DNA of 64,000 bases from contig JBJXEX010000429.1 of assembly GCA_046156195.1 (NCBI GenBank), positions 6,882 through 70,881 of the forward strand. Reading direction: 5' to 3'. Origin of the DNA: Planctomycetaceae bacterium (lineage in GTDB: Bacteria > Planctomycetota > Planctomycetia > Planctomycetales > Planctomycetaceae). This document shows positions 1-64,000 of this stretch, one piece after another. The position numbers and the translations under genes were made by a program. Positions within the stretch are counted from its first letter, which is position 1, and each line of letters opens with the position of its first letter. Below the pieces are notes generated by a model that saw only the letters and a program-made list of their open reading frames with translations, was not told where the DNA came from and did no database searches.

Positions 1-3000
1 CCGCCCGTGAGCACGACCAACTCAAATTCCTTGACCGCGTCGCTTCCCAGACTGCCGGTGAGGGACGAATTCGTCAGCGTGAAGGTGGTGATGGTGCTCA
101 AAACGGTCTGCTTCTCGTTGAGTCGATCGGTATCGGCACCCCCTTCGAGAGTGTCCTTGCCCAGCTCGCCGCTGATCGTGTCATCGCCCGCCTGGCCGAG
201 GACTTTGTCGTCGCCAGCTTGCCCATTGAGATCGTCGTTGTCGTTGCCCCCTTCGATCTGGTCGTTCTCGGTGCCGCCTCGGATCGTGTCGTTGCCGTCG
301 TTGCCGAACAGTTTGTCGATGCCCGCACCGCCGTCGATCGAGTCCCCTTGGCTACCGCCGGTGAGGAAGTCGTCACCCGATGAGCCAACCAGTGTCACGC
401 TGCCGGAGAAGCCGCTCGCGTTGAGTGTGTTGGCACTCGTTCCGCCCGTCAGTTTGGCAAGCTCGATGTTCGACACCGAGTCGGTTCCCAAGCCGCCGGT
501 GAGATCGCTGTCGGTGAGCGTCATGTTGACGTTGCCCGATTCGATCAACGTGTCGATGTCGTTGCCGCCGTCGATCGTGTCGTTGCCCGTTCCGCCGGTG
601 AGCTGATCGTCGCCGTCACCTCCGTTGAGTTCGTTGGCACCCGTTCCGCCGGTGAGCACATCGTTACCACCGCCGCCATTGAGGGTCGCGCTGAAGGTGC
701 CGAAGCCCACCGCATTCAGGATGTCGTTGCCCGCACCGCCCGTCAGCGAGGCCGCTTCGATGCCAGTCAGCTTGTCGGAGCCGAGGCTGCCGGTCAGCGT
801 GGTCGTGGTCACGGTGACCGTGCCGCTGAAACCATCCTCGACCACGACGTCGCTGAGTCCGGCACCGCCTCGCAAATCGTCGTTGCCCAGTCCGCCGGAG
901 ACCGAGTCCATCTCACCGGCGTTGCCGTCGAGAGTGTCGATGCCCGCTGCACCGCTGAGCGAATCGTTGTCTGCTCCGCCGTCCAGGAAGTCGTTCCCCG
1001 AACCACCGAACAAGAAGTCATCGCCACCGAGACCGAGCAGCGTCACATTGAAGTTCGCCCCGCTGGCATCGATCACGTTGCCGCTGCTGCCACCGGTCAG
1101 GATCGCCTTCTCGAAGCCGGCGATCAGGTCATTGCCGAAGCCCTCCAGCGTGGTTGCGGTCAGCGTCTGATCCACGTCGGCGGTTTGCAGGAGCACGTCG
1201 CCCCCGACCGTGCTGGAGATCACCGCCGTGTTGGAGCCGCCGTTGATGTCGTCGTTGCCGAGGCTGCCTTGAATGTTGTCGTCACCGCTGCCTCCGATGA
1301 GTGCGAAGAGGAGCGCGGTGGAGGTCGCCGCCGAAGCGTTGATGATGTCGTTGCCGGCTCCGCCGTCGATGGTGTGCAGGTCCGTGGCTCCGGAGATGTT
1401 GAACGTGTCCACCAGACTGCCGCCCACCAACTTCTCGAAGTTCGACAAGTTGATCGTCTTCGTCGCGACGTAATTCACGCTCGATCCGCTGGAGGTCCAG
1501 GTCGCGGTCGCGGCGAAGCCTAGGACCGAGTCGTTGCTATCCGAGCTGCCCACCAACGCATTGATACTGAGGAAGCTGGTCACTGCCGAGGCCACGCTGC
1601 CGTTGAATCCGTCCAGGCTGTTGACCGCCGAGAGCGTGAAGGCTTTCGACGCCGTGGCACTGGCGAAGTTCAGCGTATCGTTGCCGCCGCTGCCGTTGAT
1701 CGTGCCGGAAATCGAGCCGCCATCCTGGAACAGGAAGTCGTCGGTGGAGCTTCCGCCCGTCAGATTCTGGAAGCCGCTGAATCCAATCGACCCCACCGTT
1801 CCGCTGTTGGTCCCGTCGATCGAGAAGATGTTCGCGGTGGTGGCCGTTGCGACCAGCGTATTCGAGGTCGCGGCATTGGCGAACACGTTTTCCAGGCTGC
1901 TCAGCGAGCTGATGTTGATCGTTTGGTTGCCGAGTTTGGCCGACAGGTCCAACGTGTCAGTGCCGTCCCCACCCGCGATCGTCCCGTTGACGCCGCCGTT
2001 CCCCTCCACGATGAATTCATCGTCGCCGTTGTTGCCGGCGAGGTTCACCGTCTGCGGAGCGCCGGTCATGCGAAAGACATCGTTGAACGCGCCGCCGTTG
2101 AGGTTCTCGAACGCACTGAAGGAAAGGAAGGTCGTGCCGTCATCCACCGTCGGGCCGGGGTTGCCGTAGCGGTTCGTGCCATCGACTTCCCATGCCGCGT
2201 TGTCATCCAGGCCGGTGAGCGAATCGAAGCCCGAACCGCCGCCAGTCAGCGTGTCGATGTTTTCGAAGGTGCCTCCCCCCAGCAGCGGTGTCGCGGTGCC
2301 GCCAAAGCCGTCCGGGGCATTCACCGTCAGGGCCACAGCCACGGTCGTCGTCAACGAGGAGAAGTTGATCGTGTCGGTCCCGGCACCGCCGTCGATGCCA
2401 CCGGCCAATGTGGCACCGAGCGAGAACGTGAACGTGTCCTTGCCGCTGTCCGCACCGCCGCGCAACGAGCCAGTGCGTGCTCCCGAGATCGTGAACTCGT
2501 CGATGCCGGTGCCGCCGGTCAGCGTGTCGAAGCCAGAGAACGCCAGTTGGCGACCGTTGGCGAAATACATTTGCGTGGCACCGATGGTCCACGACGCAAC
2601 CGCACCCGAGCCGATATCCAAACCCGTGAGTTGATCGGTCGTGGCCGACGAACTGCCGTTGATCGCGTTGATGTTGCGGAAGCCGCCGCCGATCACGCTT
2701 TCGTTGCCGTCGAAACCATCCGAAGCTCCGGTCCCCGTCAGCAAGACGTCGCGTGGACCGGTCATCGCGGTGAAGTTCAGAAGATCCGATCCCAAGCCGC
2801 CGTCGAGTACTCCGCTCAAGCTGCCGCTGTCGGTGAACGCGAACGTGTCCGCACCGCCGGAGCCGGTCAAGTTCTCGAATGATTGGAACACGGTGCTGCC
2901 AGCCACGCCGCTGTTCGACCCGGTGACGTTGAACGTGCTGCCGGTGATCAGTCCCGTCAGCGTGTCGTTGCCAGAGCCGCCGATCAGAGTTTCGATGCCG

Positions 3001-5500
3001 CTGAAGCGGTCCAGCGCGATGCTCACCGAGGTGCTGCCGAGGAAGCTGACCGTGTCGTTGCCCAAGCCGCCGACCAGCGAACCACCTAGCACGGCTCCAT
3101 CCGCGAAGTTGAAGACGTCGTCGCCGCCACCACCGTTGAGGTTCACATTCTGCGAGCCGCTGATGTTGAACGTATCGACGTCGCTGCCACCATTGAGATT
3201 ATCGATCTTCGAGAACGTCAGCGTGGCACCGGCGGCCGTGTAGATTCCCGTCGTGCTCGCCGTCCAATTGGCCGGCGCGGTCGGAAGGCCAACCAGAGTG
3301 TCGTTGCCGTTGCCGCCGACAATCGTCTCGATGCCCCGGAACGTCGGGGAGGACACGCTGTTGAGGGACGGTGTCAACGTCCCATCGAACCCGGACCCAG
3401 AGCTTGCGTTGATGGCGGTCAGAGTAATCGTCTGAGCGGAACTGGCCGACGTGACGGAGAGCGTGTCGTTACCTCCCATGCCATCGACCGTGCCACTCAA
3501 AATGGCTCCGTTATTGAGCTGGAACAGATCGGCCGCCGTGCTACCGACCAAGTCAAACGACTGATTACCGGTGACCAAAAAGTTGTTGCGCGCACCGGCC
3601 GCCGCCGACAATCGCTCGAAGCCAGAGAACTTAAGCGCGACCCCCGACTGGTCGATGTAACGGTATTGAGTCGGATTGCCGAGCACGCCCAACTCCCAGG
3701 TCGCATCGCGTCCCGTGATCCCCGTCAACGTGTCGCTAGGCGCGTTCTTCACCACGATCTCATTGATCCCGGTGTAGCCGCCGGTAATCGCCGTCTCCGA
3801 GCCAGCGTAGCCCGTGGCATCGGGAATTCCGGTCAACAGGAAATTGCGATCCGCCACGATCGCTGACAGGTCCAACTTATCCGAACCTGAGAAGCCATTC
3901 AGCGAACCTCGCAGCGAGCCAGACGCACCGAGTGTGAAGCTGTCGTCAAACGACGCGCTGCCGTTGACCGTCTCAAAGCGAGAGAACGTGAACGCGCCGC
4001 TGGTGTTGGTCAAAGTACCCGCATCCATCGCGTTGATGTTCCAGGCATTCACCTGATTGTGCCCGGTGATCGAGTCACTCGCGCTGTTGCCACCCGTTAC
4101 TGACTCAATGGCCGAGATTCCGAACGTCCGCGTTGGCCCGGTCACCGTCACGATGCTTGTCGAGAAGTTGACGCTCACCGCCGAGTTGTAGGCCGCGAAC
4201 GTCGCAGCATCCGTGGTTCCGCCACCACCGTTGATCGAACCGGACACAACGCGATTGTCCGCGAACTGGAACGTGTCCTGTCCCGCGCCACCAACGAGAT
4301 GCTCGAAACTCGCGAACGGAATCGTTCCCACCGTTCCCGCGTTGTCACTCGTGATATCCCACAACGTGGTCGAGTCCGTGCCGCGCAACGTATCCGCTGC
4401 TGAAGCACTGCCGGTGAAGTTCTCGATGCTGCTGAAGCCATTCGCCAATCCGCCGTTGATCAAATTGGCGGACGAGTTCGACAGATTCACACTGACCGGT
4501 CCCGCGACCCCCGAATAGTTCAATGCGTCCAAGCCACTGCCGCCGCTGACCGTGCCGCTCACCGAACCCCCGGTGAACCGGAACGTGTCGGTGTTGGCGT
4601 TACCCGCCAGGTTTTCCATGCTTTGGAAACTAATCACCCCGGTGATGTTGCCGGTGCCAGCAGCCGGACCAGTCAGATTCCAATCATTGGCCAGAACCAG
4701 ATTCGGTCCCGTGAGTGTGTCGGTCCCGGTGCCACCGATCAGAGTCTCGACCGCCGCGAATGAGAAGGTGCCGTTGGTATTCACCAACGATCCCGTCTGC
4801 GCGGCCGTGACACTCCAGCCGTTGACCAGATTGTGCCCGATCAGAGTGTCGTTTCCGGCTCCACCGACCACACTGTCGATGCCAGTGATCCCGCCGACCG
4901 CACCGCCGAAGACGTTCGTCGCCGAGCCAGTCATCAAGTTGACTGTCGCCGCATTGGCCGCCGTGTACGGCTGATAGCTTAGGCTATCCGAACTGCCGGT
5001 GCCGGCGTCGATGCGACCGGTGACGCCAAACGCGACTCCCGCCACTTCACCCAAACGGAAGGAGTCATTACCCGTCCCCCCCGTCAGGTTCTCGAACGAA
5101 GCGAAGTTCGTCACCAACGTGCCGTTGGTCAGTGTGCCGGTGTCGTTGGCGGTCGTGATCGCGAACGCGTTGACGGCGGAAACTCGCCCAAAGAGCGAAT
5201 CGAACGTCCCCACCGGAGCACTTCCACCATTCACCGTCACCACGACCGTCGCCGCGAAGCCGCCATCCACGCTGGTCAAGCGCAGTGTGTCGGTGCCGTC
5301 GCCCGTGTTGATCGTCAAGCTGCCCCCCGCCACCGGGTTCGTGAACGTCACAATCTCGCTGGTCGGCGAGGCGACTGGTGTTGAAATCACATTCCGTCCC
5401 GCCGTCCCGCTGGCCACAAGCGTCACGTCGTCATTCACACCACTGAAGTTGAACGTGCGGTTCGTCGCCGTCAGCGTGTCGAGGATTGGTTCCAAGCCGA
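1..5500 (-). repeat. RTX / hemolysin-type calcium-binding repeat region (C-terminal part of the giant protein); boundaries approximate
   Basis: Minus-strand translation of 629-541 reads LNGGDGDDQLTGGTGNDTIDGGNDIDTLIE, i.e. GGxGxD nonapeptide-type repeats. Translation near 3330-3250 reads GIETIVGGNGNDTLVGLPTAPANW. The plus-strand track ORFs here (SLPPS/VSLP-rich) are the antisense image of these Gly/Asp repeats. Confidence 0.75.
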
Positions 5501-8500
5501 CGTAGCTCACCGTGTGACTGCTGCCCGCCGCGGGGAAGTCATCGACGACGACAACAGTGCCGCTGCTCGAAGTGAAGAAGTTATGCGTGACCGAGGTCAC
5601 CGTCCCGTTGATCAACTCCAGCGTATCGCTGCCGAGTCCGCTTCCGCCGTCGAAGACAACCCCCGTGGTTGAGACCGGATTGCCGAACGGAATCGGGCTG
5701 GCGTCACTGAGGCTGACGCTGCCGTTGTAGTCGATCGTCAGCTTGTTGCTGAATCCGTTTTCGGCCGTGATCACCACCTGGTTGACGGTGTTGGGGTTGT
5801 GGGCCGGCACCAGATCGACGGTCGAGCCGGTGCGGTAGACGTGCAGCCTGTTGTCCGTGTCGATCTTCAACGTGATGTCGTGCGCGGCAGCAGCCACGAA
5901 GTCCGCCGGGTTGACGATCATGTTTTCGACGATATCGACCAGATTGATCGTCACGGTCGCTTCATCGGCCAACCGGGCGATGGCCGGAGCATTGTCGGTC
6001 ACGCGCACCATCAGGTTGAATTGCGGTGTGACCTCGAAGTTCAGCAGCGTCGGATCGGCGACCGTGATGACCCCCGTGTTCGCGTCGATCGCGAACGTGT
6101 TCCCCGTGTTGCCCCCCGTAATGCTAAACGTAAAGCCGTTGAAGAACGCTCCGGTATCGGACCCAACGATCGCTCCGCCCGTCAAAGCCGTCAGCGCGAC
6201 CGAGTTCTCCGCCAACGTGCGAGTCTGATTATTGATGACCGGAGCACGGTTGAGTTGAATCGTCACGGTGCCGGGCGACGTGGAGGAAGTCCCCGTATCG
6301 TCGAAAGCGTTGTAGGTGATCGTGTCGGTATCCATGAGCGTCGGATGGCTACCCGCATTGATCGAGTAGGTGAACCGCCCGCCGGTTCCGGGGACGACCG
6401 GAGCCGCCTCAAACACCAACGTGCCGATGGCCCCGTTCGCCACGACCACCGCCGTGTTGAGCGACGAACCGACATCGTTGTCGGTGTCATTGGCCAGCAC
6501 GCCGTTATCGAACGGTTCGGCCGGAGTCACGGTTCCCCGCGCATCGGTCGTGGTGATCGTGCCATTCACAAGACCGGCCGTTGGGCTGAACAGCGCCACT
6601 CCCAGTGCGAGCGCCGGATCGTAGGGAACCACATACAGATCATTGTTCGCGACCGGCGGATCGGGCACCTCGGTCACGTTGATCGTGAAGGTCTGCGAGC
6701 TGACGTTGTCGTGCGGCGACGGACTGGCCGTGCCGTCGTCGGTCGCGGTGATCGTGACCGTCGCAATACCGCTGGTGTTTCCCTGGATCGCGTAGATCAA
6801 ATCGAAATTCGCACCATTGGCCACCAGCGTCGGCGGCGTGGTGAAAATCAGATTGCCGAATGTGATCAGCGTGCTGGCGGTCATCGTCACGGTCTGCGGG
6901 ACGACTTCGTCCGCGGGGCCTTCCAAAATGCTGGTGACCAAATTGCTAATCGTTTGCGTCCCAACGGTGTCTTCCACAATCATCGTGCTGGTGCTGGTCA
7001 GCGTGAATGTTGGCTCGTCGTTGATCGGCGCGATCTGAATCGTGAACGTCAGCGCGGGCGAACTCGTGTTTTGGCTGGGTGCCGTACTGGAACCCGTATC
7101 GGTCACAGTCACATCGACCGTCACCGTGCCATTGGCATTCTGAGCCAACAAGTAGGTCAGATTGCCCGTCGCCGTGTTGATCACCGGCGTTCCGTTGAGC
7201 AATGCCGCTCCCGAAGTCACCGTGACGTTGTAGCTCACGATCGTCTGAATCTCGGTCGCACCCGGATCGCGATCATTGAAGTTGAACGCGAACCCGGCGA
7301 CCGTTTGCAGAGTCGGAACGAGTCCCGACGCATCTTCATTGACGTTGATCACCGGCGAGAGAATCTGGAATGTTGGCGCATCATCCACGGCCGTGACATT
7401 GATCGTCAGCGACTGAGTAAAGGTGCGCGGAGCGGCCACACCGTTGGTCGTTCCGTTGTCGGTCGCGACGATACTGATCACCGCCGAGCCGTTGACGTCG
7501 GTGTCCGCCAGCGTGAAGGTGAGATTGCCCCCCGAATTGATCGTCGGCTGTCCGCCGACTGCGAACAACGCCGCGCCCGAGGTGATGCTGACCGCGAACG
7601 TCAGAGTCTGATTCACTTCATCATCCGCCGTCGCGGGACCGCCGAACGGATTCACAAAGCCCAGTCCCGCCGTCGCGATCGCTGCGGCCGATGTCCCTTC
7701 CAGAACATTGAACGTCGGGGCATCGTAGGTGAAGTTCGGAGCGTCGTTGACTTCGGTCACTCGGAACAGCACGACTTGCGTAATCGCGTCCTTCGGGGCG
7801 GGAGAAGTGATCGGAGGCGTGGGATCGATCCAGAAATTCCCCAGGTCGTTGACGTCAATCGTCAACCGCATGTCATCGAAGCCGGTGACTGGGTTGGCGA
7901 TCCCATCGCCGTTGGGATTCACGAAGTCGGTGGTCGGAGTGTAAATCAAGCCATTCAGCGCGGCGTTGATTTCCGCCAGCGTGCCGCGAATCACGAGCGT
8001 GCCATTGGAACCGTCATAGTCTTCTCCGACGAATCCCGTCGTCAGCCCCAACGCCGCCGGTGTTCCCGGCAACGTCAAGGTTCCGCTGACAATCGCTCCG
8101 CCCAAAGTCGAGAGGCTGACCTGGAGATCCCCCGTCGGATTCAAGAAGGCGTCGGGGTCGCTAATCGTGATGACGTTGTTGAAGGCTGCGGAGAACGTCA
8201 GCGGCGTCTCTTCCGCCGTGGTCTGAATACCCGGAATGCCGATCACCGGCGGGTCGTTCGCGCCATCGGTGATGGTGATGGTGAACGCCGAGGTGCCGTT
8301 GAGCTGATTGGGTTGCAGGCGATTCCCCGCGATGTCGCGGATGCCGCCCGACGTGCCGAACAGGTTCCCGTCGACCAAGGTCGACATCGACACGCTGGCC
8401 GAAGTGGACGGAGTCAGCGAGCTGGTGATGCGCAGTTGCGGCACCGGTCGCGCGGCATAAGCGCCGCGGAATTCGAGGTCCGCAAAGGTGCCAGTCACCG

Positions 8501-11500
8501 AGAGCGGGCCACCGGTGACGAGCACGTCGCCGGCGACGATCGCCGTGAGGTTTTCCAACGCCGTTTGGATTTGGCCAGCCGTCGCGTTGTACGGCAAGGC
8601 TCCCACGCCCATCGCAGGCGTGGTTTCGCTGGAGAGAATCTGGAACATGTCCACGCCGGACTGGTGCGCTGCCGCCGTCGTTCCGCCGAAGCCACGGCCA
8701 CCAGCGCGAATCGTGATGTTGTTGCCGACGATCGTCGCCACATCCATCAATTCATCATCCACACGCAGGATGTAGGTGCCCGCCGCATAGAGGCCGGGGG
8801 CGAATGTCCCCTGAACTCGTGCGGGATCGATCGTCAACGTCAGGGTCGAACTGTCGATGGTCGTCAGCAGCGTGGACGAGGCTCCCGGTTGATCGAACGT
8901 CAGCGTGAAGTTTCCGGCAATGGGGATGCCCGCCATGCCCAAGCGTTGCCGCTCGTTCTCTTGGCCCCGGTTCAGGAAGACGTTGTAAATGCTGTCCGGC
9001 TCGAAGGTGGTCAACGAGGTCAGGATCAACCGCTTGGTGTTGGAGTTGTACGCCAACTGGTAGTCCTCAAACGGAACTCCGTTGCGCGTCACGTTGACGA
9101 GCCGGTTGTGGCTCAACAGCGAGCCGCCGCTGTCCTTGGTGAATGCTCCCGCGGTGACGGACGCGTTATCCACGCCGACGCCGCCGACATCCAGCAGCGA
9201 GATTTGGAACTCGGTCAGCAGGACCGTCCCGTCGGTCGGCAAATCAACCGTGACGGAATTGGCCGCGTTGTTCAAATCGGTCAGCGTTGCCGTCTCGGAA
9301 AGGACCGTCGTGCCATTGTCCTGTGGCACGATCAATGTGGCCGTCGGCCCGTTGGGGTCGACCCGGTCGATGGCTCCACGATCCTTAAAGATGTTGGCAC
9401 CGCCACCCGCGTTGGGTGTGCCATTGTCGTCCTTACGGGTCTGCCCGAATCGGTCGATGTCCGGTGCGAACAGATCCTGCTGCGGAATTCCCAACTGGGT
9501 GGTGATCTGCGTGTAAGGTGCCCGTGCCTGCAACGTGTTCAACGAGCTGTCGATTGCCAGATTCGGGCTGCCGGGCAGCACGCTGGCCGCCAGATAGAAG
9601 TTGCCCGTCGCCGCATTGACGAACAGCGGCGACCCCGCCGTATTGGCGGACGTCAGATTCTGACCATCATTGTTCGTGGCTCCGGTGATATCGGTCGTGT
9701 TGTTGTTGAAGTAAGTCGTTTGGACCTCGGTGCCCGCCGCTGCCGAGGACGCATCCACCGAGACGCCGGTCACTGTGTTGGCAACGAGGTTATTCAACAA
9801 CGTCGGACTGACCGTGTTGCGGATCAAGATGCCGGTGCCCGTCCGCGTCGCTCCGCCGTAGACCGTGTTGTTCAGGATCTTGCCGATCGGCACGGCCGCG
9901 TTGGTCAGCGTGTCCGTGTTGTCGTTCTGGTAGCCGCTGAACTCGATGCCGACCGCGCCGAAGTTCGCGACCACGTTGTTGACGATCGAGGCGTGCGTCA
10001 CCCAGCGATTGGTGTTGAGTACCGGGAACTGACGGATCGAACCGGGATACGGGAAGTTCGAGGGTGCTCCAGCCGCGTACACATCGCGACGCCCCTCTTC
10101 GACGATGATGCCGGTGCCGCTGACATCGCGTATGAAGTTCCCTTCGATGATGACCATGCCTTGTTCACGCTCGATGTTGTCGTCACCCAATCGAGCGGGG
10201 GCATTGGCCGGCGAACCAGGGATCGAAATGCTGTCGATGAAGGCCGCGTCGTCACCCACCACACCGGCGACGTTTTTCGAGTAGATCCACTGGAAGTTGT
10301 GTGTTCCGGCCGTGACTGGAACGGAGACCGCCACGAAGACCGGCGAAGTCGCTCCCGTCGCGGGAGTCGTGGCCAGCAAGGTGCCGCCGTCAAAGAATTG
10401 CAACGTGTTGCCGATCGCCCCATCCACGCGAGCGTAGTAAACGAGGTTTCCAGTCCCCGTCGCGAAGTTGGTCAACTGCGCGATCGACTGCTGGAACTGA
10501 GCGGTCAACACACCGGAGCGGAAGCTGGTCGTCGGCGATTGCGAGGCCACGTTCGACTTGAACCAAGCGGCGCTGCTGGGGAACGGGCTGGCGAACTGCA
10601 GGGCGTCCGGATTGAACTCGTCCGGGATGTCGAAGGTCTCGACAACGGGTGGTGCGATGGAAACCTCATCGATCACCAGCCGGTCGTTCGTGTCCAACTC
10701 AAAGCCGATCGAGACTTCATCGTCGTCTTGATCCACTTGGTTGCCGTACTCCGTGCCGCGACGGATCTCGAATTGATAAGCACCGGTGGTCGTCAGAAAC
10801 ATCGAAGCCAGCGGAGTGTCCGGTGAGTTGTCGATGTTGGCTCGGCCGCCCGCGAAGCCACCCGAATACAGATCGTCGAAATCGGTCTCGTTGAACCCGC
10901 GCGTGCCAGTGACCAGCTCACCGCGCTCCGCGAACCCAACGATGATGTCGTCGATGTAGAAGCCTTCGTCCGTGTTCAGGTCACCGCCCTGATCCGCGTC
11001 CGCTCCGTCGTTGTCGGTGAGCTGCCCCAGATCCTCGCCGTTGTTGGCTCCAATCAAACTGGAGTCGCCGATCTTTCCGAACGTCGAGAAGTCAAACCGG
11101 AACGCGACATTCGCCAGTCCGGCGTACCGCGAGAGATCGACACGGGCTTGCCGCCAAGCCGACGTATCGAACAACTCCTGCACCTGCTGCAGGTTCGTCG
11201 CGAGGCCGTAATCCTGCGTGGAAGAGTGCGAGAGAAACTGCGGCAGTTCCGATTCCAGAGCCTGGTTGTTGGTGGCGATCAATTCCCAGGTCGCGCCGCC
11301 GTTGCCCGAAGCGAAGACACGCGCGCTGTCGCGCATGACCTGGGTTCCGGCGGCGGCCTGAACATTGGGCGTGTCGAGGAAATAGTTGAAATACAGCGTC
11401 GGCTTGTCGCTCGCAGCGTAAGCCGACAGGTTGACCGTGTTCGTGCTCAACGAGCCGTAAGCACCGCCCGGCAGGTTGTAGTTGCTTCCGATCGCCGGGT

Positions 11501-14500
11501 TGCTCGCCAGATCTCGCTGGAACTCGTCGTCGAAGATTCCGTATTGAACGTCGCCGTCGGCGGACAACGTGGAGTAATTGAAGTAGTTCGTGTTCGCTCC
11601 GTCACCCCGGTACTCCTCAAGCCCGAAGTAGAAGCTGGCTCCCCCCTGTTGTTCGACTTGAATTCGCGTGTCGGTACCGCCCGTGACCATGCGCCCTTCC
11701 ATATCGGGCCGGCGAGTATCGTCGAACGATTCATTGATCCCGTGCCCCGGATTATCGGGGGCACCGCGGCGCTCTGTCGGATGCCACAGGTTGAAGTCCA
11801 ACGCCGAGAACGCCAAACCAGTCGGGTTATTGATGCCAGTCGCGATACTAAAATTGTCTGGCGTGCCGTCGCCAATCGTGCCGGTTGTCGCGACTTCGTA
11901 AACCCCCGTCACCAAGCCCGTCGGGTTGAGAGTCATGAGGTTGACGTCTTGATTCGCATACGGGCCGCCTGCAAACGTGACCCGCACCGGCGTTGCGGGA
12001 CTCACTGTGCCCGGCAAATCCCCGCCTGTGACGATGACATTGTTGTTGGCGATGCTCAACAGATTCTCGAGGTGATCCTCGACGCTCTGCACCCCTTTGA
12101 TCGTCTCTGTGATCGTGGGTGCCATCAGCACGTCGAGGCCACGACGAGTCTCCGTGGCCGTGACCCCTTGGTTTCCGTTTTCGAGGGTGGCGACCGTAAG
12201 GCTGGCTCCCGCCGGTGCCAAGCTGTTCGCCACGATTTGAAGCGCTGCGAAGTCAAAGTCCGCAGCGTTTCCTCCATTGAACACAATCGCGTACTGGTCG
12301 GTCGCCGTCTGAGTGACGGTCACGCTTGAGCCAACTCCTCGGACGGTGGCCACCAGAGAATCCAATCCCGCCTTGAGATTCGCTTCCATCGTGAGCGCCG
12401 TGGCGCTGTAAGTGATCGTTGGCGTGACAGGTCCAGCCGCACCAAACCGCAATGTGAAGCCACCACCGGTTGGCGCTCCCGTGAAGTTCAATTGCTGGCG
12501 TTCGTTGTTGGACACTCCCGCGTTGTTGACGGCAATCAACGCGACATCCTGGTCTTGCAGCGTTCCGATAAACGTCACTGTGTAGCCGGTATTGAGCAAT
12601 GGCCCTGCCCCGGTCACCACGACGTTGCCAGCTCCAATGGATGGAAGAGCTTCCAAGGCGTTCTGAACGTCCAAAGCCGTTGCCGTCGAAATGTTGAGCG
12701 AACCGGTCGTGTTGCCGCCAAACGACAACGTGACGTCGCCGCTGCCTGTGAACGCCGGATTCGGCGTCAGGACCAGCCTCTGCTGTTCGTCGCCGATCAA
12801 TTCTGAAGTGTCGATCGTCAACGTCGGCACGTCTCGCCAGCCGAAGCTGTCGTTCGTGGAGAAAGTCACCACGGCGGGAGTCGAGATCGTTTGCGACACT
12901 GGCCCGCCCGTCACCGTGACGCGGCCAGCCAAAGGAGCTAACGCGGTCAACGCGCTCTGAACGCTGCTGGCTCCCGATGCATTCGCGTTGAATTGGATTC
13001 CACTCGTCGTCTGAATTCGCGAAATCACGTCACCCGGATTGTGGGTGGCAATCGTCGTCCGGTTGGCTCCCCGAATGAGATTCCAAGTCGTCGTCGTCGG
13101 AGTGACTCCCATCTGAGTCACCCCAACCACCAAGAAGTCTTCCGATCCGATCCGAACTCGGAACGGCGCTGCCGGAGTGGCCACGGAGGGGAACGCCGTG
13201 GTGACGGTCGTATCTTGCAAATCCAGCGTCGCGTCCACGCGAGTGACGACGGTGTTCACGCTGTGCTGAGCCAAGTTGGTCGCGGCGAATCCGCGCGTCA
13301 CGGTGAAGGTGGTCCCATCGACGATCGTCGCAAGCATCAGTTCGTTATCGACTCGCAACGTGACGACGTCGTTGACCGCGCCGAATGCCGTCGTGTCGTT
13401 GACCGTCAGCGTTGTCGATCCTGCCAAGTTGTTGATTAAAACGGTCACCGTCGTGGTCGCGACCGTATTGCTCAGCGAAGTGGCGAGATTCGAGGTTCGC
13501 AACTGGAAGACGTTGGCGTCGCTGCCATGAATTTCCGGTGCCGTGCCGTTGACCGCACGCTCAACGGTGAATGTGGCAAACGTGGCTCCAGGAACCGAGT
13601 TCGTGACCCGCATGATTTCTCCACCGACCTGAATCAGGAACGGTGTCGCGGGGAACGCAAACGTGTCGTCATCGTTATCAACCTGGAAACTGGTCGTCGT
13701 CAGTTGATCGTCGAAGCCATCGACGACGCTCGAAATCTCGGCGAAATCATCGACGTAGGTCAGCGTGAAGGTGCCGCCGTAGGAGGGGGTCAGCCCGGTA
13801 TCAAACGTCTGCACTTCATTCCGAGAGACCGAGCCAGGGGCGTTGAACGCGATGGGATCGGTCGTCAATGGGCGACCAACGGCCCCCAGTCCCGTGTCGT
13901 CAAACGTCAGCGTGAAAGTGCCGGCGGTTGGTGCGACGCTCGCGGGATCAACGTGGATTTCTTGAACTTCGTTGTTCGTGTCGAAGGCGGTCACTCCGTT
14001 ACCGTTGATATCCAGAGCCACCAGCGTTCCGGTCGAAGTGATCGCAAACAGCGTGTTATGAAACGCTCGATTAACCGAGCCGTCCGAGACGTTTTGCGGG
14101 CCAATCGACAAGCCTTGGAAGTTCGGGAAACCCAGCGGAGCAAAGTCTCGAACTACGGTGGCTTGTCCAGTTGCGTCGTTGATTCGCAAGAGCAAACCGG
14201 TATCGGTGACGCCGTAGAGTTGACTGCCACGGAAGCCAGAAACTCCCGCAGTGACCTGCGCAGCGGTCGCCGCGTAGGCCAAGCCGGTGACATGCGCGTT
14301 CAACGCCGTCCCTGTTCCAACACCGATCGCCGTGGCCCCGTTCGCAATGGCGCTGACGTCACCGCCGTTGGCATTGACCCGCGCGGAAATCAGCGCGCTC
14401 GCAGCCCCGTTATTGTTGATCAGATTCGCGATCGTGGCCTGCGACGTATTCGGATTAGTGTCAGTCTGTACTGTGATTGTGGTACCGGCAACTGACACGG

Positions 14501-17500
14501 ACTCTTGACCGTTGGTGATATCGGCTTTGTTGATGATGACCGTGAATCCCCCGGTAACTCCCGGGCGCGTCGAATAAAAGTTGAGATTGGAAATTGAAGC
14601 GCTGGCGGTCGTCACACCTGCCAATTGAATCTCACCGACGAAGCCGAGATTGCTGTTATTGCTGTTCACGTCGCGAGCGTCGCCCGTGTCTGAATTGCCA
14701 CGATACAGCTTGGAGTTGCTCCCCTCGGTCACGGAGTAAAACAGGCTCCAATACTCGCCGGCAGAGGGGCCGTTGCGGCGGAAGGTCAATGCTTCCACGT
14801 TGTCGGTGTGCGTGATCTCGTTCGCATTGCCGTTGAACGCGATCGTCGAACCATTCAACCCGCTGATAATGTTGTCTGGTCCGACGACCGTGACTGCGGT
14901 GCCGGTTCCCGTGTCGAGTGTCACCAGTTGCCCGGCCGTCGCGTTTCCTTGCGAGCCATTTTCGCCGGTATTCGAATCCAACTGCTGATAGCCATACAGC
15001 ACGCCGTTGGACCGCATGACGATGTCTTGCGTTCCGGTGTTTCCAGACAGTCCACCGTAGTCGATGGTCTGCGTACCGGTCAGCGGATTGACCGCGAAGA
15101 GATTATTGGCCTGCGTCACGAACAATTTGACGTCGGCGAAACTAAACGGCCGGACGTGGGTGCTCAGCGTGGACGTGTCGGTGATATCCAGCAGCGGCCC
15201 GCTGATTGGCGTTCGCGCGTTGCCGTTCGACGTGTAGCCCGTGAAGCCGATGTGATCTTCCGCGACGCGGACAACCGAGTTGACCGGTTCCAGGCGAACG
15301 CGAGTGTTGGCCAGCGACGCCGTGTCGAGGAAGTAGGCATTCATCGCCTGGGGCAATCGCCCGTTGTTGACCACCGCCAAGTAATAGAACGTCGGACTAA
15401 TGCTGTCCGGCCCGTAGCTGCTGAACTCGGGGAAGATGGCCGTGCCGATGAACGGATCCAGCACGCCGCCCGATCCGCGCGACAGATCATCCACATCGCC
15501 CCCCAGTTGTCCGGGAGCGGCTTGATCGTCCGCCACGTTCGATTCGCGGCCGACGTAGACCAACTCACCCGCATCCGTGAAGACGGCGAAGGTTGTGTCG
15601 GGACGGTTGAAACCGTCGGCCCAATCCAGGTCGATGATGGTCGCCCAAGGTTTGCCGCCCCCGTTGACCCCCTGAATCTCTTGAATCTTCGCGTAGTCGA
15701 TATGGAACTTGTAGAAGTCCACATCACCTTGGCCTGTCAGGTTGCCACCCACGCTGAAGTTGTTCCGTTCGGACTGCAACAGGTTGCCCAATTGCACGGC
15801 GGTCGTGGGAGTGGCGTTGTTATTCGTGGCGTCATTCGTGCCGACTTCCGTGACTTGCCCGGTCAACGGGCTGTGATACGGCAGGCCCTGCACATGGATG
15901 CCGTTCTGCGCGTAGCGGATGTCGGCGAACTTGACCATCACGCCGGGAACTTCGTCGTTCTGCCGCAAGCGAATTTGCAGTTGATACTCGCCGCTGGTCA
16001 GACCGCCGTTGGTGTCCTCAATGTTGTTCTCCAACACCGACCGACCATTGAAGGGTGTGCTGCGGACCCGCACGAAGTAAGTGCTCGTCGTACCGGCCGT
16101 CCCATTCAGGAACAGTCTCATGCCCCCTTCGTTGCTGGTGGTGGCAAAGAAGTCGCCGCCGAGCGTGGGGAGTTTCTGGATCGTCAACGGAGTCACGCCG
16201 GTGGGAGTCAGCGTGTTGTTGTCTTCCGAGCGAGCCAGAATGGTTCCGGTCGAGCTGAGAAACTCGATGATCGTATTCAGGTTCGGGTTGACCTCATCGA
16301 TATCCAGCCAGACTTCGGTGTTGGCTTCCCCCTTGAAACTGTAGATATCGACGTCCGTGGGATCGTCTTCGGCGATCGAGCCGTGGATCTCGAAACCAGA
16401 GCGGCGGTTTTCATCCGCGCTCTTGTTGTTGGGAGCCAGTTCGCCCAGGAACTGCGAAGTGTTGTTGCTGCTGCCGGTCAGCGTGCCGTTGAGGTCATTA
16501 CCGTTGGTAACCGCCCCTTCAAATTCATTCACCAACACCACATTGCGGTCGTTGGCGTACTTATCGATGAGGATTTCGCTCCAGTACTGAGCAACGCTGG
16601 GGATGGTGCTACCATCATTGTTGGTGTCGAACTGGGGGAAGCCGGTGGGGTCCAAGCTGGCCCCATAGGTGTCATCGAACACCGAGGTCAGCACGACCGG
16701 GAAGCCGGGCGCTCCCAGAATGTGCAGCGTGCCGCCGATGCGATCATCAATGTCGAGCGGCCCGTCATCGCCATTACTTTCGAGTAGACCGTCGCCATCC
16801 TTGTCCGCCCGGCCAATTTCAAAACCAGCGTTTTGACCTAGTTTGACCACCAGGCTGGCATCCGTGGCGCTTTGCAGTCGCAGGCCCGTGGCCGTATGGA
16901 AATTGTCCACGCTGATGCGGCCGGACTGGATCACATGCACGATGTCCGTGTCGTCCCAAACCCCTTGGCCGATGATCTCGCCGGCTCGGATTTCCATCCC
17001 CAGCGTGCCATTGAATCCGGTGATGTCGTTGTCCATCCGATTCAAGCGGACCAGCGGTCCCTGATTGCTGGCGAACTGAGTGAACGAGTCGCTGCGGCCC
17101 GTACTGCGGCCCAAGTCGGTGACGTTGACGTCCAACAGCGAATTGACATCAATGCTGATGACGCTGCCGTCATTGTTCTGGAAGACGTTGTCAACGATCA
17201 CCGGCTGCGCGCCGCGGATGAACACGGTCGCGCCGTCATTGTTGCCGCGTCCGTTGCGAGTGCTCCCTGTCTGACCGCTGGCATTGAACTGGAAGACGCT
17301 GTTGGTCAGTCGCAGGTCCGCTTCGTGGAACTCCAACGTGTTGAAGTTCGCCGAAGTGCCTTCGATCGGCACCGAACCTCCCGCATAGGAGAACTGTGCA
17401 TAGTCGAAGCTGGCTTGTCCGCCGAGGTTGAAGATAACTCCGCCCCAGTCCCCCCGCCCCGGCTGATTCGAGACCGGTGAAGCGGTAAAGGTGCCGGTGG

Positions 17501-20500
17501 TCGGGTTGGGATTGGCGATGTAGCCGTCGCTGGAGGAATCGAAGGTGCCACTGGCTCCGCCAAACCGATCATCCTTCAACGAGGTGAAGATGACCGGGTT
17601 CTCGGCCGTCCCTTCGGCAATCAAGAGGGGCGAACCGCGTTCGCCCTCGATGCGTGCATTGCGAACCTTCAACACGACGCCGGGATCGATCGTCAATCGG
17701 CCACCCAGGCGAGCCAACAGGTCGCCACCTTTGGTGACAGGATTCAACCGCACCGCGCCCCCCACCAAGGGAGAGGCACCGGCGGTCGGGGCCGGGTCGT
17801 TGTCCACGGTCAGCGGCAGGATGTCCAAACTTCCCAGCTTGTTGACGAATTCAATCGAAATACTGGCTTGCGGGAACGGGCCGCCTGTCACCAAGACGTT
17901 GCCGTCTCCGATGCCATTGAGCCGTTCGAGCGCGTTTTGAATCTCCACGTCCGAGGCGGTCGGCGACAAAGAAATCGTCGTCGTGGCCAGATTCACCGCC
18001 GAGCCGCCAGCATGTGGGGCGGCGACGGTGTCGTTGATCCCGCGGATCACCCACACTTGATTGCCCGTGATATCGGTGACCGCCAGTTGTTCTCCAGCAA
18101 TCCCGCCGATCGCGATGTTGAAGTCCACCGTGTTGATGTCGGTGTCCACCGTCGGCAGAGCGCTGGAATTCGCGACTTGAATCGTCCGCTGCCTCACCAT
18201 TCCCATCGCAGTTGTGTGCAGCGCGGCGGTCGTGCCGTTGAATCCACGAACCACGGTCAGAATGTTGCCCGTCGCGTTCGTCACGGCCATTTGCTCGCCG
18301 TTGATCTGAATGATGTAGTCCGTCGAGCTACCCAGCGCGTCAACGGCTCCCAAATCGGCCGCGTTCGTCACCTCGATGCTGACCACGGAGACCGTGCGTC
18401 CCAATGCCAAGTGCTGCGCTCGCGTGGTGTTGTTGAAGCCGCGGATCACCGTCAGCGTGTTGCTCACGCGGTGAGTGACCGCCATGTCCTCGTTGTCGAG
18501 CCGAATGATGTAGTCGATGGTTCCGACAATACCATCATCGGTCCCCAGCGCGCCGGCGTTCAACACGTTAAACGACGTCTGTGTGAGCGTCGTGATCTGC
18601 GACGTGTTCACCGTCGTGGTGATGATCGCGTTTTCCGCCAGTTGGCTCGTCCCCACGCCGATGGCCAGCGGCAGCGAGGTCGAAGCGGATGGAGCGAACG
18701 TCGGCCCGTTGTAAGTCAGCGTGAAGTTGCCCCCCGTCGCTTTCCCCAACATCTCCAACTCTTGAACCTCGTTGGTCACCAGCGGGCCGGCGGCATGGCC
18801 CACCAGGAACAGGTTCTCGGTCAACACATGCGTGATATCCGTGTCATCGAACCGAGCCAGCGTCGCCAGCTTGTCGATCGTCTGATCGGGGAATGTCTCG
18901 ATGCGGATAAACAGCCCATTGACCGAGTTGTTCGTGACCGTGTTGCCATGCACGTCCGGGCCAATGCGGTCGAAGGTATCCTCGAAGCTGTTCGGACTAG
19001 CGGAGATCGCCGCGTCATTGCTGTTGGTGATGCGGTTGAAGGCGATCGTGGGACGCTCATCAATGATGTGAATCGGCGTGAAGACCAAGTCCGGCACCGA
19101 GTTCACGACCACTTGTCCGCCACCGTAGCTCAGATCAGCGTGGAAGACCGAGTTCAAGAAGATGTCCGCGCCGTCGCGGTCCCCTTGCACGTTGTCGTTC
19201 ATGTCCGAGTCGGTGCGGAACACCAGTCCGCCCCATTGCCCGGCCACGGGCCCGCCGGAGGCCGCGTCTGTATCGCCGCCGATCGCGTCGTTACGGAACG
19301 TCGTGAAGAACACTTCGACTCCCGGCGTCCCGAGAACTTGCAGTGCGCCGTCCTGCCGGTCGAGACCTTGAATCGACGTGCCAACGTCAATGTTCGCTTC
19401 TTGCAGCTTGAACACCGCTCCGGCGTCAATCATCAGCGTGACGCCTTGTGGAACATCCAAGTTGGTGCCGTCGGCCAGTGGGTTCTTTTGCGGCGTATTG
19501 TCCACGCCGATCAGATAGGGAGTCGCGTCAGCTTCGGTCGCCAAGTTTCCGTCGGCACCGCCGTTGCCCACGATCCGAATGATGTTCGACGCCGTCAGCA
19601 AGCCGTGCGTCCCTTTGACGTCCAACGACTTGATGTTCGTCAGGTCGATCAACCCAGCCGCCGTGTTGGAAGTCACGGCAACCGTGTTGGACAGACTGTC
19701 CGCGACGATCTCAGTGTTGATTGCCGCCGTGATGGCGTTGACGACGTCGGCCACAGTCATGGCCGCAGTCAAGTCAATGCGGGCATTCGAGCCGATCACC
19801 GGGGTTGCTCCCCCCAGCTTGTCGAACTCAAAGACGCGAGTGTCATTGATGCCATCGTCGAGGACGAACAAGTCACCGTCATTGATGTCGGCGGGGCCGT
19901 TCACCGGCACCACGATCCGCGAAGCGGCACGCCTCACCGCCGAGTCGATGTCGTCGTACGGATTGGCGAGAGATCCGACCGTCGGAAACGCCTGAGAAGC
20001 GGTCGTGGTCTTGTCGACAAAAATCGTATTGCCCGTCTGGAACCAGAAGTTGAACTGTCCCCCCGCATTCCCATCGGCGTCACCATCAAACCCAGTGGTC
20101 TGGGCCGTGGCCGACGCGGCCGGGTTGGACTGGTTATCGCTGTCAGTCAGTTGCGACGCCGGCGCTGAGGCTCGGAAGTTCAATTGCAGATCGTAGGTTC
20201 CCTGCGTCTGACCACCGAAGCCAGTATCGGAAACCGTGGGATCGTAGGCCGTGTTGCCCGACGCCGAGACACCGACGTAGTAAGTGCCGGCCGACAGCTC
20301 AACGCCAATGAACGAGTCGTGCCCGTTGTAGTCGTCGTTCCGCGAAATCACTTCGCGGTTGCCACCGACCAGTTCGATCGTGGTGGGCGACATGACTCCG
20401 CCCACGTTGGTGGTCGCCGTCCCCGTGAACGAAGCCTGCAACAACAGTCGAGCGGTCGGATGCGCATTGATCGCGTTGACCACCGCTTGCACCGTCGTGC

Positions 20501-23500
20501 CCGTGGTATCGACATCGACATTGATCTGGTGGCCGGTGACGGTCACGGTCGGCACGCCATTCAACGCTCCGAGGTGATCGCTCGAAGTGACGACGACGTT
20601 CAGGTCATTCCCCAAAACGCCCGCCGATCGCGCCGTGAATTTCACATCCACCGCGCCCGGACCCGTGGTCCCGAAACTGGAATTGGCCGTGGCATACGGG
20701 TCGCGGAACAGCGTCAACGCACTATCCAGCGGGCTGCTGGGAGTCTGACGCTGCGAATTGACCTCCGCCGTGAAATAACCGGTCTCGGTCAGACTGAATT
20801 TGTAGAGATCAATGTCCGTCGAATGGTTCGGATAGATGCGATTCAAATGGACGTAGTCGTGCTCGCCACCCGGAGTCTCAGTAACGGTGCCGCCTCCCAT
20901 GAAGGCATGCAAGTCGTAGGCGTGACCGAGTCCAACCGCATGTCCCAATTCGTGAATCGCGACTCCAAACCAGCCACCTTGGTAGATGTCATCGCCACCC
21001 AGCGCGGCGAAGTTCATCAAGACCTGACCGCCTGACGCCACGCCCGGAACCGTGTTCGGAATCCCGATGACCGTGAGATCGCCGCTAATCATCTGGATCG
21101 AAGGACCGAGCGATTCGGCCACTTCCTGGAACCGAATCCCCGAATGCCGGCTGAAGAGTTCCAGAATCTGCCGAGTCAGTTCCTTCTGGCCTTCCGTAAT
21201 CAGGTTCGGCAAGCCGCCGCTGTAGGTTCCGGGAAAACCAAAAGTACGCACGCCCAAGGCACCAGCCGAGGAACCGTGGTTCTCGGCGGGCACATCTCGA
21301 TGGCCAGGCTCACCGTCGTCGCCGGGGAACGCCGGCAACGTCACCCAGGACTGCGGCGTAATCGCGCCGGTCAGCGAGCGACTGGCGTTCCCCAGTTCGC
21401 CCACATTGGTCGCGAAGTCGTAACTGGAGTTGTCGTCGGCATTCTGAATCACGGTGACGATGTCGCCCGCACTGTGGACGGACGGAGCACCCCCCGACAA
21501 CAACCCGCGCACCACGGTGAGGGCACCGGTCGGCACATTGACGTGCGTGACACCCATCTGCTCGGTACCGATTTGAATCGTGAAATCGACCGTCGTCGCC
21601 AAGGCATCGACAACCGGCAAGCGCGCCGCATCGGCGGGACTGACGAAAAACGTCGTCGAGGAGAGCGAGTTATTCGTCAACGACAATTGTGTTGTGACGC
21701 TGGTCGGGACATTGATATCCAGACGGTAAGAACCAGTGGTCGTCCCCAAAACCGGTGTACTGGTCGGGCTGGCCCCGGAGTCGTAAACATTGTTTCCGCT
21801 GCTCGAAACGCCGATGAAATACGTTCCAGCATCGAGAACGGCGGAGGTCAGCGTATCCACCGTGCCGTTGCCGACGCCGTTGGCGAATTGCAACTCGGTC
21901 CCAGAGTTGTTGAACAATCGGAGATAGGTGTCGTTCCCGGTCACGCCACCGACTGGCGTGACGGCGGCGGTGATCGTCCCGCCCGCGAAGAGTTTGAATT
22001 CATACAGATCGACGTCGTTCTGACGGTTCCCGTCGTCTCCCAGAAACGCGGTCGTCGTGTAAGCCGGCGCTCCAGCGAACAACGTCCCCAACTGCACGGC
22101 GTTGCCACGCGTGCTGTCATCTTCTGGCGACGTTCCAATCTGCAACCGGAATGTTCCGGTGGGAATCGCGGAGGCGAATGTCAGCGTCGCCAAGTCCTGT
22201 GTCGGGTCGTAGGCCACGCTCATCGGCAAAGCGATCGTGTCGTCCGTCGCGTCGGCCGTCCCCTTGGTGTCGTACAACTGGTAGAAGGCCGGATTCTCAG
22301 CCGCGATCGACGTGTCGATCAGGTCATCGTTGTTGAAATAAACCTGAATCTGGTCGGATGCCTGCGACAACGCCCCGCTCGGTAACCGCGTCACCGGCTG
22401 CGGAACCACCGAGATAACTTGCGCGGCGAGATCCAACTCGAATTGAAGCTGATCGTCCACGCCGTCGCCGAAGAAGTTGGCTCCTGACCTGATAGCTGGT
22501 GCGGCGGATGAATTCGACAACGACAGAGTCGCTGGCGTCGCAGTCGTCGCCCCCGCAGTGACAATCGGAGTGATTCCCGTCGCAGTCAATGACATCAGAT
22601 TCGCACGGATCAGAGCGTTCGCGGACAACGCGGTCACCAGACCATTGGCTGTCGTGAGATTCGCCGCGTTGCTGCTGAGCGTGATGGTGACAGTCCGCAT
22701 CGCCACGTTGGTCGCCACCAACGGAATTGCCGTTGCGGCGGCCGGGTTCGTGAGGAAGCTGACCGCAACATCCTGCCCCGGCCCCGAGGCCACCGCCTCA
22801 AAGCCCAACCAGACGGCTCCCGATGTTCCAAAGTCACTGAAGGCATGAGCGCGAACGTCCGCGCCATGCACTTCGATCAAATAGTGATCATCGGGCGTCG
22901 TCTGAGCGAATCGATAGATGACCTTGTTCGGTTCGGCGGCGCTCAACCGGTCGATGTAGGCCGGCAGCAAAAGCTGTTGCGACGTGTCGTTCGCCCCACC
23001 CAAAGAGATCACGGCGCTGGCAGGAACGGTCAACGCCTGCCCGCTCGCCCCCGTGAAAGTTGCCGTCACGAGACCGCTCGCATCCGTGTCAGCCGCCAAG
23101 GCGTCTAAGAGATGCTGGGCCGTCGTTTCCACGCCGACTTGATTGTTCAACGTGATGAAGATGTTGTCGCCGACCCGCCGAATATCGGGCACAGCAGTGC
23201 CGACATTCCCACTGAGAACATGCAGTTGGATGCGATTCCCTTCGGTGCCAACGCGCGTCGCGGTGAAGGTGAAATCCGCAGGGCCGAAGTCGATCGCGGC
23301 GGACGTCGCCTTGCTGAAATTGAAGCCGCCATCCTGCCCACTGCGGAAAATCTGAATGCCGCCTGGCGTCGAAGATGTCCCCAACGTGGAGGTGTCAATC
23401 GCCTGGCCGGGGCTGAATTGAAACGTCAGCTCGCGCGGCGCGTCGGTACGAATGTCAGTGCCGGTGGGGTTCAGGAACAACCCGATATTGGGAGTCACTG

Positions 23501-23678
23501 AGACCAACCCCGGCCCGATCGTCATTACGCAGCGCTCTTCCAGCGACTCGGCCTGAGCACCGACGACAACGGGGCCGCGTAGCATTTTCGCGTGCTGTTG
23601 TGGGGTGAGTCGTTTCTGGCGGCGTTTCGGAAAGCGGATTTTTCGGGAAAGAGTGCGCAACCAAGGAGTGAAGAACAT
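1..23678 (-). CDS. Giant secreted multidomain protein, truncated at its 3' end by the window edge (>7,892 codons). Order: basic N-terminal leader with ESLEER motif, PPC-like domain, M10/metzincin domain, beta-helix modules, cadherin-like tandem modules, C-terminal RTX-type Ca-binding repeats
   Basis: Absent from the ORF track because there is no stop inside the window. ATG at 23678 (minus) is preceded by AGAGG. Hand translation gives MFFTPWLRTLSRKIRFPKRRQKRLTPQQHAKMLRGPVVVGAQAESLEERCVMTIGPGLVSV... The same frame (top base of each codon = 2 mod 3) gave sensible protein at every point I hand-translated: 23678, 22079, 21419, 20954, 19559, 17957, 17474, 12719, 10175, 7439, 629 and 98. The track lists no complete minus-strand ORF longer than 142 aa in 1-23700, as expected if this frame stays open to the edge. 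Confidence 0.85.
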   Translation of the reverse strand, partial: MFFTPWLRTLSRKIRFPKRRQKRLTPQQHAKMLRGPVVVGAQAESLEERCVMTIGPGLVSVTPNIGLFLNPTGTDIRTDAPRELTFQFSPGQAIDTSTLGTSSTPGGIQIFRSGQDGGFNFSKATSAAIDFGPADFTFTATRVGTEGNRIQLHVLSGNVGTAVPDIRRVGDNIFITLNNQVGVETTAQHLLDALAADTDASGLVTATFTGASGQALTVPASAVISLGGANDTSQQLLLPAYIDRLSAAEPNKVIYRFAQTTPDDHYLIEVHGADVRAHAFSDFGTSGAVWLGFEAVASGPGQDVAVSFLTNPAAATAIPLVATNVAMRTVTITLSSNAANLTTANGLVTALSANALIRANLMSLTATGITPIVTAGATTATPATLSLSNSSAAPAIRSGANFFGDGVDDQLQFELDLAAQVISVVPQPVTRLPSGALSQASDQIQVYFNNDDLIDTSIAAENPAFYQLYDTKGTADATDDTIALPMSVAYDPTQDLATLTFASAIPTGTFRLQIGTSPEDDSTRGNAVQLGTLFAGAPAYTTTAFLGDDGNRQNDVDLYEFKLFAGGTITAAVTPVGGVTGNDTYLRLFNNSGTELQFANGVGNGTVDTLTSAVLDAGTYFIGVSSSGNNVYDSGASPTSTPVLGTTTGSYRLDINVPTSVTTQLSLTNNSLSSTTFFVSPADAARLPVVDALATTVDFTIQIGTEQMGVTHVNVPTGALTVVRGLLSGGAPSVHSAGDIVTVIQNADDNSSYDFATNVGELGNASRSLTGAITPQSWVTLPAFPGDDGEPGHRDVPAENHGSSAGALGVRTFGFPGTYSGGLPNLITEGQKELTRQILELFSRHSGIRFQEVAESLGPSIQMISGDLTVIGIPNTVPGVASGGQVLMNFAALGGDDIYQGGWFGVAIHELGHAVGLGHAYDLHAFMGGGTVTETPGGEHDYVHLNRIYPNHSTDIDLYKFSLTETGYFTAEVNSQRQTPSSPLDSALTLFRDPYATANSSFGTTGPGAVDVKFTARSAGVLGNDLNVVVTSSDHLGALNGVPTVTVTGHQINVDVDTTGTTVQAVVNAINAHPTARLLLQASFTGTATTNVGGVMSPTTIELVGGNREVISRNDDYNGHDSFIGVELSAGTYYVGVSASGNTAYDPTVSDTGFGGQTQGTYDLQLNFRASAPASQLTDSDNQSNPAASATAQTTGFDGDADGNAGGQFNFWFQTGNTIFVDKTTTASQAFPTVGSLANPYDDIDSAVRRAASRIVVPVNGPADINDGDLFVLDDGINDTRVFEFDKLGGATPVIGSNARIDLTAAMTVADVVNAITAAINTEIVADSLSNTVAVTSNTAAGLIDLTNIKSLDVKGTHGLLTASNIIRIVGNGGADGNLATEADATPYLIGVDNTPQKNPLADGTNLDVPQGVTLMIDAGAVFKLQEANIDVGTSIQGLDRQDGALQVLGTPGVEVFFTTFRNDAIGGDTDAASGGPVAGQWGGLVFRTDSDMNDNVQGDRDGADIFLNSVFHADLSYGGGQVVVNSVPDLVFTPIHIIDERPTIAFNRITNSNDAAISASPNSFEDTFDRIGPDVHGNTVTNNSVNGLFIRIETFPDQTIDKLATLARFDDTDITHVLTENLFLVGHAAGPLVTNEVQELEMLGKATGGNFTLTYNGPTFAPSASTSLPLAIGVGTSQLAENAIITTTVNTSQITTLTQTSFNVLNAGALGTDDGIVGTIDYIIRLDNEDMAVTHRVSNTLTVIRGFNNTTRAQHLALGRTVSVVSIEVTNAADLGAVDALGSSTDYIIQINGEQMAVTNATGNILTVVRGFNGTTAALHTTAMGMVRQRTIQVANSSALPTVDTDINTVDFNIAIGGIAGEQLAVTDITGNQVWVIRGINDTVAAPHAGGSAVNLATTTISLSPTASDVEIQNALERLNGIGDGNVLVTGGPFPQASISIEFVNKLGSLDILPLTVDNDPAPTAGASPLVGGAVRLNPVTKGGDLLARLGGRLTIDPGVVLKVRNARIEGERGSPLLIAEGTAENPVIFTSLKDDRFGGASGTFDSSSDGYIANPNPTTGTFTASPVSNQPGRGDWGGVIFNLGGQASFDYAQFSYAGGSVPIEGTSANFNTLEFHEADLRLTNSVFQFNASGQTGSTRNGRGNNDGATVFIRGAQPVIVDNVFQNNDGSVISIDVNSLLDVNVTDLGRSTGRSDSFTQFASNQGPLVRLNRMDNDITGFNGTLGMEIRAGEIIGQGVWDDTDIVHVIQSGRISVDNFHTATGLRLQSATDASLVVKLGQNAGFEIGRADKDGDGLLESNGDDGPLDIDDRIGGTLHILGAPGFPVVLTSVFDDTYGASLDPTGFPQFDTNNDGSTIPSVAQYWSEILIDKYANDRNVVLVNEFEGAVTNGNDLNGTLTGSSNNTSQFLGELAPNNKSADENRRSGFEIHGSIAEDDPTDVDIYSFKGEANTEVWLDIDEVNPNLNTIIEFLSSTGTILARSEDNNTLTPTGVTPLTIQKLPTLGGDFFATTSNEGGMRLFLNGTAGTTSTYFVRVRSTPFNGRSVLENNIEDTNGGLTSGEYQLQIRLRQNDEVPGVMVKFADIRYAQNGIHVQGLPYHSPLTGQVTEVGTNDATNNNATPTTAVQLGNLLQSERNNFSVGGNLTGQGDVDFYKFHIDYAKIQEIQGVNGGGKPWATIIDLDWADGFNRPDTTFAVFTDAGELVYVGRESNVADDQAAPGQLGGDVDDLSRGSGGVLDPFIGTAIFPEFSSYGPDSISPTFYYLAVVNNGRLPQAMNAYFLDTASLANTRVRLEPVNSVVRVAEDHIGFTGYTSNGNARTPISGPLLDITDTSTLSTHVRPFSFADVKLFVTQANNLFAVNPLTGTQTIDYGGLSGNTGTQDIVMRSNGVLYGYQQLDSNTGENGSQGNATAGQLVTLDTGTGTAVTVVGPDNIISGLNGSTIAFNGNANEITHTDNVEALTFRRNGPSAGEYWSLFYSVTEGSNSKLYRGNSDTGDARDVNSNNSNLGFVGEIQLAGVTTASASISNLNFYSTRPGVTGGFTVIINKADITNGQESVSVAGTTITVQTDTNPNTSQATIANLINNNGAASALISARVNANGGDVSAIANGATAIGVGTGTALNAHVTGLAYAATAAQVTAGVSGFRGSQLYGVTDTGLLLRINDATGQATVVRDFAPLGFPNFQGLSIGPQNVSDGSVNRAFHNTLFAITSTGTLVALDINGNGVTAFDTNNEVQEIHVDPASVAPTAGTFTLTFDDTGLGAVGRPLTTDPIAFNAPGSVSRNEVQTFDTGLTPSYGGTFTLTYVDDFAEISSVVDGFDDQLTTTSFQVDNDDDTFAFPATPFLIQVGGEIMRVTNSVPGATFATFTVERAVNGTAPEIHGSDANVFQLRTSNLATSLSNTVATTTVTVLINNLAGSTTLTVNDTTAFGAVNDVVTLRVDNELMLATIVDGTTFTVTRGFAATNLAQHSVNTVVTRVDATLDLQDTTVTTAFPSVATPAAPFRVRIGSEDFLVVGVTQMGVTPTTTTWNLIRGANRTTIATHNPGDVISRIQTTSGIQFNANASGASSVQSALTALAPLAGRVTVTGGPVSQTISTPAVVTFSTNDSFGWRDVPTLTIDTSELIGDEQQRLVLTPNPAFTGSGDVTLSFGGNTTGSLNISTATALDVQNALEALPSIGAGNVVVTGAGPLLNTGYTVTFIGTLQDQDVALIAVNNAGVSNNERQQLNFTGAPTGGGFTLRFGAAGPVTPTITYSATALTMEANLKAGLDSLVATVRGVGSSVTVTQTATDQYAIVFNGGNAADFDFAALQIVANSLAPAGASLTVATLENGNQGVTATETRRGLDVLMAPTITETIKGVQSVEDHLENLLSIANNNVIVTGGDLPGTVSPATPVRVTFAGGPYANQDVNLMTLNPTGLVTGVYEVATTGTIGDGTPDNFSIATGINNPTGLAFSALDFNLWHPTERRGAPDNPGHGINESFDDTRRPDMEGRMVTGGTDTRIQVEQQGGASFYFGLEEYRGDGANTNYFNYSTLSADGDVQYGIFDDEFQRDLASNPAIGSNYNLPGGAYGSLSTNTVNLSAYAASDKPTLYFNYFLDTPNVQAAAGTQVMRDSARVFASGNGGATWELIATNNQALESELPQFLSHSSTQDYGLATNLQQVQELFDTSAWRQARVDLSRYAGLANVAFRFDFSTFGKIGDSSLIGANNGEDLGQLTDNDGADADQGGDLNTDEGFYIDDIIVGFAERGELVTGTRGFNETDFDDLYSGGFAGGRANIDNSPDTPLASMFLTTTGAYQFEIRRGTEYGNQVDQDDDEVSIGFELDTNDRLVIDEVSIAPPVVETFDIPDEFNPDALQFASPFPSSAAWFKSNVASQSPTTSFRSGVLTAQFQQSIAQLTNFATGTGNLVYYARVDGAIGNTLQFFDGGTLLATTPATGATSPVFVAVSVPVTAGTHNFQWIYSKNVAGVVGDDAAFIDSISIPGSPANAPARLGDDNIEREQGMVIIEGNFIRDVSGTGIIVEEGRRDVYAAGAPSNFPYPGSIRQFPVLNTNRWVTHASIVNNVVANFGAVGIEFSGYQNDNTDTLTNAAVPIGKILNNTVYGGATRTGTGILIRNTVSPTLLNNLVANTVTGVSVDASSAAAGTEVQTTYFNNNTTDITGATNNDGQNLTSANTAGSPLFVNAATGNFYLAASVLPGSPNLAIDSSLNTLQARAPYTQITTQLGIPQQDLFAPDIDRFGQTRKDDNGTPNAGGGANIFKDRGAIDRVDPNGPTATLIVPQDNGTTVLSETATLTDLNNAANSVTVDLPTDGTVLLTEFQISLLDVGGVGVDNASVTAGAFTKDSGGSLLSHNRLVNVTRNGVPFEDYQLAYNSNTKRLILTSLTTFEPDSIYNVFLNRGQENERQRLGMAGIPIAGNFTLTFDQPGASSTLLTTIDSSTLTLTIDPARVQGTFAPGLYAAGTYILRVDDELMDVATIVGNNITIRAGGRGFGGTTAAAHQSGVDMFQILSSETTPAMGVGALPYNATAGQIQTALENLTAIVAGDVLVTGGPLSVTGTFADLEFRGAYAARPVPQLRITSSLTPSTSASVSMSTLVDGNLFGTSGGIRDIAGNRLQPNQLNGTSAFTITITDGANDPPVIGIPGIQTTAEETPLTFSAAFNNVITISDPDAFLNPTGDLQVSLSTLGGAIVSGTLTLPGTPAALGLTTGFVGEDYDGSNGTLVIRGTLAEINAALNGLIYTPTTDFVNPNGDGIANPVTGFDDMRLTIDVNDLGNFWIDPTPPITSPAPKDAITQVVLFRVTEVNDAPNFTYDAPTFNVLEGTSAAAIATAGLGFVNPFGGPATADDEVNQTLTFAVSITSGAALFAVGGQPTINSGGNLTFTLADTDVNGSAVISIVATDNGTTNGVAAPRTFTQSLTINVTAVDDAPTFQILSPVINVNEDASGLVPTLQTVAGFAFNFNDRDPGATEIQTIVSYNVTVTSGAALLNGTPVINTATGNLTYLLAQNANGTVTVDVTVTDTGSSTAPSQNTSSPALTFTIQIAPINDEPTFTLTSTSTMIVEDTVGTQTISNLVTSILEGPADEVVPQTVTMTASTLITFGNLIFTTPPTLVANGANFDLIYAIQGNTSGIATVTITATDDGTASPSPHDNVSSQTFTINVTEVPDPPVANNDLYVVPYDPALALGVALFSPTAGLVNGTITTTDARGTVTPAEPFDNGVLANDTDNDVGSSLNTAVVVANGAIGTLVFEAAPVVPGTGGRFTYSINAGSHPTLMDTDTITYNAFDDTGTSSTSPGTVTIQLNRAPVINNQTRTLAENSVALTALTGGAIVGSDTGAFFNGFTFSITGGNTGNTFAIDANTGVITVADPTLLNFEVTPQFNLMVRVTDNAPAIARLADEATVTINLVDIVENMIVNPADFVAAAAHDITLKIDTDNRLHVYRTGSTVDLVPAHNPNTVNQVVITAENGFSNKLTIDYNGSVSLSDASPIPFGNPVSTTGVVFDGGSGLGSDTLELINGTVTSVTHNFFTSSSGTVVVVDDFPAAGSSHTVSYVGLEPILDTLTATNRTFNFSGVNDDVTLVASGTAGRNVISTPVASPTSEIVTFTNPVAGGSLTINTGDGTDTLRLTSVDGGFAATVVVTVNGGSAPVGTFDSLFGRVSAVNAFAITTANDTGTLTNGTLVTNFASFENLTGGTGNDSFRLGEVAGVAFGVTGRIDAGTGSSDSLSYQPYTAANAATVNLMTGSATNVFGGAVGGITGIDSVVGGAGNDTLIGHNLVNGWSVTAAQTGSLVNTNGTFSFAAVETLIGGTGTDTLTGPNLVLANDWNLTGPAAGTGNITGVISFQSMENLAGNANTDTFRFTGGSVSGTVSGGSGLDALNYSGVAGPVSVNLSNSSANLINGGLANGFSSIENFTGSASAADTLRGTDSTTLWDITSDNAGTVGTIPFASFEHLVGGAGQDTFQFADNRVVSGSINGGGGTTDAATFAAYNSAVSVNFSTSIVTVTGPTRTFGISAIESVTGGNSASDSITGHNQVNAWNINAMDAGTLTNTSGAFTFSRFETVNGSASFDDSFTLGASGSLRGSLNGFSGSDKLDLSAIVADRNFLLTGIPDATGYAGSETAITGGYTGINEIVVKNAPSDTLTGITGRDATWELGVLGNPTQYRYIDQSGVALKFSGFERLSAAAGARNNFLVTGNQSFDLVGSTAADLFQLNNGAILSGTVDGMGGNDTLSVTSASSAQTITLTAINASSGSGFDGTLTPSLNSVSSPTFRGIETIVGGNGNDTLVGLPTAPANWTASTTGIYTAAGATLTFSKIDNLNGGSDVDTFNISGSQNVNLNGGGGDDVFNFADGAVLGGSLVGGLGNDTVSFLGSTSVSIALDRFSGIETLIGGSGNDTLTGLITGSTFNVTGSNSGVAGSTVFQSFENLTGSGGADTFAFTDSGSLSGVLDGGLGSDLLNFTAMTGPRDVLLTGTGASDGFDGNESVIGGGFRNINAINGSSSATTDQLTGLDIGSGAVASWTIGATQMYFANGRQLAFSGFDTLTGGTGIDEFTISGARTGSLRGGADSGKDTFTFSLGATLAGGIDGGAGTDTINFSSLTTTVAVALTVNAPDGFGGTATPLLGGGTFENIDTLTGGGSGFDSLTGLDDNAAWEVDGTNRYGNPGPTVDDGTTFLSFSAFENLNGGAFNDVFRMTGAPQTVNLAGNNGDDEFIVEGNGGVNGTIAGGDGTDTLDLSAKLGNQTINISSLSSLENVFANAATSNTLVATATTANIFSIDGTNSGTVGSIGFSGFQNLTGGSSTDDFLFQDGGSISGTINGSGGNDTLNFASATASKAFTLSAVNSLDGFNGSVASAVTSFLSINALVGSSDSNDSVLGFAATATWTSSGSSVNYVATKTINLSNFEKLVGGSLVDTFNISGATDLHTIDGGAGNDIINASAATSTALLFALIGGSGDDNIQGSLGNDDINGGSNTAVISSTVGGDVLLQTADVDQTLTATTLEGFGNDLIAGFEKAILTGGSSGNVIDASGANFNVTLLGLGGDDFLFGGSGNDFLDGGADNDSLSGAAGIDTLDGNAGEMDSVSGGLGNDDLRGGAGLSDVVVEDGFSGTVTVTTTTLTGSLGSDKLTGIEAASLTGGAGNDILNAVGFGTFSATLNGGGGNDVLTGGTGANELNGGDGDDQLTGGTGNDTIDGGNDIDTLIESGNVNMTLTDSDLTGGLGTDSVSNIELAKLTGGTSANTLNASGFSGSVTLVGSSGDDFLTGGSQGDSIDGGAGIDKLFGNDGNDTIRGGTENDQIEGGNDNDDLNGQAGDDKVLGQAGDDTISGELGKDTLEGGADTDRLNEKQTVLSTITTFTLTNSSLTGSLGSDAVKEFELVVLTG
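6250..8270 (-). repeat. Tandem ~120-aa cadherin-like / 'tandem-95'-type Ig-fold modules inside the giant protein
   Basis: Hand translation of 7439-7021 reads FTQSLTINVTAVDDAPTFQILSPVINVNEDASGLVPTLQTVAGFAFNFNDRDPGATEIQTIVSYNVTVTSGAALLNGTPVINTATGNLTYLLAQNANGTVTVDVTVTDTGSSTAPSQNTSSPALTFTIQIAPIN. Module junctions of the (V/I)NDAP / NRAPV / PDPPV / NDPPV kind are seen near 6250, 6650, 7025, 7385, 7745 and 8270. Confidence 0.65.
9780..10180 (-). other. Right-handed parallel beta-helix (PbH1-like) segment of the giant protein
   Basis: In-frame translation from 10175 reads IEREQGMVIIEGNFIRDVSGTGIIVEEGRRDVYAAGAPSNFPYPGSIRQFPVLNTNRWVTHASIVNNVVANFGAVGIEFSGYQNDNTDTLTNAAVPIGKILNNTVYGGATRTGTGILIRNTVSPTLLNNLVA. 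The repeated NNxV/GxGI rungs are typical of the pectate-lyase/NosD-type fold. Confidence 0.55.
12020..12990 (-). repeat. Unnamed repeated modules ending in the motif (V/I)Q(N/S)AL..L..IG.GNV.VTGG
   Basis: Verified in-frame translations: NANASGASSVQSALTALAPLAGRVTVTGGP (12989-12901), GGNTTGSLNISTATALDVQNALEALPSIGAGNVVVTGAGP (12719-12601) and TIKGVQSVEDHLENLLSIANNNVIVTGGDLPGTVS (12104-12001). A fourth copy lies at 17957-17881. Confidence 0.6.
17290..17957 (-). other. GNVxVTGG-type module followed by a beta-helix-type module with a GDWGG motif
   Basis: In-frame translations: ASDVEIQNALERLNGIGDGNVLVTGG (17957-17881) and VSNQPGRGDWGGV (17474-17436). By-eye reading between them gives ...GRLTIDPGVVLKVRNARIEGERGSPLLIAEGTAENPVIFTSLKDDRFGG... 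Confidence 0.5.
19141..19560 (-). other. Second beta-helix-type module with a GQWGG motif (paralogous to 17290-17880)
   Basis: Verified translation: GADGNLATEADATPYLIGVDNTPQKNPLADGTNLDVPQGVTLMIDAGAVFKLQEANIDVGTSIQGLDRQDGALQVLGTPGVEVFFTTFRNDAIGGDTDAASGGPVAGQWGGLVFRTDSDMNDNVQGDRDGADIFLNSVFH. Confidence 0.5.
20880..21200 (-). other. Metzincin (peptidase M10 / serralysin-like) catalytic domain inside the giant protein
   Basis: Verified translation: ...ITEGQKELTRQILELFSRHSGIRFQEVAESLGPSIQMISGDLTVIGIPNTVPGVASGGQVLMNFAALGGDDIYQGGWFGVAIHELGHAVGLGHAYDLHAFMGGGTV. HELGHAVGLGH (20954-20922) is the HExxHxxGxxH zinc signature. Confidence 0.8.
21960..22080 (-). other. Core of a PPC (pre-peptidase C-terminal)-like domain, N-terminal to the metzincin domain
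   Basis: Verified translation: FAGAPAYTTTAFLGDDGNRQNDVDLYEFKLFAGGTITAAV. The D-x-D-x-Y-x-F...G pattern is typical of PPC domains. The full domain extent was not determined. Confidence 0.45.
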
Positions 23679-24068
23679 GGATCACAGCCTCTAAGTTAAG
23701 AGTTGGGCCCGCTGCGATACCGCCAAGAGCAGGAAGGCGAGAGGGAGCACGATAATAATCCAATGAAACCGCTGGCAATGGCCGCATCGAATTTCGTGGT
23801 TATAGAACCCCGCATCGCTCTCAATGGTTCGCAAGAATCGACGATCCCCCCGCTCCGAAGACACGGAGGGCCAAAGTCAAATTTCGGATACCCTGCAACG
23901 CGACCGTTTGTCCGAATTCGTGCGGGACTGCCGACTGCCCAAGATGCCTACCACCGAACCGCCTGGATGCGGGCTGTCGATTGCCGCTCGCAAACCGATT
24001 GCAACGATGCGACCGACAATGTCAGTCGCGAACATCGGATGAGCGTCGCCGTCTGACCAACGGACGTT

Positions 24069-24980
24069 TTACGAACGGAGTTCTTTCACCCGTCGCAATT
24101 CAGCTTCAAGCTCCAGAAGTTGGTTAGCGACAGCCGTCTTCAGACGTTCGTAGCCGGTTTCGGTCAGTTCGCCGCTCGCGTGGAGTTCGTCATAACGGAC
24201 GTCCTGGGCTCGCAGATCGTCCAGACGCTGTTCCAAGTTCTCGATTCGCTCTTCTGTGCGTCCCTGCGTACGTCCTTCCGTGCGTCCTTCCGTGCGTCCT
24301 TCGAGGCGTCCTTCGGCCGTCCATCGGGCTTTGAGTTGTTGGCCCCAAGGGAGTTCTTCGACTTCCGGGAGTTGCGTGACGATCATGGTTTGGATCTCCT
24401 CAAGCGTCTTTTTCAGCCGTTTCATCAGCCAGAAATGGAACACGTTCAACCAGGTGGCACGCTGCGACTCAGTCAATTCCTGAGTCGCTCGTAGATTGTC
24501 GTAATCGTCGGCGGCGGTGGAAGTCAATTCGGCCTCGGTGGCGGCGGTCAGCGGGCGCAGAACGCTCAGCAACGGCGAGTTCGGATCGGTTTGCTGAAGT
24601 TGCTCGATCAAATCTGGCAAGTAGCTTACTTGAGGGCAAAACATCCCGCCGTCATCGACCGCCACCGATTCGAAGGTTCGATCCAGATAAATCACATGGC
24701 ACCGCAGCGATTGATGCGGGTGTTGAACTCGGAACAGCCCGCAGCGAACCATCAACTTGGGAAGAAACTGTTTGTCTCGATACCCGTGAAACTCAACGAT
24801 CCGAACCGGTGTGTCATTGTCAGGAGACACCAGCTCAACCACCAGGTCCGTCGATGTCTCCAATTCTTTGAAGGTTTCGGATCGTGCCCGAACCTCGCCG
24901 GGCACCGGCAGCCTCAATAGCAGGTACAGCTCCGCTGGAGCCACCGAGAAAATCTGATTCAATTCCTTGTCGGTATTCAC
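24069..24980 (-). CDS. Rpn-family / DUF2887-type PD-(D/E)XK putative transposase-nuclease with a DUF4351-like C-terminal region and coiled-coil tail
   Basis: Track ORF 24069..25352. From VNTDKELNQIFSVAPAELYLLLRLPVPGE...VRIVEFHGYRDKQFLPKLM...CHVIYLDRTFE the layout matches DUF2887/Rpn proteins, and WGQQLKARWTAEGRLEGRTEG resembles DUF4351. I place the start at GTG 24980. The upstream 124 codons are Arg/Ser-rich and would overlap the neighbouring gene's 3' end. Confidence 0.55.
   Translation of the reverse strand: MNTDKELNQIFSVAPAELYLLLRLPVPGEVRARSETFKELETSTDLVVELVSPDNDTPVRIVEFHGYRDKQFLPKLMVRCGLFRVQHPHQSLRCHVIYLDRTFESVAVDDGGMFCPQVSYLPDLIEQLQQTDPNSPLLSVLRPLTAATEAELTSTAADDYDNLRATQELTESQRATWLNVFHFWLMKRLKKTLEEIQTMIVTQLPEVEELPWGQQLKARWTAEGRLEGRTEGRTEGRTQGRTEERIENLEQRLDDLRAQDVRYDELHASGELTETGYERLKTAVANQLLELEAELRRVKELRS
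24254..24322 (-). repeat. 12-nt in-frame tandem repeat encoding (EGRT)n
   Basis: The plus strand shows cgtcc recurring at 24259, 24271, 24283, 24295 and 24307 (period 12). The protein reads RLEGRTEGRTEGRTQGRTEER. Confidence 0.8.
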
Positions 24981-25143
24981 GCGACACCCCAAATTCACGA
25001 CCTCAGAACTGGCTCGGAGCCTAGGAAACGTCTGCCTTATATCGTTATCGCCGTAGGCGATGTTTTTCTGCAAGATTGTGGCGTGACGCTCCGCGTCGCG
25101 ACTCACGACGCGGAGCGTCGTGCCACATTGCGGCTTCGCCGCG

Positions 25144-26394
25144 CTACGGAGTTCTCCGCCGCAGCGACGCCGGTTGCACGATCTCTGGATTGACTCGGCT
25201 ACCCGCACTCTTTGGCCGAGCGATCGTCGCCGACTCAATGCGTGAGAACGGGCTGGGAGCGAATTCGGATCGGTCACTAGAAAATCCCGCTTGCACCGTC
25301 GAGGCTGGTTCGAGAGGACGACGCAATTCGGGACGGCTGAGATGTGAACCACGCGGCTGACGCGGTTCGTGAGACACGTTGGCCACGGCTCCGATCGACT
25401 CGTTTGGGACCGACGTCGAAGCCAGCGAATCTACGGAGCTTGCTCGGCGTCGCGCTTCAGGAGCCGCGACGGCCTCTCCGCGAGTGGCCACTTCTCCACG
25501 CGGTGCCACGGAATGGCCAGAGGTCGTCGCCGCCAACTCAAGGTCGTTTGGCTTCGGGCGAGAGACCACCGGCTTGCTATCGGGATTCTGCGAACGGACG
25601 ATCGGCGGTGACGTCGTGGCGGCAATCAAATCACCGTCGGGAAGTCGCAGAGACGGACTGCCGGAGATGACCCAAGTGCTCCACTTCGATTCCAGCGCTT
25701 CCACGCTCTCCTCTTCATAGTGCCGCCGCAACGAGGCATCCCAACCCGACACATGAGCGTCCTGCATGAACGCCAGAAACCGGCTCTTGCCACCCTTCTG
25801 GACCAGGAAATCGGCCAGCGAATAGCCCTCGGCATACAACGTCAAGACGTGCTGCATGTTCTTCGGGTATTCGGTGATGCTCAACAACTCGCGCAGCGGA
25901 ATGCGACGTTTGGAGGGCATGACCTCTTCCGCAAGTTTGCGTTGGCGGCCACGTTCCGAGTCCTCTTCCGCGAGCGTTGCGGCTCCTTCATCCGCCCAGC
26001 GTGGCAGCGGGCGACGGAAGTGACAGGCGAAGATCGTGTGACTGACTTCGTGCGGGATCACCGAATCCAGAATCCGTTCGAGCGAGCCTTGGACAGTCAT
26101 GTCCCAGCCATAGACCTCGCCGCCGGCAAATGAAAACGTCGTCGCTCCGCCGGCTCCGAATTGGCCGACCTTCACCCGGACTTGGCACGGCTTGAACCAA
26201 TTCGGCAATTTTTTACCGAGCCATTCCACGGCCAGGTCTTCGCGGCAGCGTTCCGCCGTCTGCGCGACTTTGGCCGCAATCGCGGCGGTCGGCGCTTCGA
26301 CCTCAAAGTTCGGCGTCACATGCTTCGCGCCGAGTCCACTCAACAAAACCAACAATCCAAACCAACGACACAGCACCGCATCCTTGTGGGCCAT
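25144..26394 (-). CDS. Secreted HExxH protein (peptidase-MA/DUF1570-like fold suspected) with a long low-complexity C-terminal tail
   Basis: Track ORF 25144..26454. The second Met (ATG 26394) begins a signal-like MAHKDAVLCRWFGLLVLLSGLGA. HEVSH is encoded at 26052-26038, followed by PRWADEGAATLAE. The last ~150 aa are Ser/Pro/Arg-rich. Confidence 0.6.
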   Translation of the reverse strand: MAHKDAVLCRWFGLLVLLSGLGAKHVTPNFEVEAPTAAIAAKVAQTAERCREDLAVEWLGKKLPNWFKPCQVRVKVGQFGAGGATTFSFAGGEVYGWDMTVQGSLERILDSVIPHEVSHTIFACHFRRPLPRWADEGAATLAEEDSERGRQRKLAEEVMPSKRRIPLRELLSITEYPKNMQHVLTLYAEGYSLADFLVQKGGKSRFLAFMQDAHVSGWDASLRRHYEEESVEALESKWSTWVISGSPSLRLPDGDLIAATTSPPIVRSQNPDSKPVVSRPKPNDLELAATTSGHSVAPRGEVATRGEAVAAPEARRRASSVDSLASTSVPNESIGAVANVSHEPRQPRGSHLSRPELRRPLEPASTVQAGFSSDRSEFAPSPFSRIESATIARPKSAGSRVNPEIVQPASLRRRTP

Positions 26395-26756
26395 TCTGAG
26401 CAATTCCTCATCCTTGAGTATCCCCCTCAAGTGGTTTCCGGCGAACAACAGCAAAGCCCAGTCCAGCCGTCAGCCACTTCGAAACTTCGACCAAAAACCT
26501 CCGATCCAACCGTTGACTGACCCTCCGAGGCTGTGATGTTTTGAGTAGCTGAAGTCGTGAGACTTCAGGGATCGCCGAGAAAACTGAACTCTCACGAGTT
26601 CAGCTACCAATGACTTCGCCACATCAGAGACTCAGGCGACGGACTTCTCGGATCGCCTCTCAGAGCACTCCTTTGAAAATCTTGCACGCTCACTCGACCA
26701 ACTTTGCAAAGCGAATTCACAAATCGAATTCACCACAACCACTGGAAGGGAAGGTG

Positions 26757-26828
26757 CCCGACGAATGAAGGGAGACGACGAATGTGTCCAACGACTGTGA
26801 CATTCGTCGTCTCCCTCCATTCGTCGGG
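26757..26828 (-). terminator. 29-bp-stem hairpin 7 nt downstream of the stop of the M50-HlyD gene
   Basis: Arms 26757-26785 (cccgacgaatgaagggagacgacgaatgt) and 26800-26828 (acattcgtcgtctccctccattcgtcggg) pair with one mismatch; the loop is 14 nt. There is no clear U-tract. Confidence 0.5.
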
Positions 26829-26834
26829 CCTCTT

Positions 26835-29117
26835 TCATTCGCCAGAGGTCCACTCCGCCGAAAACGTATGTCGCAGCAGACGCCACAGTCGCGAAGCCAG
26901 TGACAGCGTGCCGCAATCAATTCGAGCTTGCCCCGGTGAATACAGCGCGGTGGCAGATTCATCGGTCATCCGTACACGGACTTCGTAAGAGATTTCAGCG
27001 GGAGTTGCTCCGGCGCTCGAATGCCGCACGGCCGCCAGTTGCGTGACCGTCAGTTCGCGAGGCACGGTTTCCGTCCGCGTCGAGGCCACCTCTTCGACGC
27101 GTCCCTCGCGCACTCGGCCGGGAGCTGATTGGAGCCGCAAGCGAACCGTTTGACCGAGACGCACGAACTCGACCGCGTTCTGATCGACGAGCAACACCGC
27201 ATCTTGCCGCGCCGGATCGCCGACGTAGCAAAACAGAGTTTGCTCATGAACGGTCGCGCCGCGATTGACCGCTTCCAACGGTGTGCCATGCCAGTCGGGC
27301 AACACTTCTTCCGCTGGCGGCGTGCGAGCGAGATTCGGCGGCGGCAGCACGATCCCGTCCGCCGGACTCTTCAGTCGCAGACGTTGCACTTCGTCGCCGA
27401 GTTGTTGCAGTCGTCGCTTGGCACTGACGAGCGCGTCGCGAGTCGTGGGGAGTCGAATCGCCGCCGATTCATTGCTGCCGCGCTGAGCTTCCAACGTCCG
27501 CATCCGAGCGCCCAGCCGTGCAACCTCGGCGGATTGACGTTCGTGCTGCAACAGAACTTCGTGGTTGGAAAGGACTCCGAGAGATTGCCCCGCTTCCACT
27601 CGCGTCCCAGCAGCAAGAGCCGATTCGATCCGGCCCGGCACCGTCACGAACACCGGTTGTGCGTCTCCGGGAAAGACCACGAACGGAGCGCTCACAGAAT
27701 ACGGCAGCGGGATCAGCAGCAACGCGGCGAGCAACACTCCGCACACGGCCAGTCCCTTTCGCAAGCGGTGCGGCGACAGCGTTTGATTCGCATACCGCTG
27801 ACGGATACGCGCGACGAACTCGCGCAGCGGCGCGACCACCGCTCCCACCACCAACGTCACGGACAACCCCGTCGCGATCAGACCGAGTCCGCGGCCGAAG
27901 AAGTGATGCAGAAACCACACGATCCCCACCGTCACGAACAGCCGATAGACCGCAGAAGCCACTCCGTAAACGACCAGCGTCCACCAGCGCTGCGAATCGA
28001 GTTCGATCTCTTCGTCGCTGACTCCCACGACCAATCGTTCGCACAGCGACATCACCGTTTGCCGAGCTTGCATCGCCAAGTTCGGCAGGTTGAGCAAATC
28101 GGCCAGCACATAATAGCCGTCGTAGCGCATGAGCGGATTTCCATTGAACAGCAGCGTGTTGACCGAGCAGACCAGCATCACATTCAAGAACACCGAGTTC
28201 AGCAACCCCGGCACGCTCTGCCACCACAGCAGTGTCGCGACCGACGCCAGCACCAGTTCGACGAAGATGCCCGCCGCCGAAATCGCGATCCGCGGCCAAC
28301 GCCGAGACACCATCCACGCATCCGTCACATCGCCATACAGCAGAGGCACGAACATCAGGACTTGGATTCCCAGCTCATGGCATTCGCCACCGAAATGCCG
28401 GCACGTCAGCACATGCCCGAACTCGTGCAGCAGTTTGATGACGATGAACGCCGCGACCAGCGACAGCAGATTCCCAACGCCGAACAATTCCGTCGCATCG
28501 GGCAGTCGCCGCGCCAGCGTCTCCCAACGAAGCATCACTAGCAGCAACGCCCACACGATCAACGACACGCAGGCGGTCACGAACGCTGGCCGGAAGAGCC
28601 AACTCGTCCAAGGTTCGATGCGCCGCAGCCACGGTTCCGGGTCGATCCCGTGCCAACGAATCGCCAGCACATTCGTCAGCGCGCTCCACTTCGCTCGTTG
28701 TCGAGTTCGCTCCTGCTGCCGCGAGAGTAAGCGGCCTTGTCCCGGTCGCAGCGACGACACCAAACCCGACTGCACCAACGATCCAACGAATGATTTCAGA
28801 TTGTCGATAGACCACGGTTCCGCCGGAAACTTGCGGCGCAGCGATTCGAGCATCTGGCCGTAAGTCACGCGCCCATCCAGCAACGAGAACACGGCATACT
28901 CGGCCTCTCGCAAACGGAAGTAGGCCAGTGACAGCGGATCTTTCAAAGTCCAACCCGCGTCCTCGCCGCCGGCACTCGTGCGAGCAATCAGATCGCGGCG
29001 CATCCGCCACGGGATGATCGCATCAGGGGTTCCGGTGGATGACATGACGGTGAATTGCTGGTTGGACGAGTGAGCCGAACGCGCTAGCGTCGGGCCGGGA
29101 CGGATTAAGCGGTTCAA
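26835..29117 (-). CDS. Fusion protein: N-terminal PqqD/RRE-like domain + polytopic M50 (site-2 protease) domain + C-terminal HlyD-type periplasmic adaptor domain
   Basis: Track ORF, 760 aa (TTG start at 29117; alternative ATG at 29045). N-terminus: WTLKDPLSLAYFRLREAEYAVFSLLDGRVTYGQMLESLRRKFP (PqqD-like). HEFGH is at 28427-28413, inside hydrophobic segments, followed by NPLMRYDGYY. C-terminus: lipoyl-like hairpin, short coiled coil, LKSPADGIV and a beta-barrel-like ...VEFVRLGQTVRLRL..., as in HlyD. Confidence 0.75.
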   Translation of the reverse strand: MNRLIRPGPTLARSAHSSNQQFTVMSSTGTPDAIIPWRMRRDLIARTSAGGEDAGWTLKDPLSLAYFRLREAEYAVFSLLDGRVTYGQMLESLRRKFPAEPWSIDNLKSFVGSLVQSGLVSSLRPGQGRLLSRQQERTRQRAKWSALTNVLAIRWHGIDPEPWLRRIEPWTSWLFRPAFVTACVSLIVWALLLVMLRWETLARRLPDATELFGVGNLLSLVAAFIVIKLLHEFGHVLTCRHFGGECHELGIQVLMFVPLLYGDVTDAWMVSRRWPRIAISAAGIFVELVLASVATLLWWQSVPGLLNSVFLNVMLVCSVNTLLFNGNPLMRYDGYYVLADLLNLPNLAMQARQTVMSLCERLVVGVSDEEIELDSQRWWTLVVYGVASAVYRLFVTVGIVWFLHHFFGRGLGLIATGLSVTLVVGAVVAPLREFVARIRQRYANQTLSPHRLRKGLAVCGVLLAALLLIPLPYSVSAPFVVFPGDAQPVFVTVPGRIESALAAGTRVEAGQSLGVLSNHEVLLQHERQSAEVARLGARMRTLEAQRGSNESAAIRLPTTRDALVSAKRRLQQLGDEVQRLRLKSPADGIVLPPPNLARTPPAEEVLPDWHGTPLEAVNRGATVHEQTLFCYVGDPARQDAVLLVDQNAVEFVRLGQTVRLRLQSAPGRVREGRVEEVASTRTETVPRELTVTQLAAVRHSSAGATPAEISYEVRVRMTDESATALYSPGQARIDCGTLSLASRLWRLLRHTFSAEWTSGE

Positions 29118-29179
29118 AGGCCCGAGGCTAGCGCCGACGGCTCACCGGATTGGTACGTTTTCATCTGCCGCTCGCCCAA

Positions 29180-30304
29180 CTATCGTCCACCGGTCTTTGC
29201 GGCGGCGTTCGTCGCCGTGCGGCTGGTGGGGTCAATGATCATTTCGGCTTGCAGACCGGGACGTAGCGAAAGATCGGGATTCTCGACTTCGGCCCAGACT
29301 CGGACTTGGGCATTGACCGGGTCGATCTCCGGGCTAACGAAGATGATTTTCCCTTTGACGACGATTGGCTTCTCCTCTTCCGATTGTTGCACCAGCACTC
29401 GCACGGCCGCCCCGCGTAGTGAGCCGGTGATGTGCCGGCTATCGACGAAGCCTTCGACCTTCAGCCGATCGAGGCGGACGACTCGCAACACGCGCTGACC
29501 CGGTTCGAGCCACTCGCCGCGATGCCGCAGCGTCTCGACCACGACGCCATCCAGCGGCGAACGAATCTGTCGCCGAGCCAATTGCAATTGTGCCTGTTCG
29601 ACCGCGCGGGCCTTCACGTCGCGAGTCAGCGCATCGACATCCTTTTGCATCTTCGCTTGCTCGACCGCCAGCTTCAGACGCGCGACCATTTGATCTTGTT
29701 CGGTGATGGTCGAGTCTTCAATTTGCTTTTGCATTTGTGCGAGCGACTGCTCGAACTCCGCCTTTTCGATCTCCAACTCGTTTCGTTCCAGGATCAGCCT
29801 CAAGCGGTCCACCTCGGTCAGCGAGACGCTCTTCTCGAACGACTTGCGAGCCTGCACGGCTCGGTCAAATTCCACTTTGGAGGAGTCGCGGGACTTCGTC
29901 GCGTGCCGGACGGCGACATTGTTCTCCGCCTTCATCGTTGCGATGCGCTGGGCGATGCCCGCTTGAGTGCGATCGTGCTCGGCCTCTTTCAACAGAGCTT
30001 CCGCCGTCCGAACCGGCAGCGTGTTCTTGGCTTGCCGATCGGCGATGTCCAAATCCAATTCCGCGCGAGCGACCGCCAGCTTCGAGTCTTCGGCATCCAT
30101 CTGGCCGAGCACCTGTCCGGCTTTGACGAGATCCCCATCGCGAACATCAAGCCGTTCCAGCACACCCGCCTCACGCGCGGGAATCTCGGCTTCATCGAGC
30201 ACTCGGATCAGCGCCGATTGCACTTTGATCGGCTCACCCGCCGAGACTGCCAGCGCGTTCACGGAAATCGCTAAAACGGTCATTAGCAATCGGGCAGTCA
30301 TCAT
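29180..30304 (-). CDS. HlyD-family / membrane-fusion periplasmic adaptor protein
   Basis: Track ORF 29180..30337 starts at GTG. ATG 30304 follows GGAGA and begins the signal-like MMTARLLMTVLAISVNALAVSA. It has a lipoyl-like hairpin (AREAGVLERLDVRDGDLVKAGQVLGQMD), a long coiled coil, IRSPLDGVV and a beta-barrel region. Confidence 0.8.
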   Translation of the reverse strand: MMTARLLMTVLAISVNALAVSAGEPIKVQSALIRVLDEAEIPAREAGVLERLDVRDGDLVKAGQVLGQMDAEDSKLAVARAELDLDIADRQAKNTLPVRTAEALLKEAEHDRTQAGIAQRIATMKAENNVAVRHATKSRDSSKVEFDRAVQARKSFEKSVSLTEVDRLRLILERNELEIEKAEFEQSLAQMQKQIEDSTITEQDQMVARLKLAVEQAKMQKDVDALTRDVKARAVEQAQLQLARRQIRSPLDGVVVETLRHRGEWLEPGQRVLRVVRLDRLKVEGFVDSRHITGSLRGAAVRVLVQQSEEEKPIVVKGKIIFVSPEIDPVNAQVRVWAEVENPDLSLRPGLQAEMIIDPTSRTATNAAAKTGGR

Positions 30305-30325
30305 TGTTCTCCGTACGGTGAAGCC

Positions 30326-30393
30326 GGGGTCAGGCACTTCGGAAATTCGGAATTGGCTGGGGCCAATTTCGAATTTCCGAAATGCCAGACCCC
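30326..30393 (-). terminator. 31-bp imperfect-stem hairpin 7 nt downstream of the lutB stop
   Basis: Arms 30326-30356 (ggggtcaggcacttcggaaattcggaattgg) and 30363-30393 (ccaatttcgaatttccgaaatgccagacccc) pair with 3 mismatches; the loop is 6 nt. It covers the GTG at 30337, which supports ATG 30304 as the real start of the next gene. Confidence 0.5.
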
Positions 30394-30400
30394 TGAGCGG

Positions 30401-31761
<1,361 letters not shown>

Positions 31762-31765
<4 letters not shown>

Positions 31766-32010
31766 CGGAGCCACACATCCCAAATTCGGACAAGACGATC
31801 TGGCTCGCTGACCTCAAAGACAACTGCCAACGGCGAAATGAAAAAGACGCGATCGCCGAAAAATGGGTGTCCCATCAGTTCCGGAGAGTGGCGCAAGATT
31901 TCGTCGAACTGATCCGATGCCGCTTGAACGGCCTCGCGATCTTCGGAGTCCAACCAAATTCGAGCGAGCTTCGCCTCTGCATCGGGACGCCACGTCACCG
32001 TGAATCGCAT
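31762..32010 (-). CDS. ParE/RelE-superfamily-like toxin (small, 82 aa)
   Basis: MRFTVTWRPDAEAKLARIWLDSEDREAVQAASDQFDEILRHSPELMGHPFFGDRVFFISPLAVVFEVSEPDRLVRIWDVWLR. The size and pattern resemble ParE-type toxins (A..L..IW, P..G, PL.V.F.V...DR.V.I). It overlaps the upstream small gene by 16 nt. Confidence 0.5.
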
Positions 32011-32273
32011 GGCTGCCGCTCCAGGCTATCGAGGTATTCGAGCACTTCGGCAAACGTCTTGCCGGGGCGGCCATCATCGGCAGCCTTGAGCTTCGCGATT
32101 CGATCGGGATCGAAGTGGGCCATCGCTTCGGCGTAAATGTGATCTTCCTCGCACAACGAGGTCGCTGCCCGGAAATACCCCAGAAAACGCCCACGCTCGT
32201 CCCGAATCTCCGCGACCACTCGAACGTGTTGAATCTGCTCGGTCAATTCGCTGTTTGCCGTCAACGTCACCAT
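31995..32273 (-). CDS. Putative antitoxin partner (92 aa)
   Basis: ATG 32273 is preceded by GAGGA. The gene sits upstream of, and overlaps, the ParE-like gene. The C-terminal ...DDGRPGKTFAEVLEYLDSLE resembles a small protein family I associate with planctomycetes and cyanobacteria. Confidence 0.45.
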   Translation of the reverse strand: MVTLTANSELTEQIQHVRVVAEIRDERGRFLGYFRAATSLCEEDHIYAEAMAHFDPDRIAKLKAADDGRPGKTFAEVLEYLDSLERQPCDSR

Positions 32274-32381
32274 GATGATCCTCGTTGCCTGGATACGATT
32301 GCCATCGACTCGACGGCTCAGAGTACCTCGTGTTCGACTTGAATGTCACGCTCTTTTAGAGCAACCGGATCCGGGCGGAAC

Positions 32382-33080
32382 TTATGGAGACAGTGTTTTC
32401 AGCATCGTGTCGGCGACGAATTGATTGCCGGCCAGATTCAGATGCACTCGGTCGGAAGTCAGGATGCCTTTCTCGGCGTTGTTTTTGTTGTTGGCCTTCA
32501 GGTGTTCGAGGAACGCCGCTCGCAGATCGCACAGGGGCAGCTTGAGTTCCTTGGCGATCTTGCGGCTGATGTCGGAATACTGATCGAGCTTCGCATCGAG
32601 CGAGTTCGCACCGTCGAGCTTCTCGCCAATCACGCTGGGGGTGCAGATCACGACCGTCGCTCCGGCGTCGCGACACTTGCCGATGACTTCTTTCAAACCG
32701 GACTCGAAGGCGTCGGGCATCGTGCCGCGGGCCGGGTCTTTCTCGCCGTGCCAAACGTCGTTGATGCCGATGTAGATGAAGACGATCGTCGGCTTCTTGG
32801 CGATGACGTCTTTATCAACTCGGCGTTGCAGGTCGGGCACTTTGTTGCCGCTGATGCCCGCTCCCATCACTTCGATCTTGAGATCGGCGTGCTGCTTGTC
32901 GAGCGCTTGCCGAATCATCGTGACGTAGCCGTTCGGCCCAGCTCCCCCTTGAGTGATCGAATCTCCCAAGAACACGATGCGGTCGCCCGCTTTGAGCTTC
33001 ACGGCTGGCTCCTCGGCAAAGCTGATGGCCGGGACGAACAGCAGCCAACTCCACAACAGCAAACTCAAACGGCGTGTCAT
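32382..33080 (-). CDS. Secreted SGNH/GDSL-family hydrolase
   Basis: Signal peptide MTRRLSLLLWSWLLFVPAISFA; block I FLGDSITQGG; GINDVW; block V SDRVHLN. Confidence 0.85.
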   Translation of the reverse strand: MTRRLSLLLWSWLLFVPAISFAEEPAVKLKAGDRIVFLGDSITQGGAGPNGYVTMIRQALDKQHADLKIEVMGAGISGNKVPDLQRRVDKDVIAKKPTIVFIYIGINDVWHGEKDPARGTMPDAFESGLKEVIGKCRDAGATVVICTPSVIGEKLDGANSLDAKLDQYSDISRKIAKELKLPLCDLRAAFLEHLKANNKNNAEKGILTSDRVHLNLAGNQFVADTMLKTLSP

Positions 33081-33128
33081 CTCGCGAACTCCTTCAAAGG
33101 TGATGAATCAAAAACAAGCATCTCGCCC

Positions 33129-33187
33129 GTAGCCACGCTCGCCAGAGCGTGGGTCGCATTGCCCCACGCTCTGGCGAGCGTGGCTAC
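33129..33187 (-). terminator. Perfect 25-bp-stem hairpin
   Basis: gtagccacgctcgccagagcgtggg (33129-33153) pairs with cccacgctctggcgagcgtggctac (33163-33187); the loop is 9 nt. It lies between two same-strand genes. Confidence 0.45.
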
Positions 33188-33190
33188 TGC

Positions 33191-33204
33191 GGGGGGGGGG
33201 GGGG
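33191..33204. repeat. G14 homopolymer (C14 on the coding strand of the flanking genes)
   Basis: Read directly from the sequence: tgc gggggggggggggg cggacgg. Confidence 0.9.
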
Positions 33205-33259
33205 CGGACGGTATCTGTGGTCTTGGAATGTGTCCAGGACTCGGAGTCGAACGTCGGGT

Positions 33260-33332
33260 ATCGTTTAACGGCAAGCCGAAGGCGTAGTCGGATTTGACCA
33301 ACACGGACGCCTTCGGCTTGCCGTTAAACGAT
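33260..33332 (-). terminator. Perfect 26-bp-stem hairpin downstream of gene 33380-34396
   Basis: atcgtttaacggcaagccgaaggcgt (33260-33285) pairs with acgccttcggcttgccgttaaacgat (33307-33332); the loop is 21 nt. Confidence 0.5.
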
Positions 33333-33379
33333 TTCGGAGCAGAGTCCCAATGAGGCAAGCGGGATGGTGACGAAAGTCC

Positions 33380-34396
33380 TCACGGCCGCGTGAACCAGGG
33401 CTTCGTAGTCGAGTCGGACTCGAAGAATTTTTGGAGCAACTGGCCGACCTTGCGTTGCCCCGACGGCGATTGATGCGTGCCGTCCTTGTCGGAGAAGTCT
33501 TCACGTTCGTAAGCGAACCCGTCGGCACGAGGAGTCGAACCGTTTGCCCAGAGATATGGTCCCCAGCTCAGCCACGGCGCTTTGACCGGGCCACGCGCGG
33601 GATCAAAGTTGAGCGACTTGTCGCCGTCGATCTGCTGCTCGATCAGCCATTTGACGGAGAAGGCGGACTCGAAGGCGTAGGGTTCGGGATTCAGGCGGGT
33701 GGTCGCGTAACCGCCGTAGGTGCGGCTCGACAGATACACCAATTTCGCGTTCGGAAACCGCGTGGGGAAAATCTGCACGATACGAGCCAGTTCGGCCTGC
33801 AAGGTCTGAGCGTACTTGGGAAAGCCTTGCGTGGGACCAGCGTCGGCTTGCTTGATCCAAATGACCTGCACTTGCTCGCGCGACACCTGAGCCTCCCGCA
33901 GCCGGTCATCGACGACCTTCCAATACTGTTGGCCGCGTTGACCATCATTCGGGTCTTGGATCGCGGCGGCGGTCATGCCTCCTTGTGCTCCGTTGACGAA
34001 CTGCACGCGCGGGTTCACGTTCGTCGCTTCGCGCAGCTCCTTCCGAAATCCATCGGATGACTGCGACGTGTTGCTCATGCCGACCGACAGCAACACGATC
34101 TTTCCATTCGGGTCCGGCTGGCCCTGCGCGTCGCGCGGTTGCACTTGCTTGGCGAACAGGAGTCCTGCGGCCTCGTGCTCTTTCGGACGTTCGTTGCGAC
34201 CCGCGGGATAGAAGCCACCCTCGAATCCCTGATACTTCTCGTTCCCCAGTTCATTCAGCGGCTTGTGCGACTTCTTGGCCGCAATGTCCAATTCTTTCAA
34301 CGTGCCCCGCTGAATCTCATCCGCGAGCAGCCACGTCGGACAAATTGAGAAGGCCACAACCGCACATCGAACAATTAAGCGTTGAATGTCACTCAT
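33380..34396 (-). CDS. Secreted hypothetical protein, possibly an SGNH-like esterase fold
   Basis: Track ORF 33380..34402 (TTG); ATG at 34396 gives MSDIQRLIVRCAVVAFSICPTWLLA (signal-like). LLSVGMSNT and DKDGTHQSPSG loosely resemble SGNH blocks I and V. Function is uncertain. Confidence 0.6.
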   Translation of the reverse strand: MSDIQRLIVRCAVVAFSICPTWLLADEIQRGTLKELDIAAKKSHKPLNELGNEKYQGFEGGFYPAGRNERPKEHEAAGLLFAKQVQPRDAQGQPDPNGKIVLLSVGMSNTSQSSDGFRKELREATNVNPRVQFVNGAQGGMTAAAIQDPNDGQRGQQYWKVVDDRLREAQVSREQVQVIWIKQADAGPTQGFPKYAQTLQAELARIVQIFPTRFPNAKLVYLSSRTYGGYATTRLNPEPYAFESAFSVKWLIEQQIDGDKSLNFDPARGPVKAPWLSWGPYLWANGSTPRADGFAYEREDFSDKDGTHQSPSGQRKVGQLLQKFFESDSTTKPWFTRP

Positions 34397-34543
34397 TCTC
34401 AAAACTTTCTTGCAGTCATTTCCCGCCCTTCATTTTTCGCCAGCTCTTTCCGAATGATGCCAGAAGAGCTGGCGGAAAATGAAGGGCGAAGAATTCACAT
34501 CCTCAGAGCGTCGCACCACAATTCACGAAATGGGAGACCGATC

Positions 34544-35710
34544 ATGCTGTTCCGCCGACGCATCGCCTTGGCAGGCTTGTTTGCAGTCGCACTGTTTCTT
34601 GGGGTATCGAACCGAGTCGCCGCGTGTCCCTACTGCGGCGTTCCCCAAAAGACGCTCACCGAGGAATTCACCGATGCGGATGCCGTCGTGTTGGCGCAGT
34701 GGAGAGCGGGTCGAGCACCTGCGGGGATGCTCGGCCACACCACCTTCTCGGTCGTCGAGCTTGCGCGCGGTCCCAAGGAGGCTGTGAAGAAAGACGACCA
34801 GATCAAGATCGCGCAGTACCGAGCCGCCAAGAAGGGGGATCTGTTTCTGCTCTTCGGCACGAAAGGCAAAGAGATCGAGTGGAACAATCCGTTGGAAGTC
34901 ACCGAGACGGCTTACCAATACATCGTGCAGGCTCCGTCGCTGAAGACGCCGACTCCCAAGCGGTTGGAATACTTCGTGAAGTTTCTGGAGTCCTCTGACC
35001 AACTCATCTCGAACGACGCCTTCGGAGAGTTCGCGAACGCTCCTTATGAGGACATCGTCCAAGTCAAACAGAAGCTGGACCGCGTGAAGGTCGGCAAGTG
35101 GCTGGCCGATCCAGAGACTTCCCAAACGCGACTCGCGTTGTACGGCTTGCTGCTCGGACTGTGTGGCAATGACGACGATGCGCGTCTGATGCTGGCGAAG
35201 ATCAATCAGCCGAAGACAGAGTATCCCTTGGGTCTCGACGGACTGATCTCCGGCTATTTGGTGCTGGCCGGTGAGAAAGGTTTGGATGCGATTGACCAGA
35301 GCAAGATCAAAAACCAGAAAGCGGAATTCAATGACACCTATGCCGCGCTCCAAGCGCTGCGGTTCATGGAAACTTACGGCAACGGCCGCATCAGCAGGGA
35401 ACGCTTACGGCAATCCCTGCGCGAACTGCTCAACCGGCCCGAACTGGCCGACCTGGTCGTCCGCGATTTGGCCCGCTGGGAAGACTGGTCGGTGCAAGAT
35501 CGGCTGATGCAACTCTATGACAAAGAGGAATACTCGCTGCCGATGACCAAGCGCGCAATCATTGGCTACATGCTCAGGGCCGCGCAGACCAACGCGAAAC
35601 CGGACAACTTGCCCCCCTCGGCCGTGCAGGCCCGAGCCAACCTCGACAAGCTGCGCCGACGAGACCCTCAAAAGGTCGCAGACGCCGAGCGGTCCTTGTT
35701 CGTCGATTGA
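34544..35710 (+). CDS. Secreted or membrane-anchored hypothetical protein with an N-terminal CPYC motif and a helical-repeat C-terminal region
   Basis: Track ORF 34382..35710. ATG 34544 follows GGGAGA and begins MLFRRRIALAGLFAVALFLGVSNRVAACPYCGVPQKTLTEEF. Confidence 0.7.
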   Translation: MLFRRRIALAGLFAVALFLGVSNRVAACPYCGVPQKTLTEEFTDADAVVLAQWRAGRAPAGMLGHTTFSVVELARGPKEAVKKDDQIKIAQYRAAKKGDLFLLFGTKGKEIEWNNPLEVTETAYQYIVQAPSLKTPTPKRLEYFVKFLESSDQLISNDAFGEFANAPYEDIVQVKQKLDRVKVGKWLADPETSQTRLALYGLLLGLCGNDDDARLMLAKINQPKTEYPLGLDGLISGYLVLAGEKGLDAIDQSKIKNQKAEFNDTYAALQALRFMETYGNGRISRERLRQSLRELLNRPELADLVVRDLARWEDWSVQDRLMQLYDKEEYSLPMTKRAIIGYMLRAAQTNAKPDNLPPSAVQARANLDKLRRRDPQKVADAERSLFVD

Positions 35711-35802
35711 CGATTCCTCGGCATCGCTTGCGCTTTTTGAAGTTGCGATCTTTCGAACAAATTCGACCACGACACCAAGAATCAGGCCCGAATTCATTCG
35801 TC

Positions 35803-36438
35803 TCATGCCTTTGACCAGATTCCTTGGATTGGAATCCTTAAAGACAGGTTCGCCGCAGGAATCAAAGGAATCTGGTCAAATGCGACGGCGATCACGCCAA
35901 ACGCCGTCCAGGGAAACCACGGCCAAGGCCACGGCGTTCCATTGTTCGCGACTCCCTTCACGCCCCGTCGCATTGCCGGCAGCAATGTGAAGTTCAGCAG
36001 CGCGGCCACTTGCGGAAACAGAAACACGGTCCAGTTCAGCAGCCGAGTCGCTCGCGGATGCAACTCCGGCGAGCACCACCACGGCATCGCAAAGAACAAC
36101 GCCAGATACAAAACGAACGGCACCGCGTATTCCCAACCGATGCGGATGCGCGATCCCCAAATCACTCCGGCCGAGACCAGCAACAGCAGCAACAACAGAA
36201 TCGACCGAGCGTCCTCCCAGACTCGGCCCAACCGCACAATGCACACGCCGACTCCCGCCAGCAGCAGCGTGTATCCCGCCAACACGCCCATCATCACCCA
36301 GCAGTTGATGGCCCCGATCTGCAATTCTCCGTACCCCGCCCGCACGGCATACAGCATGAGCGCCGCGCTGATGGCATAAAACGGATTGTGCGTGTACAGC
36401 CAACGCACCAACGACGATCGCCGACTTGGCTCTGACAC
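35803..36438 (-). CDS. Polytopic membrane protein (hypothetical; possibly truncated)
   Basis: Track ORF 35803..36609. Hydrophobic helices run from WLYTHNPFYAISAALMLYAV onward. GTG 36438 is preceded by GGGAGA at a 6-nt spacing, and the upstream part of the ORF is Arg/Ser-rich. The start is uncertain. Confidence 0.5.
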   Translation of the reverse strand: MSEPSRRSSLVRWLYTHNPFYAISAALMLYAVRAGYGELQIGAINCWVMMGVLAGYTLLLAGVGVCIVRLGRVWEDARSILLLLLLLVSAGVIWGSRIRIGWEYAVPFVLYLALFFAMPWWCSPELHPRATRLLNWTVFLFPQVAALLNFTLLPAMRRGVKGVANNGTPWPWPWFPWTAFGVIAVAFDQIPLIPAANLSLRIPIQGIWSKA

Positions 36439-36647
36439 GGCCAGTCTCCCTGAAAAAGAGAAATGAAAAACGAGAAAGACAAGAATGGGCCGAACAGCCC
36501 GCAGCCGGCACCGAGAACGCCGACCGAAATGATGTTGGGATTCTCTCACCCGCCAACAGAAAGTGAAGATGCGTTTGTGGAGAGAACCAGCCGGTTGCTG
36601 TTCTCTCACCGCTTCGGTTCGCGATACTCCGCACAGCTACGAACGAG

Positions 36648-36726
36648 GCAGGCGAGCGGGGTGGCGTCAGCCCCCCGGTGCATTCATCACCGAACCGGGG
36701 AGGCTGACGCCGCTCCGCTCGCCTGC
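36648..36726. repeat. ~29-bp imperfect inverted repeat in a divergent intergenic region
   Basis: gcaggcgagcggggtggcgtcagcccccc (36648-36676) against ggggaggctgacgccgctccgctcgcctgc (36697-36726), with about 3 mismatches. It sits between the membrane-protein gene (minus) and the M48 gene (plus). Confidence 0.6.
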
Positions 36727-36794
36727 AAGTCTCTCGGAAGGCCGTGCGTCAAAGCGGTCCACTTGAGATGTCCCATCAAGCAAGGTGAAGCGTC

Positions 36795-37658
36795 ATGTCC
36801 TATGGCTATCGTTCTGATCGTGGCGGATTCCGCGTCCCTCCGCAGTGGATCATGGCGGGGGTGTTGGTGGTCTTCGGTCTCTTCAAGTTCCTGACGAGTT
36901 CGCAGGTCAATCCCGTCACCGGCGAGAAGCAGCACGTCGCGATGTCGGTCCCGCAAGAGATCGCGCTGGGAGTGCAATCGGCTCCCACGATGGCCGCGCA
37001 GATGGGAGGCGAAGTCGATCCCCACATGCCATCCGCTAGGCTGGTTCGCGAGGTCGGCGAGCGATTGATTGCTCAGGGGGTCGCGTCCCGGAGCCAATAC
37101 CGATTTCAGTTTCATCTGCTGCGTGACCCCAACATGGTCAACGCGTTTGCGTTACCCGGCGGGCAGATCTTCATCACCACCGGGTTGCTCAAACGCTTGC
37201 AGAACGAAGCTCAATTGGCCGGAGTGCTCGGCCACGAGATCGGTCACGTCATTCATCGGCACGCCGCGCAGCACATGGCTCAAGGAGAGTTCGGTCAAAT
37301 CCTGGTGACGGCGGTCGGTGTCGCGAGCAGCGATGACCGCCACTCCGGCCGAGCCAATCAGCAGGTGGCCGCGATGGTCAGTTCGATGGTGAACCTGAGC
37401 TACAGCCGAGGAGACGAAACTCAGTCGGATCAATTCGGATTGGAAGCAATGACCGCGGCCGGCTTCGATCCCTCCCAGATGTTGGGCGTGATGAAGATTC
37501 TGGCCGAGGCATCGAAAGGCAACCGCCAACCCGAATGGCTCGGTTCGCACCCGCACCCAGAGCATCGCGCCGAGCAGATCGAAACGTGGCTGCACAAGAA
37601 ATACCCGGACGGCATTCCCGGCAGTCTGACCGCCGGCCGCAAGCTCAAGTCGCGCTGA
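36795..37658 (+). CDS. M48-family zinc metallopeptidase (BepA/YfgC/LoiP-like)
   Basis: One N-terminal TM segment; NAFALPGGQIFITTGLL; HEIGH at 37233-37247; downstream E-rich GDETQSDQFG. Confidence 0.85.
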   Translation: MSYGYRSDRGGFRVPPQWIMAGVLVVFGLFKFLTSSQVNPVTGEKQHVAMSVPQEIALGVQSAPTMAAQMGGEVDPHMPSARLVREVGERLIAQGVASRSQYRFQFHLLRDPNMVNAFALPGGQIFITTGLLKRLQNEAQLAGVLGHEIGHVIHRHAAQHMAQGEFGQILVTAVGVASSDDRHSGRANQQVAAMVSSMVNLSYSRGDETQSDQFGLEAMTAAGFDPSQMLGVMKILAEASKGNRQPEWLGSHPHPEHRAEQIETWLHKKYPDGIPGSLTAGRKLKSR

Positions 37659-37701
37659 ACCGAAACCTCAATCTCGTCTTCAACGAATCGCAGACACTCC
37701 C

Positions 37702-38637
37702 ATGATGAATGCCCGCCTGTTTGACGTGAGCACTCGCACGCAGATCGAAGTCACCGGTCGCGACCGCGTGAAGTTCCTGCACAGCTTCTGCACGAACGAC
37801 ATCAAGAAGCTGCAACCGGGCCAAGGCTGCGAAGCGTTCATCACGAACGTGAATGGCAAAGTCCTCGGCCACATTTTCGTCTTCGCCGAGCGGGACTCGT
37901 TGTGGCTCGAATCTGTCGCTGGCTCAGCCGCGACGCTGCTGCCGCACCTCGACCGCTACCTCATCACCGAAGACGTCCAATTCACGGATCGCTCGGCCGA
38001 GTTCATGGAGTTGTTGATCGCTGGCCCACAATCCACCGAGTTCCTCGAACGGCTCGGCTTGCACCCCGTAACCACGTTGCCACTCTACGGACACATGGCG
38101 ATTGGTCCGATCGACTCATTTCCTGTCCGCTCAATCCGCCGAGTCGATTGGCTCGACTCACCGACTTGGCTGCTGTTGATTTCGCGAGACAAAAGTGAAG
38201 CGGTCCAGCGAACGCTTCCTGAATTTGGTCTGCAATCGGCCAATGCGGACGAATTCCATGCGCGCCGCATCGCCGCCGGGTTTCCGCTCTACGGCATCGA
38301 CATCACGGAGGAGAACCTCGCCCAAGAAGTCGGTCGCACTGAGTTGGCGATCTCGTTCACGAAGGGCTGCTATCTCGGACAAGAGCCGATCGCCCGCATC
38401 GACGCGATGGGACACGTCAACCGCCAACTCTGTCGCGTCGAACTTTCATCGGGGCCGTTGCCAACTCCCGGCACACCGATCCTCGACAAGCCGACTCCGG
38501 ACAGCAAACAAGTCGGTGCGATCACGTCGTCGGCAGGGACATCGGAAAGCGCAGTCGCACTGGCCTACCTTCGCACTGCCCACTCACGATCCGGCACGCA
38601 AGTGTTTGTCGATGGCCACGAAGGCCGTGTGTTGTGA
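37702..38637 (+). CDS. ygfZ: YgfZ/CAF17-family folate-binding protein (GcvT-like fold)
   Basis: GcvT-like N-terminus (IEVTGRDRVKFLHSFCTNDI) and the family signature FTKGCYLGQEPIARI. Confidence 0.75.
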   Translation: MMNARLFDVSTRTQIEVTGRDRVKFLHSFCTNDIKKLQPGQGCEAFITNVNGKVLGHIFVFAERDSLWLESVAGSAATLLPHLDRYLITEDVQFTDRSAEFMELLIAGPQSTEFLERLGLHPVTTLPLYGHMAIGPIDSFPVRSIRRVDWLDSPTWLLLISRDKSEAVQRTLPEFGLQSANADEFHARRIAAGFPLYGIDITEENLAQEVGRTELAISFTKGCYLGQEPIARIDAMGHVNRQLCRVELSSGPLPTPGTPILDKPTPDSKQVGAITSSAGTSESAVALAYLRTAHSRSGTQVFVDGHEGRVL

Positions 38638-38649
38638 GGTCCGCCTGGT

Positions 38650-38757
38650 CCGGCCGATCGCCGTGAGCCGATTGCCGATCGCCGTTATTCCGTTTTTAAG
38701 AGCGTTCGGAAAAGGATCACGGCGGCGAACGGCTATCGGCTGTCGGCATTCGGCCGG
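38650..38757. repeat. Inverted pair of a ~45-nt 'A-run + gatcacggc..atcggc' motif (same family as 42107-42191); possibly also the terminator of ygfZ
   Basis: ccggccgatcgccgtgagccgattgccgatcgccgttattccgttttt (38650-38697), then aaaaggatcacggcggcgaacggctatcggctgtcggcattcggccgg (38710-38757). Within it, acggctatcggctgtcggc matches acggccatcggctgtcggc at 42116-42134. Confidence 0.55.
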
Positions 38758-38862
38758 CAGATTCGACCAACGCTCGCGAGGCGCGCAGGCTTGCGATAGC
38801 TTGCTCGCCTCGCGCTTCAACGTGACGCGCCGCAGGCTTCCCACCTTGAGGAGTCCCCCGCC

Positions 38863-40176
38863 ATGACCCACTCGCCGAATCCGCCGTCTTCGTCGTTCGA
38901 TCGTCGTGACTTCTTGCAGGCGAGCGCCGCACTCGGTGCGGGGCTGTGGGCGTCGGGAGTGACCAAGCTCTCGGCGGATGATGCGGAGACGAGAAAGCTC
39001 AACGTCGGTGTGATGGGACTCAGCCGCGGACTTGGTCACGTCGATGCGCTGCTCAAGATGGAGAAAGAAAAGAACGTCGAGATCGCGTATCTCTGCGAGG
39101 TCGATAGCAACCGGCTCGAACGCGGACAAAAAATCGTCACCGATAAGAGCGGCCGAACTCCGCAAGGTGTGACGGACTTCCGCAAGATGCTGGAAGACCC
39201 GACGCTCGATGCGGTCTTTATCGCCACCTGTAATCACTGGCACGCACCGGCGGCGATCCTGGCTTGTTCGGCCGGCAAGCACGTCTATGTCGAGAAGCCC
39301 GGCAGCCACAACGCGGCCGAGGGTGAGATGATCGTCGCGGCGGCTCGCAAAAATAAACGAGTCGTGCAGATGGGCAATCAACGCCGCAGTTGGCCGGTCG
39401 TGCAAGAGGCGATCGAGAAGCTCAAGGCGGGAGCGATCGGCAAAGTGATGATGGCTCGCTGCGTCTACAACGGAGCTCGTGGCCCGATTGGTAAAGGAGT
39501 CGTGCAGGCTCCGCCGCCGCATCTCGATTACGAACTGTGGCAAGGCCCAGCTCCCGACCGGCCGTACAAGTCCAACTTGATCCCGTACAACTGGCACTGG
39601 CATTGGCACTGGGGCGGCGGCGAGATGGCCAACAACGGCATCCACGGACTGGATGTCGCCCGCTGGGGCTTGGGAGTTGAATGCCCCTCAACGGTCTCGT
39701 TCGTCGGTGGGCGATACGCTCACGATGACGATCAAGAGACGCCCGACACCGGCACCGCCATGTTTCACTTCGGCGATAAGGCCATCTCCTGGGACGTCAG
39801 CAGTTGTCACCCCCGTCGTGGCGAGAACCTGCCGTTCGTCACCTTCTACGGCAGCGAGGGAACTCTGCAGCTCGAACCGGGCATGCGAATTCTCGATCTG
39901 CAAGGCAAAGAGGTTGAGAAGAAGACGAACGAAGTCGGCAACGGCGACGTGATTCATATGGGCAATTTCCTGGACGCGATCCGCACCGGCAAGACGCCCA
40001 ACTCCGAGATCGCCATCGGTCAGGCGAGCACGCTGCTGTGTCATGTGGCCAACATCGCCTATCGCACCGGCCACACGCTGCACCTCGATCCGCAGACGAA
40101 GAAGATCGTCAACGATGAGGAGGCCATGAAGTTCTGGGGCCGCGAGTATCGCAAAGGCTGGGAGCCGAAAGTGTGA
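38863..40176 (+). CDS. Gfo/Idh/MocA-family oxidoreductase with a twin-arginine signal
   Basis: TAT-type leader SFDRRDFLQASAALGAGLWA; Rossmann motif VGVMGLSRGLGH; EKP motif VYVEKPGSH. Confidence 0.85.
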   Translation: MTHSPNPPSSSFDRRDFLQASAALGAGLWASGVTKLSADDAETRKLNVGVMGLSRGLGHVDALLKMEKEKNVEIAYLCEVDSNRLERGQKIVTDKSGRTPQGVTDFRKMLEDPTLDAVFIATCNHWHAPAAILACSAGKHVYVEKPGSHNAAEGEMIVAAARKNKRVVQMGNQRRSWPVVQEAIEKLKAGAIGKVMMARCVYNGARGPIGKGVVQAPPPHLDYELWQGPAPDRPYKSNLIPYNWHWHWHWGGGEMANNGIHGLDVARWGLGVECPSTVSFVGGRYAHDDDQETPDTGTAMFHFGDKAISWDVSSCHPRRGENLPFVTFYGSEGTLQLEPGMRILDLQGKEVEKKTNEVGNGDVIHMGNFLDAIRTGKTPNSEIAIGQASTLLCHVANIAYRTGHTLHLDPQTKKIVNDEEAMKFWGREYRKGWEPKV

Positions 40177-40309
40177 TGCGGCTGCCCCCATCCAGTTCGC
40201 CTGGATGGAGCGAACGATGGCGAGCTAACGATGGGGGCGTTTCTCGAAACCGGAATTGCCCACCACTACGATCACCGACCAATCAAGCCCACTCACCGAT
40301 GGAGATCCC

Positions 40310-41341
40310 ATGTCCGATACCACCAATCGCCGAGAGTTCCTGTCCGCCGCCGGAGTCGTCGCCGTCAGCGCGTGTGCTGGCTTAAGTCTTCCGCTGGCGG
40401 CTCAAGAACAGAAGCAAAAGCAGCTCTTGCAAGCGGCACCAAAGAAAGAGGGCACCGTGAATCAGAATGACTTGGCCATTTGCGACACGCATCAGCATCT
40501 GTGGGATTTGTCGAAGCTCAGCCTGCCGTGGCTGAAGGGGGACGAGGTCCAGAAGATCAACCGCAGCTTCTTGATGTCGGACTACCTCAAGCTGGTCGGG
40601 GCGCACAAAGTCACGAAGACGGTCTACATGGAGGTCAACGTCGATCCCAAGCACCAGACAGCCGAGGCCGAATATGTGCTCGACCTGTGCGGCAAGAAGG
40701 ACAACCCGATGTGTGGGGCGATCATTGGCGGCTCACCTCAGTCGGCCGAGTTCGCGAAGTACATGGAACCGTTCGCGACGAACGCTCGGATCAATGGCGT
40801 GAGGACCGTGCTGCACGATCCCGATCGGCCCAAGGGGATGTGTCTCGAAAAGACGTTCGTCGAGAACGTCAAGCGGCTCGGCGACATGGGCAAGAGTTTC
40901 GATCTCTGCATGAGACCGGAGGAGATCGGTGACGGCGCGAAGCTCGGCGAGTTGTGTCCCAAGACGACGCTGGTCGTCGATCACTGCGGGAACATGCCGG
41001 TCCACTCGGAGGACAAAGCTCTGCGCGAAGCGTGGATGAAAGGGATGAAAGCCGCGGCCGCTCGGCCGAACACGTTCTGCAAGATCTCCGGCATCATCGT
41101 CACCGCGAAGCCCGACGCTTGGAAGCCGAGCGATCTGGAACCGAATATCAGCTTCTGCTTGGAAACCTTCGGCATCGACCGCTGCTTCTTCGGCGGCGAC
41201 TGGCCGGTCTGCACGCTGACCGCTCCGCTGGCCGATTGGATTTCCGCGCTCAAGGAAATCGTGAAAGACAAGCCGCTCGACTGGCAGAAGAAACTGTTTC
41301 ACGACAACGCCGTGCGGGTCTACAAGGTCGCGAACAAATGA
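40310..41341 (+). CDS. Amidohydrolase-2 (TIM-barrel metal-dependent hydrolase) family protein with a TAT-like signal
   Basis: Track ORF 40256..41341. ATG 40310 follows GGAGA. Leader MSDTTNRREFLSAAGVVAVSACAGL; ICDTHQHLWDL metal-binding motif; VVDHCG; FGGDWPV. Confidence 0.8.
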   Translation: MSDTTNRREFLSAAGVVAVSACAGLSLPLAAQEQKQKQLLQAAPKKEGTVNQNDLAICDTHQHLWDLSKLSLPWLKGDEVQKINRSFLMSDYLKLVGAHKVTKTVYMEVNVDPKHQTAEAEYVLDLCGKKDNPMCGAIIGGSPQSAEFAKYMEPFATNARINGVRTVLHDPDRPKGMCLEKTFVENVKRLGDMGKSFDLCMRPEEIGDGAKLGELCPKTTLVVDHCGNMPVHSEDKALREAWMKGMKAAAARPNTFCKISGIIVTAKPDAWKPSDLEPNISFCLETFGIDRCFFGGDWPVCTLTAPLADWISALKEIVKDKPLDWQKKLFHDNAVRVYKVANK

Positions 41342-41368
41342 CACATCGGTTGACGGCGAGAATCCGTA

Positions 41369-41800
41369 ATGATTTTGGATCACAACGATATTCGCAGCTC
41401 GCTGGCTGATGCTTGGCAACGATCGCAACCGGACTCGCCCAAAGCTCATGAAGAAGGCGGCTTCATTGTTCAGCGAGAAGATGGCTCGCTATTCGTCATT
41501 GGCTGGCCGCGTGGTGTGCAAGATCGAATTCGGGTTCCGGCACATCCGGGTGGCAGATGCGGCAACATGACAATCATCGCCACGTTTCACACTCACCCGA
41601 ATTCCGGAGCCGGCTTTCAGCAAGACCCCAGCTTGACAGACATTCGAGCGGTTCGCGATGACCCTGACCTGTCACATTCCGGATATGAAGGGGAATACGT
41701 CATATCCCGTCGTTTGATTTTTCGCATACTTCGCTCAGGTGATGTGCTCGTTCTCGGCGAGACTCAGCGATTGTTGGAGTTACCGAATTCGGAGGCTTGA
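41369..41800 (+). CDS. JAB/MPN-like or DUF4329-like small protein
   Basis: HEEGGFIVQREDGSLFVIGWPRG...IIATFHTHPNSGAGFQQDPSLTDI. HTHPN is at 41588-41602, with an upstream Glu and a downstream S..D. G+C is lower than in the flanks: my hand count is 63 of the first 120 nt. Confidence 0.6.
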   Translation: MILDHNDIRSSLADAWQRSQPDSPKAHEEGGFIVQREDGSLFVIGWPRGVQDRIRVPAHPGGRCGNMTIIATFHTHPNSGAGFQQDPSLTDIRAVRDDPDLSHSGYEGEYVISRRLIFRILRSGDVLVLGETQRLLELPNSEA

Positions 41801-41802
41801 CG

Positions 41803-42072
41803 ATGTCGGTCGTAACGCTGGAAGAAATTCAACAAGACTCCGTGGCGATGTCGGTCGCTCACGCGTTGCAGTTGGCCAACCGAGCGGCGGTGGCTCACGG
41901 GACTGACCCGACGACGTCGATCATCACAATCTCAGCGGAAGCGTCTCATCCGGCTTCGTGGTGGCGAATTCATTATGGACCTCGCGATTATGTGTCTCGG
42001 CGCGGAGGCGATCTGATCGTGACGGTGGACTCCGCGGCTGGCCATGTCGAACAGGTTCTGCGGGGCCAATGA
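41803..42072 (+). CDS. Small hypothetical protein (89-91 aa), partner of the JAB-like gene
   Basis: Track ORF 41797..42072 (TTG). ATG 41803 lies 7 nt after GGAGG, and the ORF overlaps or abuts the upstream stop (41798-41800). Sequence: MSVVTLEEIQQDSVAMSVAHALQLANRAAV...WWRIHYGPRDYVSRRGGDLIVTVDSAAGHVEQVL. Confidence 0.5.
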   Translation: MSVVTLEEIQQDSVAMSVAHALQLANRAAVAHGTDPTTSIITISAEASHPASWWRIHYGPRDYVSRRGGDLIVTVDSAAGHVEQVLRGQ

Positions 42073-42106
42073 CGCTTGCTCAGCAGGACTGTGATGTTGG
42101 TCTCAG

Positions 42107-42191
42107 AAAAACGATAACGGCCATCGGCTGTCGGCCCACGGCGTTCGGCCGGAAGCCGATGGCCGAACGCCGATGGCCGTGATCCTTTTTT
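42107..42191 (+). terminator. Intrinsic-terminator-like long hairpin flanked by an A-run and a T-run; member of the 'gat(a/c)acggc..atcggc' repeat family
   Basis: aaaaacgataacggccatcggc ... gccgatggccgtgatcctttttt, with an inner hairpin gttcggcc/ggccgaac. It begins 35 nt after the stop at 42072. The T6 run is at 42186-42191. Confidence 0.6.
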
Positions 42192-42215
42192 CGAATCTCA
42201 ATCGAAGGCGATCCC

Positions 42216-44414
42216 ATGTCTGCACGTCGTCTGTTAATGCCGTTGGTGTTCGTGGTCTTCGTGGCAACGGTCGGTTTTGCGGACGATCCGAAGCCCAACC
42301 GATCAACCGCCGATCTCGTTGCCGAGCTGAAACCGTCGATCGTCGTCATCACCTTCTCCGGCCGAGACGGCAAGCAGGAGGGACTCGGCACCGGCTTCGT
42401 CGTTTCGGAAGACGGATTGATCGCGACGAACTATCACGTCATCGGCGAGGGTCGGCCGATCTCCGTGCAGTTCGCGGACGGGACCAAGCGAGAGGTCATT
42501 GAGGTGCGGGCCTCTGATCGGCAACTCGACTTGGCGATCGTGAAGATTGACCAGAAGGGGCTGAAGCCGCTCGAACTGGGCGACGCGACCAAGTCGAAGG
42601 ACGGGCAATCGGTCGTCGCGGTCGGCAACCCGCGCGGGTTGAAGCACAGCGTGGTTGAGGGTGTCATCAGCGGCCAGCGCGAGATTGAGGGGCGGCCAAT
42701 GCTGCAATTGGCGATGCCCATCGAGGCGGGGAACAGCGGTGGGCCTCTGGTGGATCGCGATGGCCGAGTGCTCGGAATCATCACATTGAAATCGCTGGTG
42801 ACGGACAATCTTGGATTCGCGATCTCGGTGAATTCGCTGAAGCCGCTGTTGGAGAAACCCAACCCGATTCCGATGTCGCGTTGGCTGACGATTGGACAAC
42901 TCAACCCACGCGATTGGACGCCGCTGTTCGGAGCACGCTGGCGACGGCGCGAAGGACGCATCGCGGTCGAAGGTCTCGGCAACGGCTTCGGAGGCCGGTC
43001 GCTGTGTCTGTCGAAGCAAGCTGTCCCCGACAAACCGTTCGAGCTTTCCGTCAATGTGAAGTTCACGCCGGAGGACGGCGCGGCGGGACTCGTCTTCCAC
43101 GCGGATGGCAACGACAAGCATTACGGATTTTATCCCAGCAACGGCGGCTTCCGGCTCAGCCGCTTCGATGGCCCGGATGTCTTTCAATGGAAGGTTCTGC
43201 GTGAGACTCGCAGCGAGGCGTACAAGCCGAACGATTGGAATGAGATCAAAGTCCGTGTCGAGAAGGATCGCATCGTCTGCTTCGTGAATGGAACGCAGAT
43301 CATCGAATCGACCGATGACGAACTTCGCGGCGGACAGATCGGCCTCGCGAAGTTTCGTCACACCGAAGCGGAGTTTCGCGGCTTCCGCATCGTGTCCGAA
43401 AGCGGCTCGCAAACGTCGGCGGAGACCGCTCAGCGGATCGGCGATCTCATCAAGGACATCTCGGCGAAACAAGCCGCGCCGCTGAAGGTGCTCGAACAAC
43501 TCACACCAGACGGCGCGGCCGCCGGAGCTGTCTTGCGCGAGAAGGCCAAGGAACTCGAACAGCAGGCCGAGCGGCTGCGACAGCTCGCGAACGATGTGCA
43601 TGTCAAGAAGGTTCAAGCCGAGTTGCGAAAGCTGATCGAAGGCAAAGAGGAAAATCAGATTGATTTGCTCGCCGCCGCGTTGTGGGTCGCCGCGCTCGAC
43701 CATGAAGAGCTGGATGTCGCCGACTATTGCCAGGAGATCAACGACCTCGCGGCCGAGTTAAAGAAGTCGCTCCCCGCCGACGCGGATGACACGGCCAAGC
43801 TGGCCGCGCTCAAGAAATTCTTCTTCGAGGAACTCGGCTTCCACGGCGGACGGACGAATTACTACGCCAAGGCGAACAACCATCTGAACACCGTCATCGA
43901 CGACCGCGAGGGGATGCCGATCACACTCTCGATTCTCTACATCGAGCTTGGTCGCCGAGTCGGTTTGAATCTGGTCGGCGTCGGCCTGCCCAGCCACTTC
44001 GTCGCGAGATACGAACCGAAGGAAGGGGACTCACAACTGATCGACGTGTTTGAAGGGGGCGTCTCGCTAACTCGGCAAGAGGCCGAAGAGCGGGTCTTCA
44101 AGAACACCGGTCGGCCTGCTCGCGACGAGCACTTCGTCACCGCGAAGCCGCGCGACATTCTGGTCCGCGTGATCGGCAACCTGATGGGGCGTGCTCAGCA
44201 GGATCGGGATGTCGAGGCGATGTTCCATTACTGCGACACGACCCTCACGCTCAACCCGGCGTCGGCCGAGCATCGGGCCATGCGATTTGAAATTTCCGCG
44301 TTCACGAAACGGCTCGACCAAGCTCGCGCCGATGGAGACTGGTTGATCAAGCAGCAGCCCGATGGGATCAATCTGGAGCGAGTGGAAGCGATTCGCAATC
44401 AGCTTGGAAAGTGA
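42216..44414 (+). CDS. Secreted three-part fusion: S1C (DegP/HtrA-like) serine protease + DUF1080-like jelly-roll domain + coiled coil + SirB1/transglutaminase-like (UPF0162) with a TPR-like end
   Basis: Signal MSARRLLMPLVFVVFVATVGFA. Protease motifs TNYHVI, DLAIVKI, GNSGGPLVD. Middle domain WNEIKVRVEKDRIVCFVNG...GQIGLAKFRHTEAEFRGFRI. C-terminus NYYAKANNHLNTVIDDREGMPITLSILYIELGRRVGLNLVGVGLPSHFVARY. Confidence 0.8.
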   Translation: MSARRLLMPLVFVVFVATVGFADDPKPNRSTADLVAELKPSIVVITFSGRDGKQEGLGTGFVVSEDGLIATNYHVIGEGRPISVQFADGTKREVIEVRASDRQLDLAIVKIDQKGLKPLELGDATKSKDGQSVVAVGNPRGLKHSVVEGVISGQREIEGRPMLQLAMPIEAGNSGGPLVDRDGRVLGIITLKSLVTDNLGFAISVNSLKPLLEKPNPIPMSRWLTIGQLNPRDWTPLFGARWRRREGRIAVEGLGNGFGGRSLCLSKQAVPDKPFELSVNVKFTPEDGAAGLVFHADGNDKHYGFYPSNGGFRLSRFDGPDVFQWKVLRETRSEAYKPNDWNEIKVRVEKDRIVCFVNGTQIIESTDDELRGGQIGLAKFRHTEAEFRGFRIVSESGSQTSAETAQRIGDLIKDISAKQAAPLKVLEQLTPDGAAAGAVLREKAKELEQQAERLRQLANDVHVKKVQAELRKLIEGKEENQIDLLAAALWVAALDHEELDVADYCQEINDLAAELKKSLPADADDTAKLAALKKFFFEELGFHGGRTNYYAKANNHLNTVIDDREGMPITLSILYIELGRRVGLNLVGVGLPSHFVARYEPKEGDSQLIDVFEGGVSLTRQEAEERVFKNTGRPARDEHFVTAKPRDILVRVIGNLMGRAQQDRDVEAMFHYCDTTLTLNPASAEHRAMRFEISAFTKRLDQARADGDWLIKQQPDGINLERVEAIRNQLGK

Positions 44415-44424
44415 TCCGCATTCT

Positions 44425-44498
44425 GAGCGGCACGGCGCTAGCCGCCGGTGAATCGCAGGGCTCACCCTTCATTACCGGCGGCTAGCGCCGTGCCGCTC
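44425..44498. terminator. 25-bp perfect-stem hairpin shared by convergent genes; its right arm lies inside the cfa coding sequence
   Basis: gagcggcacggcgctagccgccggt (44425-44449) pairs with accggcggctagcgccgtgccgctc (44474-44498). It starts 11 nt after the plus-gene stop (44414). The cfa stop is at 44472-44474. Confidence 0.55.
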
Positions 44499-45542
44499 CA
44501 GCAGAGCATGGGTGACAAACCATTCCTCGCCGTTGGCGTAGCCGAATAACTCGGCGACGGCGAGAAAGAACATTCGCCAGCGATGGAACCAACGGCGAGC
44601 CTCCGCCCGGCCGTAGCACGATTCGAGAATCGGCATGACCTCGCGCCGCCGCTCGTCCAGATTCTTCAGCCAAGCCTCGGACGTGCGTTGATAGTGCTGG
44701 CCGTTCCAACGCCATTGCCGCGTGACCTTCAGGTGCTGGTCGAATCGCCGCAGCAGTTGCTCGCTGGGCATGATTCCGCCGGTGAAGAAGTAGCGACCCA
44801 TCCAATTGGAATCGCCAACGGTCTCGAACGGATACGCAAAGCGGCGATGACAGAAGATGTGGACGAAGAGCTTTCCCTCCGGCCGCAGCCAGCCGGAGAT
44901 TCGTTCCAGCAGCTTGGCGTAGTTTCGCATGTGCTCGAACATCTCGACCGAGACGACCCGATCGAAGTGTCGCACGCGGCTCGCGTGCGTCGGTTCAAAC
45001 TCATTCATATCCGCCGTGATGATCTGCAAATTCGTCAGCCCGCGAGCCGCCGCCTCGGCCTCAATAAATCGCCTCTGCGGCGCGGAGTTCGACACGGCCG
45101 TGATGCGGCTGAGCGGATATCGCTCGGCCATCCACAGCGAGAGCGAACCCCAGCCGCAGCCGAGTTCCAGGATGTCTTGGTCATCAGCGAGTTGTGCTCG
45201 CTCGCAAGTGATCGCCAGCGCGGCGTCTTCCGCATCGGCCAGCGAGGAGGACTCGTCCGGAAAGTAACACGAACTGTATTTGCGGCGCGGGCCAAGCACT
45301 GCGGAGAAGAACTCCGGAGGCAGTTCGTAGTGCTGCTCGTTGGCCTTGTCGGGAACGGGAGCGACCGGCCCGGCGATCATCATGGCAACGAACGCTTGCA
45401 GCGCCCGTTCGTTCGCGATGTCGTTGCCGCGATCCGAGTCTCGCAAGCGTTGTTCGCAGAGTCGTCGAATGGCCGAGCGAGTAAGGGCATCGGGAATCAG
45501 GCCGCGCTCGACAGCGTCGAGGCTTAGGGACAACAGGCTCAT
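44472..45542 (-). CDS. cfa: Cyclopropane-fatty-acyl-phospholipid synthase-family SAM-dependent methyltransferase
   Basis: Track ORF 44472..45743; ATG 45542 begins MSLLSLSLDAVERGLIPD. Motifs: HYELPPEFF, ILELGCGWGSL (SAM motif I), SVEMFEHM, YFFTGGIMPS. Confidence 0.8.
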   Translation of the reverse strand: MSLLSLSLDAVERGLIPDALTRSAIRRLCEQRLRDSDRGNDIANERALQAFVAMMIAGPVAPVPDKANEQHYELPPEFFSAVLGPRRKYSSCYFPDESSSLADAEDAALAITCERAQLADDQDILELGCGWGSLSLWMAERYPLSRITAVSNSAPQRRFIEAEAAARGLTNLQIITADMNEFEPTHASRVRHFDRVVSVEMFEHMRNYAKLLERISGWLRPEGKLFVHIFCHRRFAYPFETVGDSNWMGRYFFTGGIMPSEQLLRRFDQHLKVTRQWRWNGQHYQRTSEAWLKNLDERRREVMPILESCYGRAEARRWFHRWRMFFLAVAELFGYANGEEWFVTHALLERHGASRR

Positions 45543-45898
45543 GCGGGGGCTTTCGCGGAGGGGACGAGGGGTCGGGGGCGTGAATTTCAGAGGGGTGTTA
45601 CCGGACTTCCGGCTGGCGAGATTGATCGAAACGGGTGGTGACAAAGAGGTGCCTCTTTGGGAACGACACGAGTTGTAAGGCGGATCGTGGGATTCCTGGC
45701 TAACAGGCTCGGAAATGGTCACTGATTCGCGGATGGAACTCAATCGGGACGGTGTTCGGTGAATCGGAGGTCACCACCGTTTTCCGGCAAAATCCTGGCG
45801 CGGGTCGCTTGGGTTTTTCGTGGCAGCCGTTATGACACGCGACCCGAAATTTGACAGCAGTCGCGGACGAGACCGCCGACTGGGAGACGTGCGAGATT

Positions 45899-47572
<1,674 letters not shown>

Positions 47573-47585
47573 GTTGGGAGCTTGT

Positions 47586-47669
47586 GAAGATTTGGAGCCG
47601 CGACCGTGAGGGAGCGGTTGCTTCTCAGGACGTAAGGCCGCTCCCTCACGGTTGCGGCTCCAAGTCTTC
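47586..47669. terminator. 32-bp-stem hairpin between the convergent ettA and pcm genes
   Basis: gaagatttggagccgcgaccgtgagggagcgg (47586-47617) against ccgctccctcacggttgcggctccaagtcttc (47638-47669), with 2 mismatches and a 20-nt loop. Confidence 0.55.
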
Positions 47670-47699
47670 GGTGGCTCGGGGCGTGGGAACGCGATTGAA

Positions 47700-48911
47700 C
47701 TATCGCGGCTTGGGGCGGAAGCGGATGTCGTCGATATCCAAGCGGCCGGTTGCGCCGTTGAGGCCGATGCGAATGATCGCTTCTCGCGCTTCCTTCGGCA
47801 CGGGGATCGTCGTGCCGACCAGCTCCCAGTCGGACTCGCGCAGCCACGGGCCGATGGCTTGCGTGTCGATTTCTTTGCGGAGCTGATCGTAGAAATGCAC
47901 CACGAGCAGCGGCTTGGCAATCGGTTCACTGCCGGGGCGGATGTCTTTGACTCGGACTTGCAGGCTGATCGCGACCGAGCCGATCTTGCGGCCGTCAATC
48001 GCCATGCCTTGTAACGCTTGGGCGAGTCGGCCGGGGTCCGTGTTCTCCATTCGCAGGAAGACTTTGCCGTCCGGCGGTTCGGTGGTCAGCAACTCCGTCA
48101 GTCGTTGGTAATGCCAACTGTCGGGGAGGCAGTCTTTGTTTTCGTCGGTCTCAAAGCTGGCGTTGAGCAGTCGCGGATGGAGCGGATCGGGGAGCGACTC
48201 GCGCAGGTCTTCCGACTTGCCGGTCATCGGCACGAAGAGGGTCGGGATCAGCCGCTTCTGTTCGAGCTTGCCCGCTTTCTTCTCGAATAGATGAAACGCC
48301 TGCTGATACCGCTCACCCAACGGGATCAGCAGCTTGCCCCCTTCTTTGAGTTGCTGGACGAGTGGCACTGGGACGTTTTCCGGCGAGCAGGTCACGATGA
48401 TCTTGTCGAACGGCGCGTGTTCGGGCCAACCGAGGTATCCGTCACCGACTTTGCAGAAGACGTTTTTGTAGTCGAGCTTCTTAAGCCGCCTCTCCGCCTC
48501 TTTGCCGAGCGGTTCGACGATCTCGATGGTGTAGACCTCTTTGACCAGTCCGCTGAGTACCGCCGCTTGATAGCCGCTGCCGGTACCGATTTCCAAAACG
48601 ACGTCGGTCTCTTTCGGCTCGATGGTCTCGGTCATGTAGGCGACGACGAACGGCGGCGAGATCGTCTGCTGATTGCCGATGGGCAACGCCGCGTCGTGAT
48701 AGGCTTCCTTCAGCAAGCCCGCCCGCACGAACTCATGCCGAGGGACGGTTCGCATCGCATCGAGCACTCGCGGGTCTTTGATCCCTTCCCGCTCGATGCA
48801 CTCTTTGACCATGCGATGCCGAGTGTCGCGGAACTTGTCTGAGGATTGTGCGAACAACATTGACGAAAGCAGGCCGAGCAGACTCAGCGAGAGCCATTGG
48901 GAGCGCCACAT
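47700..48911 (-). CDS. pcm: Protein-L-isoaspartate O-methyltransferase with an N-terminal signal peptide and a ~170-aa C-terminal extension
   Basis: MWRSQWLSLSLLGLLSSMLFAQS (signal-like). PIMT core: VPRHEFV, IGNQQTISPPFVVAYM, VLEIGTGSGYQAAVL, GDGYLGWPEHAPFDKIIVT. The extra C-terminal domain ends ...RLDIDDIRFRPKPR. Confidence 0.8.
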   Translation of the reverse strand: MWRSQWLSLSLLGLLSSMLFAQSSDKFRDTRHRMVKECIEREGIKDPRVLDAMRTVPRHEFVRAGLLKEAYHDAALPIGNQQTISPPFVVAYMTETIEPKETDVVLEIGTGSGYQAAVLSGLVKEVYTIEIVEPLGKEAERRLKKLDYKNVFCKVGDGYLGWPEHAPFDKIIVTCSPENVPVPLVQQLKEGGKLLIPLGERYQQAFHLFEKKAGKLEQKRLIPTLFVPMTGKSEDLRESLPDPLHPRLLNASFETDENKDCLPDSWHYQRLTELLTTEPPDGKVFLRMENTDPGRLAQALQGMAIDGRKIGSVAISLQVRVKDIRPGSEPIAKPLLVVHFYDQLRKEIDTQAIGPWLRESDWELVGTTIPVPKEAREAIIRIGLNGATGRLDIDDIRFRPKPR

Positions 48912-48944
48912 GGTTCTGTCCCGTTTCCTCAGGTTGCGGGGAAC

Positions 48945-49038
48945 GGGGTCGGGTGTGCGAATTTCAGATTTCGCCGCCAGCGACTATCCACTTCCTGAGC
49001 CGTCATCGGCGAAATCTGAAATTCGCGCACCCGACCCC
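48945..49038 (-). terminator. 32-bp-stem hairpin 8 nt downstream of the S1-protein stop
   Basis: ggggtcgggtgtgcgaatttcagatttcgccg (48945-48976) against cggcgaaatctgaaattcgcgcacccgacccc (49007-49038), with 1 mismatch and a 30-nt loop. Confidence 0.55.
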
Positions 49039-49045
49039 TCGTTGA

Positions 49046-50584
49046 TTACTTGAAGTCGGACGGATTTCCGAACAAGCCGCCTCGGCGGGGTTCCTCTCGC
49101 TCGCGGCCCCCCTTGAGCGGTGTCTTCCGCTTGGGCGGCGGAGCACTCGGTTCGGCTGAGGCCTCTTCGGGGGGCGGCGGCGGTGCTTCCGGCTTGGCTT
49201 TGAGCGACTTCAGAGAGAGTCCGATGCGGTGCTTGACTGGATCGACGTCGCGAACTTGCAGCTCCAATTCCTGGCCGATGGCGACGACGTCTGCGACGCG
49301 AGCGACTCGCTTGTAGTCCAGCTCGCTGATGTGAACCATGCCCTCCAGCCCCGGCTCCAGCTCCACGAAGGCTCCGAAGTCCGTCAACCGCGTGACCCTT
49401 CCAGTCACTTTCTCGCCGATGCCGTACTTGGTCGCCGCCGTCTCCCACGGGCTGTGACTAAGCTCCTTGACGCTCAGTCCAATTTTCTTTTTGTCTTCGC
49501 TGATCGAGATGACTTTGACCTTCACCGCCTGACCTTCGGCGAGCACCTCTTTGGGATGCTTGATGTGCTGCCAGCTCATCTGGCCGATGTGGACGAAGCC
49601 ATCCAGTCCGCCCAGGTCCACGAACGCTCCGTAATCCTTGATCGTCTTGACGGTGCCGTCGAGCGTTTGGCCGATCTCCAGCGTGGCGAGGATTCTTTGT
49701 TCCGCTTCCACGCGTTCTTCGAGCAGCAACGCGCGGCGGCTGACGATCAGGTTTCGCTTGGCCTTGTTGGCTTCGAGAATCTTGACCGTCAATTTTTGAC
49801 CGACGAACGATTCCAGATTCTCGACGAAGTGCAGAGCCACTTGCCCCGACGGCATGAAGCCGCGCAGTGAGCCGACGTTGACTTCCAATCCCCCCTTGTT
49901 GGTTTTCGTCACCGTGCAATCGACGACCAGTCCGATTTGCACCGCGTCCCAATTACCTTGGACCTTCTGTCGCCCGCCAGGGAGGCTGACGTGAATCAGA
50001 CCTTCGTCGGGGCTGACCTTGTTTACGGTGACGGTCAATTCGGTTCCGACGGGCGGAACTTCTTTCCCTTCGAACTGCTTGAGCGGCAGGATGCCCTGCG
50101 AACGAAAGCCGAGGTCCAGGAACATATCTTCGCCGTGCAGCAGCGCGACCTTGCCCTTGAGCCGCTTGCCTTGCGTGAGTGTGTCTTCGGGCGGCGTGTC
50201 CGTGATCGGAGCCGTGACGTTGCCGACTGCTCCCACGGAGGAAGTTGAATCGCCGCCACCCATCGCCGCGTTGATCTCGGCTTCCAAGTCGGCATCGAGT
50301 TCTTGCTCGATCGGCATTTCGACGGTGCTTGTCTGTCGCAGCATCGGCGAATCTTGTGTTGAGAGATCGCGCATCGGCCGAGCTTCGCGTTCCGCTTCAG
50401 CGTCGATGTCTCGGCCCCGTTCCAGCTTCGCGGGATCGACCGAGCCAATCGCCTTGAACTCCGCGGTGCCGGTGGGGTTGAGCGTGACTCGGCGAGTTGC
50501 CTCTTCCGCAGGCGGATTGGTCTCCGCAATCGAGTCAGTGGTCACGGTGGGATCGACGGTGGAGAGAGAGGGATCAGACGACAT
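49046..50584 (-). CDS. rpsA: 30S ribosomal protein S1-like protein (four S1 OB-fold repeats, acidic N-terminal and basic/Pro-rich C-terminal extensions)
   Basis: Track ORF 49046..50929; ATG 50584 begins [10 protein letters not shown]. Upstream codons would overlap the divergent CoA-binding gene's region. S1 repeats start at [25 protein letters not shown] and IGEKVTGRV, with DYGAFVDL / DFGAFVEL motifs. Confidence 0.7.
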
Positions 50585-50825
50585 TCGCGAAGCATCCTGA
50601 AACACAACCAACCACAAGTTCGCGAGCACTGCGAACGATTCGCGACCGCTTGGTTGACGCAGCCGAAACTGGGGCGAGAGCATATCGGCGCGTAATTCAA
50701 TCGCAATGCTCCCAACGTCATCCGTTGGCCACGAGGCTCCGATTATTTCTGCCACTTTCATTCTTCGGACTCTTTCATTCGCAATCGAGTCACATCCACC
50801 GAGTCCATCAGACCAGGAGTTCCCC

Positions 50826-51200
50826 ATGCCGACCGTGGCCGTTCTAGGAGCCAGTCGTGATCGCAATAAGTACGGCAACAGGTCGGTGCGTGCCCATGCG
50901 CGAGCCGGCTGGCAAGTCTTCCCGATCAATCCGCGAGCGGACGAGATCGAAGGTCATCGAGCGTATGACTCGCTGCGAGACCTCACGATCCGGCCGATCG
51001 ATCGGGTGAGTGTTTATCTGCCACCGGAAATTGGAATCACCCTGTTGGACGAGATCGCCGCCTGTCAGCCACGAGAAGTCTGGCTCAATCCCGGCAGCGA
51101 AAGCGATGAGTTGATCACGGCAGCGGAGCGACTCGGCTTGTCAGTCGTCTGCGCGTGCAGCATCGTTGACGTTGGCGCGTCGAGCCGCGACCGAAACTAG
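50826..51200 (+). CDS. CoA-binding domain protein (YccU/YneT-like)
   Basis: Track ORF 50706..51200. ATG 50826 lies 6 nt after AGGAG. Sequence: [47 protein letters not shown]. Confidence 0.75.
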
Positions 51201-51305
51201 CCAGTCATTCAGGGCGTCAGTACCATGCCCCGCGCTTGATCGAAGCGGAAATCGAAGTCTGGAAGACGCGCTTGAGCGCGACCAAAGACGGGTGAGTAGT
51301 AGCCA

Positions 51306-53180
51306 ATGATGCGACGTCAGGAGAATGGGTCGGAACGAACGCGCTGGTTCAGGCGGATCGTCGGCAGTGCGCTGCTGATCTTCGTCGTGGCCCATGTTTC
51401 GTTCGCGCAACAGGCTCCCGCGAATAGCTCGACCTCTGGGACGACCGCCACTCCCGCGCCGGCGGGACCGAGGGTTGCCGATCCAAATAAGTTTCCGCCG
51501 ACTCCCACCCCTTTCTTTCGTGGCAATCAACCGATTGAACTGAGTCGCATCGGTGCTCCGCAGGTTGGCTTCTATCTCAATCTGTGGCGATTCGTGCCGT
51601 TTCTCGGTTTGTTCTTCGGCTGGGTCTGGCTGGGGAAATGGGTCAACGAAGACAGCAACTCACTGAAGGTCAACAGCGAGTTCTGGAACTCGGCCCTCTT
51701 CGCGGGGGGCTTCGCGTCGATGCTGACGGGCATGGCGATGGCTCCGTTCGCGCTAGGCTTCTTTCTGTGTCTGGCACTACAAGGTTTGCCTCTGGGCTTA
51801 TATATCCGCGAGCGAAATGCTTGCGTGCCAGAATCGGCTCGGCTGCTGACCCCCAAGCATATCAAGAGCGTCGCATTTCGATTGGCGGCGCGGCTGGGAC
51901 TCTCGATCGGTGGCAAGAAATTCAAACAGCAATTGCTCGGCCCGGACATCGAGTTCGTCGGCAAGACTTCCACCGGTCGTCGCGACACCAGCCGGACATC
52001 GCAGGTCGAGAACTCGCGCGGGTTTCTCGCCGCGAAGGAACTGGTTTACGACGCGCTCATCAAACGTGCGACGGACATTCATCTCGAACCCAAAGAGGAC
52101 GAACTGCAAGTCCGGCTCCGCGTCGATGGTGTGATGTACGCCGTCGAGCCGTTCGATCGAGCACTGGGCGACAACGTCGTCAACATCTTCAAGATCCTCG
52201 CCGCGATGGATATCACCGAGAAACGCAAGTCGCTCGACGGCAGCTTCCGAGCCATCACAGGTGGTCGCGAAATCGACTTCCGCGTCGCCACCCAAGGGAC
52301 GCGCGACGGCGAGAAGATGACGCTCCGTATCCTCGACCAATCCAATTCGGTCAGCACGCTCAACGACCTCGGCTTCCGCAAGCAACTCGAAGAGCAACTC
52401 AAGGAAGTCGTGCATCAGCCGCATGGCCTGCTGTTGGTCTGCGGCCCGACCGGGGCCGGCAAATCGACGACGCTCTATGCCTGCCTCAATGACATCGACT
52501 CTTATCAGCAGAACATTATCACGATCGAAGACCCCGTCGAATATAAGATGGCGAACGTGACACAGATCGAGATCAACACGAAGGCCGGCCAGACATTCGC
52601 GAACTCGCTGCGCAGCGTCCTGCGACAAGACCCGGACATCGTGATGATCGGCGAAATTCGCGACGGCGAAACGGCGAACATCTCCTGCCAAGCGGCCAAC
52701 ACCGGCCACATGGTCTTCTCGACGGTTCACGCCAACGACGCGATCACCGCGCTCTACCGCATGATCGACCTGGGCGTGGACGTGTCGATGCTGTCGAGTT
52801 CCCTGAGCGCGATCCTGGCTCAACGATTGGCTCGGCGACTCTGCTCGGACTGCAAAGAGTCCTACGTCCCCAAGCCGGAGTTCTTGAAAAAGGCCAATCT
52901 CCCCGCCGAAAAGATCGAGAAGCTCTATCGCCCTCCGAAAGAAGGGGAGAACGCCGCCTGCCCCACCTGCGGCGGCATGGGCTATCGCGGCCGAGTCGGC
53001 GTCTACGAGTTGCTCGTCATCACCGATCGCATGCGTGACTTGATCCGCGACAAGGCCGCGCTCTCCGTCTTGAAGGCGGAAGCTCGCAAAGGCGGAATGC
53101 TCTACATGCAGGAAGAGGGGCTCCGACTGGTGGTGAAGGGGATCACGTCGATTGACGAGTTGCTACGCGTGGTGAAATAG
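51306..53180 (+). CDS. GspE/PilB-family (type II/IV secretion) hexameric ATPase with an atypical membrane-embedded N-terminal region
   Basis: The C-terminal two thirds are canonical: TDIHLEP, LRVDGV, SLDGSFR, Walker A GPTGAGKSTTL, IITIEDPVEY, Walker B-region IVMIGEIRD, GHMVFSTVHAND, and tetracysteine CSDC...CPTCGG. The first ~200 aa carry a signal-like segment (IVGSALLIFVVAHVSFA), a Pro/Thr-rich stretch and about 3 hydrophobic helices (FYLNLWRFVPFLGLFFGWVWLGKWV; ALFAGGFASMLTGMAMAPFALGFFLCLALQGLPLGLYI). Confidence 0.85.
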   Translation: MMRRQENGSERTRWFRRIVGSALLIFVVAHVSFAQQAPANSSTSGTTATPAPAGPRVADPNKFPPTPTPFFRGNQPIELSRIGAPQVGFYLNLWRFVPFLGLFFGWVWLGKWVNEDSNSLKVNSEFWNSALFAGGFASMLTGMAMAPFALGFFLCLALQGLPLGLYIRERNACVPESARLLTPKHIKSVAFRLAARLGLSIGGKKFKQQLLGPDIEFVGKTSTGRRDTSRTSQVENSRGFLAAKELVYDALIKRATDIHLEPKEDELQVRLRVDGVMYAVEPFDRALGDNVVNIFKILAAMDITEKRKSLDGSFRAITGGREIDFRVATQGTRDGEKMTLRILDQSNSVSTLNDLGFRKQLEEQLKEVVHQPHGLLLVCGPTGAGKSTTLYACLNDIDSYQQNIITIEDPVEYKMANVTQIEINTKAGQTFANSLRSVLRQDPDIVMIGEIRDGETANISCQAANTGHMVFSTVHANDAITALYRMIDLGVDVSMLSSSLSAILAQRLARRLCSDCKESYVPKPEFLKKANLPAEKIEKLYRPPKEGENAACPTCGGMGYRGRVGVYELLVITDRMRDLIRDKAALSVLKAEARKGGMLYMQEEGLRLVVKGITSIDELLRVVK

Positions 53181-53328
53181 ACTGCGGATGACGAATTGCA
53201 GATTGCAGATTGGACGGCAGAGGAGGCAGCCTCTTGGTCGTCACCTCCTCCGCCGTGTCCGTCAATCTGCCATTTGCCATCTTTTTATCTGCCATCTGCA
53301 AAGTCCTCCCAAAGTTGAAAGCCCAACC

Positions 53329-54015
53329 ATGATTGAAGTCCTACTGCTGCTGATTTTCGCCGGAGTGACCTACTCGGTCGCCGGTGAAGGGGCTTGGGGT
53401 GCCGCGATCACTTGCGTCAGCACGATTCTGGCTGGCTTGATCGCATTGAACTTTTTCGAGCCGATCTGCAACAGCCTGCTCGGATCGAACTATTACTGGC
53501 AGGCGCGGCTCGACCTGATCGTGCTGGTGGGACTGTTCGCCGCCGCCGTGGCCGGTCTGCGAGCGGGGGCGGACTATTTTTCGCCCGTTTATATTGGCGT
53601 GCATCGCATGGTTCACGAAGTCGCGCGCTGGGGCTGCGGCTTGCTGGCTGGCTATGTGACGATGGCGTTTCTGCTGACCGCCTTGCATACCGCGCCGCTG
53701 GGCCGCGAGTTCATCGGCTTCAAACCCGAACGTCCCAATTTCTTCGGCCTGTCTCCTGATCGGCAATGGCTGGGCTTCATGCAATGGACCACCGAGCGAG
53801 TCTTTTGCCAATCTCCCGCGCGGATCTTTGATGGCCCTGTCGTCGCACTGGGCGATCAGAAAGCCGAACCCAAACCGGTTCCGAACACCGTCTGGCCCTC
53901 GTTTCCCATTCGCTACGCCACGCGGCGCGAACGAGGCGCGGGAATGGCCGCCACCGCTACGCAGACTCCCATTCGACCGGTCGCGCCGCCGAAAGCGGGT
54001 GGGCCAGGGTTCTGA
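53329..54015 (+). CDS. Four-TM membrane protein, CvpA-like
   Basis: Track ORF 53188..54015. ATG 53329 begins [45 protein letters not shown]. It has four hydrophobic helices and then a soluble tail. The family assignment is tentative. Confidence 0.55.
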
Positions 54016-54059
54016 GTGTTGGTCTGAAAGGCGTCATTTTTCGAGAGGACTCTTACGCG

Positions 54060-54947
54060 ATGACATCTCGCCTCAGCACCGGCCTTCCGCAACTCGATGA
54101 GATGTTGGGTGGGGGTCTTTTGCCCGGCACACTGACGGTGGTCGTCGGGGCCACCGGTATCGGCAAGACGCAGCTTGGGCTGCAATTCGCTCATGCCGGA
54201 CGTGCGCAAGAAGGCGAATCGGGGATCGTGCTGGACCTCACCACGCGCGGCGATTCGCAGAATCAGGCCGAGTACGCGGAGCGCCTGTTCGATTGGAAAT
54301 TCCGCGAGTTCGCGACCGAAGGGATTTCTGACGTCGGCGACGTGTGGCAGCGCGAGCTTGCTCGATTCGATTATCTGCACCTGTTCCGCCGCAGCGGTCG
54401 CCGAGTCACTCAAGCCGATCTCTCCGTCGAAGAGTGGCAAGAGTGGAACGCCGAACTGGCTCGCAAGCTCGACCGTGCGGTGCAATTCTTCTACGGCAAC
54501 TTTGTGCAGGGAGTCCGCCGCTGCGTGCTCGACGGCGTCGAGCCGACCGAACGAGCCAGCGACAGCTTTCAGTTCCAAGTGATCGACTACGTCTATCACC
54601 AGATTCTGCGGAAGGACGACGACTGGGTCGCGCGCGATCTGTTCCGAGTCCACTTCCGCTCGCAAGCCGCCAACGTCGCCGCGCATCGCTATGACCATCG
54701 GGGCGTCGGCTGCGTGTTGCTTTACACGTCGCACGAAAACTTGCTCGACGACTTACTCTCCCGGCCGATTGAAAGTGGCGACGCGCTCTCGAACGCAAAC
54801 ACGATCATCCTGATGGGCAAGGTTCGCGACGGACTGCGCGTCCGCCGCGCTTTGCACATCGCCAAGCATCGCGGCAGCGCGTGCGATGACCGCATCGTGC
54901 CGTTTGAAATCACACAGCGAGGTCTCGTGATCGAACAGACTGCTTGA
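54060..54947 (+). CDS. Single-domain KaiC-like / RecA-superfamily ATPase
   Basis: [40 protein letters not shown] (KaiC/RadA-type N-terminus with Walker A). Candidate Walker B at [10 protein letters not shown]. ...[37 protein letters not shown] is typical of the KaiC-like C-terminal end. Confidence 0.75.
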
Positions 54948-55012
54948 GAACCCTCTCCCAGCGACCTACCATTCGACCGACGCACGCGAGACCACTCTCC
55001 GAGGGAGCTGCC

Positions 55013-55441
55013 ATGACGGCCGGTAAAAAGATCTTGCTGATCGAAGATGATCGGGACATCGCCACAACCTTGATGAAGGTGCTCGAAGGTGCCGACTATC
55101 TTGTGCAATGGGCTCAGAACGGTCTCGAAGGGCGACGCTTGGCCGAGACCATTTCGCCGGAACTCGTCATCACCGACATGATGATGCCCAAGATGGGGGG
55201 GTTCCCCGTTCTCGAATTCCTCAAAGGGATGGATCACCCGCCCAAGGTCATCATGATCACGGCCAACGAAGGGGGCCGGCACAAAGCCTATGCCGAGATG
55301 CTCGGCGTCGATGATTACCTCCGCAAACCGTTCGCGATGGAAGTGCTGCTGGAGGCCGTCGAGCGTTCGATCGGCCCCGCCCTTTCGCCCGAAACATCCG
55401 GTTCAGAGAAACTCCGCCGAGCGATCAAGAAGAAAACATGA
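55013..55441 (+). CDS. Stand-alone CheY-like response-regulator receiver domain
   Basis: Track ORF 54944..55441. ATG 55013 follows GAGGGAG. Sequence: [16 protein letters not shown]...[21 protein letters not shown]...VIMITA...DDYLRKPF. Confidence 0.85.
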
Positions 55442-55451
55442 GCGACTTTGC

Positions 55452-56360
55452 TCACGGCACATCGACCGACCACAAGTCCTGATGTCCGTCCCGTTCGGAA
55501 ACGATCACCAAGCGTCGGCCATCGGGAGACCAGCACGCGAAATCATCTTGCTCGACGTGATTGGTGATTCGCGCGAGGCCCGACCCATCCGGCGCGAGGC
55601 TGTAGATTTCATAATTGCCGTCGCGGTTGCTGGTGAAGGCGATGCGGCGTCCGTCGGGCGACCAGCGCGGGCGAATGTCTTGCTTGGGACTCTCGGTCAG
55701 GCGTCGAACATCGGTGCCGTCGGACTTCATCACATACAGGTCGTAGTCGCCGTCGCGCGTCGAACTGAACACGACCTGTCGGCCATCGGGCGAAAAGCTC
55801 GGCCAGTTGTTGATGCCCGATGAGTCCACCAATCGAGTCGGCTGCTTCGCATCGATGCCGGTCGTGAAGAGATGCTGACGGCCCTCTTCGGGATAGCTGT
55901 AAAGCACGCGCGAGTTATCCGGCGCGATCGCCGGGCTGTGCATCCCGGAGAATCCACCACCTGGCGGAATGTCGGCCTGTGTGCCGGTCATCAAATCCTT
56001 GATGACCAGTGCGAGGCTCAGGTTGCCCCGATTCTGCACGAACGCGAGATAACGACCATCGCGTGAGACTGCCGGCTCGAACTCTGACCGCGTTTCATCG
56101 GGATGCAGCGACTCGACCTTGCCGCTGGCGAGCGTCAGTTTCATCAGCCGCAATTGCTTCGGCCGATCGAGGACCGAGAACAGCAACTCGCTGCCGTCCG
56201 GTTTCAAGAAGACGGGATCACGTTTGCCCCGACCGTCAGTCGTCAGTCGAGTTGGCTCAGCGGCGAGCGATAGTTGAACGAGCCAGAATCCCGCGAACAG
56301 CGCGACGCACGAAGGCCAACGAGTCCTCGGCAGCGAAGGTTTTTTCTGCACTGCAATCAT
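55452..56360 (-). CDS. Secreted TolB-like beta-propeller protein (PD40/WD40-like repeats)
   Basis: Track ORF 55452..56813. ATG 56360 begins MIAVQKKPSLPRTRWPSCVALFAGFWLVQLSLAA. Repeated P.WSPDG..I.F.S.RDG..D.Y motifs (SFSPDGRQVVFSSTRDGDYDLY, RWSPDGRRIAFTSNRDGNYEIY, CWSPDGRRLVIVSERDGHQDLW). Confidence 0.8.
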   Translation of the reverse strand: MIAVQKKPSLPRTRWPSCVALFAGFWLVQLSLAAEPTRLTTDGRGKRDPVFLKPDGSELLFSVLDRPKQLRLMKLTLASGKVESLHPDETRSEFEPAVSRDGRYLAFVQNRGNLSLALVIKDLMTGTQADIPPGGGFSGMHSPAIAPDNSRVLYSYPEEGRQHLFTTGIDAKQPTRLVDSSGINNWPSFSPDGRQVVFSSTRDGDYDLYVMKSDGTDVRRLTESPKQDIRPRWSPDGRRIAFTSNRDGNYEIYSLAPDGSGLARITNHVEQDDFACWSPDGRRLVIVSERDGHQDLWSVDVP

Positions 56361-56450
56361 TTGAAATCTTGTTTTCGTGAAAAACTCGACGCTGAAAGCG
56401 CCAAGGTCCGAAGCGACCTTAACTAGCAAGTCTCTGTGTTTCTCGAATTC

Positions 56451-56519
56451 ACTTCGCGTTCTTTGCGACCTTCTGTTCCAAAATGCGTTTGAAACAAAAG
56501 GTCGCAAAGAACGCGAAGT
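56451..56519 (-). terminator. Near-complete 69-nt palindrome (20-bp perfect outer stem) in an AT-richer spacer downstream of the DUF1501 gene
   Basis: acttcgcgttctttgcgacc (56451-56470) pairs with ggtcgcaaagaacgcgaagt (56500-56519). The inner ttctgttccaaa / tttgaaacaaaa extend the stem with 2 mismatches. Confidence 0.5.
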
Positions 56520-56620
56520 AGGACAAAGTATTGCGAAACAACTTGTGAAACGGTCTAGTCGCCTTTGATTCCGAAAGTCGTTGCTGTTGAGACAAGTTTT
56601 AGCGAGTTGATTCGGTGTGC

Positions 56621-57958
56621 TCAGATCAGTTCGTGAATGACGCTGCCGCCGTCGAGGACTCGGAGTTCGGCGCGGGCTTGGGCATCGAGGCCGGCGAGTT
56701 CGCTCATCGTGGTGCCGACCATCAGCGGAGTGATCCCTTCCGTGACCGGGTCTTCGGCGTACTTGTCGCTCGCGCCGATCACGCGGCCCGTTTCGATGCC
56801 AGCTCCCGACCACAGTGAGAAGTAACAGCGCGGCCAGTGATCGCGAGCGGCTCGGCCGTTGATCCGCGGGGTACGACCGAACTCGCCCATCGCCACGACC
56901 AGCGTCGTCTTCAACAACCCGCGCGAGTCGAGATCATCCAGCAACGCCGAATAGGCTCGGTCGAAGATCGGGCAGTGCGTGTCTTGCAGCAACTCGAAGT
57001 TGTAGATGTGCGTGTCCCAGCCGAAGTCGCAGTTGGGCGTGATCGACTCGACGTACTCGGACCAGTTGACTTGGATGTACGGCACACCGGCCTCGACCAA
57101 TCGTCTCGCCAGCAGACAGCTTTGTCCGAACGTCGTCTGTCCGTAATTGTCTCGCAACTTTTGCGGTTCGCTCGACAGATCGAACGCCGCGCGAGCGGTT
57201 GGTGTGGTCAACAACCCATACGCTCGTTGAAAGGTGCGGTCCCATTCGTCGATGCCCGCCGCTTCGAGTTGTCGCGGCACGTCATCAACCAGCGACAGCA
57301 ACGAGCGGCGGTCGGAAACACGATTCGGCGTCAGCCCATCGAGCAACTGCAACGCGGGGATTTCAACCTCACCGCGATCCGAGCAACTGACCATGAACGG
57401 ATCGAAGGTCTTGCCGAGCGTCCCGCCGCCGTAGCCATCCAGCTTGCGAACGACGTCGCGCGGGATGCCTCGTCCAACCGACACGAACGGCGGCAGCGAA
57501 CCGCGATGTCCCCGATGCTTGGCGATAATCGAACCGAAGTTCGGCCGCACCGGTTCGGGCTTCTCTTTGAAGCCGGTCAGGCCGACGGTCCCCGCATCGG
57601 GATGTCCCGGTTCCGAAGTGACGTGACTGCGAATGACCGTGTACTTGTCCGATCGTGCGGCCAGCTTCGGGAGCAGTTCACTGACCAGCAATCCCGGCGT
57701 GCGCGTCGCAATCGGCGAGAAGGGGCCACGATATTCCATCGGAGCATCTGGCTTTGGATCCAGAGTATCGACGTGGCTCGGAGCGCCCCAAAGCCAGACG
57801 AGCAAAATGGACTTGGCTCGCGTCGTCGCCGCAGCCTGAGCAATGTCGTTCGAGGTCAACGCTCCGAGCGTCCAAGGCAACGTCGCCCCAACACGCAGAA
57901 ACGATCGGCGGCCGGCGCGGTCGCAAGTCTTCGCTCGAAAAGTCCCGACGTCGAACAT
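56621..57958 (-). CDS. DUF1501 domain protein (sulfatase-fold, TAT-like signal)
   Basis: Track ORF 56621..58090; ATG 57958 begins MFDVGTFRAKTCDRAGRRSFLRVGATLPW. ILLVWLWGAPSHVDTLDPKP, VAMGEFGRTPRIN and RDHWP are typical of planctomycete DUF1501 proteins. Confidence 0.8.
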   Translation of the reverse strand: MFDVGTFRAKTCDRAGRRSFLRVGATLPWTLGALTSNDIAQAAATTRAKSILLVWLWGAPSHVDTLDPKPDAPMEYRGPFSPIATRTPGLLVSELLPKLAARSDKYTVIRSHVTSEPGHPDAGTVGLTGFKEKPEPVRPNFGSIIAKHRGHRGSLPPFVSVGRGIPRDVVRKLDGYGGGTLGKTFDPFMVSCSDRGEVEIPALQLLDGLTPNRVSDRRSLLSLVDDVPRQLEAAGIDEWDRTFQRAYGLLTTPTARAAFDLSSEPQKLRDNYGQTTFGQSCLLARRLVEAGVPYIQVNWSEYVESITPNCDFGWDTHIYNFELLQDTHCPIFDRAYSALLDDLDSRGLLKTTLVVAMGEFGRTPRINGRAARDHWPRCYFSLWSGAGIETGRVIGASDKYAEDPVTEGITPLMVGTTMSELAGLDAQARAELRVLDGGSVIHELI

Positions 57959-58090
57959 GGTTGATTTCCGTGGCACAGGCGGCTCGCCTGTGCTCTTCGA
58001 AGCATCAGGCGGGCGAGCAATGTATTCGGCGCGGCGCGAACTCGACAGCCAGACTTCAACGTCGCGACGTTGCAGGCGAGCCGCCCGCAA

Positions 58091-59767
58091 CTACGAGGGG
58101 TCATACAGCGCCGCCAGTTCGCGTTCGTACTTCGCCAAGATGTGCCGGCGGCGAACCTTCATCGTCGCCGTCAGTTCGTCGGCCACCAGTTGGAACGGCC
58201 TGTCGAGCAGCAAGCAGCGCTTGACTCGTTCCGGCTGACTAACGACTTCCATCAACACGTCGATGCGCGATTGAATGAACTCCGTCAGCGCTGCCGTCGT
58301 CACAAAGCCGGCCGACACGCTCCAACCGCAGCCGAGCTTCTCCGCCTCGGCGCGCAGCAACGCTTCGTTCGGAACGATCAGCGCGCTGATGAAGTGCCGG
58401 CCGTCGCCATACACGACCGCTTGGTCGATGAACGGGTCGCTGGTCAGCAGCCGTTCGAGTTCGCTGGGTGCGATGTTCTTTCCGGCCGAGGTGACGAACA
58501 AATCTTTCTTGCGATCGGTGATCGAGAGAAAGCCTTCGTCATCGAGTTGGCCGACATCGCCAGTGTGCAGCCAGCCGTCGCGGATCGTCTCGGAGGTTGC
58601 GGTCGGGTTCTTCCAATAGCCCTGCATGACGTGCGGGCCGCGAGTCAGGATCTCGCCGTCGTCAGCGATGCGAACCTCAACGTCTTCGATCATTCGGCCG
58701 ACGGAGCCGATCTTGAACGACTCGGCGTTGTTGAACGAGATCACCGGCGAACTCTCCGTGAGCCCGTACCCTTCCAGCAGCGGAATCCCCGCCGCATGAA
58801 ACGCCTCGCACACATGCCGAGGCAACGGTGCTCCGCCGGAGGTGAGCTGCTTGATGCGCGGTCCAAACAGTTTTCGCAGCGACTCGTCGCGCTGTTGTGG
58901 CGGCTGGCCCGCGACGTTGTTCCAAACTTTCTCGTAGAAGCGAGGCACGGCGGTCAGCCATGTTGGCCGAATCTCGGCAAGGTTGCTGACCAGTGTCTCA
59001 ATAGATTCCGCCAGCGCGAGCGTGACGCCAGCCCACGTCGTTAAGTAATGATCGACGGTGCGAGCATAGATGTGGCTGTACGGCAGCCAGCTCAGCAACA
59101 CATCGTCCGGTTCCATGAACGAGATTTTTCCGGTGCTGGCCGCGTTGGTCAGCAGGTTGTCGTGCGAGAGCATGACCCCTTTCGGATTTCCGGTCGTGCC
59201 GCTGGTGTAGATGATCGTCGCCAAGTCGCGACCGGTGAGCGCCGCTTCTCGCCGAGCGATCTCTTGCCGTCCTGCTTCGCCGGTCTGCCAGCCGCGATGC
59301 TTCAGTCCTTGCCAAGTCAGCAACTTGAGCCGGCAATTCGCGGGGGAGACGATCGGCTCGAAGGAGACCAAGAACTCCAGAACCGGCAGCGAGGCCAACA
59401 CGGCGAAGACTTTGTCCGCTTGAGTTTGCCCACTGACGATAATGCCACGCGACTCACTGTGCCCGACTTGGTATTCGACCTGAGCCGCCGCCAACGGCGC
59501 GTGCAGCGGCACGTCGGCCGCGCCGCCACTGAGGATCGCATGATCGGCGATTAGCCACTCGAACCGATTCTCACTGAGAATCGCCACGCGGTCTCCGGGT
59601 TGAATTCCCAACGCGATCAGCCCGGCTGCGGCCTCGTCCGCTTGCCGCCGATAGTCGGTCCAAGTCAGATCGTGAAACAATCCGTCCCGCTTGTGACGCA
59701 GCGCGATTCGCGAACGTAATCGTTCCGCCGTGTGCCGGTGCAAATCGCAAAGATGCCGATCGTTCAT
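58091..59767 (-). CDS. Long-chain acyl-CoA synthetase (AMP-forming, FadD-like)
   Basis: Track ORF 58091..59965. ATG 59767 lies 7 nt after AAGGAGG. Motifs: AMP-binding IIYTSGTTGNPKGVMLSH, GYGLTESS, TGDVG, ITDRKKDLF. Confidence 0.85.
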   Translation of the reverse strand: MNDRHLCDLHRHTAERLRSRIALRHKRDGLFHDLTWTDYRRQADEAAAGLIALGIQPGDRVAILSENRFEWLIADHAILSGGAADVPLHAPLAAAQVEYQVGHSESRGIIVSGQTQADKVFAVLASLPVLEFLVSFEPIVSPANCRLKLLTWQGLKHRGWQTGEAGRQEIARREAALTGRDLATIIYTSGTTGNPKGVMLSHDNLLTNAASTGKISFMEPDDVLLSWLPYSHIYARTVDHYLTTWAGVTLALAESIETLVSNLAEIRPTWLTAVPRFYEKVWNNVAGQPPQQRDESLRKLFGPRIKQLTSGGAPLPRHVCEAFHAAGIPLLEGYGLTESSPVISFNNAESFKIGSVGRMIEDVEVRIADDGEILTRGPHVMQGYWKNPTATSETIRDGWLHTGDVGQLDDEGFLSITDRKKDLFVTSAGKNIAPSELERLLTSDPFIDQAVVYGDGRHFISALIVPNEALLRAEAEKLGCGWSVSAGFVTTAALTEFIQSRIDVLMEVVSQPERVKRCLLLDRPFQLVADELTATMKVRRRHILAKYERELAALYDPS

Positions 59768-59795
59768 CGCCAAGCCTCCTTGAATCGCGCGACTC

Positions 59796-60089
59796 TCATC
59801 GCGCGTCTTTGCCCAACCCAGCGGTCGCTTCGCGAAGTGCCTGAAGTTCTTTCTCCTTCGCGGCGAGCAAGCGTTCGCATCCACTGAGCAAGAACCCATA
59901 CCACGACACCGCTGCGCCAAGCACGCCGAGCCAGATGACATGGACGTTTCCATTCGCGAACCCATAGCCGATGACGCTCAACGCCACCAACTCGAGGAAT
60001 ACCATTCCCGTTGGAGAGGATGTTTTGCGATGCAGTTCCAGCAACGGAGCCGCGACTTTCTCACAGAGCGTTCGCGTCATCATCAGCAT
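59796..60089 (-). CDS. Small membrane protein (2 TM + short coiled coil), hypothetical
   Basis: Track ORF 59796..60143. ATG 60089 follows AGGAAAG and avoids overlap with the upstream gene. Sequence: ...GMVFLELVALSVIGYGFANGNVHVIWLGVLGAAVSWYGFLLSG... Confidence 0.5.
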   Translation of the reverse strand: MLMMTRTLCEKVAAPLLELHRKTSSPTGMVFLELVALSVIGYGFANGNVHVIWLGVLGAAVSWYGFLLSGCERLLAAKEKELQALREATAGLGKDAR

Positions 60090-60117
60090 CTTTCCTAAAA
60101 ATGGAGGGCGAATGCCT

Positions 60118-60498
60118 TCACCGATTCTTCTTCTCGCGAACAAGCGGCGATTCGGACAGAGTGAAGAGGATGATCTCTTCGCCGGTCGCCGTGCTGATGT
60201 CGTGGTGCAGGCTCAAGACTTTGACGCCGGTGGCCACTTCAACCATCTCGTCCAAAACCGGCCGGGCGAGTTCGACCAGTTGGGTGCGGACTTGTTTGAG
60301 CAGATCTCTCCCCTTTTCAGGAATGAGCGTCTTGACCAAGTGCTGTTCGGCGGCGGTCAACACGCCACGCAGTCGAACGAGGAGCATGTCGCCAAACAAG
60401 TGGGTCTGAATATCCTTCGGGCCACGGCCCATGTATTCCTGCTCGAAGCTCGCGATCCCTTGGCAGACGGCGGCTTCGATTTCTCCTTGCGTTTTCAT
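60118..60498 (-). CDS. DUF2294 domain protein
   Basis: Track ORF 60118..60603. ATG 60498 follows GGAG. Sequence: MKTQGEIEAAVCQGIASFEQEYMGRGPKDIQTHLFGDMLLVRLRGVLTAAEQHL. Confidence 0.7.
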   Translation of the reverse strand: MKTQGEIEAAVCQGIASFEQEYMGRGPKDIQTHLFGDMLLVRLRGVLTAAEQHLVKTLIPEKGRDLLKQVRTQLVELARPVLDEMVEVATGVKVLSLHHDISTATGEEIILFTLSESPLVREKKNR

Positions 60499-60683
60499 CG
60501 CTAACTCCAATGGTGGCCGCACGAAAATCTGAACGGCGAGCGTTTGCCGCTCATTGTAGTCATCGCAAAAGAAGAACGTAGTAATCGCCAAAGAAGATCC
60601 CAAACCCGATTGCGTTCTGGATTTCTAGCGATACAAGTGGTCCCATCGAAATGGGGTGGGTTTCAAAAACACTCTCTCGATGT

Positions 60684-60792
60684 TTTCGGATGACTTCATA
60701 AAGCGCAACTCGGCGGATGCCGGTGGGCGCGTTACTGAGTAAGCCGACGCGGCGGAATCCTTTCAAGGGGTTCGACCGCGTCGGCTTTTTTT
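60684..60792 (+). ncRNA. Candidate small RNA / attenuator unit A, ending in an intrinsic terminator
   Basis: Stem gccgacgcgg (60743-60752) pairs with ccgcgtcggc (60776-60785), followed by T7 (60786-60792). This is a paralogue of unit B, 114 nt downstream. No credible ORF. Confidence 0.45.
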
Positions 60793-60797
60793 GTGGA

Positions 60798-60906
60798 CTT
60801 TCGGACGACTTAATAAAGCGCAATCCGGCTCGTTCCGGTGGGCGCGTTCATGAGTAGGCCGACGTGGTGAAACCCTTTCAGGGATTCCGCCACGTCGGCT
60901 TTTTTT
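60798..60906 (+). ncRNA. Candidate small RNA / attenuator unit B, ending in an intrinsic terminator
   Basis: Stem gccgacgtgg (60858-60867) pairs with ccacgtcggc (60890-60899), followed by T7 (60900-60906). It shares the blocks ataaagcgcaa and ccggtgggcgcgtt with unit A. Confidence 0.45.
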
Positions 60907-61051
60907 GTTGTGCGGTGCTCCCAGGTTGCCCCAGCCGGCCTGATGACGCTCGGTCCCACGCACTCACACGAACGATGCGGCTGGTGCCTTTGCGAAGAGT
61001 GACATGTTGCCACTTTTCGAGTTCTCAGTCATCCACGTCAGGAGCGAAGTC

Positions 61052-64000
61052 ATGTTGACTCAAAATTGGTCGAACGTCATTCAGAATTGGTTTTCCCAAG
61101 GAACTCGAACGAGAGCAACGTCGCGGAATGCCGATCGTCGCCGTCAGCGACAGACCCTTCGCCAAATTTCCATTGAGAGTTTGGAAGCACGGATTCTGCC
61201 CGCCACCATCATTGTCACCGGCAACGGAGATGGAACGGATGGATTCGTCACGCTGCGCGAGGCGGTCACTTCGATCAACGCGGGAATCGACACTTCCGAC
61301 GTGACATCCGTCGGGGCGTATGGCGTCAACGACACGATCAATTTCAACATTTCCGGTGCGGGCCTGCAGACAATCTCGCTGCTGTCGTCTCTGCCGACGC
61401 TCATGAAACCAGTGGTCATCAACGGCTACACCCAATCGGACGCCAGCCAAAACACGCTGGTCGATACGGACAACGCGGTCCTGCGGATCGAGTTGGATGG
61501 CACCAGTGCGGGGGGTGGAACGAACGGGTTGGTGCTCGGTACGGGGTCGAGCGGTTCCAGTGTCAGCGGGTTGGTGATCAATCGTTTTTCCGGGTCGGGA
61601 ATCCGGGTGCTGTCTGACGGCAACACGATCACCGGCAACTTCATCGGGACCGGTGGCACGGGCAATACCGTTGCGAGCGCGACCAGTGGTTTCGGGATCG
61701 AGATCGACGGGCACTTCCGCAATACGATTGGTGGCACAACTCCGGCGTCGAGAAATGTCATCGGGGGGAATTCCGACGGCATCAACCTTAACACGGGTTC
61801 TCAGAACAATGTGATTCAAGGGAACTTCATCGGCGTCGGCGCGGATGGCGCGACGGCGGTGGGAAACCGATTACACGGCGTGGCTCTGCGAGGGAACGGC
61901 GGACTGGGAGTTCAAGACAACTCGATCGGCGGCACGTTGGCGGGAGCGGGCAATACGATCGCGAACAACGGTTCCGCCGGAGTGGCCGTGTTCGGCGATC
62001 CGTTGTCCATTCGTCAGAACACCGGCAATGCCATTCTTGGCAACTCGATCTTCAACAACGGACTCAGCAGTCCCGCGACGATTCCGGGAATCGATCTTGT
62101 CGGGACCGGTTCCTATCCGACGGATGACGGCGTCACCGCCAACGACTCTGGATTGATGCCCGCTGACCCTGATGATGCCGACAGCGGCCCCAACCTCTTG
62201 CAGAATTTCCCCGTGCTGACATCCGCCACGAGCGGAATGCTCGGCACGACGATCATGGGGACGCTCAACAGCAGCACTCAAACAACGTACCGGATCGAGT
62301 TCTTCGCCAGTCCCACCGTCAGCGCGACTGGTTTCGGTGAAGGTCAGAAGTTCCTCGGCTTCACGAACGTGACGACCGACAACAACGGCAATGCGAACAT
62401 CAGCTTCATCACGACCTTGGCGAACACGGTGCCGAGCGGCCAGTTCGTCACGGCGACCGCGACGTCCGGAGGAACTTCCACGGGCACCACACCCACAGGC
62501 GCGGCGGCCATCTTGGGGACGGCGGCGAACTTCGCGATCTTGGCCGGTTCGGCGATCACGATCACCGGCCCGACCAACCTCTTGGGAGATGTCGGCATCA
62601 GCCCAGGATCGGCACTCGATCCCGCCTCGTTCACGACGACGGGCACGGTCCATATCACCGATGCGGTCGCGCTGCAGGCGAAGATTGATCTCGCCACGGC
62701 TTACGATTCCCTCCTCCCCGCACAACTGCCGTTCACGACCGATTTGACCGGCACGGATCTGGGTGCGCTTTTGCAGCCGCTTACGCCGGGGGTCTATCAC
62801 TTCGACACGTCGGCGCAGTTGACGGGGACACTCAAGCTCGACACCCAGGGCGATCCTCATGCGCGTTTCGTGTTTCAGATCGGAAGCACGCTCATCACCG
62901 CCGTCGGTTCGGAAGTGGTGTTCGTGCTCGGTGGATCGTCTGACAATGTCCTCTGGCAGGTCGGCAGCTCCGCGACGATCGGGGTCGGCACGGACTTCGT
63001 TGGAAACATTCTCGCGCTGACGAGCATCACCTTGCAGAACGGTGCGACGCTGGCGAGCGGCCGAGCCTTGGCGCGAAATGGAGCCGTGACGATGAACACG
63101 ATCGTCGTCGATTCCACGATCCCGCCGCAGAACAACACGTCGGAGTTCTCTGCTCCTCAGCAGGTTCCCAATCTGACTCCCACGACGCTGACGATCGGGA
63201 ATCAGACGGTGACGGAAGGGGGCAATTTGATGTTCACGGTCACTCTGTCGGCGGCCGTGCTGGGCGGAGTGACGGTGGATTTCGCGACGACCGACGGAAC
63301 GGCCAAAGATGGCGTCGGCGAGAGCGAAACGGACTACACGGCCGCGAGCGGGACATTGACGTTCCTGGGAATGGCGGGCGAGACGAAGACCATCACAGTG
63401 CTCACCGCGACGGACACGAAGGTCGAGCTGAATGAGACGCTGAGCGTCTCGTTGAGCAACGTCTCAACGGGCACCGTGACCACGGTCGGAAGTCCCGCGA
63501 CGGGGACGATCACCAACAACGACAGCGCGACGATCTCGATCGCCGATGCCACGGCCACCGAGGGAGGCAACTTGGTCTTCGCCGTCACGTTGACCAATCC
63601 GGTTGATGTCAACACGGTCATCACGTTTTCGACGTTCGATGGCTCGGCCACCACGGTCGACAACGACTACACCAGCCAGACCGCTCAGACGCTGACGATC
63701 GTTGCCGGTCAGACCAACGGCATGATCACGGTCGCGACCTTCGCCGATGCCAATATCGAGTTGGCCGAAACGATGACGGTCGTGCTCGCGAACATCAGCG
63801 CTAGTGGTCGGAATGTGACATTCCTCGACGACACCGGCATCGGGACGATCAACCCGCCGGGCAATTTCAGTTCGCCAGTCATCACGTCAGACTCGACGGC
63901 GAGCGTGGCAGAGAACTCCAGCATCGCGACGGTGGTGCTGGACGTGAACGCGACGGATGCCGACGTCCCGGCTCAGACATTGAGCTTCGCTTTGTCTGGC
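61052..64000 (+). CDS. Second giant secreted protein, truncated at its 3' end by the window edge (first 983 codons): ESLEAR leader, CSLREA-type parallel beta-helix, DUF3494 ice-binding-like domain, 2x Calx-beta, cadherin-like start
   Basis: Not in the track (no stop inside the window). ATG 61052 lies 7 nt after GGAG. Hand translation: MLTQNWSNVIQNWFSQGTRTRATSRNADRRRQRQTLRQISIESLEARILPATIIVTGNGDG...; I met no stop through 64000. Confidence 0.85.
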   Translation, partial: MLTQNWSNVIQNWFSQGTRTRATSRNADRRRQRQTLRQISIESLEARILPATIIVTGNGDGTDGFVTLREAVTSINAGIDTSDVTSVGAYGVNDTINFNISGAGLQTISLLSSLPTLMKPVVINGYTQSDASQNTLVDTDNAVLRIELDGTSAGGGTNGLVLGTGSSGSSVSGLVINRFSGSGIRVLSDGNTITGNFIGTGGTGNTVASATSGFGIEIDGHFRNTIGGTTPASRNVIGGNSDGINLNTGSQNNVIQGNFIGVGADGATAVGNRLHGVALRGNGGLGVQDNSIGGTLAGAGNTIANNGSAGVAVFGDPLSIRQNTGNAILGNSIFNNGLSSPATIPGIDLVGTGSYPTDDGVTANDSGLMPADPDDADSGPNLLQNFPVLTSATSGMLGTTIMGTLNSSTQTTYRIEFFASPTVSATGFGEGQKFLGFTNVTTDNNGNANISFITTLANTVPSGQFVTATATSGGTSTGTTPTGAAAILGTAANFAILAGSAITITGPTNLLGDVGISPGSALDPASFTTTGTVHITDAVALQAKIDLATAYDSLLPAQLPFTTDLTGTDLGALLQPLTPGVYHFDTSAQLTGTLKLDTQGDPHARFVFQIGSTLITAVGSEVVFVLGGSSDNVLWQVGSSATIGVGTDFVGNILALTSITLQNGATLASGRALARNGAVTMNTIVVDSTIPPQNNTSEFSAPQQVPNLTPTTLTIGNQTVTEGGNLMFTVTLSAAVLGGVTVDFATTDGTAKDGVGESETDYTAASGTLTFLGMAGETKTITVLTATDTKVELNETLSVSLSNVSTGTVTTVGSPATGTITNNDSATISIADATATEGGNLVFAVTLTNPVDVNTVITFSTFDGSATTVDNDYTSQTAQTLTIVAGQTNGMITVATFADANIELAETMTVVLANISASGRNVTFLDDTGIGTINPPGNFSSPVITSDSTASVAENSSIATVVLDVNATDADVPAQTLSFALSG
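61190..62060 (+). other. CSLREA-type motif plus parallel beta-helix repeats
   Basis: VTLREAVTSINAG (motif at 61247-61267), then rungs such as VSGLVINRFSGSGIRVLSDGNTITGNFIG, NVIGGNSDGINLNTGSQNNVIQGNFIG, NTIANNGSAGVAVFGD and AILGNSIFNN. Confidence 0.65.
62501..63109 (+). other. DUF3494 / ice-binding-like (IBP type 1) domain
   Basis: AAAILGTAANFAILAGSAITITGPTNLLGDVGISPGSAL...LTPGVYHFDTSAQLTGTLKLDTQGDPHARFVFQIGSTLITAVGSEVVFVLGGSSDNVLWQVGSSATIGVGTDFVGNILALTSITLQNGATLASGRALARNGAVTMNTIVV. As I recall the DUF3494 consensus (LGSA.NFAVLAGS...GD.GVSPG...TPGVY...LTLDAQGD..AVFIFQ.GS.L.T...NVFWQVGSSATLG...F.GNILA..SIT...GA...GR.LA..GAVTL..N.I), this matches along its whole length. Confidence 0.8.
63188..63853 (+). 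repeat. Two tandem Calx-beta domains
   Basis: LTIGNQTVTEGGNLMFTVTLSAAV..VTVDFATTDGTAKDG..DYTAASGTLTFLGMAGETKTITVLTATDTKVELNETLSVSLSNV...GTITNND, and ISIADATATEGGNLVFAVTLTNPV..ITFSTFDGSATTVDNDYTSQTAQTLTIVAGQTNGMITVATFADANIELAETMTVVLANI...GIGTIN. Confidence 0.8.
63876..64000 (+). other. Start of a cadherin-like domain
   Basis: PVITSDSTASVAENSSIATVVLDVNATDADVPAQTLSFALSG: V.EN....T.V..V.A.D.D pattern. Confidence 0.5.

Follow-up and report, generated by a model that had tools for sequence, protein, structure and literature searches.

The window, that is, the whole stretch of 64,000 nt analysed here, corresponds to contig positions 6882-70881 of a draft planctomycete genome (531 contigs, 60% GC), and its left end is occupied by a single giant gene on the minus strand. 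From ATG 23678 down to position 3 the frame runs through 7,892 codons (aa 1-7892) without a stop. An in-frame stop lies one codon upstream of this ATG, AGAGG stands 11-15 nt before it, and a sigma-70-like promoter is suggested by a consensus match at 23749..23778 (minus strand), ~70 nt before the ATG. Such an uninterrupted frame had been proposed in the first-pass annotation, and translation confirmed it. The stop codon, to be sought by extending past the window edge, was found in the contig sequence 975 nt to the left of window position 1, which gives a full product of 8,217 aa. The protein has a computed mass of 842 kDa and a pI of 4.1 and is almost cysteine-free, its single Cys being residue 50.

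This huge frame is a real, intact gene of a planctomycete. It contains no N bases in the contig sequence, and its GC3 stays within 0.71-0.82 per 1,000-codon block, with 0.72-0.74 in the neighbouring genes. No direct DNA repeats of at least 40 bp were found within the gene, and collapse or expansion of repeats is therefore unlikely. Long plus-strand ORFs inside the giant frame (e.g., 5799..10826) have their GC peak at codon position 1 and are therefore antisense artefacts. A chimeric or collapsed repeat region, or a decaying pseudogene open by chance, might be suspected in a draft of so many contigs, but is highly improbable in view of 8,217 codons without a stop at such a GC content, the uniform GC3, the repeat-free DNA and the collinear orthologues of similar length held by other assemblies.

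Upstream of the giant gene, Pfam assigned a DUF2887 gene, an MA-type peptidase-like gene, an M50/HlyD fusion, an HlyD-family gene and a LutB-like gene; the downstream ORFs, read from their translations only, are purM-like and ABC-2 permease-like. No type I secretion operon (ABC/MFP/OMP) was found flanking the gene on either side. The product of the LutB-like gene is 96-97% identical to proteins encoded by MAGs, two of these MAGs being labelled 'Planctomyces sp. SH-PL62'. The M50/HlyD fusion was considered as a dedicated partner of the giant and dropped: there are 4-7 copies of it in each of five relatives, and the nearest copy is ~165 kb from the giant in one relative with matched contigs.

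At the N-terminus (aa 1-53, 23520..23678, minus strand), a leader starts with MFFTPWLR and reads ...KRRQKR...AESLEERCVMT at aa 18-53, with the ESLEER motif at 23532-23549. By this pattern, the N-terminus of the giant bears the export motif specific to planctomycetes and characteristic of their longest proteins, i.e., the RRLxxExLExRxLLA-like motif of the PF07595 type following a basic stretch (Pfam PF07595; Studholme 2004, as cited in PMC8567305). The leader was identified by pattern only, and the pattern was counted after the PF07595 HMM (20 positions) had given weak matches on the genome, the giant's N-terminus not being among them at E<=1. A genome-wide regular expression placed the motif at no more than 150 residues from the start in 94 ORFs of at least 300 aa, and elsewhere in 47 matches. 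The leader-motif ORFs include those of 11,333, 8,870, 8,218, 6,942 and 5,765 aa, the biggest among them. The same leader is found on many proteins of the genome without RTX repeats, and it thus appears to be a general export signal. A Pfam scan of the N-terminal 550 aa of the giant matched no family. In PMC8567305 the motif is reported as a putative export signal of planctomycetes that 8 of the 10 longest Tuwongella proteins carry, several of which were detected in envelope fractions. Judging from its sequence features, we infer that the giant is most likely an extracellular or cell-surface protein.

A matrixin-like metzincin catalytic domain occupies aa ~809-949 (20832..21254, minus strand). 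Its zinc motif HELGHAVGLGH (HEXXHXXGXXH), claimed earlier for a metzincin domain near the N-terminus, is indeed present at aa 909-919 (20922-20954), inside the range given for it. The methionine of the Met-turn, Met927 (20898-20900), follows the third His at +8, as in MMPs, and its column is conserved in at least 90% of homologues. The giant reads ...GLGHAYDLHAFMGGG, with Ala after the third His, Met at +8 and no Tyr after this Met. In serralysins, the third His is followed by Pro, and the Met-turn is a distant SxMSY, whose Tyr is the fifth zinc ligand. When compared with PDB, the family profile matched the catalytic domains of MMP-12, MMP-1 and MMP-8 with E 2e-9 (over ~100 positions for MMP-12). 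The AF2 model of the domain had a core pLDDT of ~90 and the canonical order of strands and helices; its Foldseek neighbours were MMP-8 (E 2.7e-5), karilysin 2xs3 (3.6e-5) and MMP-16 (~3e-5), with a target TM of 0.6. The best 60 profile matches and the best 50 Foldseek matches were MMPs or karilysin, and no serralysin was found among these 50. The Pfam model PF00413 (Peptidase_M10) scored 17.6-22.9 bits on the giant alone, against a gathering cut-off of 24; it was matched by 19 of the 20 aligned family members at E<=0.01 (best 1.1e-9), and several homologues carry a precomputed PF00413 annotation. Hence, the significant M10 match expected around 20880-21200 is upheld by profile and fold and stays below the cut-off when the giant is scanned alone. 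No serralysin-specific Peptidase_M10_C was reported in the Pfam scans of the giant and its family members.

Motif, profile and predicted fold all place aa ~809-949 with the true metzincins, on the matrixin/karilysin side (MEROPS M10A-like) and not with the serralysins to which the domain had been assigned earlier. With matrixins and karilysin it also shares the predicted five-strand and three-helix arrangement, as well as a 'D..H...IYP' helix at the C-terminal end. Unlike matrixins, it belongs to an 8,217-aa chain, has a Pfam score just below threshold, and lacks the conserved structural-zinc histidines of the S-loop (the S-loop His residues of MMP-12 align to non-His positions in the giant). 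A cysteine-switch propeptide was not found in the giant either. An EPGHRD motif (aa 790-795, 21294..21311, minus strand) lies ~115 aa before the zinc site and, in the homologue alignment, is nearly invariant, with E31, P32, H34 and R35 (alignment numbering) in at least 90% of homologues and G33 in all; one might speculate that it represents a pro-segment or a metal switch.

Among the 27 giant homologues retrieved, 21 retain the complete zinc motif; it has decayed in the other six, e.g., to QEFVH in P0004, which is the closest relative of full length, so protease catalysis seems dispensable in some lineages. It is kept in four same-genus orthologues, which are only ~50% identical overall. Since the motif is intact in the giant, in most of the homologues and in these four divergent orthologues, selection acts on it in this lineage, where it is no relic. 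Of the three fates previously left open for the protease, namely action in cis, action on outside surfaces or decay, the last one can thus be set aside, and we regard the domain as probably catalytically competent.

Downstream of the protease come several thousand residues of other modules, as had been claimed. PPC-like beta-sandwiches are represented by a first copy at aa 555-626 (21801..22016, minus strand; PF04151 E 3e-4, with 22 bits below the cut-off of 25.9), which precedes the protease, and by further segments at aa ~955-1135 (split), ~2430-2560 and ~2620-2760, recognised by internal similarity. Conserved region A (aa 1180-1635, 18774..20141, minus strand) matched no family. Next to it, a module that we refer to as NEVQ is split by three nested 'E.M.V...RG.NGT.A..H' modules (aa 1636-1990, 17709..18773, minus strand); more NEVQ blocks are located at 11874-13973 and 8349-8957, and one more copy of the nested type at 21444-21665. 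The NEVQ profile matched PDB 9d93 'Tail tip cage gp23' (E 6e-20), and the nested-module profile matched 8vjh 'Minor tail protein' (E 3e-6) and phrog_1101. The repeats of phage tail-tip proteins (9d93, 8vjh, 8rk3 gpJ-like, PHROG 1101) resemble the two unnamed modules, but in the giant they are cellular building blocks, one module type being nested in the other. No other phage genes surround the giant gene, and our literature search for 'tail tip cage' returned no paper.

Conserved region B (aa 1975-2365, 16584..17756, minus strand) is the most conserved stretch examined, with a mean column identity of 62%. It displays a PbH1-like sequence pattern and has no Pfam match (homologues included in the scan) and no PDB match by profile. 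The beta-helix modules put forward in the first-pass annotation, in region A in particular, were not recovered: regions A and B and their homologues gave nothing significant when scanned with Pfam, nor did the profile of region B against PDB. Hints of such a fold stayed below threshold, i.e., a DUF5123-like segment at aa 4601-4699 (9582..9878, minus strand; 28 bits, the cut-off being 35) and, in two homologues, a Beta_helix match with E ~0.2. A beta-propeller-like region with an inserted alpha/beta module was modelled at aa ~2845-3235 (13974..15146, minus strand) with a modest pLDDT of 60; the best 50 Foldseek matches were all beta-propellers, albeit with TM-scores of 0.1-0.4, so the propeller suggested earlier is at best tentatively retained. 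Conserved region C (aa 3936-4335, 10674..11873, minus strand) is 43-47% identical to many relatives. The cadherin-like modules, by contrast with the beta-helices, were confirmed: divergent cadherin-like or bacterial Ig-like repeats at aa ~5110-6000 (5679..8351, minus strand) matched Pfam Cadherin (E 3e-10), Cadherin_4 and Big_9, as well as the EC repeats of cadherin-23 in PDB (E 1.5e-6). The internal modules of the giant are 20-40% identical to each other, and a single-sequence PDB search with aa 1-4000 gave no match.

The C-terminal part is of the RTX type. A sparse, degenerate region at aa ~6000-7430 (1389..5681, minus strand) carries 'F..hE.L.GG.G.D' motifs spaced ~40 and ~110 aa apart; the first of them lie ~5,000 aa downstream of the protease, and no beta-roll adjoins the catalytic domain. 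It is followed by dense canonical RTX nonapeptides at aa 7430-7892 in the window (3..1391, minus strand), which reach ~aa 8160 outside it and give way to a 57-aa tail ending ...DIFAVFAFDFDTLLIGLP. PF00353 covers 17 stretches of the last 837 aa (E 6e-64), a motif count gave 35 exact GGxGxDxUx motifs, and the dense repeats matched the RTX of CyaA in PDB (E 7e-16). Of the roughly 1,800 residues of RTX repeats claimed earlier, the C-terminal position stands, but the dense canonical repeats span aa ~7430-8160, the ~1,400 aa before them being degenerate. Unrelated giants encoded by the genome end in an RTX tail as well. The N-terminal export signal sits oddly with such a tail; RTX tails usually point to C-terminal type I secretion.

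The protease and PPC domains are part of a conserved core of ~4,000 aa (aa ~740-4950). The family comprises 628 cluster representatives at E<=1e-30, and among the 150 listed, most are thousands of residues long. The core is shared by relatives that end in non-RTX modules (Calx-beta PF03160, dockerin PF00404, PF20009), and all 43 strong module matches fell in planctomycete-titled records. P0004 (7,980 aa) is collinear with the giant, with 47-49% identity over aa 1-5435. A homologue was present in 12 of the 15 same-genus genomes, in open frames of up to 9,028 aa; within the genus, the giant is ~50% identical versus 90-97% for LutB. The source genome itself encodes roughly 20 giant proteins. Overall, we consider it probable that the giant is an exported planctomycete surface protein, a modular member of a large family and not a derivative of a serralysin.

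Planctomycete giant surface proteins (PF07595) resemble it in phylum, in size class (>20 kb), in the basic stretch with the ExLExR motif, in adhesion-type repeats and in having many paralogues per genome. The giant differs from them in its core and matrixin-like domain, which do not appear in PMC8567305 or PMC5177795, the latter dealing with planctomycete 'giant genes', and its PF07595 score is weak.

A less likely, although conceivable, reading is that of a LapA/MpIBP-style RTX adhesin, exported C-terminus first by an unlinked type I system, with the leader as a retention or processing element and the protease as a passenger. Giant RTX adhesins (LapA, MpIBP, FrhA, SiiE) are likewise very large, acidic and Ca2+-binding, with adhesion-type modules and C-terminal RTX, and the giant has ~2,200 aa of RTX-type sequence followed by a short non-repeat tail. 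This tail resembles those of other RTX giants, a loose '(E/D)I(D/N)E.F.FD...LL' ending being shared by six RTX-ended giants of the genome. C399:6862-10685 encodes a candidate pair of ABC exporter and HlyD-type adaptor, RTX proteins flank an ABC exporter at C123, and the genome holds many TolC-like genes. However, the T1SS models TIGR01842 and TIGR01843 found no match in the genome at curated cut-offs, no candidate exporter is located near the giant gene, and neither linked T1SS genes nor LapG/LapD genes could be seen within the window. The extender is put together, mosaic-like, from divergent domains and not from near-identical Ig repeats, no similarity to a retention module was found in the giant, and its planctomycete leader also occurs on many non-RTX proteins.

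Far less probable is the scenario of the first-pass annotation, in which a serralysin (M10B with its own RTX beta-roll and T1SS export) grew when ~5,000 residues were inserted between its protease and its repeats. The giant does share with serralysins (AprA, PrtC, serralysin) an M10-clan metzincin zinc motif close to the N-terminus, followed in one polypeptide by C-terminal RTX repeats. Its C-terminal tail also resembles protease-type T1SS signals, in which an acidic residue is followed by hydrophobic ones. Against this stand the matrixin and karilysin neighbours in sequence, profile and fold, the type of Met-turn with Ala in place of Pro after the third His, the absence of the serralysin-specific family from the Pfam scans, the >5,000 residues separating the protease from the RTX repeats with no beta-roll beside the former, and the absence of an adjacent secretion operon. 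Moreover, many relatives have the core with its protease but no RTX, while the RTX tail is also found on unrelated giants of the genome; such a distribution indicates a modular build, and the notion of modules 'inserted' into a serralysin does not hold.

A toxin of the MARTX-like or polymorphic kind, with a protease that would release or activate a toxic cargo, is hardly credible: the size of the giant, its RTX repeats and its internal protease do recall MARTX, and planctomycetes hold polymorphic toxin systems (PMC3482391), but the C-terminus consists of RTX and the 57-aa tail with no toxin domain, for which reason we rejected a polymorphic toxin, toxin and immunity families are absent from the Pfam and NCBIfam scan results, and the downstream purM-like gene reads as a housekeeping and not an immunity gene.

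Returning to the modular exported surface protein, we picture its function as follows. The N-terminal leader, with its basic stretch and ExLExRxLL-type motif, would direct export via a route common to planctomycete surface proteins, as the literature suggests. Once outside the cell, the C-terminal RTX and cadherin-like repeats, by analogy with known domains of these kinds, may bind Ca2+ and form a stiff fibre or an anchor. The ~4,000-aa core, with its PPC sandwiches, propeller-like domain, two strongly conserved regions and modules of the phage tail-tip type, might offer binding surfaces for particles or other cells. The matrixin-like protease beside the PPC domains, probably competent, would cleave external proteins or process the giant itself. 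Most likely, then, the giant acts as a Ca-stiffened exported surface fibre in which adhesion modules are joined to a protease that is probably active, as its sequence suggests to us.

Planctomycetes are known for the oddity of giant genes, the products of which are almost entirely uncharacterised. The giant described here provides a clean and complete example, whose start and stop are defined and whose catalytic domain is well supported, and it corrects the attractive evolutionary story of an expanded serralysin. It is tempting to go further, although we would not lean on such a speculative extension, and to suppose that the matrixin-like and PPC module together with the ~4,000-aa core defines an undescribed, phylum-wide class of protease-bearing planctomycete surface fibres (at least 628 clusters). 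In these, the protease would act as a working head with which proteinaceous surfaces are fed on or remodelled, members with an RTX tail would rely on two signals, namely the leader at the N-terminus and a type-I-like tail at the C-terminus, and rapid divergence would reflect an arms race or niche tuning. In any case, a very large family of giant proteins can be recognised by the protease module, which offers, in a domain of ~150 aa, a handle on them.

The frame that the first-pass annotation described as uninterrupted proved to be so: a single minus-strand frame occupies positions 3-23678 of the window, runs for 7,892 codons from the ATG at 23678 and is open at the left edge. Beyond this edge, 325 further codons precede a stop at contig position 5906. 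The complete gene measures 24,654 nt, contains no N bases and encodes a protein of 8,217 aa (hereafter, the giant; aa positions are counted from the ATG), and another in-frame stop lies one codon 5' of the ATG. GC3 stays at 0.71-0.82 in all 1,000-codon blocks of the gene, and neighbouring genes are alike. Plus-strand ORFs of up to 1,675 aa also lie within the gene (e.g., window 5799-10826); since their GC content peaks at codon position 1, these are antisense artefacts, by-products of the GC3-rich coding strand. The genome is a draft (9.5 Mb, 531 contigs, 93% complete). A repeat search found no direct DNA repeats of at least 40 bp in the gene, so its protein repeats are too diverged in DNA to invite assembly collapse.

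The giant had been read as an expanded serralysin-like M10 protease. Pfam alone narrowly speaks against a significant M10 match: Peptidase_M10 scored 17.6-19.1 bits versus a cut-off of 24 and spanned just 24 residues at the zinc motif, for which reason the domain was tested further. A word-indexed search with aa 700-1150 returned 27 homologues of 4,363-7,980 aa; those with names belong to Gimesia and Pirellulales, and many carry a precomputed PF00413. Alignment A1 sets aa 760-1000 against 19 of these homologues; in its numbering, E151, H160 and G33 are invariant, and H150, H154, G157, M168 and most of an upstream EPGHR motif are conserved in at least 90% of sequences. The exact HExxHxxGxxH motif occurs in 22 of 28 sequences, the giant included, and is decayed in six, among them P0004, the closest full-length relative (7,980 aa). 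The decayed motifs (P0004, P0010, P0013, P0014, P0019 and P0027) take forms such as QEFVHNFPFPH, HEVGK and HQIGH, and we regard these six homologues as carrying pseudo-protease versions of the module.

The Met-turn methionine has the spacing of matrixins, 8-10 residues past the third histidine. Compared with the PDB, the A1 profile matched the catalytic domains of MMP-12, MMP-1 and MMP-8 (E 2e-9) over ~100 positions (helix A through Met-turn), and the best 60 matches listed were all MMPs. AlphaFold2 modelled residues 50-170 of the same piece with a pLDDT of ~90 and in the canonical order—strand, helix A, four strands, active-site helix, C-terminal helix—and Foldseek placed the model next to MMP-8, karilysin (2xs3) and MMP-16 (E ~3e-5, target-normalised TM 0.6). 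Moreover, PF00413 was matched by 19 of the 20 A1 members scanned singly (best E 1.1e-9). The M10 assignment, sub-threshold by Pfam on the giant itself, is supported at the level of a metzincin by the profile and the predicted fold. Unlike MMPs, the domain lacks both the structural-zinc histidines, absent from the alignment to MMPs in the PDB profile search, and the cysteine switch, the giant having a single Cys in all, at aa 50. Taken together, sequence and model characterise it as a real, minimal metzincin, predicted to be closest to M10A. A serralysin identity was rejected, as no serralysin appeared among the best 50 Foldseek PDB matches of the A1 model and no serralysin-specific Pfam family was found in the 20 A1 members scanned singly.

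The notion of a serralysin expanded by insertions also has to be abandoned, since the nearest neighbours of the protease are MMPs and karilysin, and the core and the RTX tail occur apart. BLAST of the full protein showed the giant and P0004 to be collinear, with 47-49% similarity over aa 1-5435, and a core (aa ~740-4950) to be common to homologues that have precomputed Calx-beta, dockerin or PF20009 domains without HemolysinCabind. In turn, other giant ORFs of this genome (11,333, 8,499, 5,765, 3,975, 2,722 and 2,629 aa), which lack the protease core, have C-termini that are 30-38% identical to the RTX tail. From this distribution, the architecture is modular, a conserved planctomycete core being joined to one of several C-terminal modules that are interchangeable. 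When 1.84 billion cluster representatives were searched exhaustively with the profile of the protease module, 2,153 proteins matched at E<=1e-3, of which 628 did so at E<=1e-30. Among the 150 listed, the majority reach several thousand residues and mostly carry the module a few hundred residues in from the N-terminus. The strong matches to this module among species-representative genomes were all in planctomycete records.

Pfam was run on the whole giant and on ten overlapping 900-aa pieces. Significance was reached only by HemolysinCabind, with 17 stretches within the final 837 aa (E 6e-64), and by Cadherin (E 3e-10); PPC scored 22 bits versus a cut-off of 25.9, Cadherin_4, Big_9 and DUF5123 were also sub-threshold, and NCBIfam added generic RTX families only. 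The proposed cadherin-like modules are borne out, aa ~5110-6000 matching cadherin-23 EC repeats. The RTX part comprises ~1,400 aa of sparse motifs, then ~730 aa of dense nonapeptides. As to the propeller-like segment (aa 2745-3240), its best 50 Foldseek matches are all beta-propellers, but the AlphaFold2 model behind them is of modest confidence (pLDDT 60). Self-comparison mapped the internal repeats, and the modules previously left unnamed resolve into two types. The first, of ~95 aa (NEVQ...GG.FTL.F...A..VQ.ALE.L..IG.GNV.V.G), is present in five to six copies on the minus strand (window 17709-18773, 11874-13973 and 8349-8957), and its profile matches PDB 9d93, "Tail tip cage, gp23", at three repeats in tandem (E 6e-20). 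The second, of ~70 aa (E.M.V...RG.NGT.A..H), has eight copies, one at window 21444-21665 and seven between aa 1700 and 5025; its profile matches both PDB 8vjh, "Minor tail protein" (E 3e-6), and 8rk3, a gpJ-like tip attachment protein, and the DNA of the region matches PHROG 1101 (phrog_1101), "tail protein". The second type also lies nested inside the first, one to three of its copies interrupting each of several NEVQ modules. Phage tail tips thus hold repeats like both, so that small display modules are common to them and to cellular giants.

Among the stretches examined, conservation peaked in region B (window 16584-17756, aa 1975-2365), where mean column identity is 62% and ~100 columns are invariant, the motifs WDDTDI.H and D.DDRIGG included. 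Region B surpasses the protease in conservation and had no match in Pfam or among PDB sequences. We consider it a candidate undescribed functional domain, and its sequence, PbH1-like in pattern, may form a beta-helix.

Homologues of the giant were found in 12 of 15 same-genus species genomes, with open frames of up to 9,028 aa. The protease-PPC region shares 47-55% identity with same-genus copies (genomes G006-G019), versus 90-97% for the LutB-like housekeeping gene, 7 kb upstream of the giant, and its closest MAGs (loci L068-L071), whose genus may differ. Three MAGs, of which two bear the label "Planctomyces sp. SH-PL62", match this gene at 96-97% identity, and many Planctomycetaceae and Pirellulales records do so at 66-77%. 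The giant appears to evolve very fast. The zinc motif and Met are nevertheless retained in all four same-genus copies read; their persistence at ~50% identity points to purifying selection on the catalytic residues while the protein diverges.

The first 53 residues of the giant read MFFTPWLRTLSRKIRFPKRRQKR...AQAESLEERCVMT. A scan of all stop-to-stop frames of at least 300 aa in the genome with the pattern hE.R.hh[STA] gave 94 matches in the first 150 residues of the frames versus 47 everywhere else. The N-terminal matches share one design, M..(S/T)WL(R/K), an Arg run and then E.LE.R.LL[STA], and leader-bearing ORFs include those of 11,333, 8,870, 8,218, 6,942 and 5,765 aa (examples are C425:5591-39589, C76:3107-29716, C325:2-20827 and C118:32253-49547). 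By its sequence, we assign the leader to the planctomycete-specific putative export signal motif (Studholme 2004, Pfam PF07595; PMC8567305); the 20-position PF07595 HMM gave weak matches in the genome, the giant's leader site not being listed. In Tuwongella immobilis, the motif occurs on 8 of the 10 longest proteins, and of 20 motif-bearing proteins detected, 8 were solely in the SDS-soluble envelope fraction (PMC8567305). The genome has 22 ORFs of at least 2,500 aa, the largest of 11,333 aa. The window itself holds a second giant ORF with the same leader (ESLEAR), on the plus strand from 61004 to 64000 and on to contig position 75711; its 2,628-aa product has a C-terminus resembling that of a 3,505-aa ORF on contig C205.

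Upstream of the giant, a Pfam scan identified DUF2887, MA-type peptidase-like, M50/HlyD fusion, HlyD-family and LutB-like proteins; downstream, purM-like, ABC-2 permease-like and symporter-like ORFs were named from reading translations only. The fusion (760 aa, window 26835-29117, minus strand) gave weak Peptidase_M50 and HlyD-type barrel-sandwich matches and lies next to the separate HlyD-family gene (29180-30337). Five other planctomycete genomes each carry 4-7 members of the fusion family, and in the one relative with matchable contigs the nearest of these lies ~165 kb from the giant. For export, the principal alternative is a type I system encoded at an unlinked locus. Curated T1SS models had no match above cut-offs in the genome; nonetheless, it encodes an ABC exporter and HlyD-type adaptor pair (C399:6862-10685), an ABC exporter on contig C123 flanked by small RTX proteins, and many TolC-like genes. 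A loosely common ending (an acidic residue, F.F(D), then hydrophobics) closes the tails of the genome's RTX-ended giants; in the giant it reads ...DIFAVFAFDFDTLLIGLP, and we take it to resemble a protease-type T1SS signal. Written as (E/D)I(D/N)E.F.FD plus hydrophobics, it recurs in giants on C418, C423, C118 (two ORFs), C169 and C27 and in the small RTX proteins on C123, and could be a signal, for secretion or anchoring, that these proteins have in common. With such candidates and such an ending, type I secretion stays a rival to the leader.

Overall, the best-supported reading from sequence and models is that of an exported, Ca2+-stabilised giant surface protein combining adhesion or binding modules with a predicted matrixin-like protease. 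Established for it are an intact gene, the leader motif, a metzincin fold with conserved motif residues, RTX and cadherin content, and membership of the family. The leader would export it to the cell surface, Ca2+ would drive its folding and stabilise it outside, and the protease, joined to the adhesion or binding modules, would probably be active on some presumed substrate. Genes of >20 kb are common in the planctomycete phylum (PMC5177795), and the giant is real yet ordinary for it. The protease-marked family of giant proteins appears undescribed in the literature searched, so it may, with low probability, prove to be of greater interest.

Follow-up and report, generated by a model that had tools for sequence, protein, structure and literature searches.

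A conserved RRE–site-2-protease–HlyD module, split in two in a Planctomycetaceae lineage, and its possible role in the export of giant leader-bearing proteins

Two adjacent reverse-strand genes in the planctomycete DNA analyzed here (a single 64-kb stretch, hereafter the window) make up one half of a conserved four- or five-gene module, rather than the discrete two-gene operon that an earlier note on this DNA had proposed. The explanation that we favor, at a probability of roughly 0.55, is that this module trims and exports giant surface proteins by way of leader recognition, cleavage by a site-2 protease (S2P), and an adaptor/TolC duct. The gene set is already in print as a module recognized in silico, and the two window genes are its plain-HlyD and RRE–S2P–HlyD components (Kamneva, Poudel & Ward 2015, PLoS One; PMC4452313). 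Their layout is as follows:

26835..29045, reverse strand: RRE–S2P–HlyD fusion protein, 736 aa from the ATG at 29045
28752..29009, reverse strand: predicted cytoplasmic RRE (PqqD-like winged-helix) domain of the fusion, residues ~13–98
27699..28586, reverse strand: seven-TM S2P (M50-like) core of the fusion, from TM prediction and invariant motifs
26901..27698, reverse strand: periplasmic membrane-fusion (adaptor) domain of the fusion, with lipoyl, alpha-hairpin, and beta-barrel parts
29180..30304, reverse strand: plain HlyD/RND_mfp-type periplasmic adaptor, 374 aa from the ATG at 30304

Both starts lie within longer mechanical ORFs. For the fusion this ORF spans 26835..29117 on the reverse strand (760 aa from a TTG at 29117), and the true start is likely the ATG at 29045 (M25), in keeping with a length of 736 aa for P0001, the copy in the database. 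The mechanical ORF of the plain adaptor spans 29180..30337 on the reverse strand (385 aa from a GTG at 30337) and overlaps an upstream hairpin, and the likely true start is the ATG at 30304, which has a GGAG 5 nt upstream. The two ORFs are separated by 62 nt, so that the earlier description of an HlyD-family adaptor at this distance on the same strand agrees both in spacing and in profile matches (HlyD_3 6.7e-17; HlyD_D23 1e-14). The adaptor also exceeds the cutoff of TIGR01730 RND_mfp (113.5 bits against 94.9), has a hydrophobic N-terminus bearing a signal or anchor sequence (MMTARLLMTVLAISVNALAVSA), and, in 74 of 90 loci, immediately precedes the fusion. Homologues that span the full length of the fusion (~740 aa) number more than 2,391, and there are 4,127 clusters at E<=1e-30. 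These thousands of full-length proteins rule out a merger of two genes by a frame error. The AF2 model of the whole fusion has a mean pLDDT of 84.

Folds, motifs, and profiles bear out a three-domain protein in which RRE, M50, and HlyD parts are joined. The AF2 model of the N-terminal domain (pLDDT 83) consists of three beta-strands followed by three helices, and its top nine Foldseek matches are all RRE/PqqD proteins, at target TM scores of up to 0.73. These include PqqD (5sxy, E 9e-4) and the TbiB1–leader complexes 5v1u and 5v1v (target TM 0.70–0.73), and TfuB1 (6jx3), CteB, and SkfB are matched as well. The modeled structure thus supports the PqqD-like domain that had been suggested from the letters of the sequence, although a profile check of the same region is less decisive: the best PDB profile matches, TfuB1 and PqqD, are marginal (E 0.06–0.3), and the Pfam PqqD family (PF05402) is matched at E=0.14 with 13 bits, under its cutoff of 23.4. 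Some homologues of the fusion are annotated with PF05402 or named 'PqqD family' by PGAP.

The S2P core carries HEFGH (HExxH) at 28413–28427, exactly where it had been placed before, and NxxPxxxxDG at 28116–28145. All 44 divergent homologues share H207/E208/H211 and N301...P304...D309/G310 without change, and a C215/H217/C222/H223/E224 cluster that follows the protease motif is invariant too. Seven TM helices are predicted with the N-terminus inside, an arrangement that would place HExxH and NxxPxxxxDG where TM2 and TM4 meet the cytoplasm. A Pfam check, which had been proposed for both families, gave a divided answer: HlyD_3 and HlyD_D23 do match the plain adaptor, but Peptidase_M50 (PF02163) reaches only 24.5 bits on the fusion, under its gathering score of 27.2. 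Precomputed annotations assign PF02163 to many homologues.

The best family matches of this part of the fusion are the daptide peptidase MpaP (NF041824, daptide_HExxH; E 6.7e-49, 167 bits), aligned over residues 66–438 to model positions 28–375 of 379, and YydH/LiaK (NF058609; 1.4e-13). Among characterized proteins, the N-terminal half is closest to the site-2 leader peptidases of RiPP pathways that carry a fused RRE; MpaP/DapP and YydH/LiaK are RRE-containing or stand-alone intramembrane M50 enzymes of this kind, and MpaP/DapP has the same N-terminal RRE fused to an intramembrane HExxH S2P. Daptide pathways thus offer an established type of leader peptidase that joins the two parts, RRE and S2P, and that is described as RRE-dependent. 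These relatives, together with an RRE fold that is a hallmark of RiPP pathways, might be taken to mean that the module is itself of RiPP or bacteriocin type, as in the peptide-processing reading of the earlier note; it would then remove the leader of a small ribosomal peptide encoded elsewhere, which the adaptors would pass on to an unlinked ABC exporter. We regard this as quite unlikely. The MpaP score falls well short of its 300-bit cutoff, no small precursor ORF is conserved in the 84 non-redundant loci, and neither a tailoring enzyme nor any of mpaA–D or mpaM recurs near module loci. Unlike a daptide system, the fusion locus has no precursor peptide and no MpaB/C/D/M genes, and unlike MpaP the fusion has an extra ~290-aa periplasmic adaptor and has adaptors, TolC, and giant proteins as its recurring neighbors.

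That adaptor has the complete membrane-fusion protein (MFP) architecture of lipoyl domain, alpha-hairpin (helices 495–520 and 526–554), and beta-barrel behind a TM anchor. The HlyD-type periplasmic domain recognized earlier is confirmed as MacA-like by profile (MacA 4dk1, 2.3e-11; EmrA, 7e-10) and by Foldseek (MacA 3fpp, 2.4e-12; also AcrA, MexA, and ZneB). The tripartite adaptors MacA, AcrA, MexA, and EmrA are the best structural matches of both the C-terminal domain and the plain adaptor, but their partners are ABC, RND, or MFS pumps, and none of them is fused to a protease or to a cytoplasmic sensor or recognition domain; genes for such pumps are not conserved in the flanks of the 84 homologous loci. 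Since the C-terminal domain and both partner proteins fold like drug- and metal-efflux adaptors, an unusual small-molecule or lipid efflux pump could be envisaged, in which the M50-like TM bundle is the transporter and has lost its protease function. With catalytic HExxH and NxxPxxxxDG invariant across 44 divergent homologues, a peptide-binding type of RRE domain conserved, and no known energy-coupling fold, such a pump is very unlikely.

The wider module consists of GAF–GAF–TM–HlyD, HlyD, and M50–HlyD proteins, with or without a TolC-like OEP and with or without a truncated SecA. The order GAF–HlyD, HlyD, fusion is found in 55 of 90 loci, and most of the others belong to the split clade of the window or end early on their upstream side; in 11 of the 90 an OEP gene in divergent orientation adjoins the module. 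The analysis turned up no energy source: only 4 of 84 planctomycete loci, together with 4 proteobacterial ones, have a SecA-like gene next to the module. In several genomes a SecA-like ATPase with a preprotein-binding domain shares the module's operon. The same three clusters (peptidase_M50/HlyD, plain HlyD/biotin-lipoyl, and GAF/HlyD) were described in Planctomycetes and Proteobacteria under the locus label 'secondary SecA_DEAD + type-I-secretion-related proteins', with an OEP sometimes adjacent and without an ABC transporter; the available passages of that paper call the function 'completely unknown' and mention neither a substrate nor an RRE/PqqD domain (Kamneva, Poudel & Ward 2015). Because the family is in print without a known substrate, the concern that the fusion already belongs to a characterized family with a known one does not apply. 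Of the components of the published module, the window contains only two, the M50–HlyD protein and the adjacent plain HlyD adaptor; the GAF–HlyD and OEP genes appear to have been moved away by inversion. No SecA_DEAD gene and no OEP or GAF–HlyD homologue is present in the 64 kb, and the only ABC protein there is the translation factor EttA (ABC-F).

Since site-2 proteases act classically in regulated proteolysis, as in RseP and SpoIVFB, and the two cytoplasmic GAF domains suggest ligand sensing, the module could instead serve trans-envelope signaling or quality control, the S2P cutting a membrane regulator or clearing remnant peptides while the GAF domains sense and the HlyD domains do no more than anchor the complex to the outer membrane. 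In the published account the GAF gene is moreover expressed separately (PMC4452313). Sigma, anti-sigma, or regulator genes, however, do not recur in the neighborhoods, an OEP is repeatedly adjacent, the three MFP domains carry hairpins of the TolC-docking type, and a SecA-like ATPase with a preprotein-binding domain shares the operon in several genomes. These features make signaling unlikely, and export of a protein remains the reading that we pursue here.

The features that border the pair are as follows:

30401..31783, reverse strand: lutB, apart from lutC and marking one inversion breakpoint
30326..30393, no strand: hairpin with 32-bp arms between the lutB stop and the plain adaptor start, at the inversion junction
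26745..26840, no strand: hairpin with a ~30-bp near-perfect stem, directly 3' of the fusion stop codon

Comparison with related sequences indicates that an ancestral inversion split the module, leaving LutB next to HlyD and the fusion here and OEP/GAF–HlyD next to LutC elsewhere; the breakpoints would lie between GAF–HlyD and HlyD and between LutB and LutC, and both halves were kept. A relative at 63% identity (L023) has the unsplit order OEP/GAF–HlyD/HlyD/fusion, followed by a giant leader-bearing protein, while the order LutB–HlyD–fusion is common to all relatives with at least 69% identity. In the MAGs of three relatives OEP/GAF–HlyD/LutC lie on another contig, and the OEP is divergent to GAF–HlyD in L095–L097 as in L023. 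The window's own metagenome contains OEP, GAF–HlyD, and LutC contigs at a depth of 14–15x, against 17x for the window. These contigs are 84–87% identical to L096, and the window is 84–88% identical to L012, which belongs to the same MAG as L096, so that the divergence of the two halves matches.

The earlier note had taken the hairpins as a sign of a discrete two-gene operon. They are indeed strong, folding at -54.4 kcal/mol (z = -11; 30326–30393) and -66.1 kcal/mol (z = -13; 26745–26840), but they are copies of dispersed palindromic repeats. At the first, metagenome contigs break, summed depth rises from ~17x to 130–290x, and many different loose ends occur, and it is for these reasons that the hairpin points to a multi-copy element. 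The second reaches a depth of up to 150x, has variant copies with a different loop, and is followed by no U-tract on its 3' side; a 25-nt match to its arm lies at an unrelated intergenic site in L006. A physically split module, dispersed repeats, and intervening genes that include an Rpn/DUF2887 transposase-like gene could suggest a decaying remnant, left functionless by the loss of GAF–HlyD and OEP. Decay is extremely improbable given that both ORFs are intact with all invariant residues kept, that the split is old and is retained with both halves preserved in every relative of 69 to 88% identity, and that the same metagenome contains the other half at a depth that fits.

There is reason to think that the cargo is large. 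Two giant ORFs run off the ends of the window:

3..23678, reverse strand: giant protein 1, >7,892 aa, a candidate cargo whose leader fits the motif weakly
61004..64000, forward strand: giant protein 2, >999 aa, a candidate cargo whose leader fits the motif clearly

The first lies on the strand of the fusion, with its start 3,156 nt further downstream, and is the one candidate cargo close to the pair. Its N-terminus is basic and precedes ESLEER at 23532–23549, which is part of ESLEERCVMT rather than ...RxLL(A/S); no Pfam domain was found in its first 2,500 aa. The leader of the second is ...RRRQRQTLRQISIESLEARILPA at 61160–61207, and the protein has Ice_binding-like and Calx-beta domains. An HMM built solely from module-adjacent proteins of other genomes, without window sequences, ranked giant 2 first of 160 ORF heads (E 1.9e-4) and giant 1 second, at a marginal E of 0.077 beside 0.087 for the next, spurious ORF. 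A point against processing by the S2P is that enzymes of this type as a rule cleave helices that lie in the membrane or close to it, and the leader has no hydrophobic segment.

Both in Planctomycetota and on plasmids of Proteobacteria, the recurrent neighbors of the module are large or giant proteins that start with a basic stretch and then have an [LI]ExR leader (LEPR-XLL-like). Across the loci, 12 convincing leader-bearing ORFs lie at 0–3 kb on the downstream side of the fusion, a density of 0.57 per 10 kb, whereas the far flanks, 576 kb in all, have 6 (0.10 per 10 kb). The binomial P is 5e-4 over these phylogenetically related loci and 7e-3 once related ones are collapsed. Leader genes are frequent in planctomycetes at large (~0.1 per 10 kb), so that chance alone would put some of them beside the module, and in close relatives the gene directly 3' of the fusion varies (DUF1501, MgtC). 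All six annotated proteobacterial plasmid loci have a co-oriented protein gene directly upstream; five of the six proteins are giant (3,489 to ~12,900 aa), five start with a basic stretch and then [LI]E[PS]R, and PGAP calls two of them 'LEPR-XLL'. The window giants resemble this LEPR-XLL domain (NF012209, 'LEPR-8K') in their basic stretch and [LI]ExR, but their motif is ESLE[EA]R, without Pro, and neither matches NF012209 above 17 bits at the N-terminus. That model misses most planctomycete leaders too, while giants by proteobacterial modules, as positive controls, score 29–33 bits. Large leader-bearing proteins rather than small peptides are thus the likely substrates, and two candidates of this kind lie in the window. 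The earlier statement that the window lacks an ABC transporter for export and an OEP stands, and neither a small ORF nor an ABC transporter recurs in the 84 loci, but 'no visible substrate' does not hold.

The earlier proposal of a peptide or protein that is recognized, cut in the membrane, and passed across the envelope is still the best reading, and its mechanism may be pictured as follows. Large surface proteins would carry a basic N-terminal leader of non-hydrophobic character whose last residues are [LI]ExRx(L/V)L (here ESLE[EA]R), which the cytoplasmic RRE domain may bind as RiPP RREs bind theirs. The S2P active site at the cytoplasmic membrane face would then cut the leader off. The S2P TM bundle would help the polypeptide across the inner membrane, with a SecA-like ATPase from another locus as the probable motor, and the polypeptide would leave through a duct of three adaptor domains docked to the OEP. 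The analysis itself establishes the folds, the motifs, the topology, the order of the genes, the split, and the proximity of leader-bearing proteins, while binding, cleavage, energy supply, and export are inferred.

Such a route shares with type I secretion (HlyBD–TolC, LapBCE, CvaAB–TolC) an MFP and TolC-family duct and a cargo gene beside the machine. In exporters of the CvaB/PCAT type, it is the inner-membrane component itself that takes off the N-terminal leader. The module differs in having three different MFPs instead of one, a zinc S2P where CvaB/PCAT-type exporters have a C39 cysteine peptidase, and an N-terminal signal where type I systems have C-terminal RTX-type signals; the ABC partner of classical type I secretion was found neither in the window nor in the flanks of the 84 loci.

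Tentatively, and at odds somewhat short of even, the module may represent an undescribed, ABC-free class of secretion system, in which the RRE reads the LExRxLL/LEPR-XLL leader of giant proteins, the fused S2P cuts it, three adaptors and a TolC-like channel export the product, and a truncated SecA probably supplies the power. If this is true, an export route would be assigned to the orphan planctomycete and LEPR-XLL leader, and the RRE domain, described until now solely in small-peptide (RiPP) pathways, would be found to read the leader of giant proteins.

The fusion protein and its adaptor are a new, split example of a system known in silico, and we suggest, at a probability of roughly 0.5, that this system exports large leader-bearing proteins and trims them on the way. 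In such a mechanism the PqqD-like leader-recognition domain (RRE) would bind a leader in the cytoplasm, the site-2 protease (S2P, M50) would cut it off at the cytoplasmic side of the membrane, and the polypeptide would reach a TolC-like outer-membrane channel (OEP) by way of a duct built from three adaptor domains, with the drive probably supplied by a SecA-like ATPase. Both genes are present as the earlier note described them, as minus-strand reading frames separated by 62 nt, and their starts can be refined:

26835..29117, minus strand: fusion ORF as called mechanically, 760 aa; the database copy starts at M25 (ATG 29045), giving 736 aa
29180..30337, minus strand: adaptor ORF as called mechanically, 385 aa; the start is most likely ATG 30304, which is preceded by GGAG

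The longer adaptor reading is overlapped by the upstream hairpin. A frame error that merged two genes, an alternative to a genuine fusion, is ruled out by thousands of collinear homologues of ~740 aa, more than 2,391 of which were scored in one database; in an exhaustive HMMER search, 12,373 cluster representatives passed E<=1e-3, of which 4,127 also passed E<=1e-30. Contigs of two metagenome runs join 26783 to 29070 and so bypass the whole fusion gene, with only 25 nt on the short side. This join is probably a repeat artefact, and may otherwise represent a population variant that lacks the gene. RNA runs were sought for expression, and the window sequence was matched in DNA metagenomes only.

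The reading of the fusion as RRE, S2P and HlyD domains is upheld by profile, motif and structural evidence taken together. Curated HMMs respond weakly (M50 24.5 bits, HlyD_D23 21.7 bits, PqqD E=0.14). Among protein families, the closest match is the intramembrane leader peptidase of daptides, which aligns with residues 66-438 at 6.7e-49 but stays below cutoff; YydH/LiaK comes next. In an alignment of 44 homologues that are 36-88% identical, the HExxH motif (H207/E208/H211) and the S2P third-ligand motif NxxPxxxxDG (N301...D309/G310) are invariant. Hydropathy predicts seven TM helices, which would place the N-terminus in the cytoplasm, the C-terminal domain in the periplasm, and the two catalytic motifs where TM2 and TM4 end on the cytoplasmic side. 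A C-x-H-x-G-G-E-C-H-E cluster (residues 215-224, window 28380-28403) lies in a cytoplasmic loop just after HExxH; its C215/H217/C222/H223/E224 are invariant or nearly so in the same alignment, and it may form a second metal site. We know of no description of such a cluster in S2Ps. In the AF2 model (pLDDT 84) the C-terminal ~290 residues, which include the alpha-hairpin of an adaptor, resemble MacA, AcrA, MexA, EmrA and ZneB (Foldseek, E down to 2e-12), and a sequence profile of this domain matches MacA at 2e-11. The N-terminal 126 residues, modeled separately (pLDDT 83), form three strands followed by three helices, and the RRE-like fold is borne out by the nine best PDB matches, all RRE/PqqD proteins; the matches include PqqD, CteB and the leader-bound lasso-peptide RREs TbiB1 and TfuB1, with SkfB lower down, and the N-terminal sequence profile agrees marginally. 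Small-molecule efflux would be another use for such an adaptor assembly, but the conservation of catalytic and RRE residues weighs against it, and we hold it less probable than export with leader removal.

The pair almost certainly belongs to a module of which exactly these three protein clusters (GAF-GAF-TM-HlyD, HlyD and the M50-HlyD fusion), together with an OEP and a 'secondary SecA_DEAD' protein, have been reported as a conserved locus (Kamneva, Poudel & Ward 2015, PMC4452313). The passages of that paper on the locus call its role 'completely unknown', propose the M50 protein as a membrane pore and the SecA fragment as an ATPase, and give no substrate. The gene set is thus already known in silico and uncharacterised; a literature search found no paper in which HlyD occurs with both M50 and PqqD, alongside 'site-2 protease', or together with peptidase M50 in Planctomycetes. 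Among 90 homologous loci (84 non-redundant, almost all from Planctomycetota), the canonical operon runs GAF-GAF-TM-HlyD (~680 aa), HlyD (~310 aa), fusion, with the OEP divergently upstream in 11. When all ORFs >=90 aa around the module were clustered, recurrence was limited to the three genes of the module, the OEP and clade-specific lutB/SGNH, and no conserved ABC, RND or MFS pump or tailoring gene was seen. Nor did clustering of all 25-110-aa intergenic ORFs from the 84 loci yield a conserved small precursor, only shadow ORFs of close relatives. Two rival readings are maturation of a RiPP peptide, against which the lack of precursor genes in these loci weighs, and signaling through regulated proteolysis, against which the lack of regulator genes weighs; both appear less likely than export and trimming. 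One planctomycete MAG (JAIOQB01; L077 and L078) bears two complete module copies, so paralogous systems exist inside one genome; its truncated-SecA loci number up to three (that of L077, L115 and L121, the last a fragment).

No GAF-HlyD or OEP homologue was found by tblastn elsewhere in the 64-kb window. All relatives at >=69% identity share the SGNH-LutB-HlyD-fusion arrangement, the next relative (L023, 63%) has an unbroken OEP/GAF-HlyD/HlyD/fusion row, and three MAGs with the split form bear a divergent OEP, GAF-HlyD and LutC on a second, separate contig. Both new junctions (window 30304-31783; L096:5543-10588; compared with L023) would follow from one ancestral inversion whose breakpoints were GAF-HlyD|HlyD and LutB|LutC, which would also explain the 'orphan' lutB. 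The window derives from a biofilter metagenome, two runs of which contain contigs with OEP, GAF-HlyD and LutC at 14-15x depth, against 17x for the window. These contigs are 84-87% identical to L096, and the window is equally diverged (84-88% identical) from L012, a contig of the same MAG as L096. Because depth and divergence match those of the window, the other half is very probably present in this same genome. Decay after the split would leave the pair a remnant; both halves are kept, however, and we consider decay less likely than a working export system. The module thus tolerates division between two loci by inversion, with both halves retained across the clade down to 69% identity, and searches that need an intact operon will miss such genomes.

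The hairpins noted on either side of the pair (26745-26840 and 30326-30393) are real and prove very stable, but an operon of the pair's own cannot be delimited by them. Assembler contigs of four samples end at them, summed depth rises 5- to 17-fold, many different flanks join there, and a second occurrence of one arm, as a 25-nt match, lies at an unrelated position in L006/L022, which together mark them as copies of dispersed palindromic elements; beyond that arm match, no further copies were found inside the window or the fetched loci. The spacer between adaptor and fusion (29098-29178) is likewise multi-copy in the source metagenome, and a relative's GAF-HlyD|LutC junction (L096:9941-9980) shows the same contig breaks and depth. 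Such elements may terminate or stabilize transcripts, and may have mediated the inversion.

The earlier note saw no substrate. None of the small ORFs near the module is conserved, and the recurrent neighbors are large proteins whose basic N-terminus has no hydrophobic core and terminates in [LI]ExRx(L/V)L. In planctomycete loci 12 convincing cases, mostly co-oriented, begin no more than 3 kb downstream of the fusion, a density of 0.57 per 10 kb, against 0.10 per 10 kb in the far flanks (binomial P 5e-4; 7e-3 with related loci collapsed). On proteobacterial plasmids a co-oriented protein gene lies immediately upstream in all six annotated loci opened; it is a giant in five and carries the leader motif in five:

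Pseudosulfitobacter and Thalassospira: genes up to 38.7 kb, named 'LEPR-XLL domain-containing protein' by PGAP
Methylosinus: 8,847 aa, leader TLEPRVLLNAD
Azospirillum: leader ALEPRFMFDAA
E. coli IncHI1B: 3,668 aa, leader ALESRQLFDGA
Magnetospirillum: annotated start without the motif

An HMM built from 22 module-adjacent leaders, none from the window, ranked two genes that run off the window first and second among its 160 ORF heads:

61004..64000, plus strand: giant 2, >999 aa, a clear match (E 1.9e-4)
3..23678, minus strand: giant 1, >7,892 aa, a marginal match (E 0.077)

The NCBIfam LEPR-XLL model did not match either giant; planctomycete variants stay below its threshold and are therefore termed LEPR-XLL-like rather than members. 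Giant 2 combines its leader with Ice_binding-like beta-solenoid and Calx-beta domains, and giant 1 has no Pfam match in its first 2,500 aa. The gene of giant 1 lies on the same strand as the fusion and begins 3,156 nt downstream of it, with two genes between:

25144-26454, minus strand: secreted Peptidase_MA-like zinc protease with HEVSH and a weak flagellinolysin-like match
24069-25352: Rpn/DUF2887 gene

These two ORFs overlap, and the start of one or the other is therefore over-called. In two alphaproteobacterial modules (L105:9606-9902; L111:9636-9956) a small DUF3467 protein, which may act as a chaperone for the cargo, is encoded between GAF-HlyD and the giant gene; none was found in the window or the planctomycete loci. 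In the searchable literature no link between cargo and module was found, and 'LEPR-XLL' occurred in two unrelated papers only.

As to the energy source, 'prepilin peptidase' CDSs on Methylosinus pMSC49a (L111:14114-16030) and a Pseudosulfitobacter plasmid (L102:11966-13990) are truncated SecA proteins of 638-674 aa with SecA_DEAD, PP_bind and P-loop_SecA domains, and the label is likely a systematic mis-annotation of the module's ATPase. In four planctomycete loci a homologue directly precedes GAF-HlyD. No SecA-like gene was found in the 64-kb window, and in a contig search of its clade matches were swamped by canonical SecA from many phyla.

Some of the largest bacterial proteins known come from planctomycetes and many proteobacteria, and to our knowledge the basic, non-hydrophobic leader of such giants has never been assigned an export route. 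The module, with more than 4,000 sequence clusters, is the only machinery repeatedly found beside leader-bearing giant genes, in settings that range from planctomycete MAGs to IncHI1B plasmids of E. coli. If the cargo link is true, it would define a new type of secretion system and widen the role of the RRE from small peptides to megadalton proteins; the catalytic His and Glu, the pairing of RRE with leader and the tractable versions carried on plasmids would then serve as testable handles.

Follow-up and report, generated by a model that had tools for sequence, protein, structure and literature searches.

FtsK/SpoIIIE and the VirD4-type coupling proteins are membrane-anchored hexameric motor ATPases. 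In the archaellum motor, a secretion-type ATPase is reportedly established to work with a single-domain KaiC-like ATPase (ArlI with ArlH). ArlH has a single RecA domain with a Walker A motif and a Walker B Asp that is not followed by a Glu (PMC5019145). Planctopirus limnophila has ten genes labeled 'T2SS protein E' and 68 DUF1559 paralogs, with platform genes located elsewhere (PMC10632474). E. coli CvpA has been genetically linked to the sigma-E response, with a role in envelope stress being proposed, and its C-terminal segment was predicted to be periplasmic (bioRxiv 10.1101/2020.09.25.314492).

The window analyzed here, a 64-kb stretch of DNA from a Planctomycetaceae bacterium, contains a cluster with counterparts to be compared with these systems. 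An ORF check bore out the four co-directional plus-strand genes of a preliminary description made from the DNA alone, with intergenic gaps of 148, 44, and 65 bp. The genes and the regions of the first product are:

50826..51200, plus strand: CoA_binding_2 protein (PF13380), 5' of the module and outside it
51306..53180, plus strand: membrane-anchored PilB/GspE-class ATPase, 624 aa, core of the two-gene module (PF00437, motifs, AF2, Foldseek, pairing)
51306..51407, plus strand: signal-peptide-like segment of the ATPase, aa 1-34, with basic n-region, hydrophobic core, and 'SFA-QQ' (conservation, AF2, hydropathy)
51408..51581, plus strand: low-complexity Pro/Thr/Ala linker, aa 35-92, with conserved PPxPxxFxRG and GFY motifs (alignment, AF2)
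51582..51824, plus strand: three-helix TM domain, aa 93-173 (AF2, conservation)
51825..52034, plus strand: cytoplasmic connector, aa 174-243, with conserved VLTPxH and GPDIxFxGK motifs (alignment, AF2)
52035..53180, plus strand: PilB/GspE N2 and C-terminal ATPase core, aa 244-624 (PF00437, motifs, Foldseek)
53329..54015, plus strand: divergent CvpA-family 4-TM protein, 228 aa, core of the two-gene module (relatives pass PF02674; AF2)
54060..54947, plus strand: single-domain KaiC/RecA-like P-loop protein, 295 aa, a lineage-specific neighbor rather than a conserved partner (PF06745)
55013..55441, plus strand: stand-alone CheY-like receiver, 142 aa, lineage-specific neighbor (PF00072)

The CoA_binding_2 gene adjoins the ATPase gene in the nearest relatives only. 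No GspF, pilin, or secretin gene was found among the scanned neighbors within ±12 kb of the cluster, and the absence of these components noted earlier holds over that range.

The catalytic part of the first protein had been described as a canonical GspE/PilB-type ATPase, and this is confirmed by a PF00437 (T2SSE) match at residues 244-621 (E 3e-114), intact motifs, and a PilB-like fold. The catalytic set comprises the Walker A (GPTGAGKST, K386), Asp box, Walker B, His box, and a 4-Cys site, the four motifs reading GPTGAGKST, ITIEDPVE, DPDIVMIGEIRD, and TGHMVFSTVHAND; in the window's subfamily every catalytic residue is under strong conservation. The cysteines (CSDC...CPTC), likewise conserved in the subfamily, correspond to the tetracysteine zinc site of the GspE/PilB subgroup and are predicted to bind metal. 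In the AF2 model (overall pLDDT 87.8) the PilB core follows the TM helices, and Foldseek aligns it to solved PilB, PilF, and GspE structures with TM-scores of 0.91-0.94 at 38-41% identity. The T2SSE domain and the four motifs place the protein among the GspE/PilB-type traffic ATPases of the PF00437 superfamily. It is neither GspE nor PilB proper: it scores 442 bits on the GspE model TIGR02533 (cut-off 630) and 419 bits on the PilB model TIGR02538 (cut-off 676), only residues 243-623 align to these NCBIfam equivalogs, and the N1/GSPII domains are absent. A PilT-type assignment was also rejected (193 bits against a cut-off of 319), the protein being PilB/GspE-like instead.

Where the soluble N1 domains would be, the protein has a signal peptide followed by a linker and a set of three conserved TM helices, in agreement with the signal-like segment, Pro/Thr-rich stretch, and approximately three TM helices initially described. 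AF2 models a signal helix (residues 10-32; hydropathy peak 15-36), a disordered stretch (residues 34-89, with linker pLDDT <50), and TM helices at 93-120, 124-144, and 148-173 (pLDDT 86-97). In a simple hydropathy profile, the signal segment and the TM2/TM3 hairpin alone stand out; TM1, which it does not pick up, is predicted from the AF2 model and topological necessity. The hydrophobic segment ending in A-Q is kept in 65/65 locus orthologs, and the signal peptide is probably cleaved. The linker would be periplasmic; among the locus orthologs its G88 and Y90 do not vary, and its P64, P67, R72, and G73 hardly do. The TM domain, with conserved W112, D116, W127, N128, P162, Y166, R170, and N171, is carried by 287 representative clusters recovered in a search with this domain; it has no homolog among solved structures, and a comparison with the CvpA-like protein indicated that the two are not homologous. 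In the connector, which has helices at 183-196 and 204-211 in the AF2 model, T182 shows no variation, and H185 and G212 almost none. A wrong start or gene fusion as the source of this N-terminus was rejected because all 65 orthologs retain the signal peptide with its final 'AQ', PPxPxxFxRG, and the TM motifs.

The second protein has no Pfam match of its own, and none to PF02674 (Colicin_V) even at E<=1. Scores on PF02674 are 30-32 bits for its relatives at 50-55% identity and reach 44 bits among more distant partner genes (cut-off 29.3), which by transitive homology makes the window's protein a probable CvpA/Colicin_V member. NCBI names an identical protein 'CvpA family', and there are >1000 homologs. 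The AF2 model has four TM helices (2-18, 21-50, 55-84, 93-121), with which the hydropathy peaks agree, and the CvpA-like 4-TM neighbor first proposed for the ATPase is thereby upheld. The start at 53329 matches all aligned homologs and called genes, and the gene occurs as a tandem duplicate in 20 loci. The C-terminal tail is basic and has conserved PDRQWLGF and SFPIRYAxRR motifs and a terminal Phe; its Lys+Arg content (median 12.5) favors a cytoplasmic location. Were the periplasmic location predicted for the E. coli protein to apply to this one as well, the tail would contact the periplasmic linker of the ATPase and not its cytoplasmic face.

Across Planctomycetota the ATPase and CvpA-like genes are inherited together with short gaps. 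In a CvpA-anchored scan the ATPase lies directly upstream of the CvpA-like gene in 78/80 genome loci (57-93% identity). A further scan, anchored on the ATPase TM domain, covered 34 metagenome loci, of which 28 were evaluable; the CvpA-like gene is 3' of the ATPase in 26, and one of the two exceptions has a transposase-like ORF at its expected place. In locus L121 no CvpA-like gene is found downstream of the ATPase. The gap has a median of 79 bp (<=250 bp in 103/106 cases), and the stop and start codons overlap in some lineages. The pairing persists to approximately 28-31% identity (L089, L090, L091), where some of the paired ATPases lack the Walker A lysine; the CvpA domain is detected with E 2e-8 and 3e-11 in L089 and L090 and with E 1.4e-4 in L091 (22.3 bits, under the Pfam cut-off of 29.3). 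All-against-all clustering of the neighboring ORFs recovers only the ATPase and CvpA-like families in both close and distant loci. The conserved unit is two genes, not four: of the neighborhood originally described, conservation extends to the ATPase-CvpA pair and stops short of the KaiC-like and receiver genes, which are confined to a close clade. Our literature search found no description of such a membrane-integrated PilB-like ATPase with CvpA, and this planctomycete-wide two-gene module is apparently undescribed. The preliminary interpretation is partly supported: the unusual membrane-integrated ATPase and its CvpA-like neighbor hold up, and the four-part composition is not supported by synteny.

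The only recurrent T4P-type neighbor of the module is a PilT-family ATPase gene (TIGR01420, 389-394 bits, cut-off 319), which is adjacent upstream in approximately 11 loci, translationally coupled to the module in L089 and L090, and within 10 kb in approximately 8 further loci; the 64-kb window has no such gene. In L088 the gene directly upstream is DUF1559/N_methyl pseudopilin-like, and this family, seen in 3 loci, is the sole exception to the absence of a GspF/PilC platform and (pseudo)pilins from the window's scanned neighbors and the conserved neighbors of distant loci. For GspF/PilC, the coverage comprised the window's flanks, the called genes of L001 and L089-L091, and every neighbor family shared by several distant loci, most of the approximately 110 loci having been screened for the query proteins only. 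Two-component or sigma-54 regulators adjoin the module in some loci, as the receiver does in the window, but are not conserved across loci.

Given these observations, we consider it probable that the functional unit is the PilB/GspE-class ATPase with its own membrane domain together with the CvpA-family 4-TM protein, acting as a motor. The ATPase would hexamerize like PilB, thereby placing 18 TM helices in the inner membrane, with conserved aromatic and polar side chains on the cytoplasmic side of the TM domain docking the basic, motif-rich CvpA-like tail. ATP-driven domain motions could then be passed directly to the membrane assembly with the CvpA-like protein. This assembly would take the place of the GspL/PilM anchor and perhaps also replace the GspF/PilC platform. 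The recurrence of a PilT-family gene points to a dynamic process resembling that of type IV filaments, as opposed to simple transport. Because many distant members of the ATPase family have lost the Walker A lysine, the motor role, to judge by their sequences, cannot be general for the whole family. An extended form of the model, in which a PilB-like hexamer and a CvpA-family protein, with PilT in many lineages, constitute a self-contained inner-membrane motor without a GspF/PilC platform, i.e., a new type-IV-filament branch with the CvpA-family protein as membrane transducer, is speculative and on balance unlikely; if true, it would offer a first way into the mechanism of CvpA-family proteins, which are widespread but unexplained.

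The third and fourth genes, initially taken to encode a single-domain KaiC-like ATPase and a CheY-like regulator, match PF06745 (E 1e-18) and, over the full length, PF00072 (E 4e-23), in keeping with that reading. The KaiC-like protein has the P-loop RecA fold of the KaiC/RecA superfamily with invariant Walker A (GATGIGKT) and Walker B (VLDG) motifs and matches KaiC chains at E 1e-23; the alignment to KaiC takes in only ~60 N-terminal and ~45 C-terminal residues. It is not KaiC proper, being a single 295-aa domain in which Thr-Thr aligns to the catalytic Glu-Glu of KaiC and which scores 55 bits against a cut-off of 408. As to whether it is of the ArlH/FlaH type, profiles place it outside these orthologs (ArlH NF052589, 26 bits against 215; FlaH PRK06067, 16 against 194), with archaeal KaiC-domain models scoring higher (47-53 bits) but under their own cut-offs; PH0186 and PH0284 are among its nearest solved relatives. 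The receiver has the acidic pocket (IEDD), acceptor Asp (VITDMMMP), and Thr/Lys (MITAN, LRKPF) of its fold and is predicted to be phosphorylated. Both genes are recent neighbors of the pair within one freshwater Planctomycetaceae clade. The KaiC-like gene is 3' of the pair only in loci whose ATPase has at least 81% identity, neither gene occurs within 7-10 kb in any of the approximately 80 loci with ATPases <=71% identical, and the receiver, present in 12 close and 0 distant loci in the cluster analysis, is missing in part of even the close clade. KaiC-like orthologs at 65-72% identity have a D-serine-dehydratase-like gene directly upstream in 6/7 loci, not the ATPase, in the order SSF transporter, amidohydrolase, D-Ser-dehydratase-like, and KaiC. 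The KaiC-like protein may still have a lineage-specific link to the pair within the close clade, because its adjacency, in the order ATPase-CvpA-KaiC, is kept through three tiers after the flanking housekeeping genes have changed. This persistence, the co-directional genes with gaps of 44-148 bp, the features shared with ArlH (a single RecA domain, Walker A, and a Walker B Asp without Glu), and the relationship to PH0186 and PH0284 would accord with the earlier proposal that all four proteins form one phospho-regulated membrane machine, with the KaiC-like protein and ATPase acting as ArlH and ArlI and the receiver as input. We regard this as very unlikely: the four-gene order is not conserved, because the KaiC-like and receiver genes are limited to loci with ATPases at least 81% identical, the KaiC-like orthologs have another conserved context, the receiver is inconstant, the profile scores are far below the cut-offs (on the ArlI/FlaI model the ATPase reaches 61 bits against 550), and an ArlJ-like platform is absent.

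A different reading holds that the ATPase is a membrane-tethered PilB/GspE paralog powering a conventional T4P/T2SS-like apparatus encoded elsewhere (GspF/PilC, DUF1559 pseudopilins, PilT), with the TM domain merely replacing GspL/PilM docking and the CvpA-like protein being an accessory. The 38-41% identity of the core to PilB/GspE, PilT as the sole recurrent T4P-type neighbor, the DUF1559/N_methyl genes near the module, and the P. limnophila case of multiple 'T2SS protein E' genes, abundant DUF1559 paralogs, and platform genes in other places (PMC10632474) lend it some plausibility. Nevertheless, it leaves the near-universal pairing with the CvpA-like gene unexplained, GspF/PilC was not found among the annotated neighbors, and, given the large number of DUF1559 genes, the three adjacencies could be fortuitous; we hold it to be possible, though doubtful. 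The pair could also serve in signaling or in maintenance of the envelope instead of driving a filament, with CvpA acting in envelope stress and the ATPase domain as a nucleotide-dependent switch. Consistent with this, many family members without the Walker A Lys retain the TM domain and CvpA partner, E. coli CvpA is linked to the sigma-E response (bioRxiv 10.1101/2020.09.25.314492), and regulators, including the window's receiver, adjoin the module in places. These regulators are not conserved, all catalytic residues are present and strongly conserved in the window's subfamily, and the translational coupling of a degenerate ATPase to an intact PilT-family ATPase agrees with a motor in which one type of subunit is inactive, all of which makes this reading quite unlikely.

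The two-gene motor that we favor can be compared with several known systems. As in ArlI-ArlH (FlaI-FlaH), a secretion-superfamily ATPase adjoins a single-domain RecA/KaiC-like protein with a Walker B lacking Glu, but the adjacency is confined to one clade, neither protein reaches the ArlH/ArlI models, the cluster lacks ArlJ and archaellin, and the host is bacterial. With respect to PilT/PilU, a true PilT-family gene recurs upstream of the module in other loci (coupled in L089 and L090), whereas the window lacks one and its own ATPase is PilB/GspE-like. Like CvpA, the second protein is a small inner-membrane protein with four TM helices, and its relatives exceed the PF02674 cut-off across the TM region; it differs in lying below Pfam detection, in an additional ~100-aa C-terminal tail whose motifs and terminal Phe are invariant, and in its genetic coupling to a PilB-like ATPase. 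FtsK/SpoIIIE and VirD4 offer an analogy in the common order of N-terminal TM segments, a low-complexity or connector region, and a cytoplasmic hexameric P-loop motor, but they belong to another ATPase family and the linker of the window's ATPase, probably periplasmic, precedes the TM domain; the likeness is one of architecture only. With GspE/PilB the ATPase shares the N2 and C-terminal core, Walker A and B, Asp box, His box, and tetracysteine Zn site; unlike them, it has a signal peptide, linker, and 3-TM domain instead of the N1/MshEN/GSPII domains, and its constant partner is a CvpA-family protein rather than GspF/PilC, GspL/PilM, or pilin neighbors.

Comparison of related loci establishes that the conserved unit of this cluster is the membrane-anchored PilB-class ATPase together with a CvpA-family protein. 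In the window these are the first two of four co-directional ORFs, arranged, as the preliminary description had them, with short intergenic gaps (148, 44, and 65 bp), and public contigs with identical proteins carry the same gene calls:

51306-53180, plus strand, ATPase
53329-54015, plus strand, CvpA-like protein
54060-54947, plus strand, KaiC-like protein
55013-55441, plus strand, receiver protein

An alternative in-frame ATG at 53188 would add 47 residues to the CvpA-like ORF (region 53188-53328); since the starts of all 15 aligned homologues fall at most four residues from the Met at 53329, in agreement with the public calls, the 148-bp gap behind the ATPase is real. A CoA_binding_2 gene (50826-51200) lies upstream on the same strand, with an S1-domain gene on the opposite strand beyond it, and a convergent PD40/TolB-like gene lies downstream of the receiver. 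The neighbors scanned within 12 kb on either side of the module otherwise include methyltransferases, an ABC-F protein, PCMT, DUF1501, an AMP-binding enzyme, and MpsC, and neither GspF nor any pilin, secretin, or prepilin peptidase is among them; PilT, HisF, and dehydratase-like genes are absent from the entire window. Promoter and terminator scans gave counts close to shuffle expectation and indicate operon structure neither way. A defense system was rejected, PADLOC returning no match except a weak one to the receiver. Elsewhere, the window holds a giant gene, a single unbroken ORF of at least 7892 aa (1-23678, minus strand, GC3 0.77) that extends past the window start, and an Ice_binding and Calx-beta domain protein (61004-64000, plus strand; at least 998 aa) that extends past its end; in L089, a distant module locus, an 8385-aa giant gene ends 7.5 kb upstream of the module. 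Within a few kb of the module, a gene for a long PCMT-domain protein (403-407 aa) occurs in the window (47700-48911, minus strand) and again in the very distant locus L090 (10151-11374), which may represent either deep residual synteny or chance.

The pairing emerges from two scans. In that anchored on the CvpA-like protein, 237 GTDB species genomes encode a relative, and in 78 of the best 80 loci the ATPase lies directly upstream (57-93% identity, usually with the N-terminus included), one of the two exceptions being cut by a contig end. The metagenomic scan took the ATPase TM domain as its anchor and gave 34 loci; a CvpA-like gene directly follows the ATPase in 26 of the 28 with enough downstream sequence. 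At one metagenome locus (L109) it is replaced by a transposase-like ORF (281 aa, 3567-4412, minus strand; assigned by reading the sequence, not by profile), and another (L121) is a genuine exception, with no CvpA-like gene downstream. Across 106 loci the gap between the two genes has a median of 79 bp and is at most 250 bp in 103, and 20 have two tandem CvpA-like paralogues after the ATPase, as in L028 (9339-9905 and 10001-10699); of the two tandem copies, the first is the shorter (188 aa) and lacks a Pfam match. All-against-all clustering of all locus ORFs recovered the ATPase and CvpA-like proteins as the only families present in both close and distant loci. Even three ATPase relatives at 28-31% identity have a CvpA-like gene (PF02674) directly downstream (3/3), over the Pfam cut-off in two and under it in L091. 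Loci 69-87% identical to the Planctomycetaceae-type cluster of the window also come from MAG records labeled 'Candidatus Kuenenia stuttgartiensis' (L014, L015, L019) and 'Dehalococcoidia' (L021), organism labels that look wrong.

The ATPase combines a canonical core with an unusual N-terminus. Residues 244-621 match PF00437 (E=3e-114), and the Walker A (GPTGAGKST, K386), Asp box, Walker B, His box, and CxxC...CxxC motifs are intact; the top NCBIfam models, GspE (442 bits) and PilB (419 bits), stay under their cut-offs because the alignment covers only the C-terminal 380 residues. The core of an AF2 model built from 50 family members (mean pLDDT 87.8) superposes with PilB, PilF, and GspE (TM 0.91-0.94, 38-41% identity). 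Ahead of it the model predicts a helix (10-32), a disordered segment (34-89), three helices (93-120, 124-144, and 148-173; pLDDT 86-97), and two short amphipathic helices leading into the core. All 65 locus orthologues retain the corresponding pattern of a basic segment followed by a hydrophobic one ending in A-Q, after which come a Pro/Ala/Thr-rich stretch, a PPxPxxFxRG motif, and GFY; W112, D116, W127, N128, P162, Y166, R170, and N171 of the TM helices are invariant or nearly so. This conservation and the model rule out a wrong start or fused ORF, and the N-terminal architecture first noted for the window protein is genuine. Simple hydropathy detects the signal segment and the TM2/TM3 hairpin only; the aromatic-rich TM1 is predicted by AF2 and would also be needed for a cytoplasmic ATPase, which after a signal peptide requires an odd number of TM passes. 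An exhaustive search of 1.84 billion proteins with residues 1-250 yielded 287 representative clusters, and full-length family members span 560-680 aa. A profile of the TM domain had no meaningful match among PDB sequences, and the domain has no relative of solved structure; its origin as a diverged CvpA was rejected, the profile-profile probability against the CvpA-like family being 0.2%, and the two are not homologous.

The CvpA-like protein of the window itself has no Pfam or NCBIfam match, and an identical copy from a Planctomycetaceae MAG is named 'CvpA family' by NCBI. It has over 1000 homologues; relatives at 50-55% identity pass PF02674 across the whole TM region, as do partner genes of distant ATPases (up to 44 bits versus a cut-off of 29.3). 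AF2 (pLDDT 65.8) predicts four TM helices followed by a poorly modeled tail of about 100 residues, with invariant PDRQWLGF and SFPIRYAxRR motifs. The invariant C-terminal Phe follows a variable Gly/Pro-rich stretch in the family alignment and is unusual for an inner-membrane protein. The basic residues of the tail (median Lys+Arg 12.5) favor a cytoplasmic location; we leave its topology two-sided because the last segment of E. coli CvpA is predicted to be periplasmic (bioRxiv 10.1101/2020.09.25.314492). The family profile had no meaningful match among PDB sequences, and Foldseek with this low-pLDDT model returned none at E≤0.001.

A true PilT-family ATPase (TIGR01420, 389-394 bits versus 319) recurs as a neighbor of the pair. 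In about 11 loci its gene immediately precedes that of the anchored ATPase, mostly with a HisF-like gene ahead of it (10 loci in all), and in about eight Gimesia-type loci it lies on the other strand within 10 kb. In L089 and L090 the PilT-family gene ends in a stop codon that overlaps the anchored protein's start, so that an intact PilT-family ATPase is translationally coupled to a large branch that has lost the Walker A lysine (e.g., AVPAGGLST, SLPGNGLST) along with other catalytic residues and still keeps the TM domain and CvpA partner. Such lysine-less members of this GspE-like branch are found at:

8001-9830 in L089
4836-6674 in L090
many representatives in the ATPase-family alignment

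A DUF1559/N_methyl pseudopilin-like gene lies directly upstream in L088, and the family occurs in three loci; chance adjacency is plausible because P. limnophila has 68 DUF1559-type genes (PMC10632474). Beyond these two families, no other T2SS or T4P genes were annotated among the conserved neighbors. A candidate orthologous pair in P. limnophila consists of the non-essential Plim_0082 ('T2SS protein E') and, behind it, the hypothetical Plim_0083.

In 17 genome and 4 metagenome loci, all with an ATPase at least 81% identical to that of the window, the pair is followed by the KaiC-like gene; this is so in none of about 80 loci at or below 71%. Synteny decays in tiers of ATPase identity:

91-93%: the entire run from PCMT to AMP-binding, in order
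82-85%: only CoA-binding, ATPase, CvpA, KaiC, and receiver, in order
81-92% (CvpA-like 68-70%): ATPase, CvpA, and KaiC, joined in a minority of loci by the receiver
at most 71%: ATPase and CvpA only

The KaiC-like gene thus stays beside the pair after the unrelated flanking genes have dropped away, but in one freshwater Planctomycetaceae clade only. The KaiC-like family is large and unusually conserved (over 4000 matches, the best 120 all at least 64% identical). Among seven orthologue loci compared (65-72% identity), none has the ATPase, CvpA-like, or receiver genes nearby, and in six the gene immediately upstream is D-serine-dehydratase-like, frequently within a same-strand run of SSF transporter, amidohydrolase (Amidohydro_2), dehydratase-like, and KaiC-like genes (contexts outside the clade: L127, 5907-10882; L006, L007, L008, L126, L128). 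In 10 distant loci (e.g., L028, 5997-7112) this dehydratase-like gene also occurs upstream of the anchored ATPase, in divergent orientation, and its presence in both contexts may be what is left of two operons that were once neighbors in the distant past. In the KaiC-like protein Walker A reads GATGIGKT, Gly comes after the Walker B Asp, and Thr-Thr aligns with the catalytic Glu-Glu of KaiC. Like ArlH, the protein lacks the Walker B Glu (PMC5019145) and is near to PH0186 and PH0284; judged by sequence, it is not an ArlH orthologue: the ArlH model gives it 26 bits (cut-off 215) and KaiC-domain models 47-55 bits, in each case under the cut-off. The receiver has every canonical residue. The neighborhood conservation expected of all four genes holds for the ATPase-CvpA pair and fails for the KaiC-like and receiver genes.

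We propose that the ATPase and CvpA-like protein form an inner-membrane complex, in which the fused TM domain would stand in for GspL/PilM-type anchoring and, with the CvpA-like protein, may substitute for the GspF/PilC platform; the PilT association would point to a dynamic, filament-like process. Alternatively, the ATPase might serve canonical components encoded at other loci, a possible though unlikely reading that accords with the ten GspE paralogues and separately located platform genes of P. limnophila (PMC10632474). That the pair is a signaling or envelope-maintenance module appears improbable, and more doubtful still is the phospho-regulated, ArlI/ArlH-like four-part machine of the preliminary description, which synteny and profile scores leave unsupported and which is largely not upheld, the KaiC-like and receiver genes being confined to the close clade.

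Both the architecture of the ATPase and its CvpA-family partner are unexpected and widely conserved, and the function of the pair is inferred. Literature searches, which also took in planctomycete T4P, turned up neither a membrane-anchored GspE/PilB nor a pairing of CvpA with such an ATPase, and CvpA function is still given there as unknown. CvpA is present in many phyla, and the module would supply a testable partner for it; it also adds a candidate to an envelope machinery that in Planctomycetes is still little understood. The lysine-less, PilT-coupled branch raises the question of mixed active/inactive motor assemblies. PilB/GspE ATPases are thought of as soluble motors that are recruited to the membrane by GspL/PilM and act on GspF/PilC, and an integral-membrane motor lineage tied to CvpA would represent another route of membrane coupling for this class.
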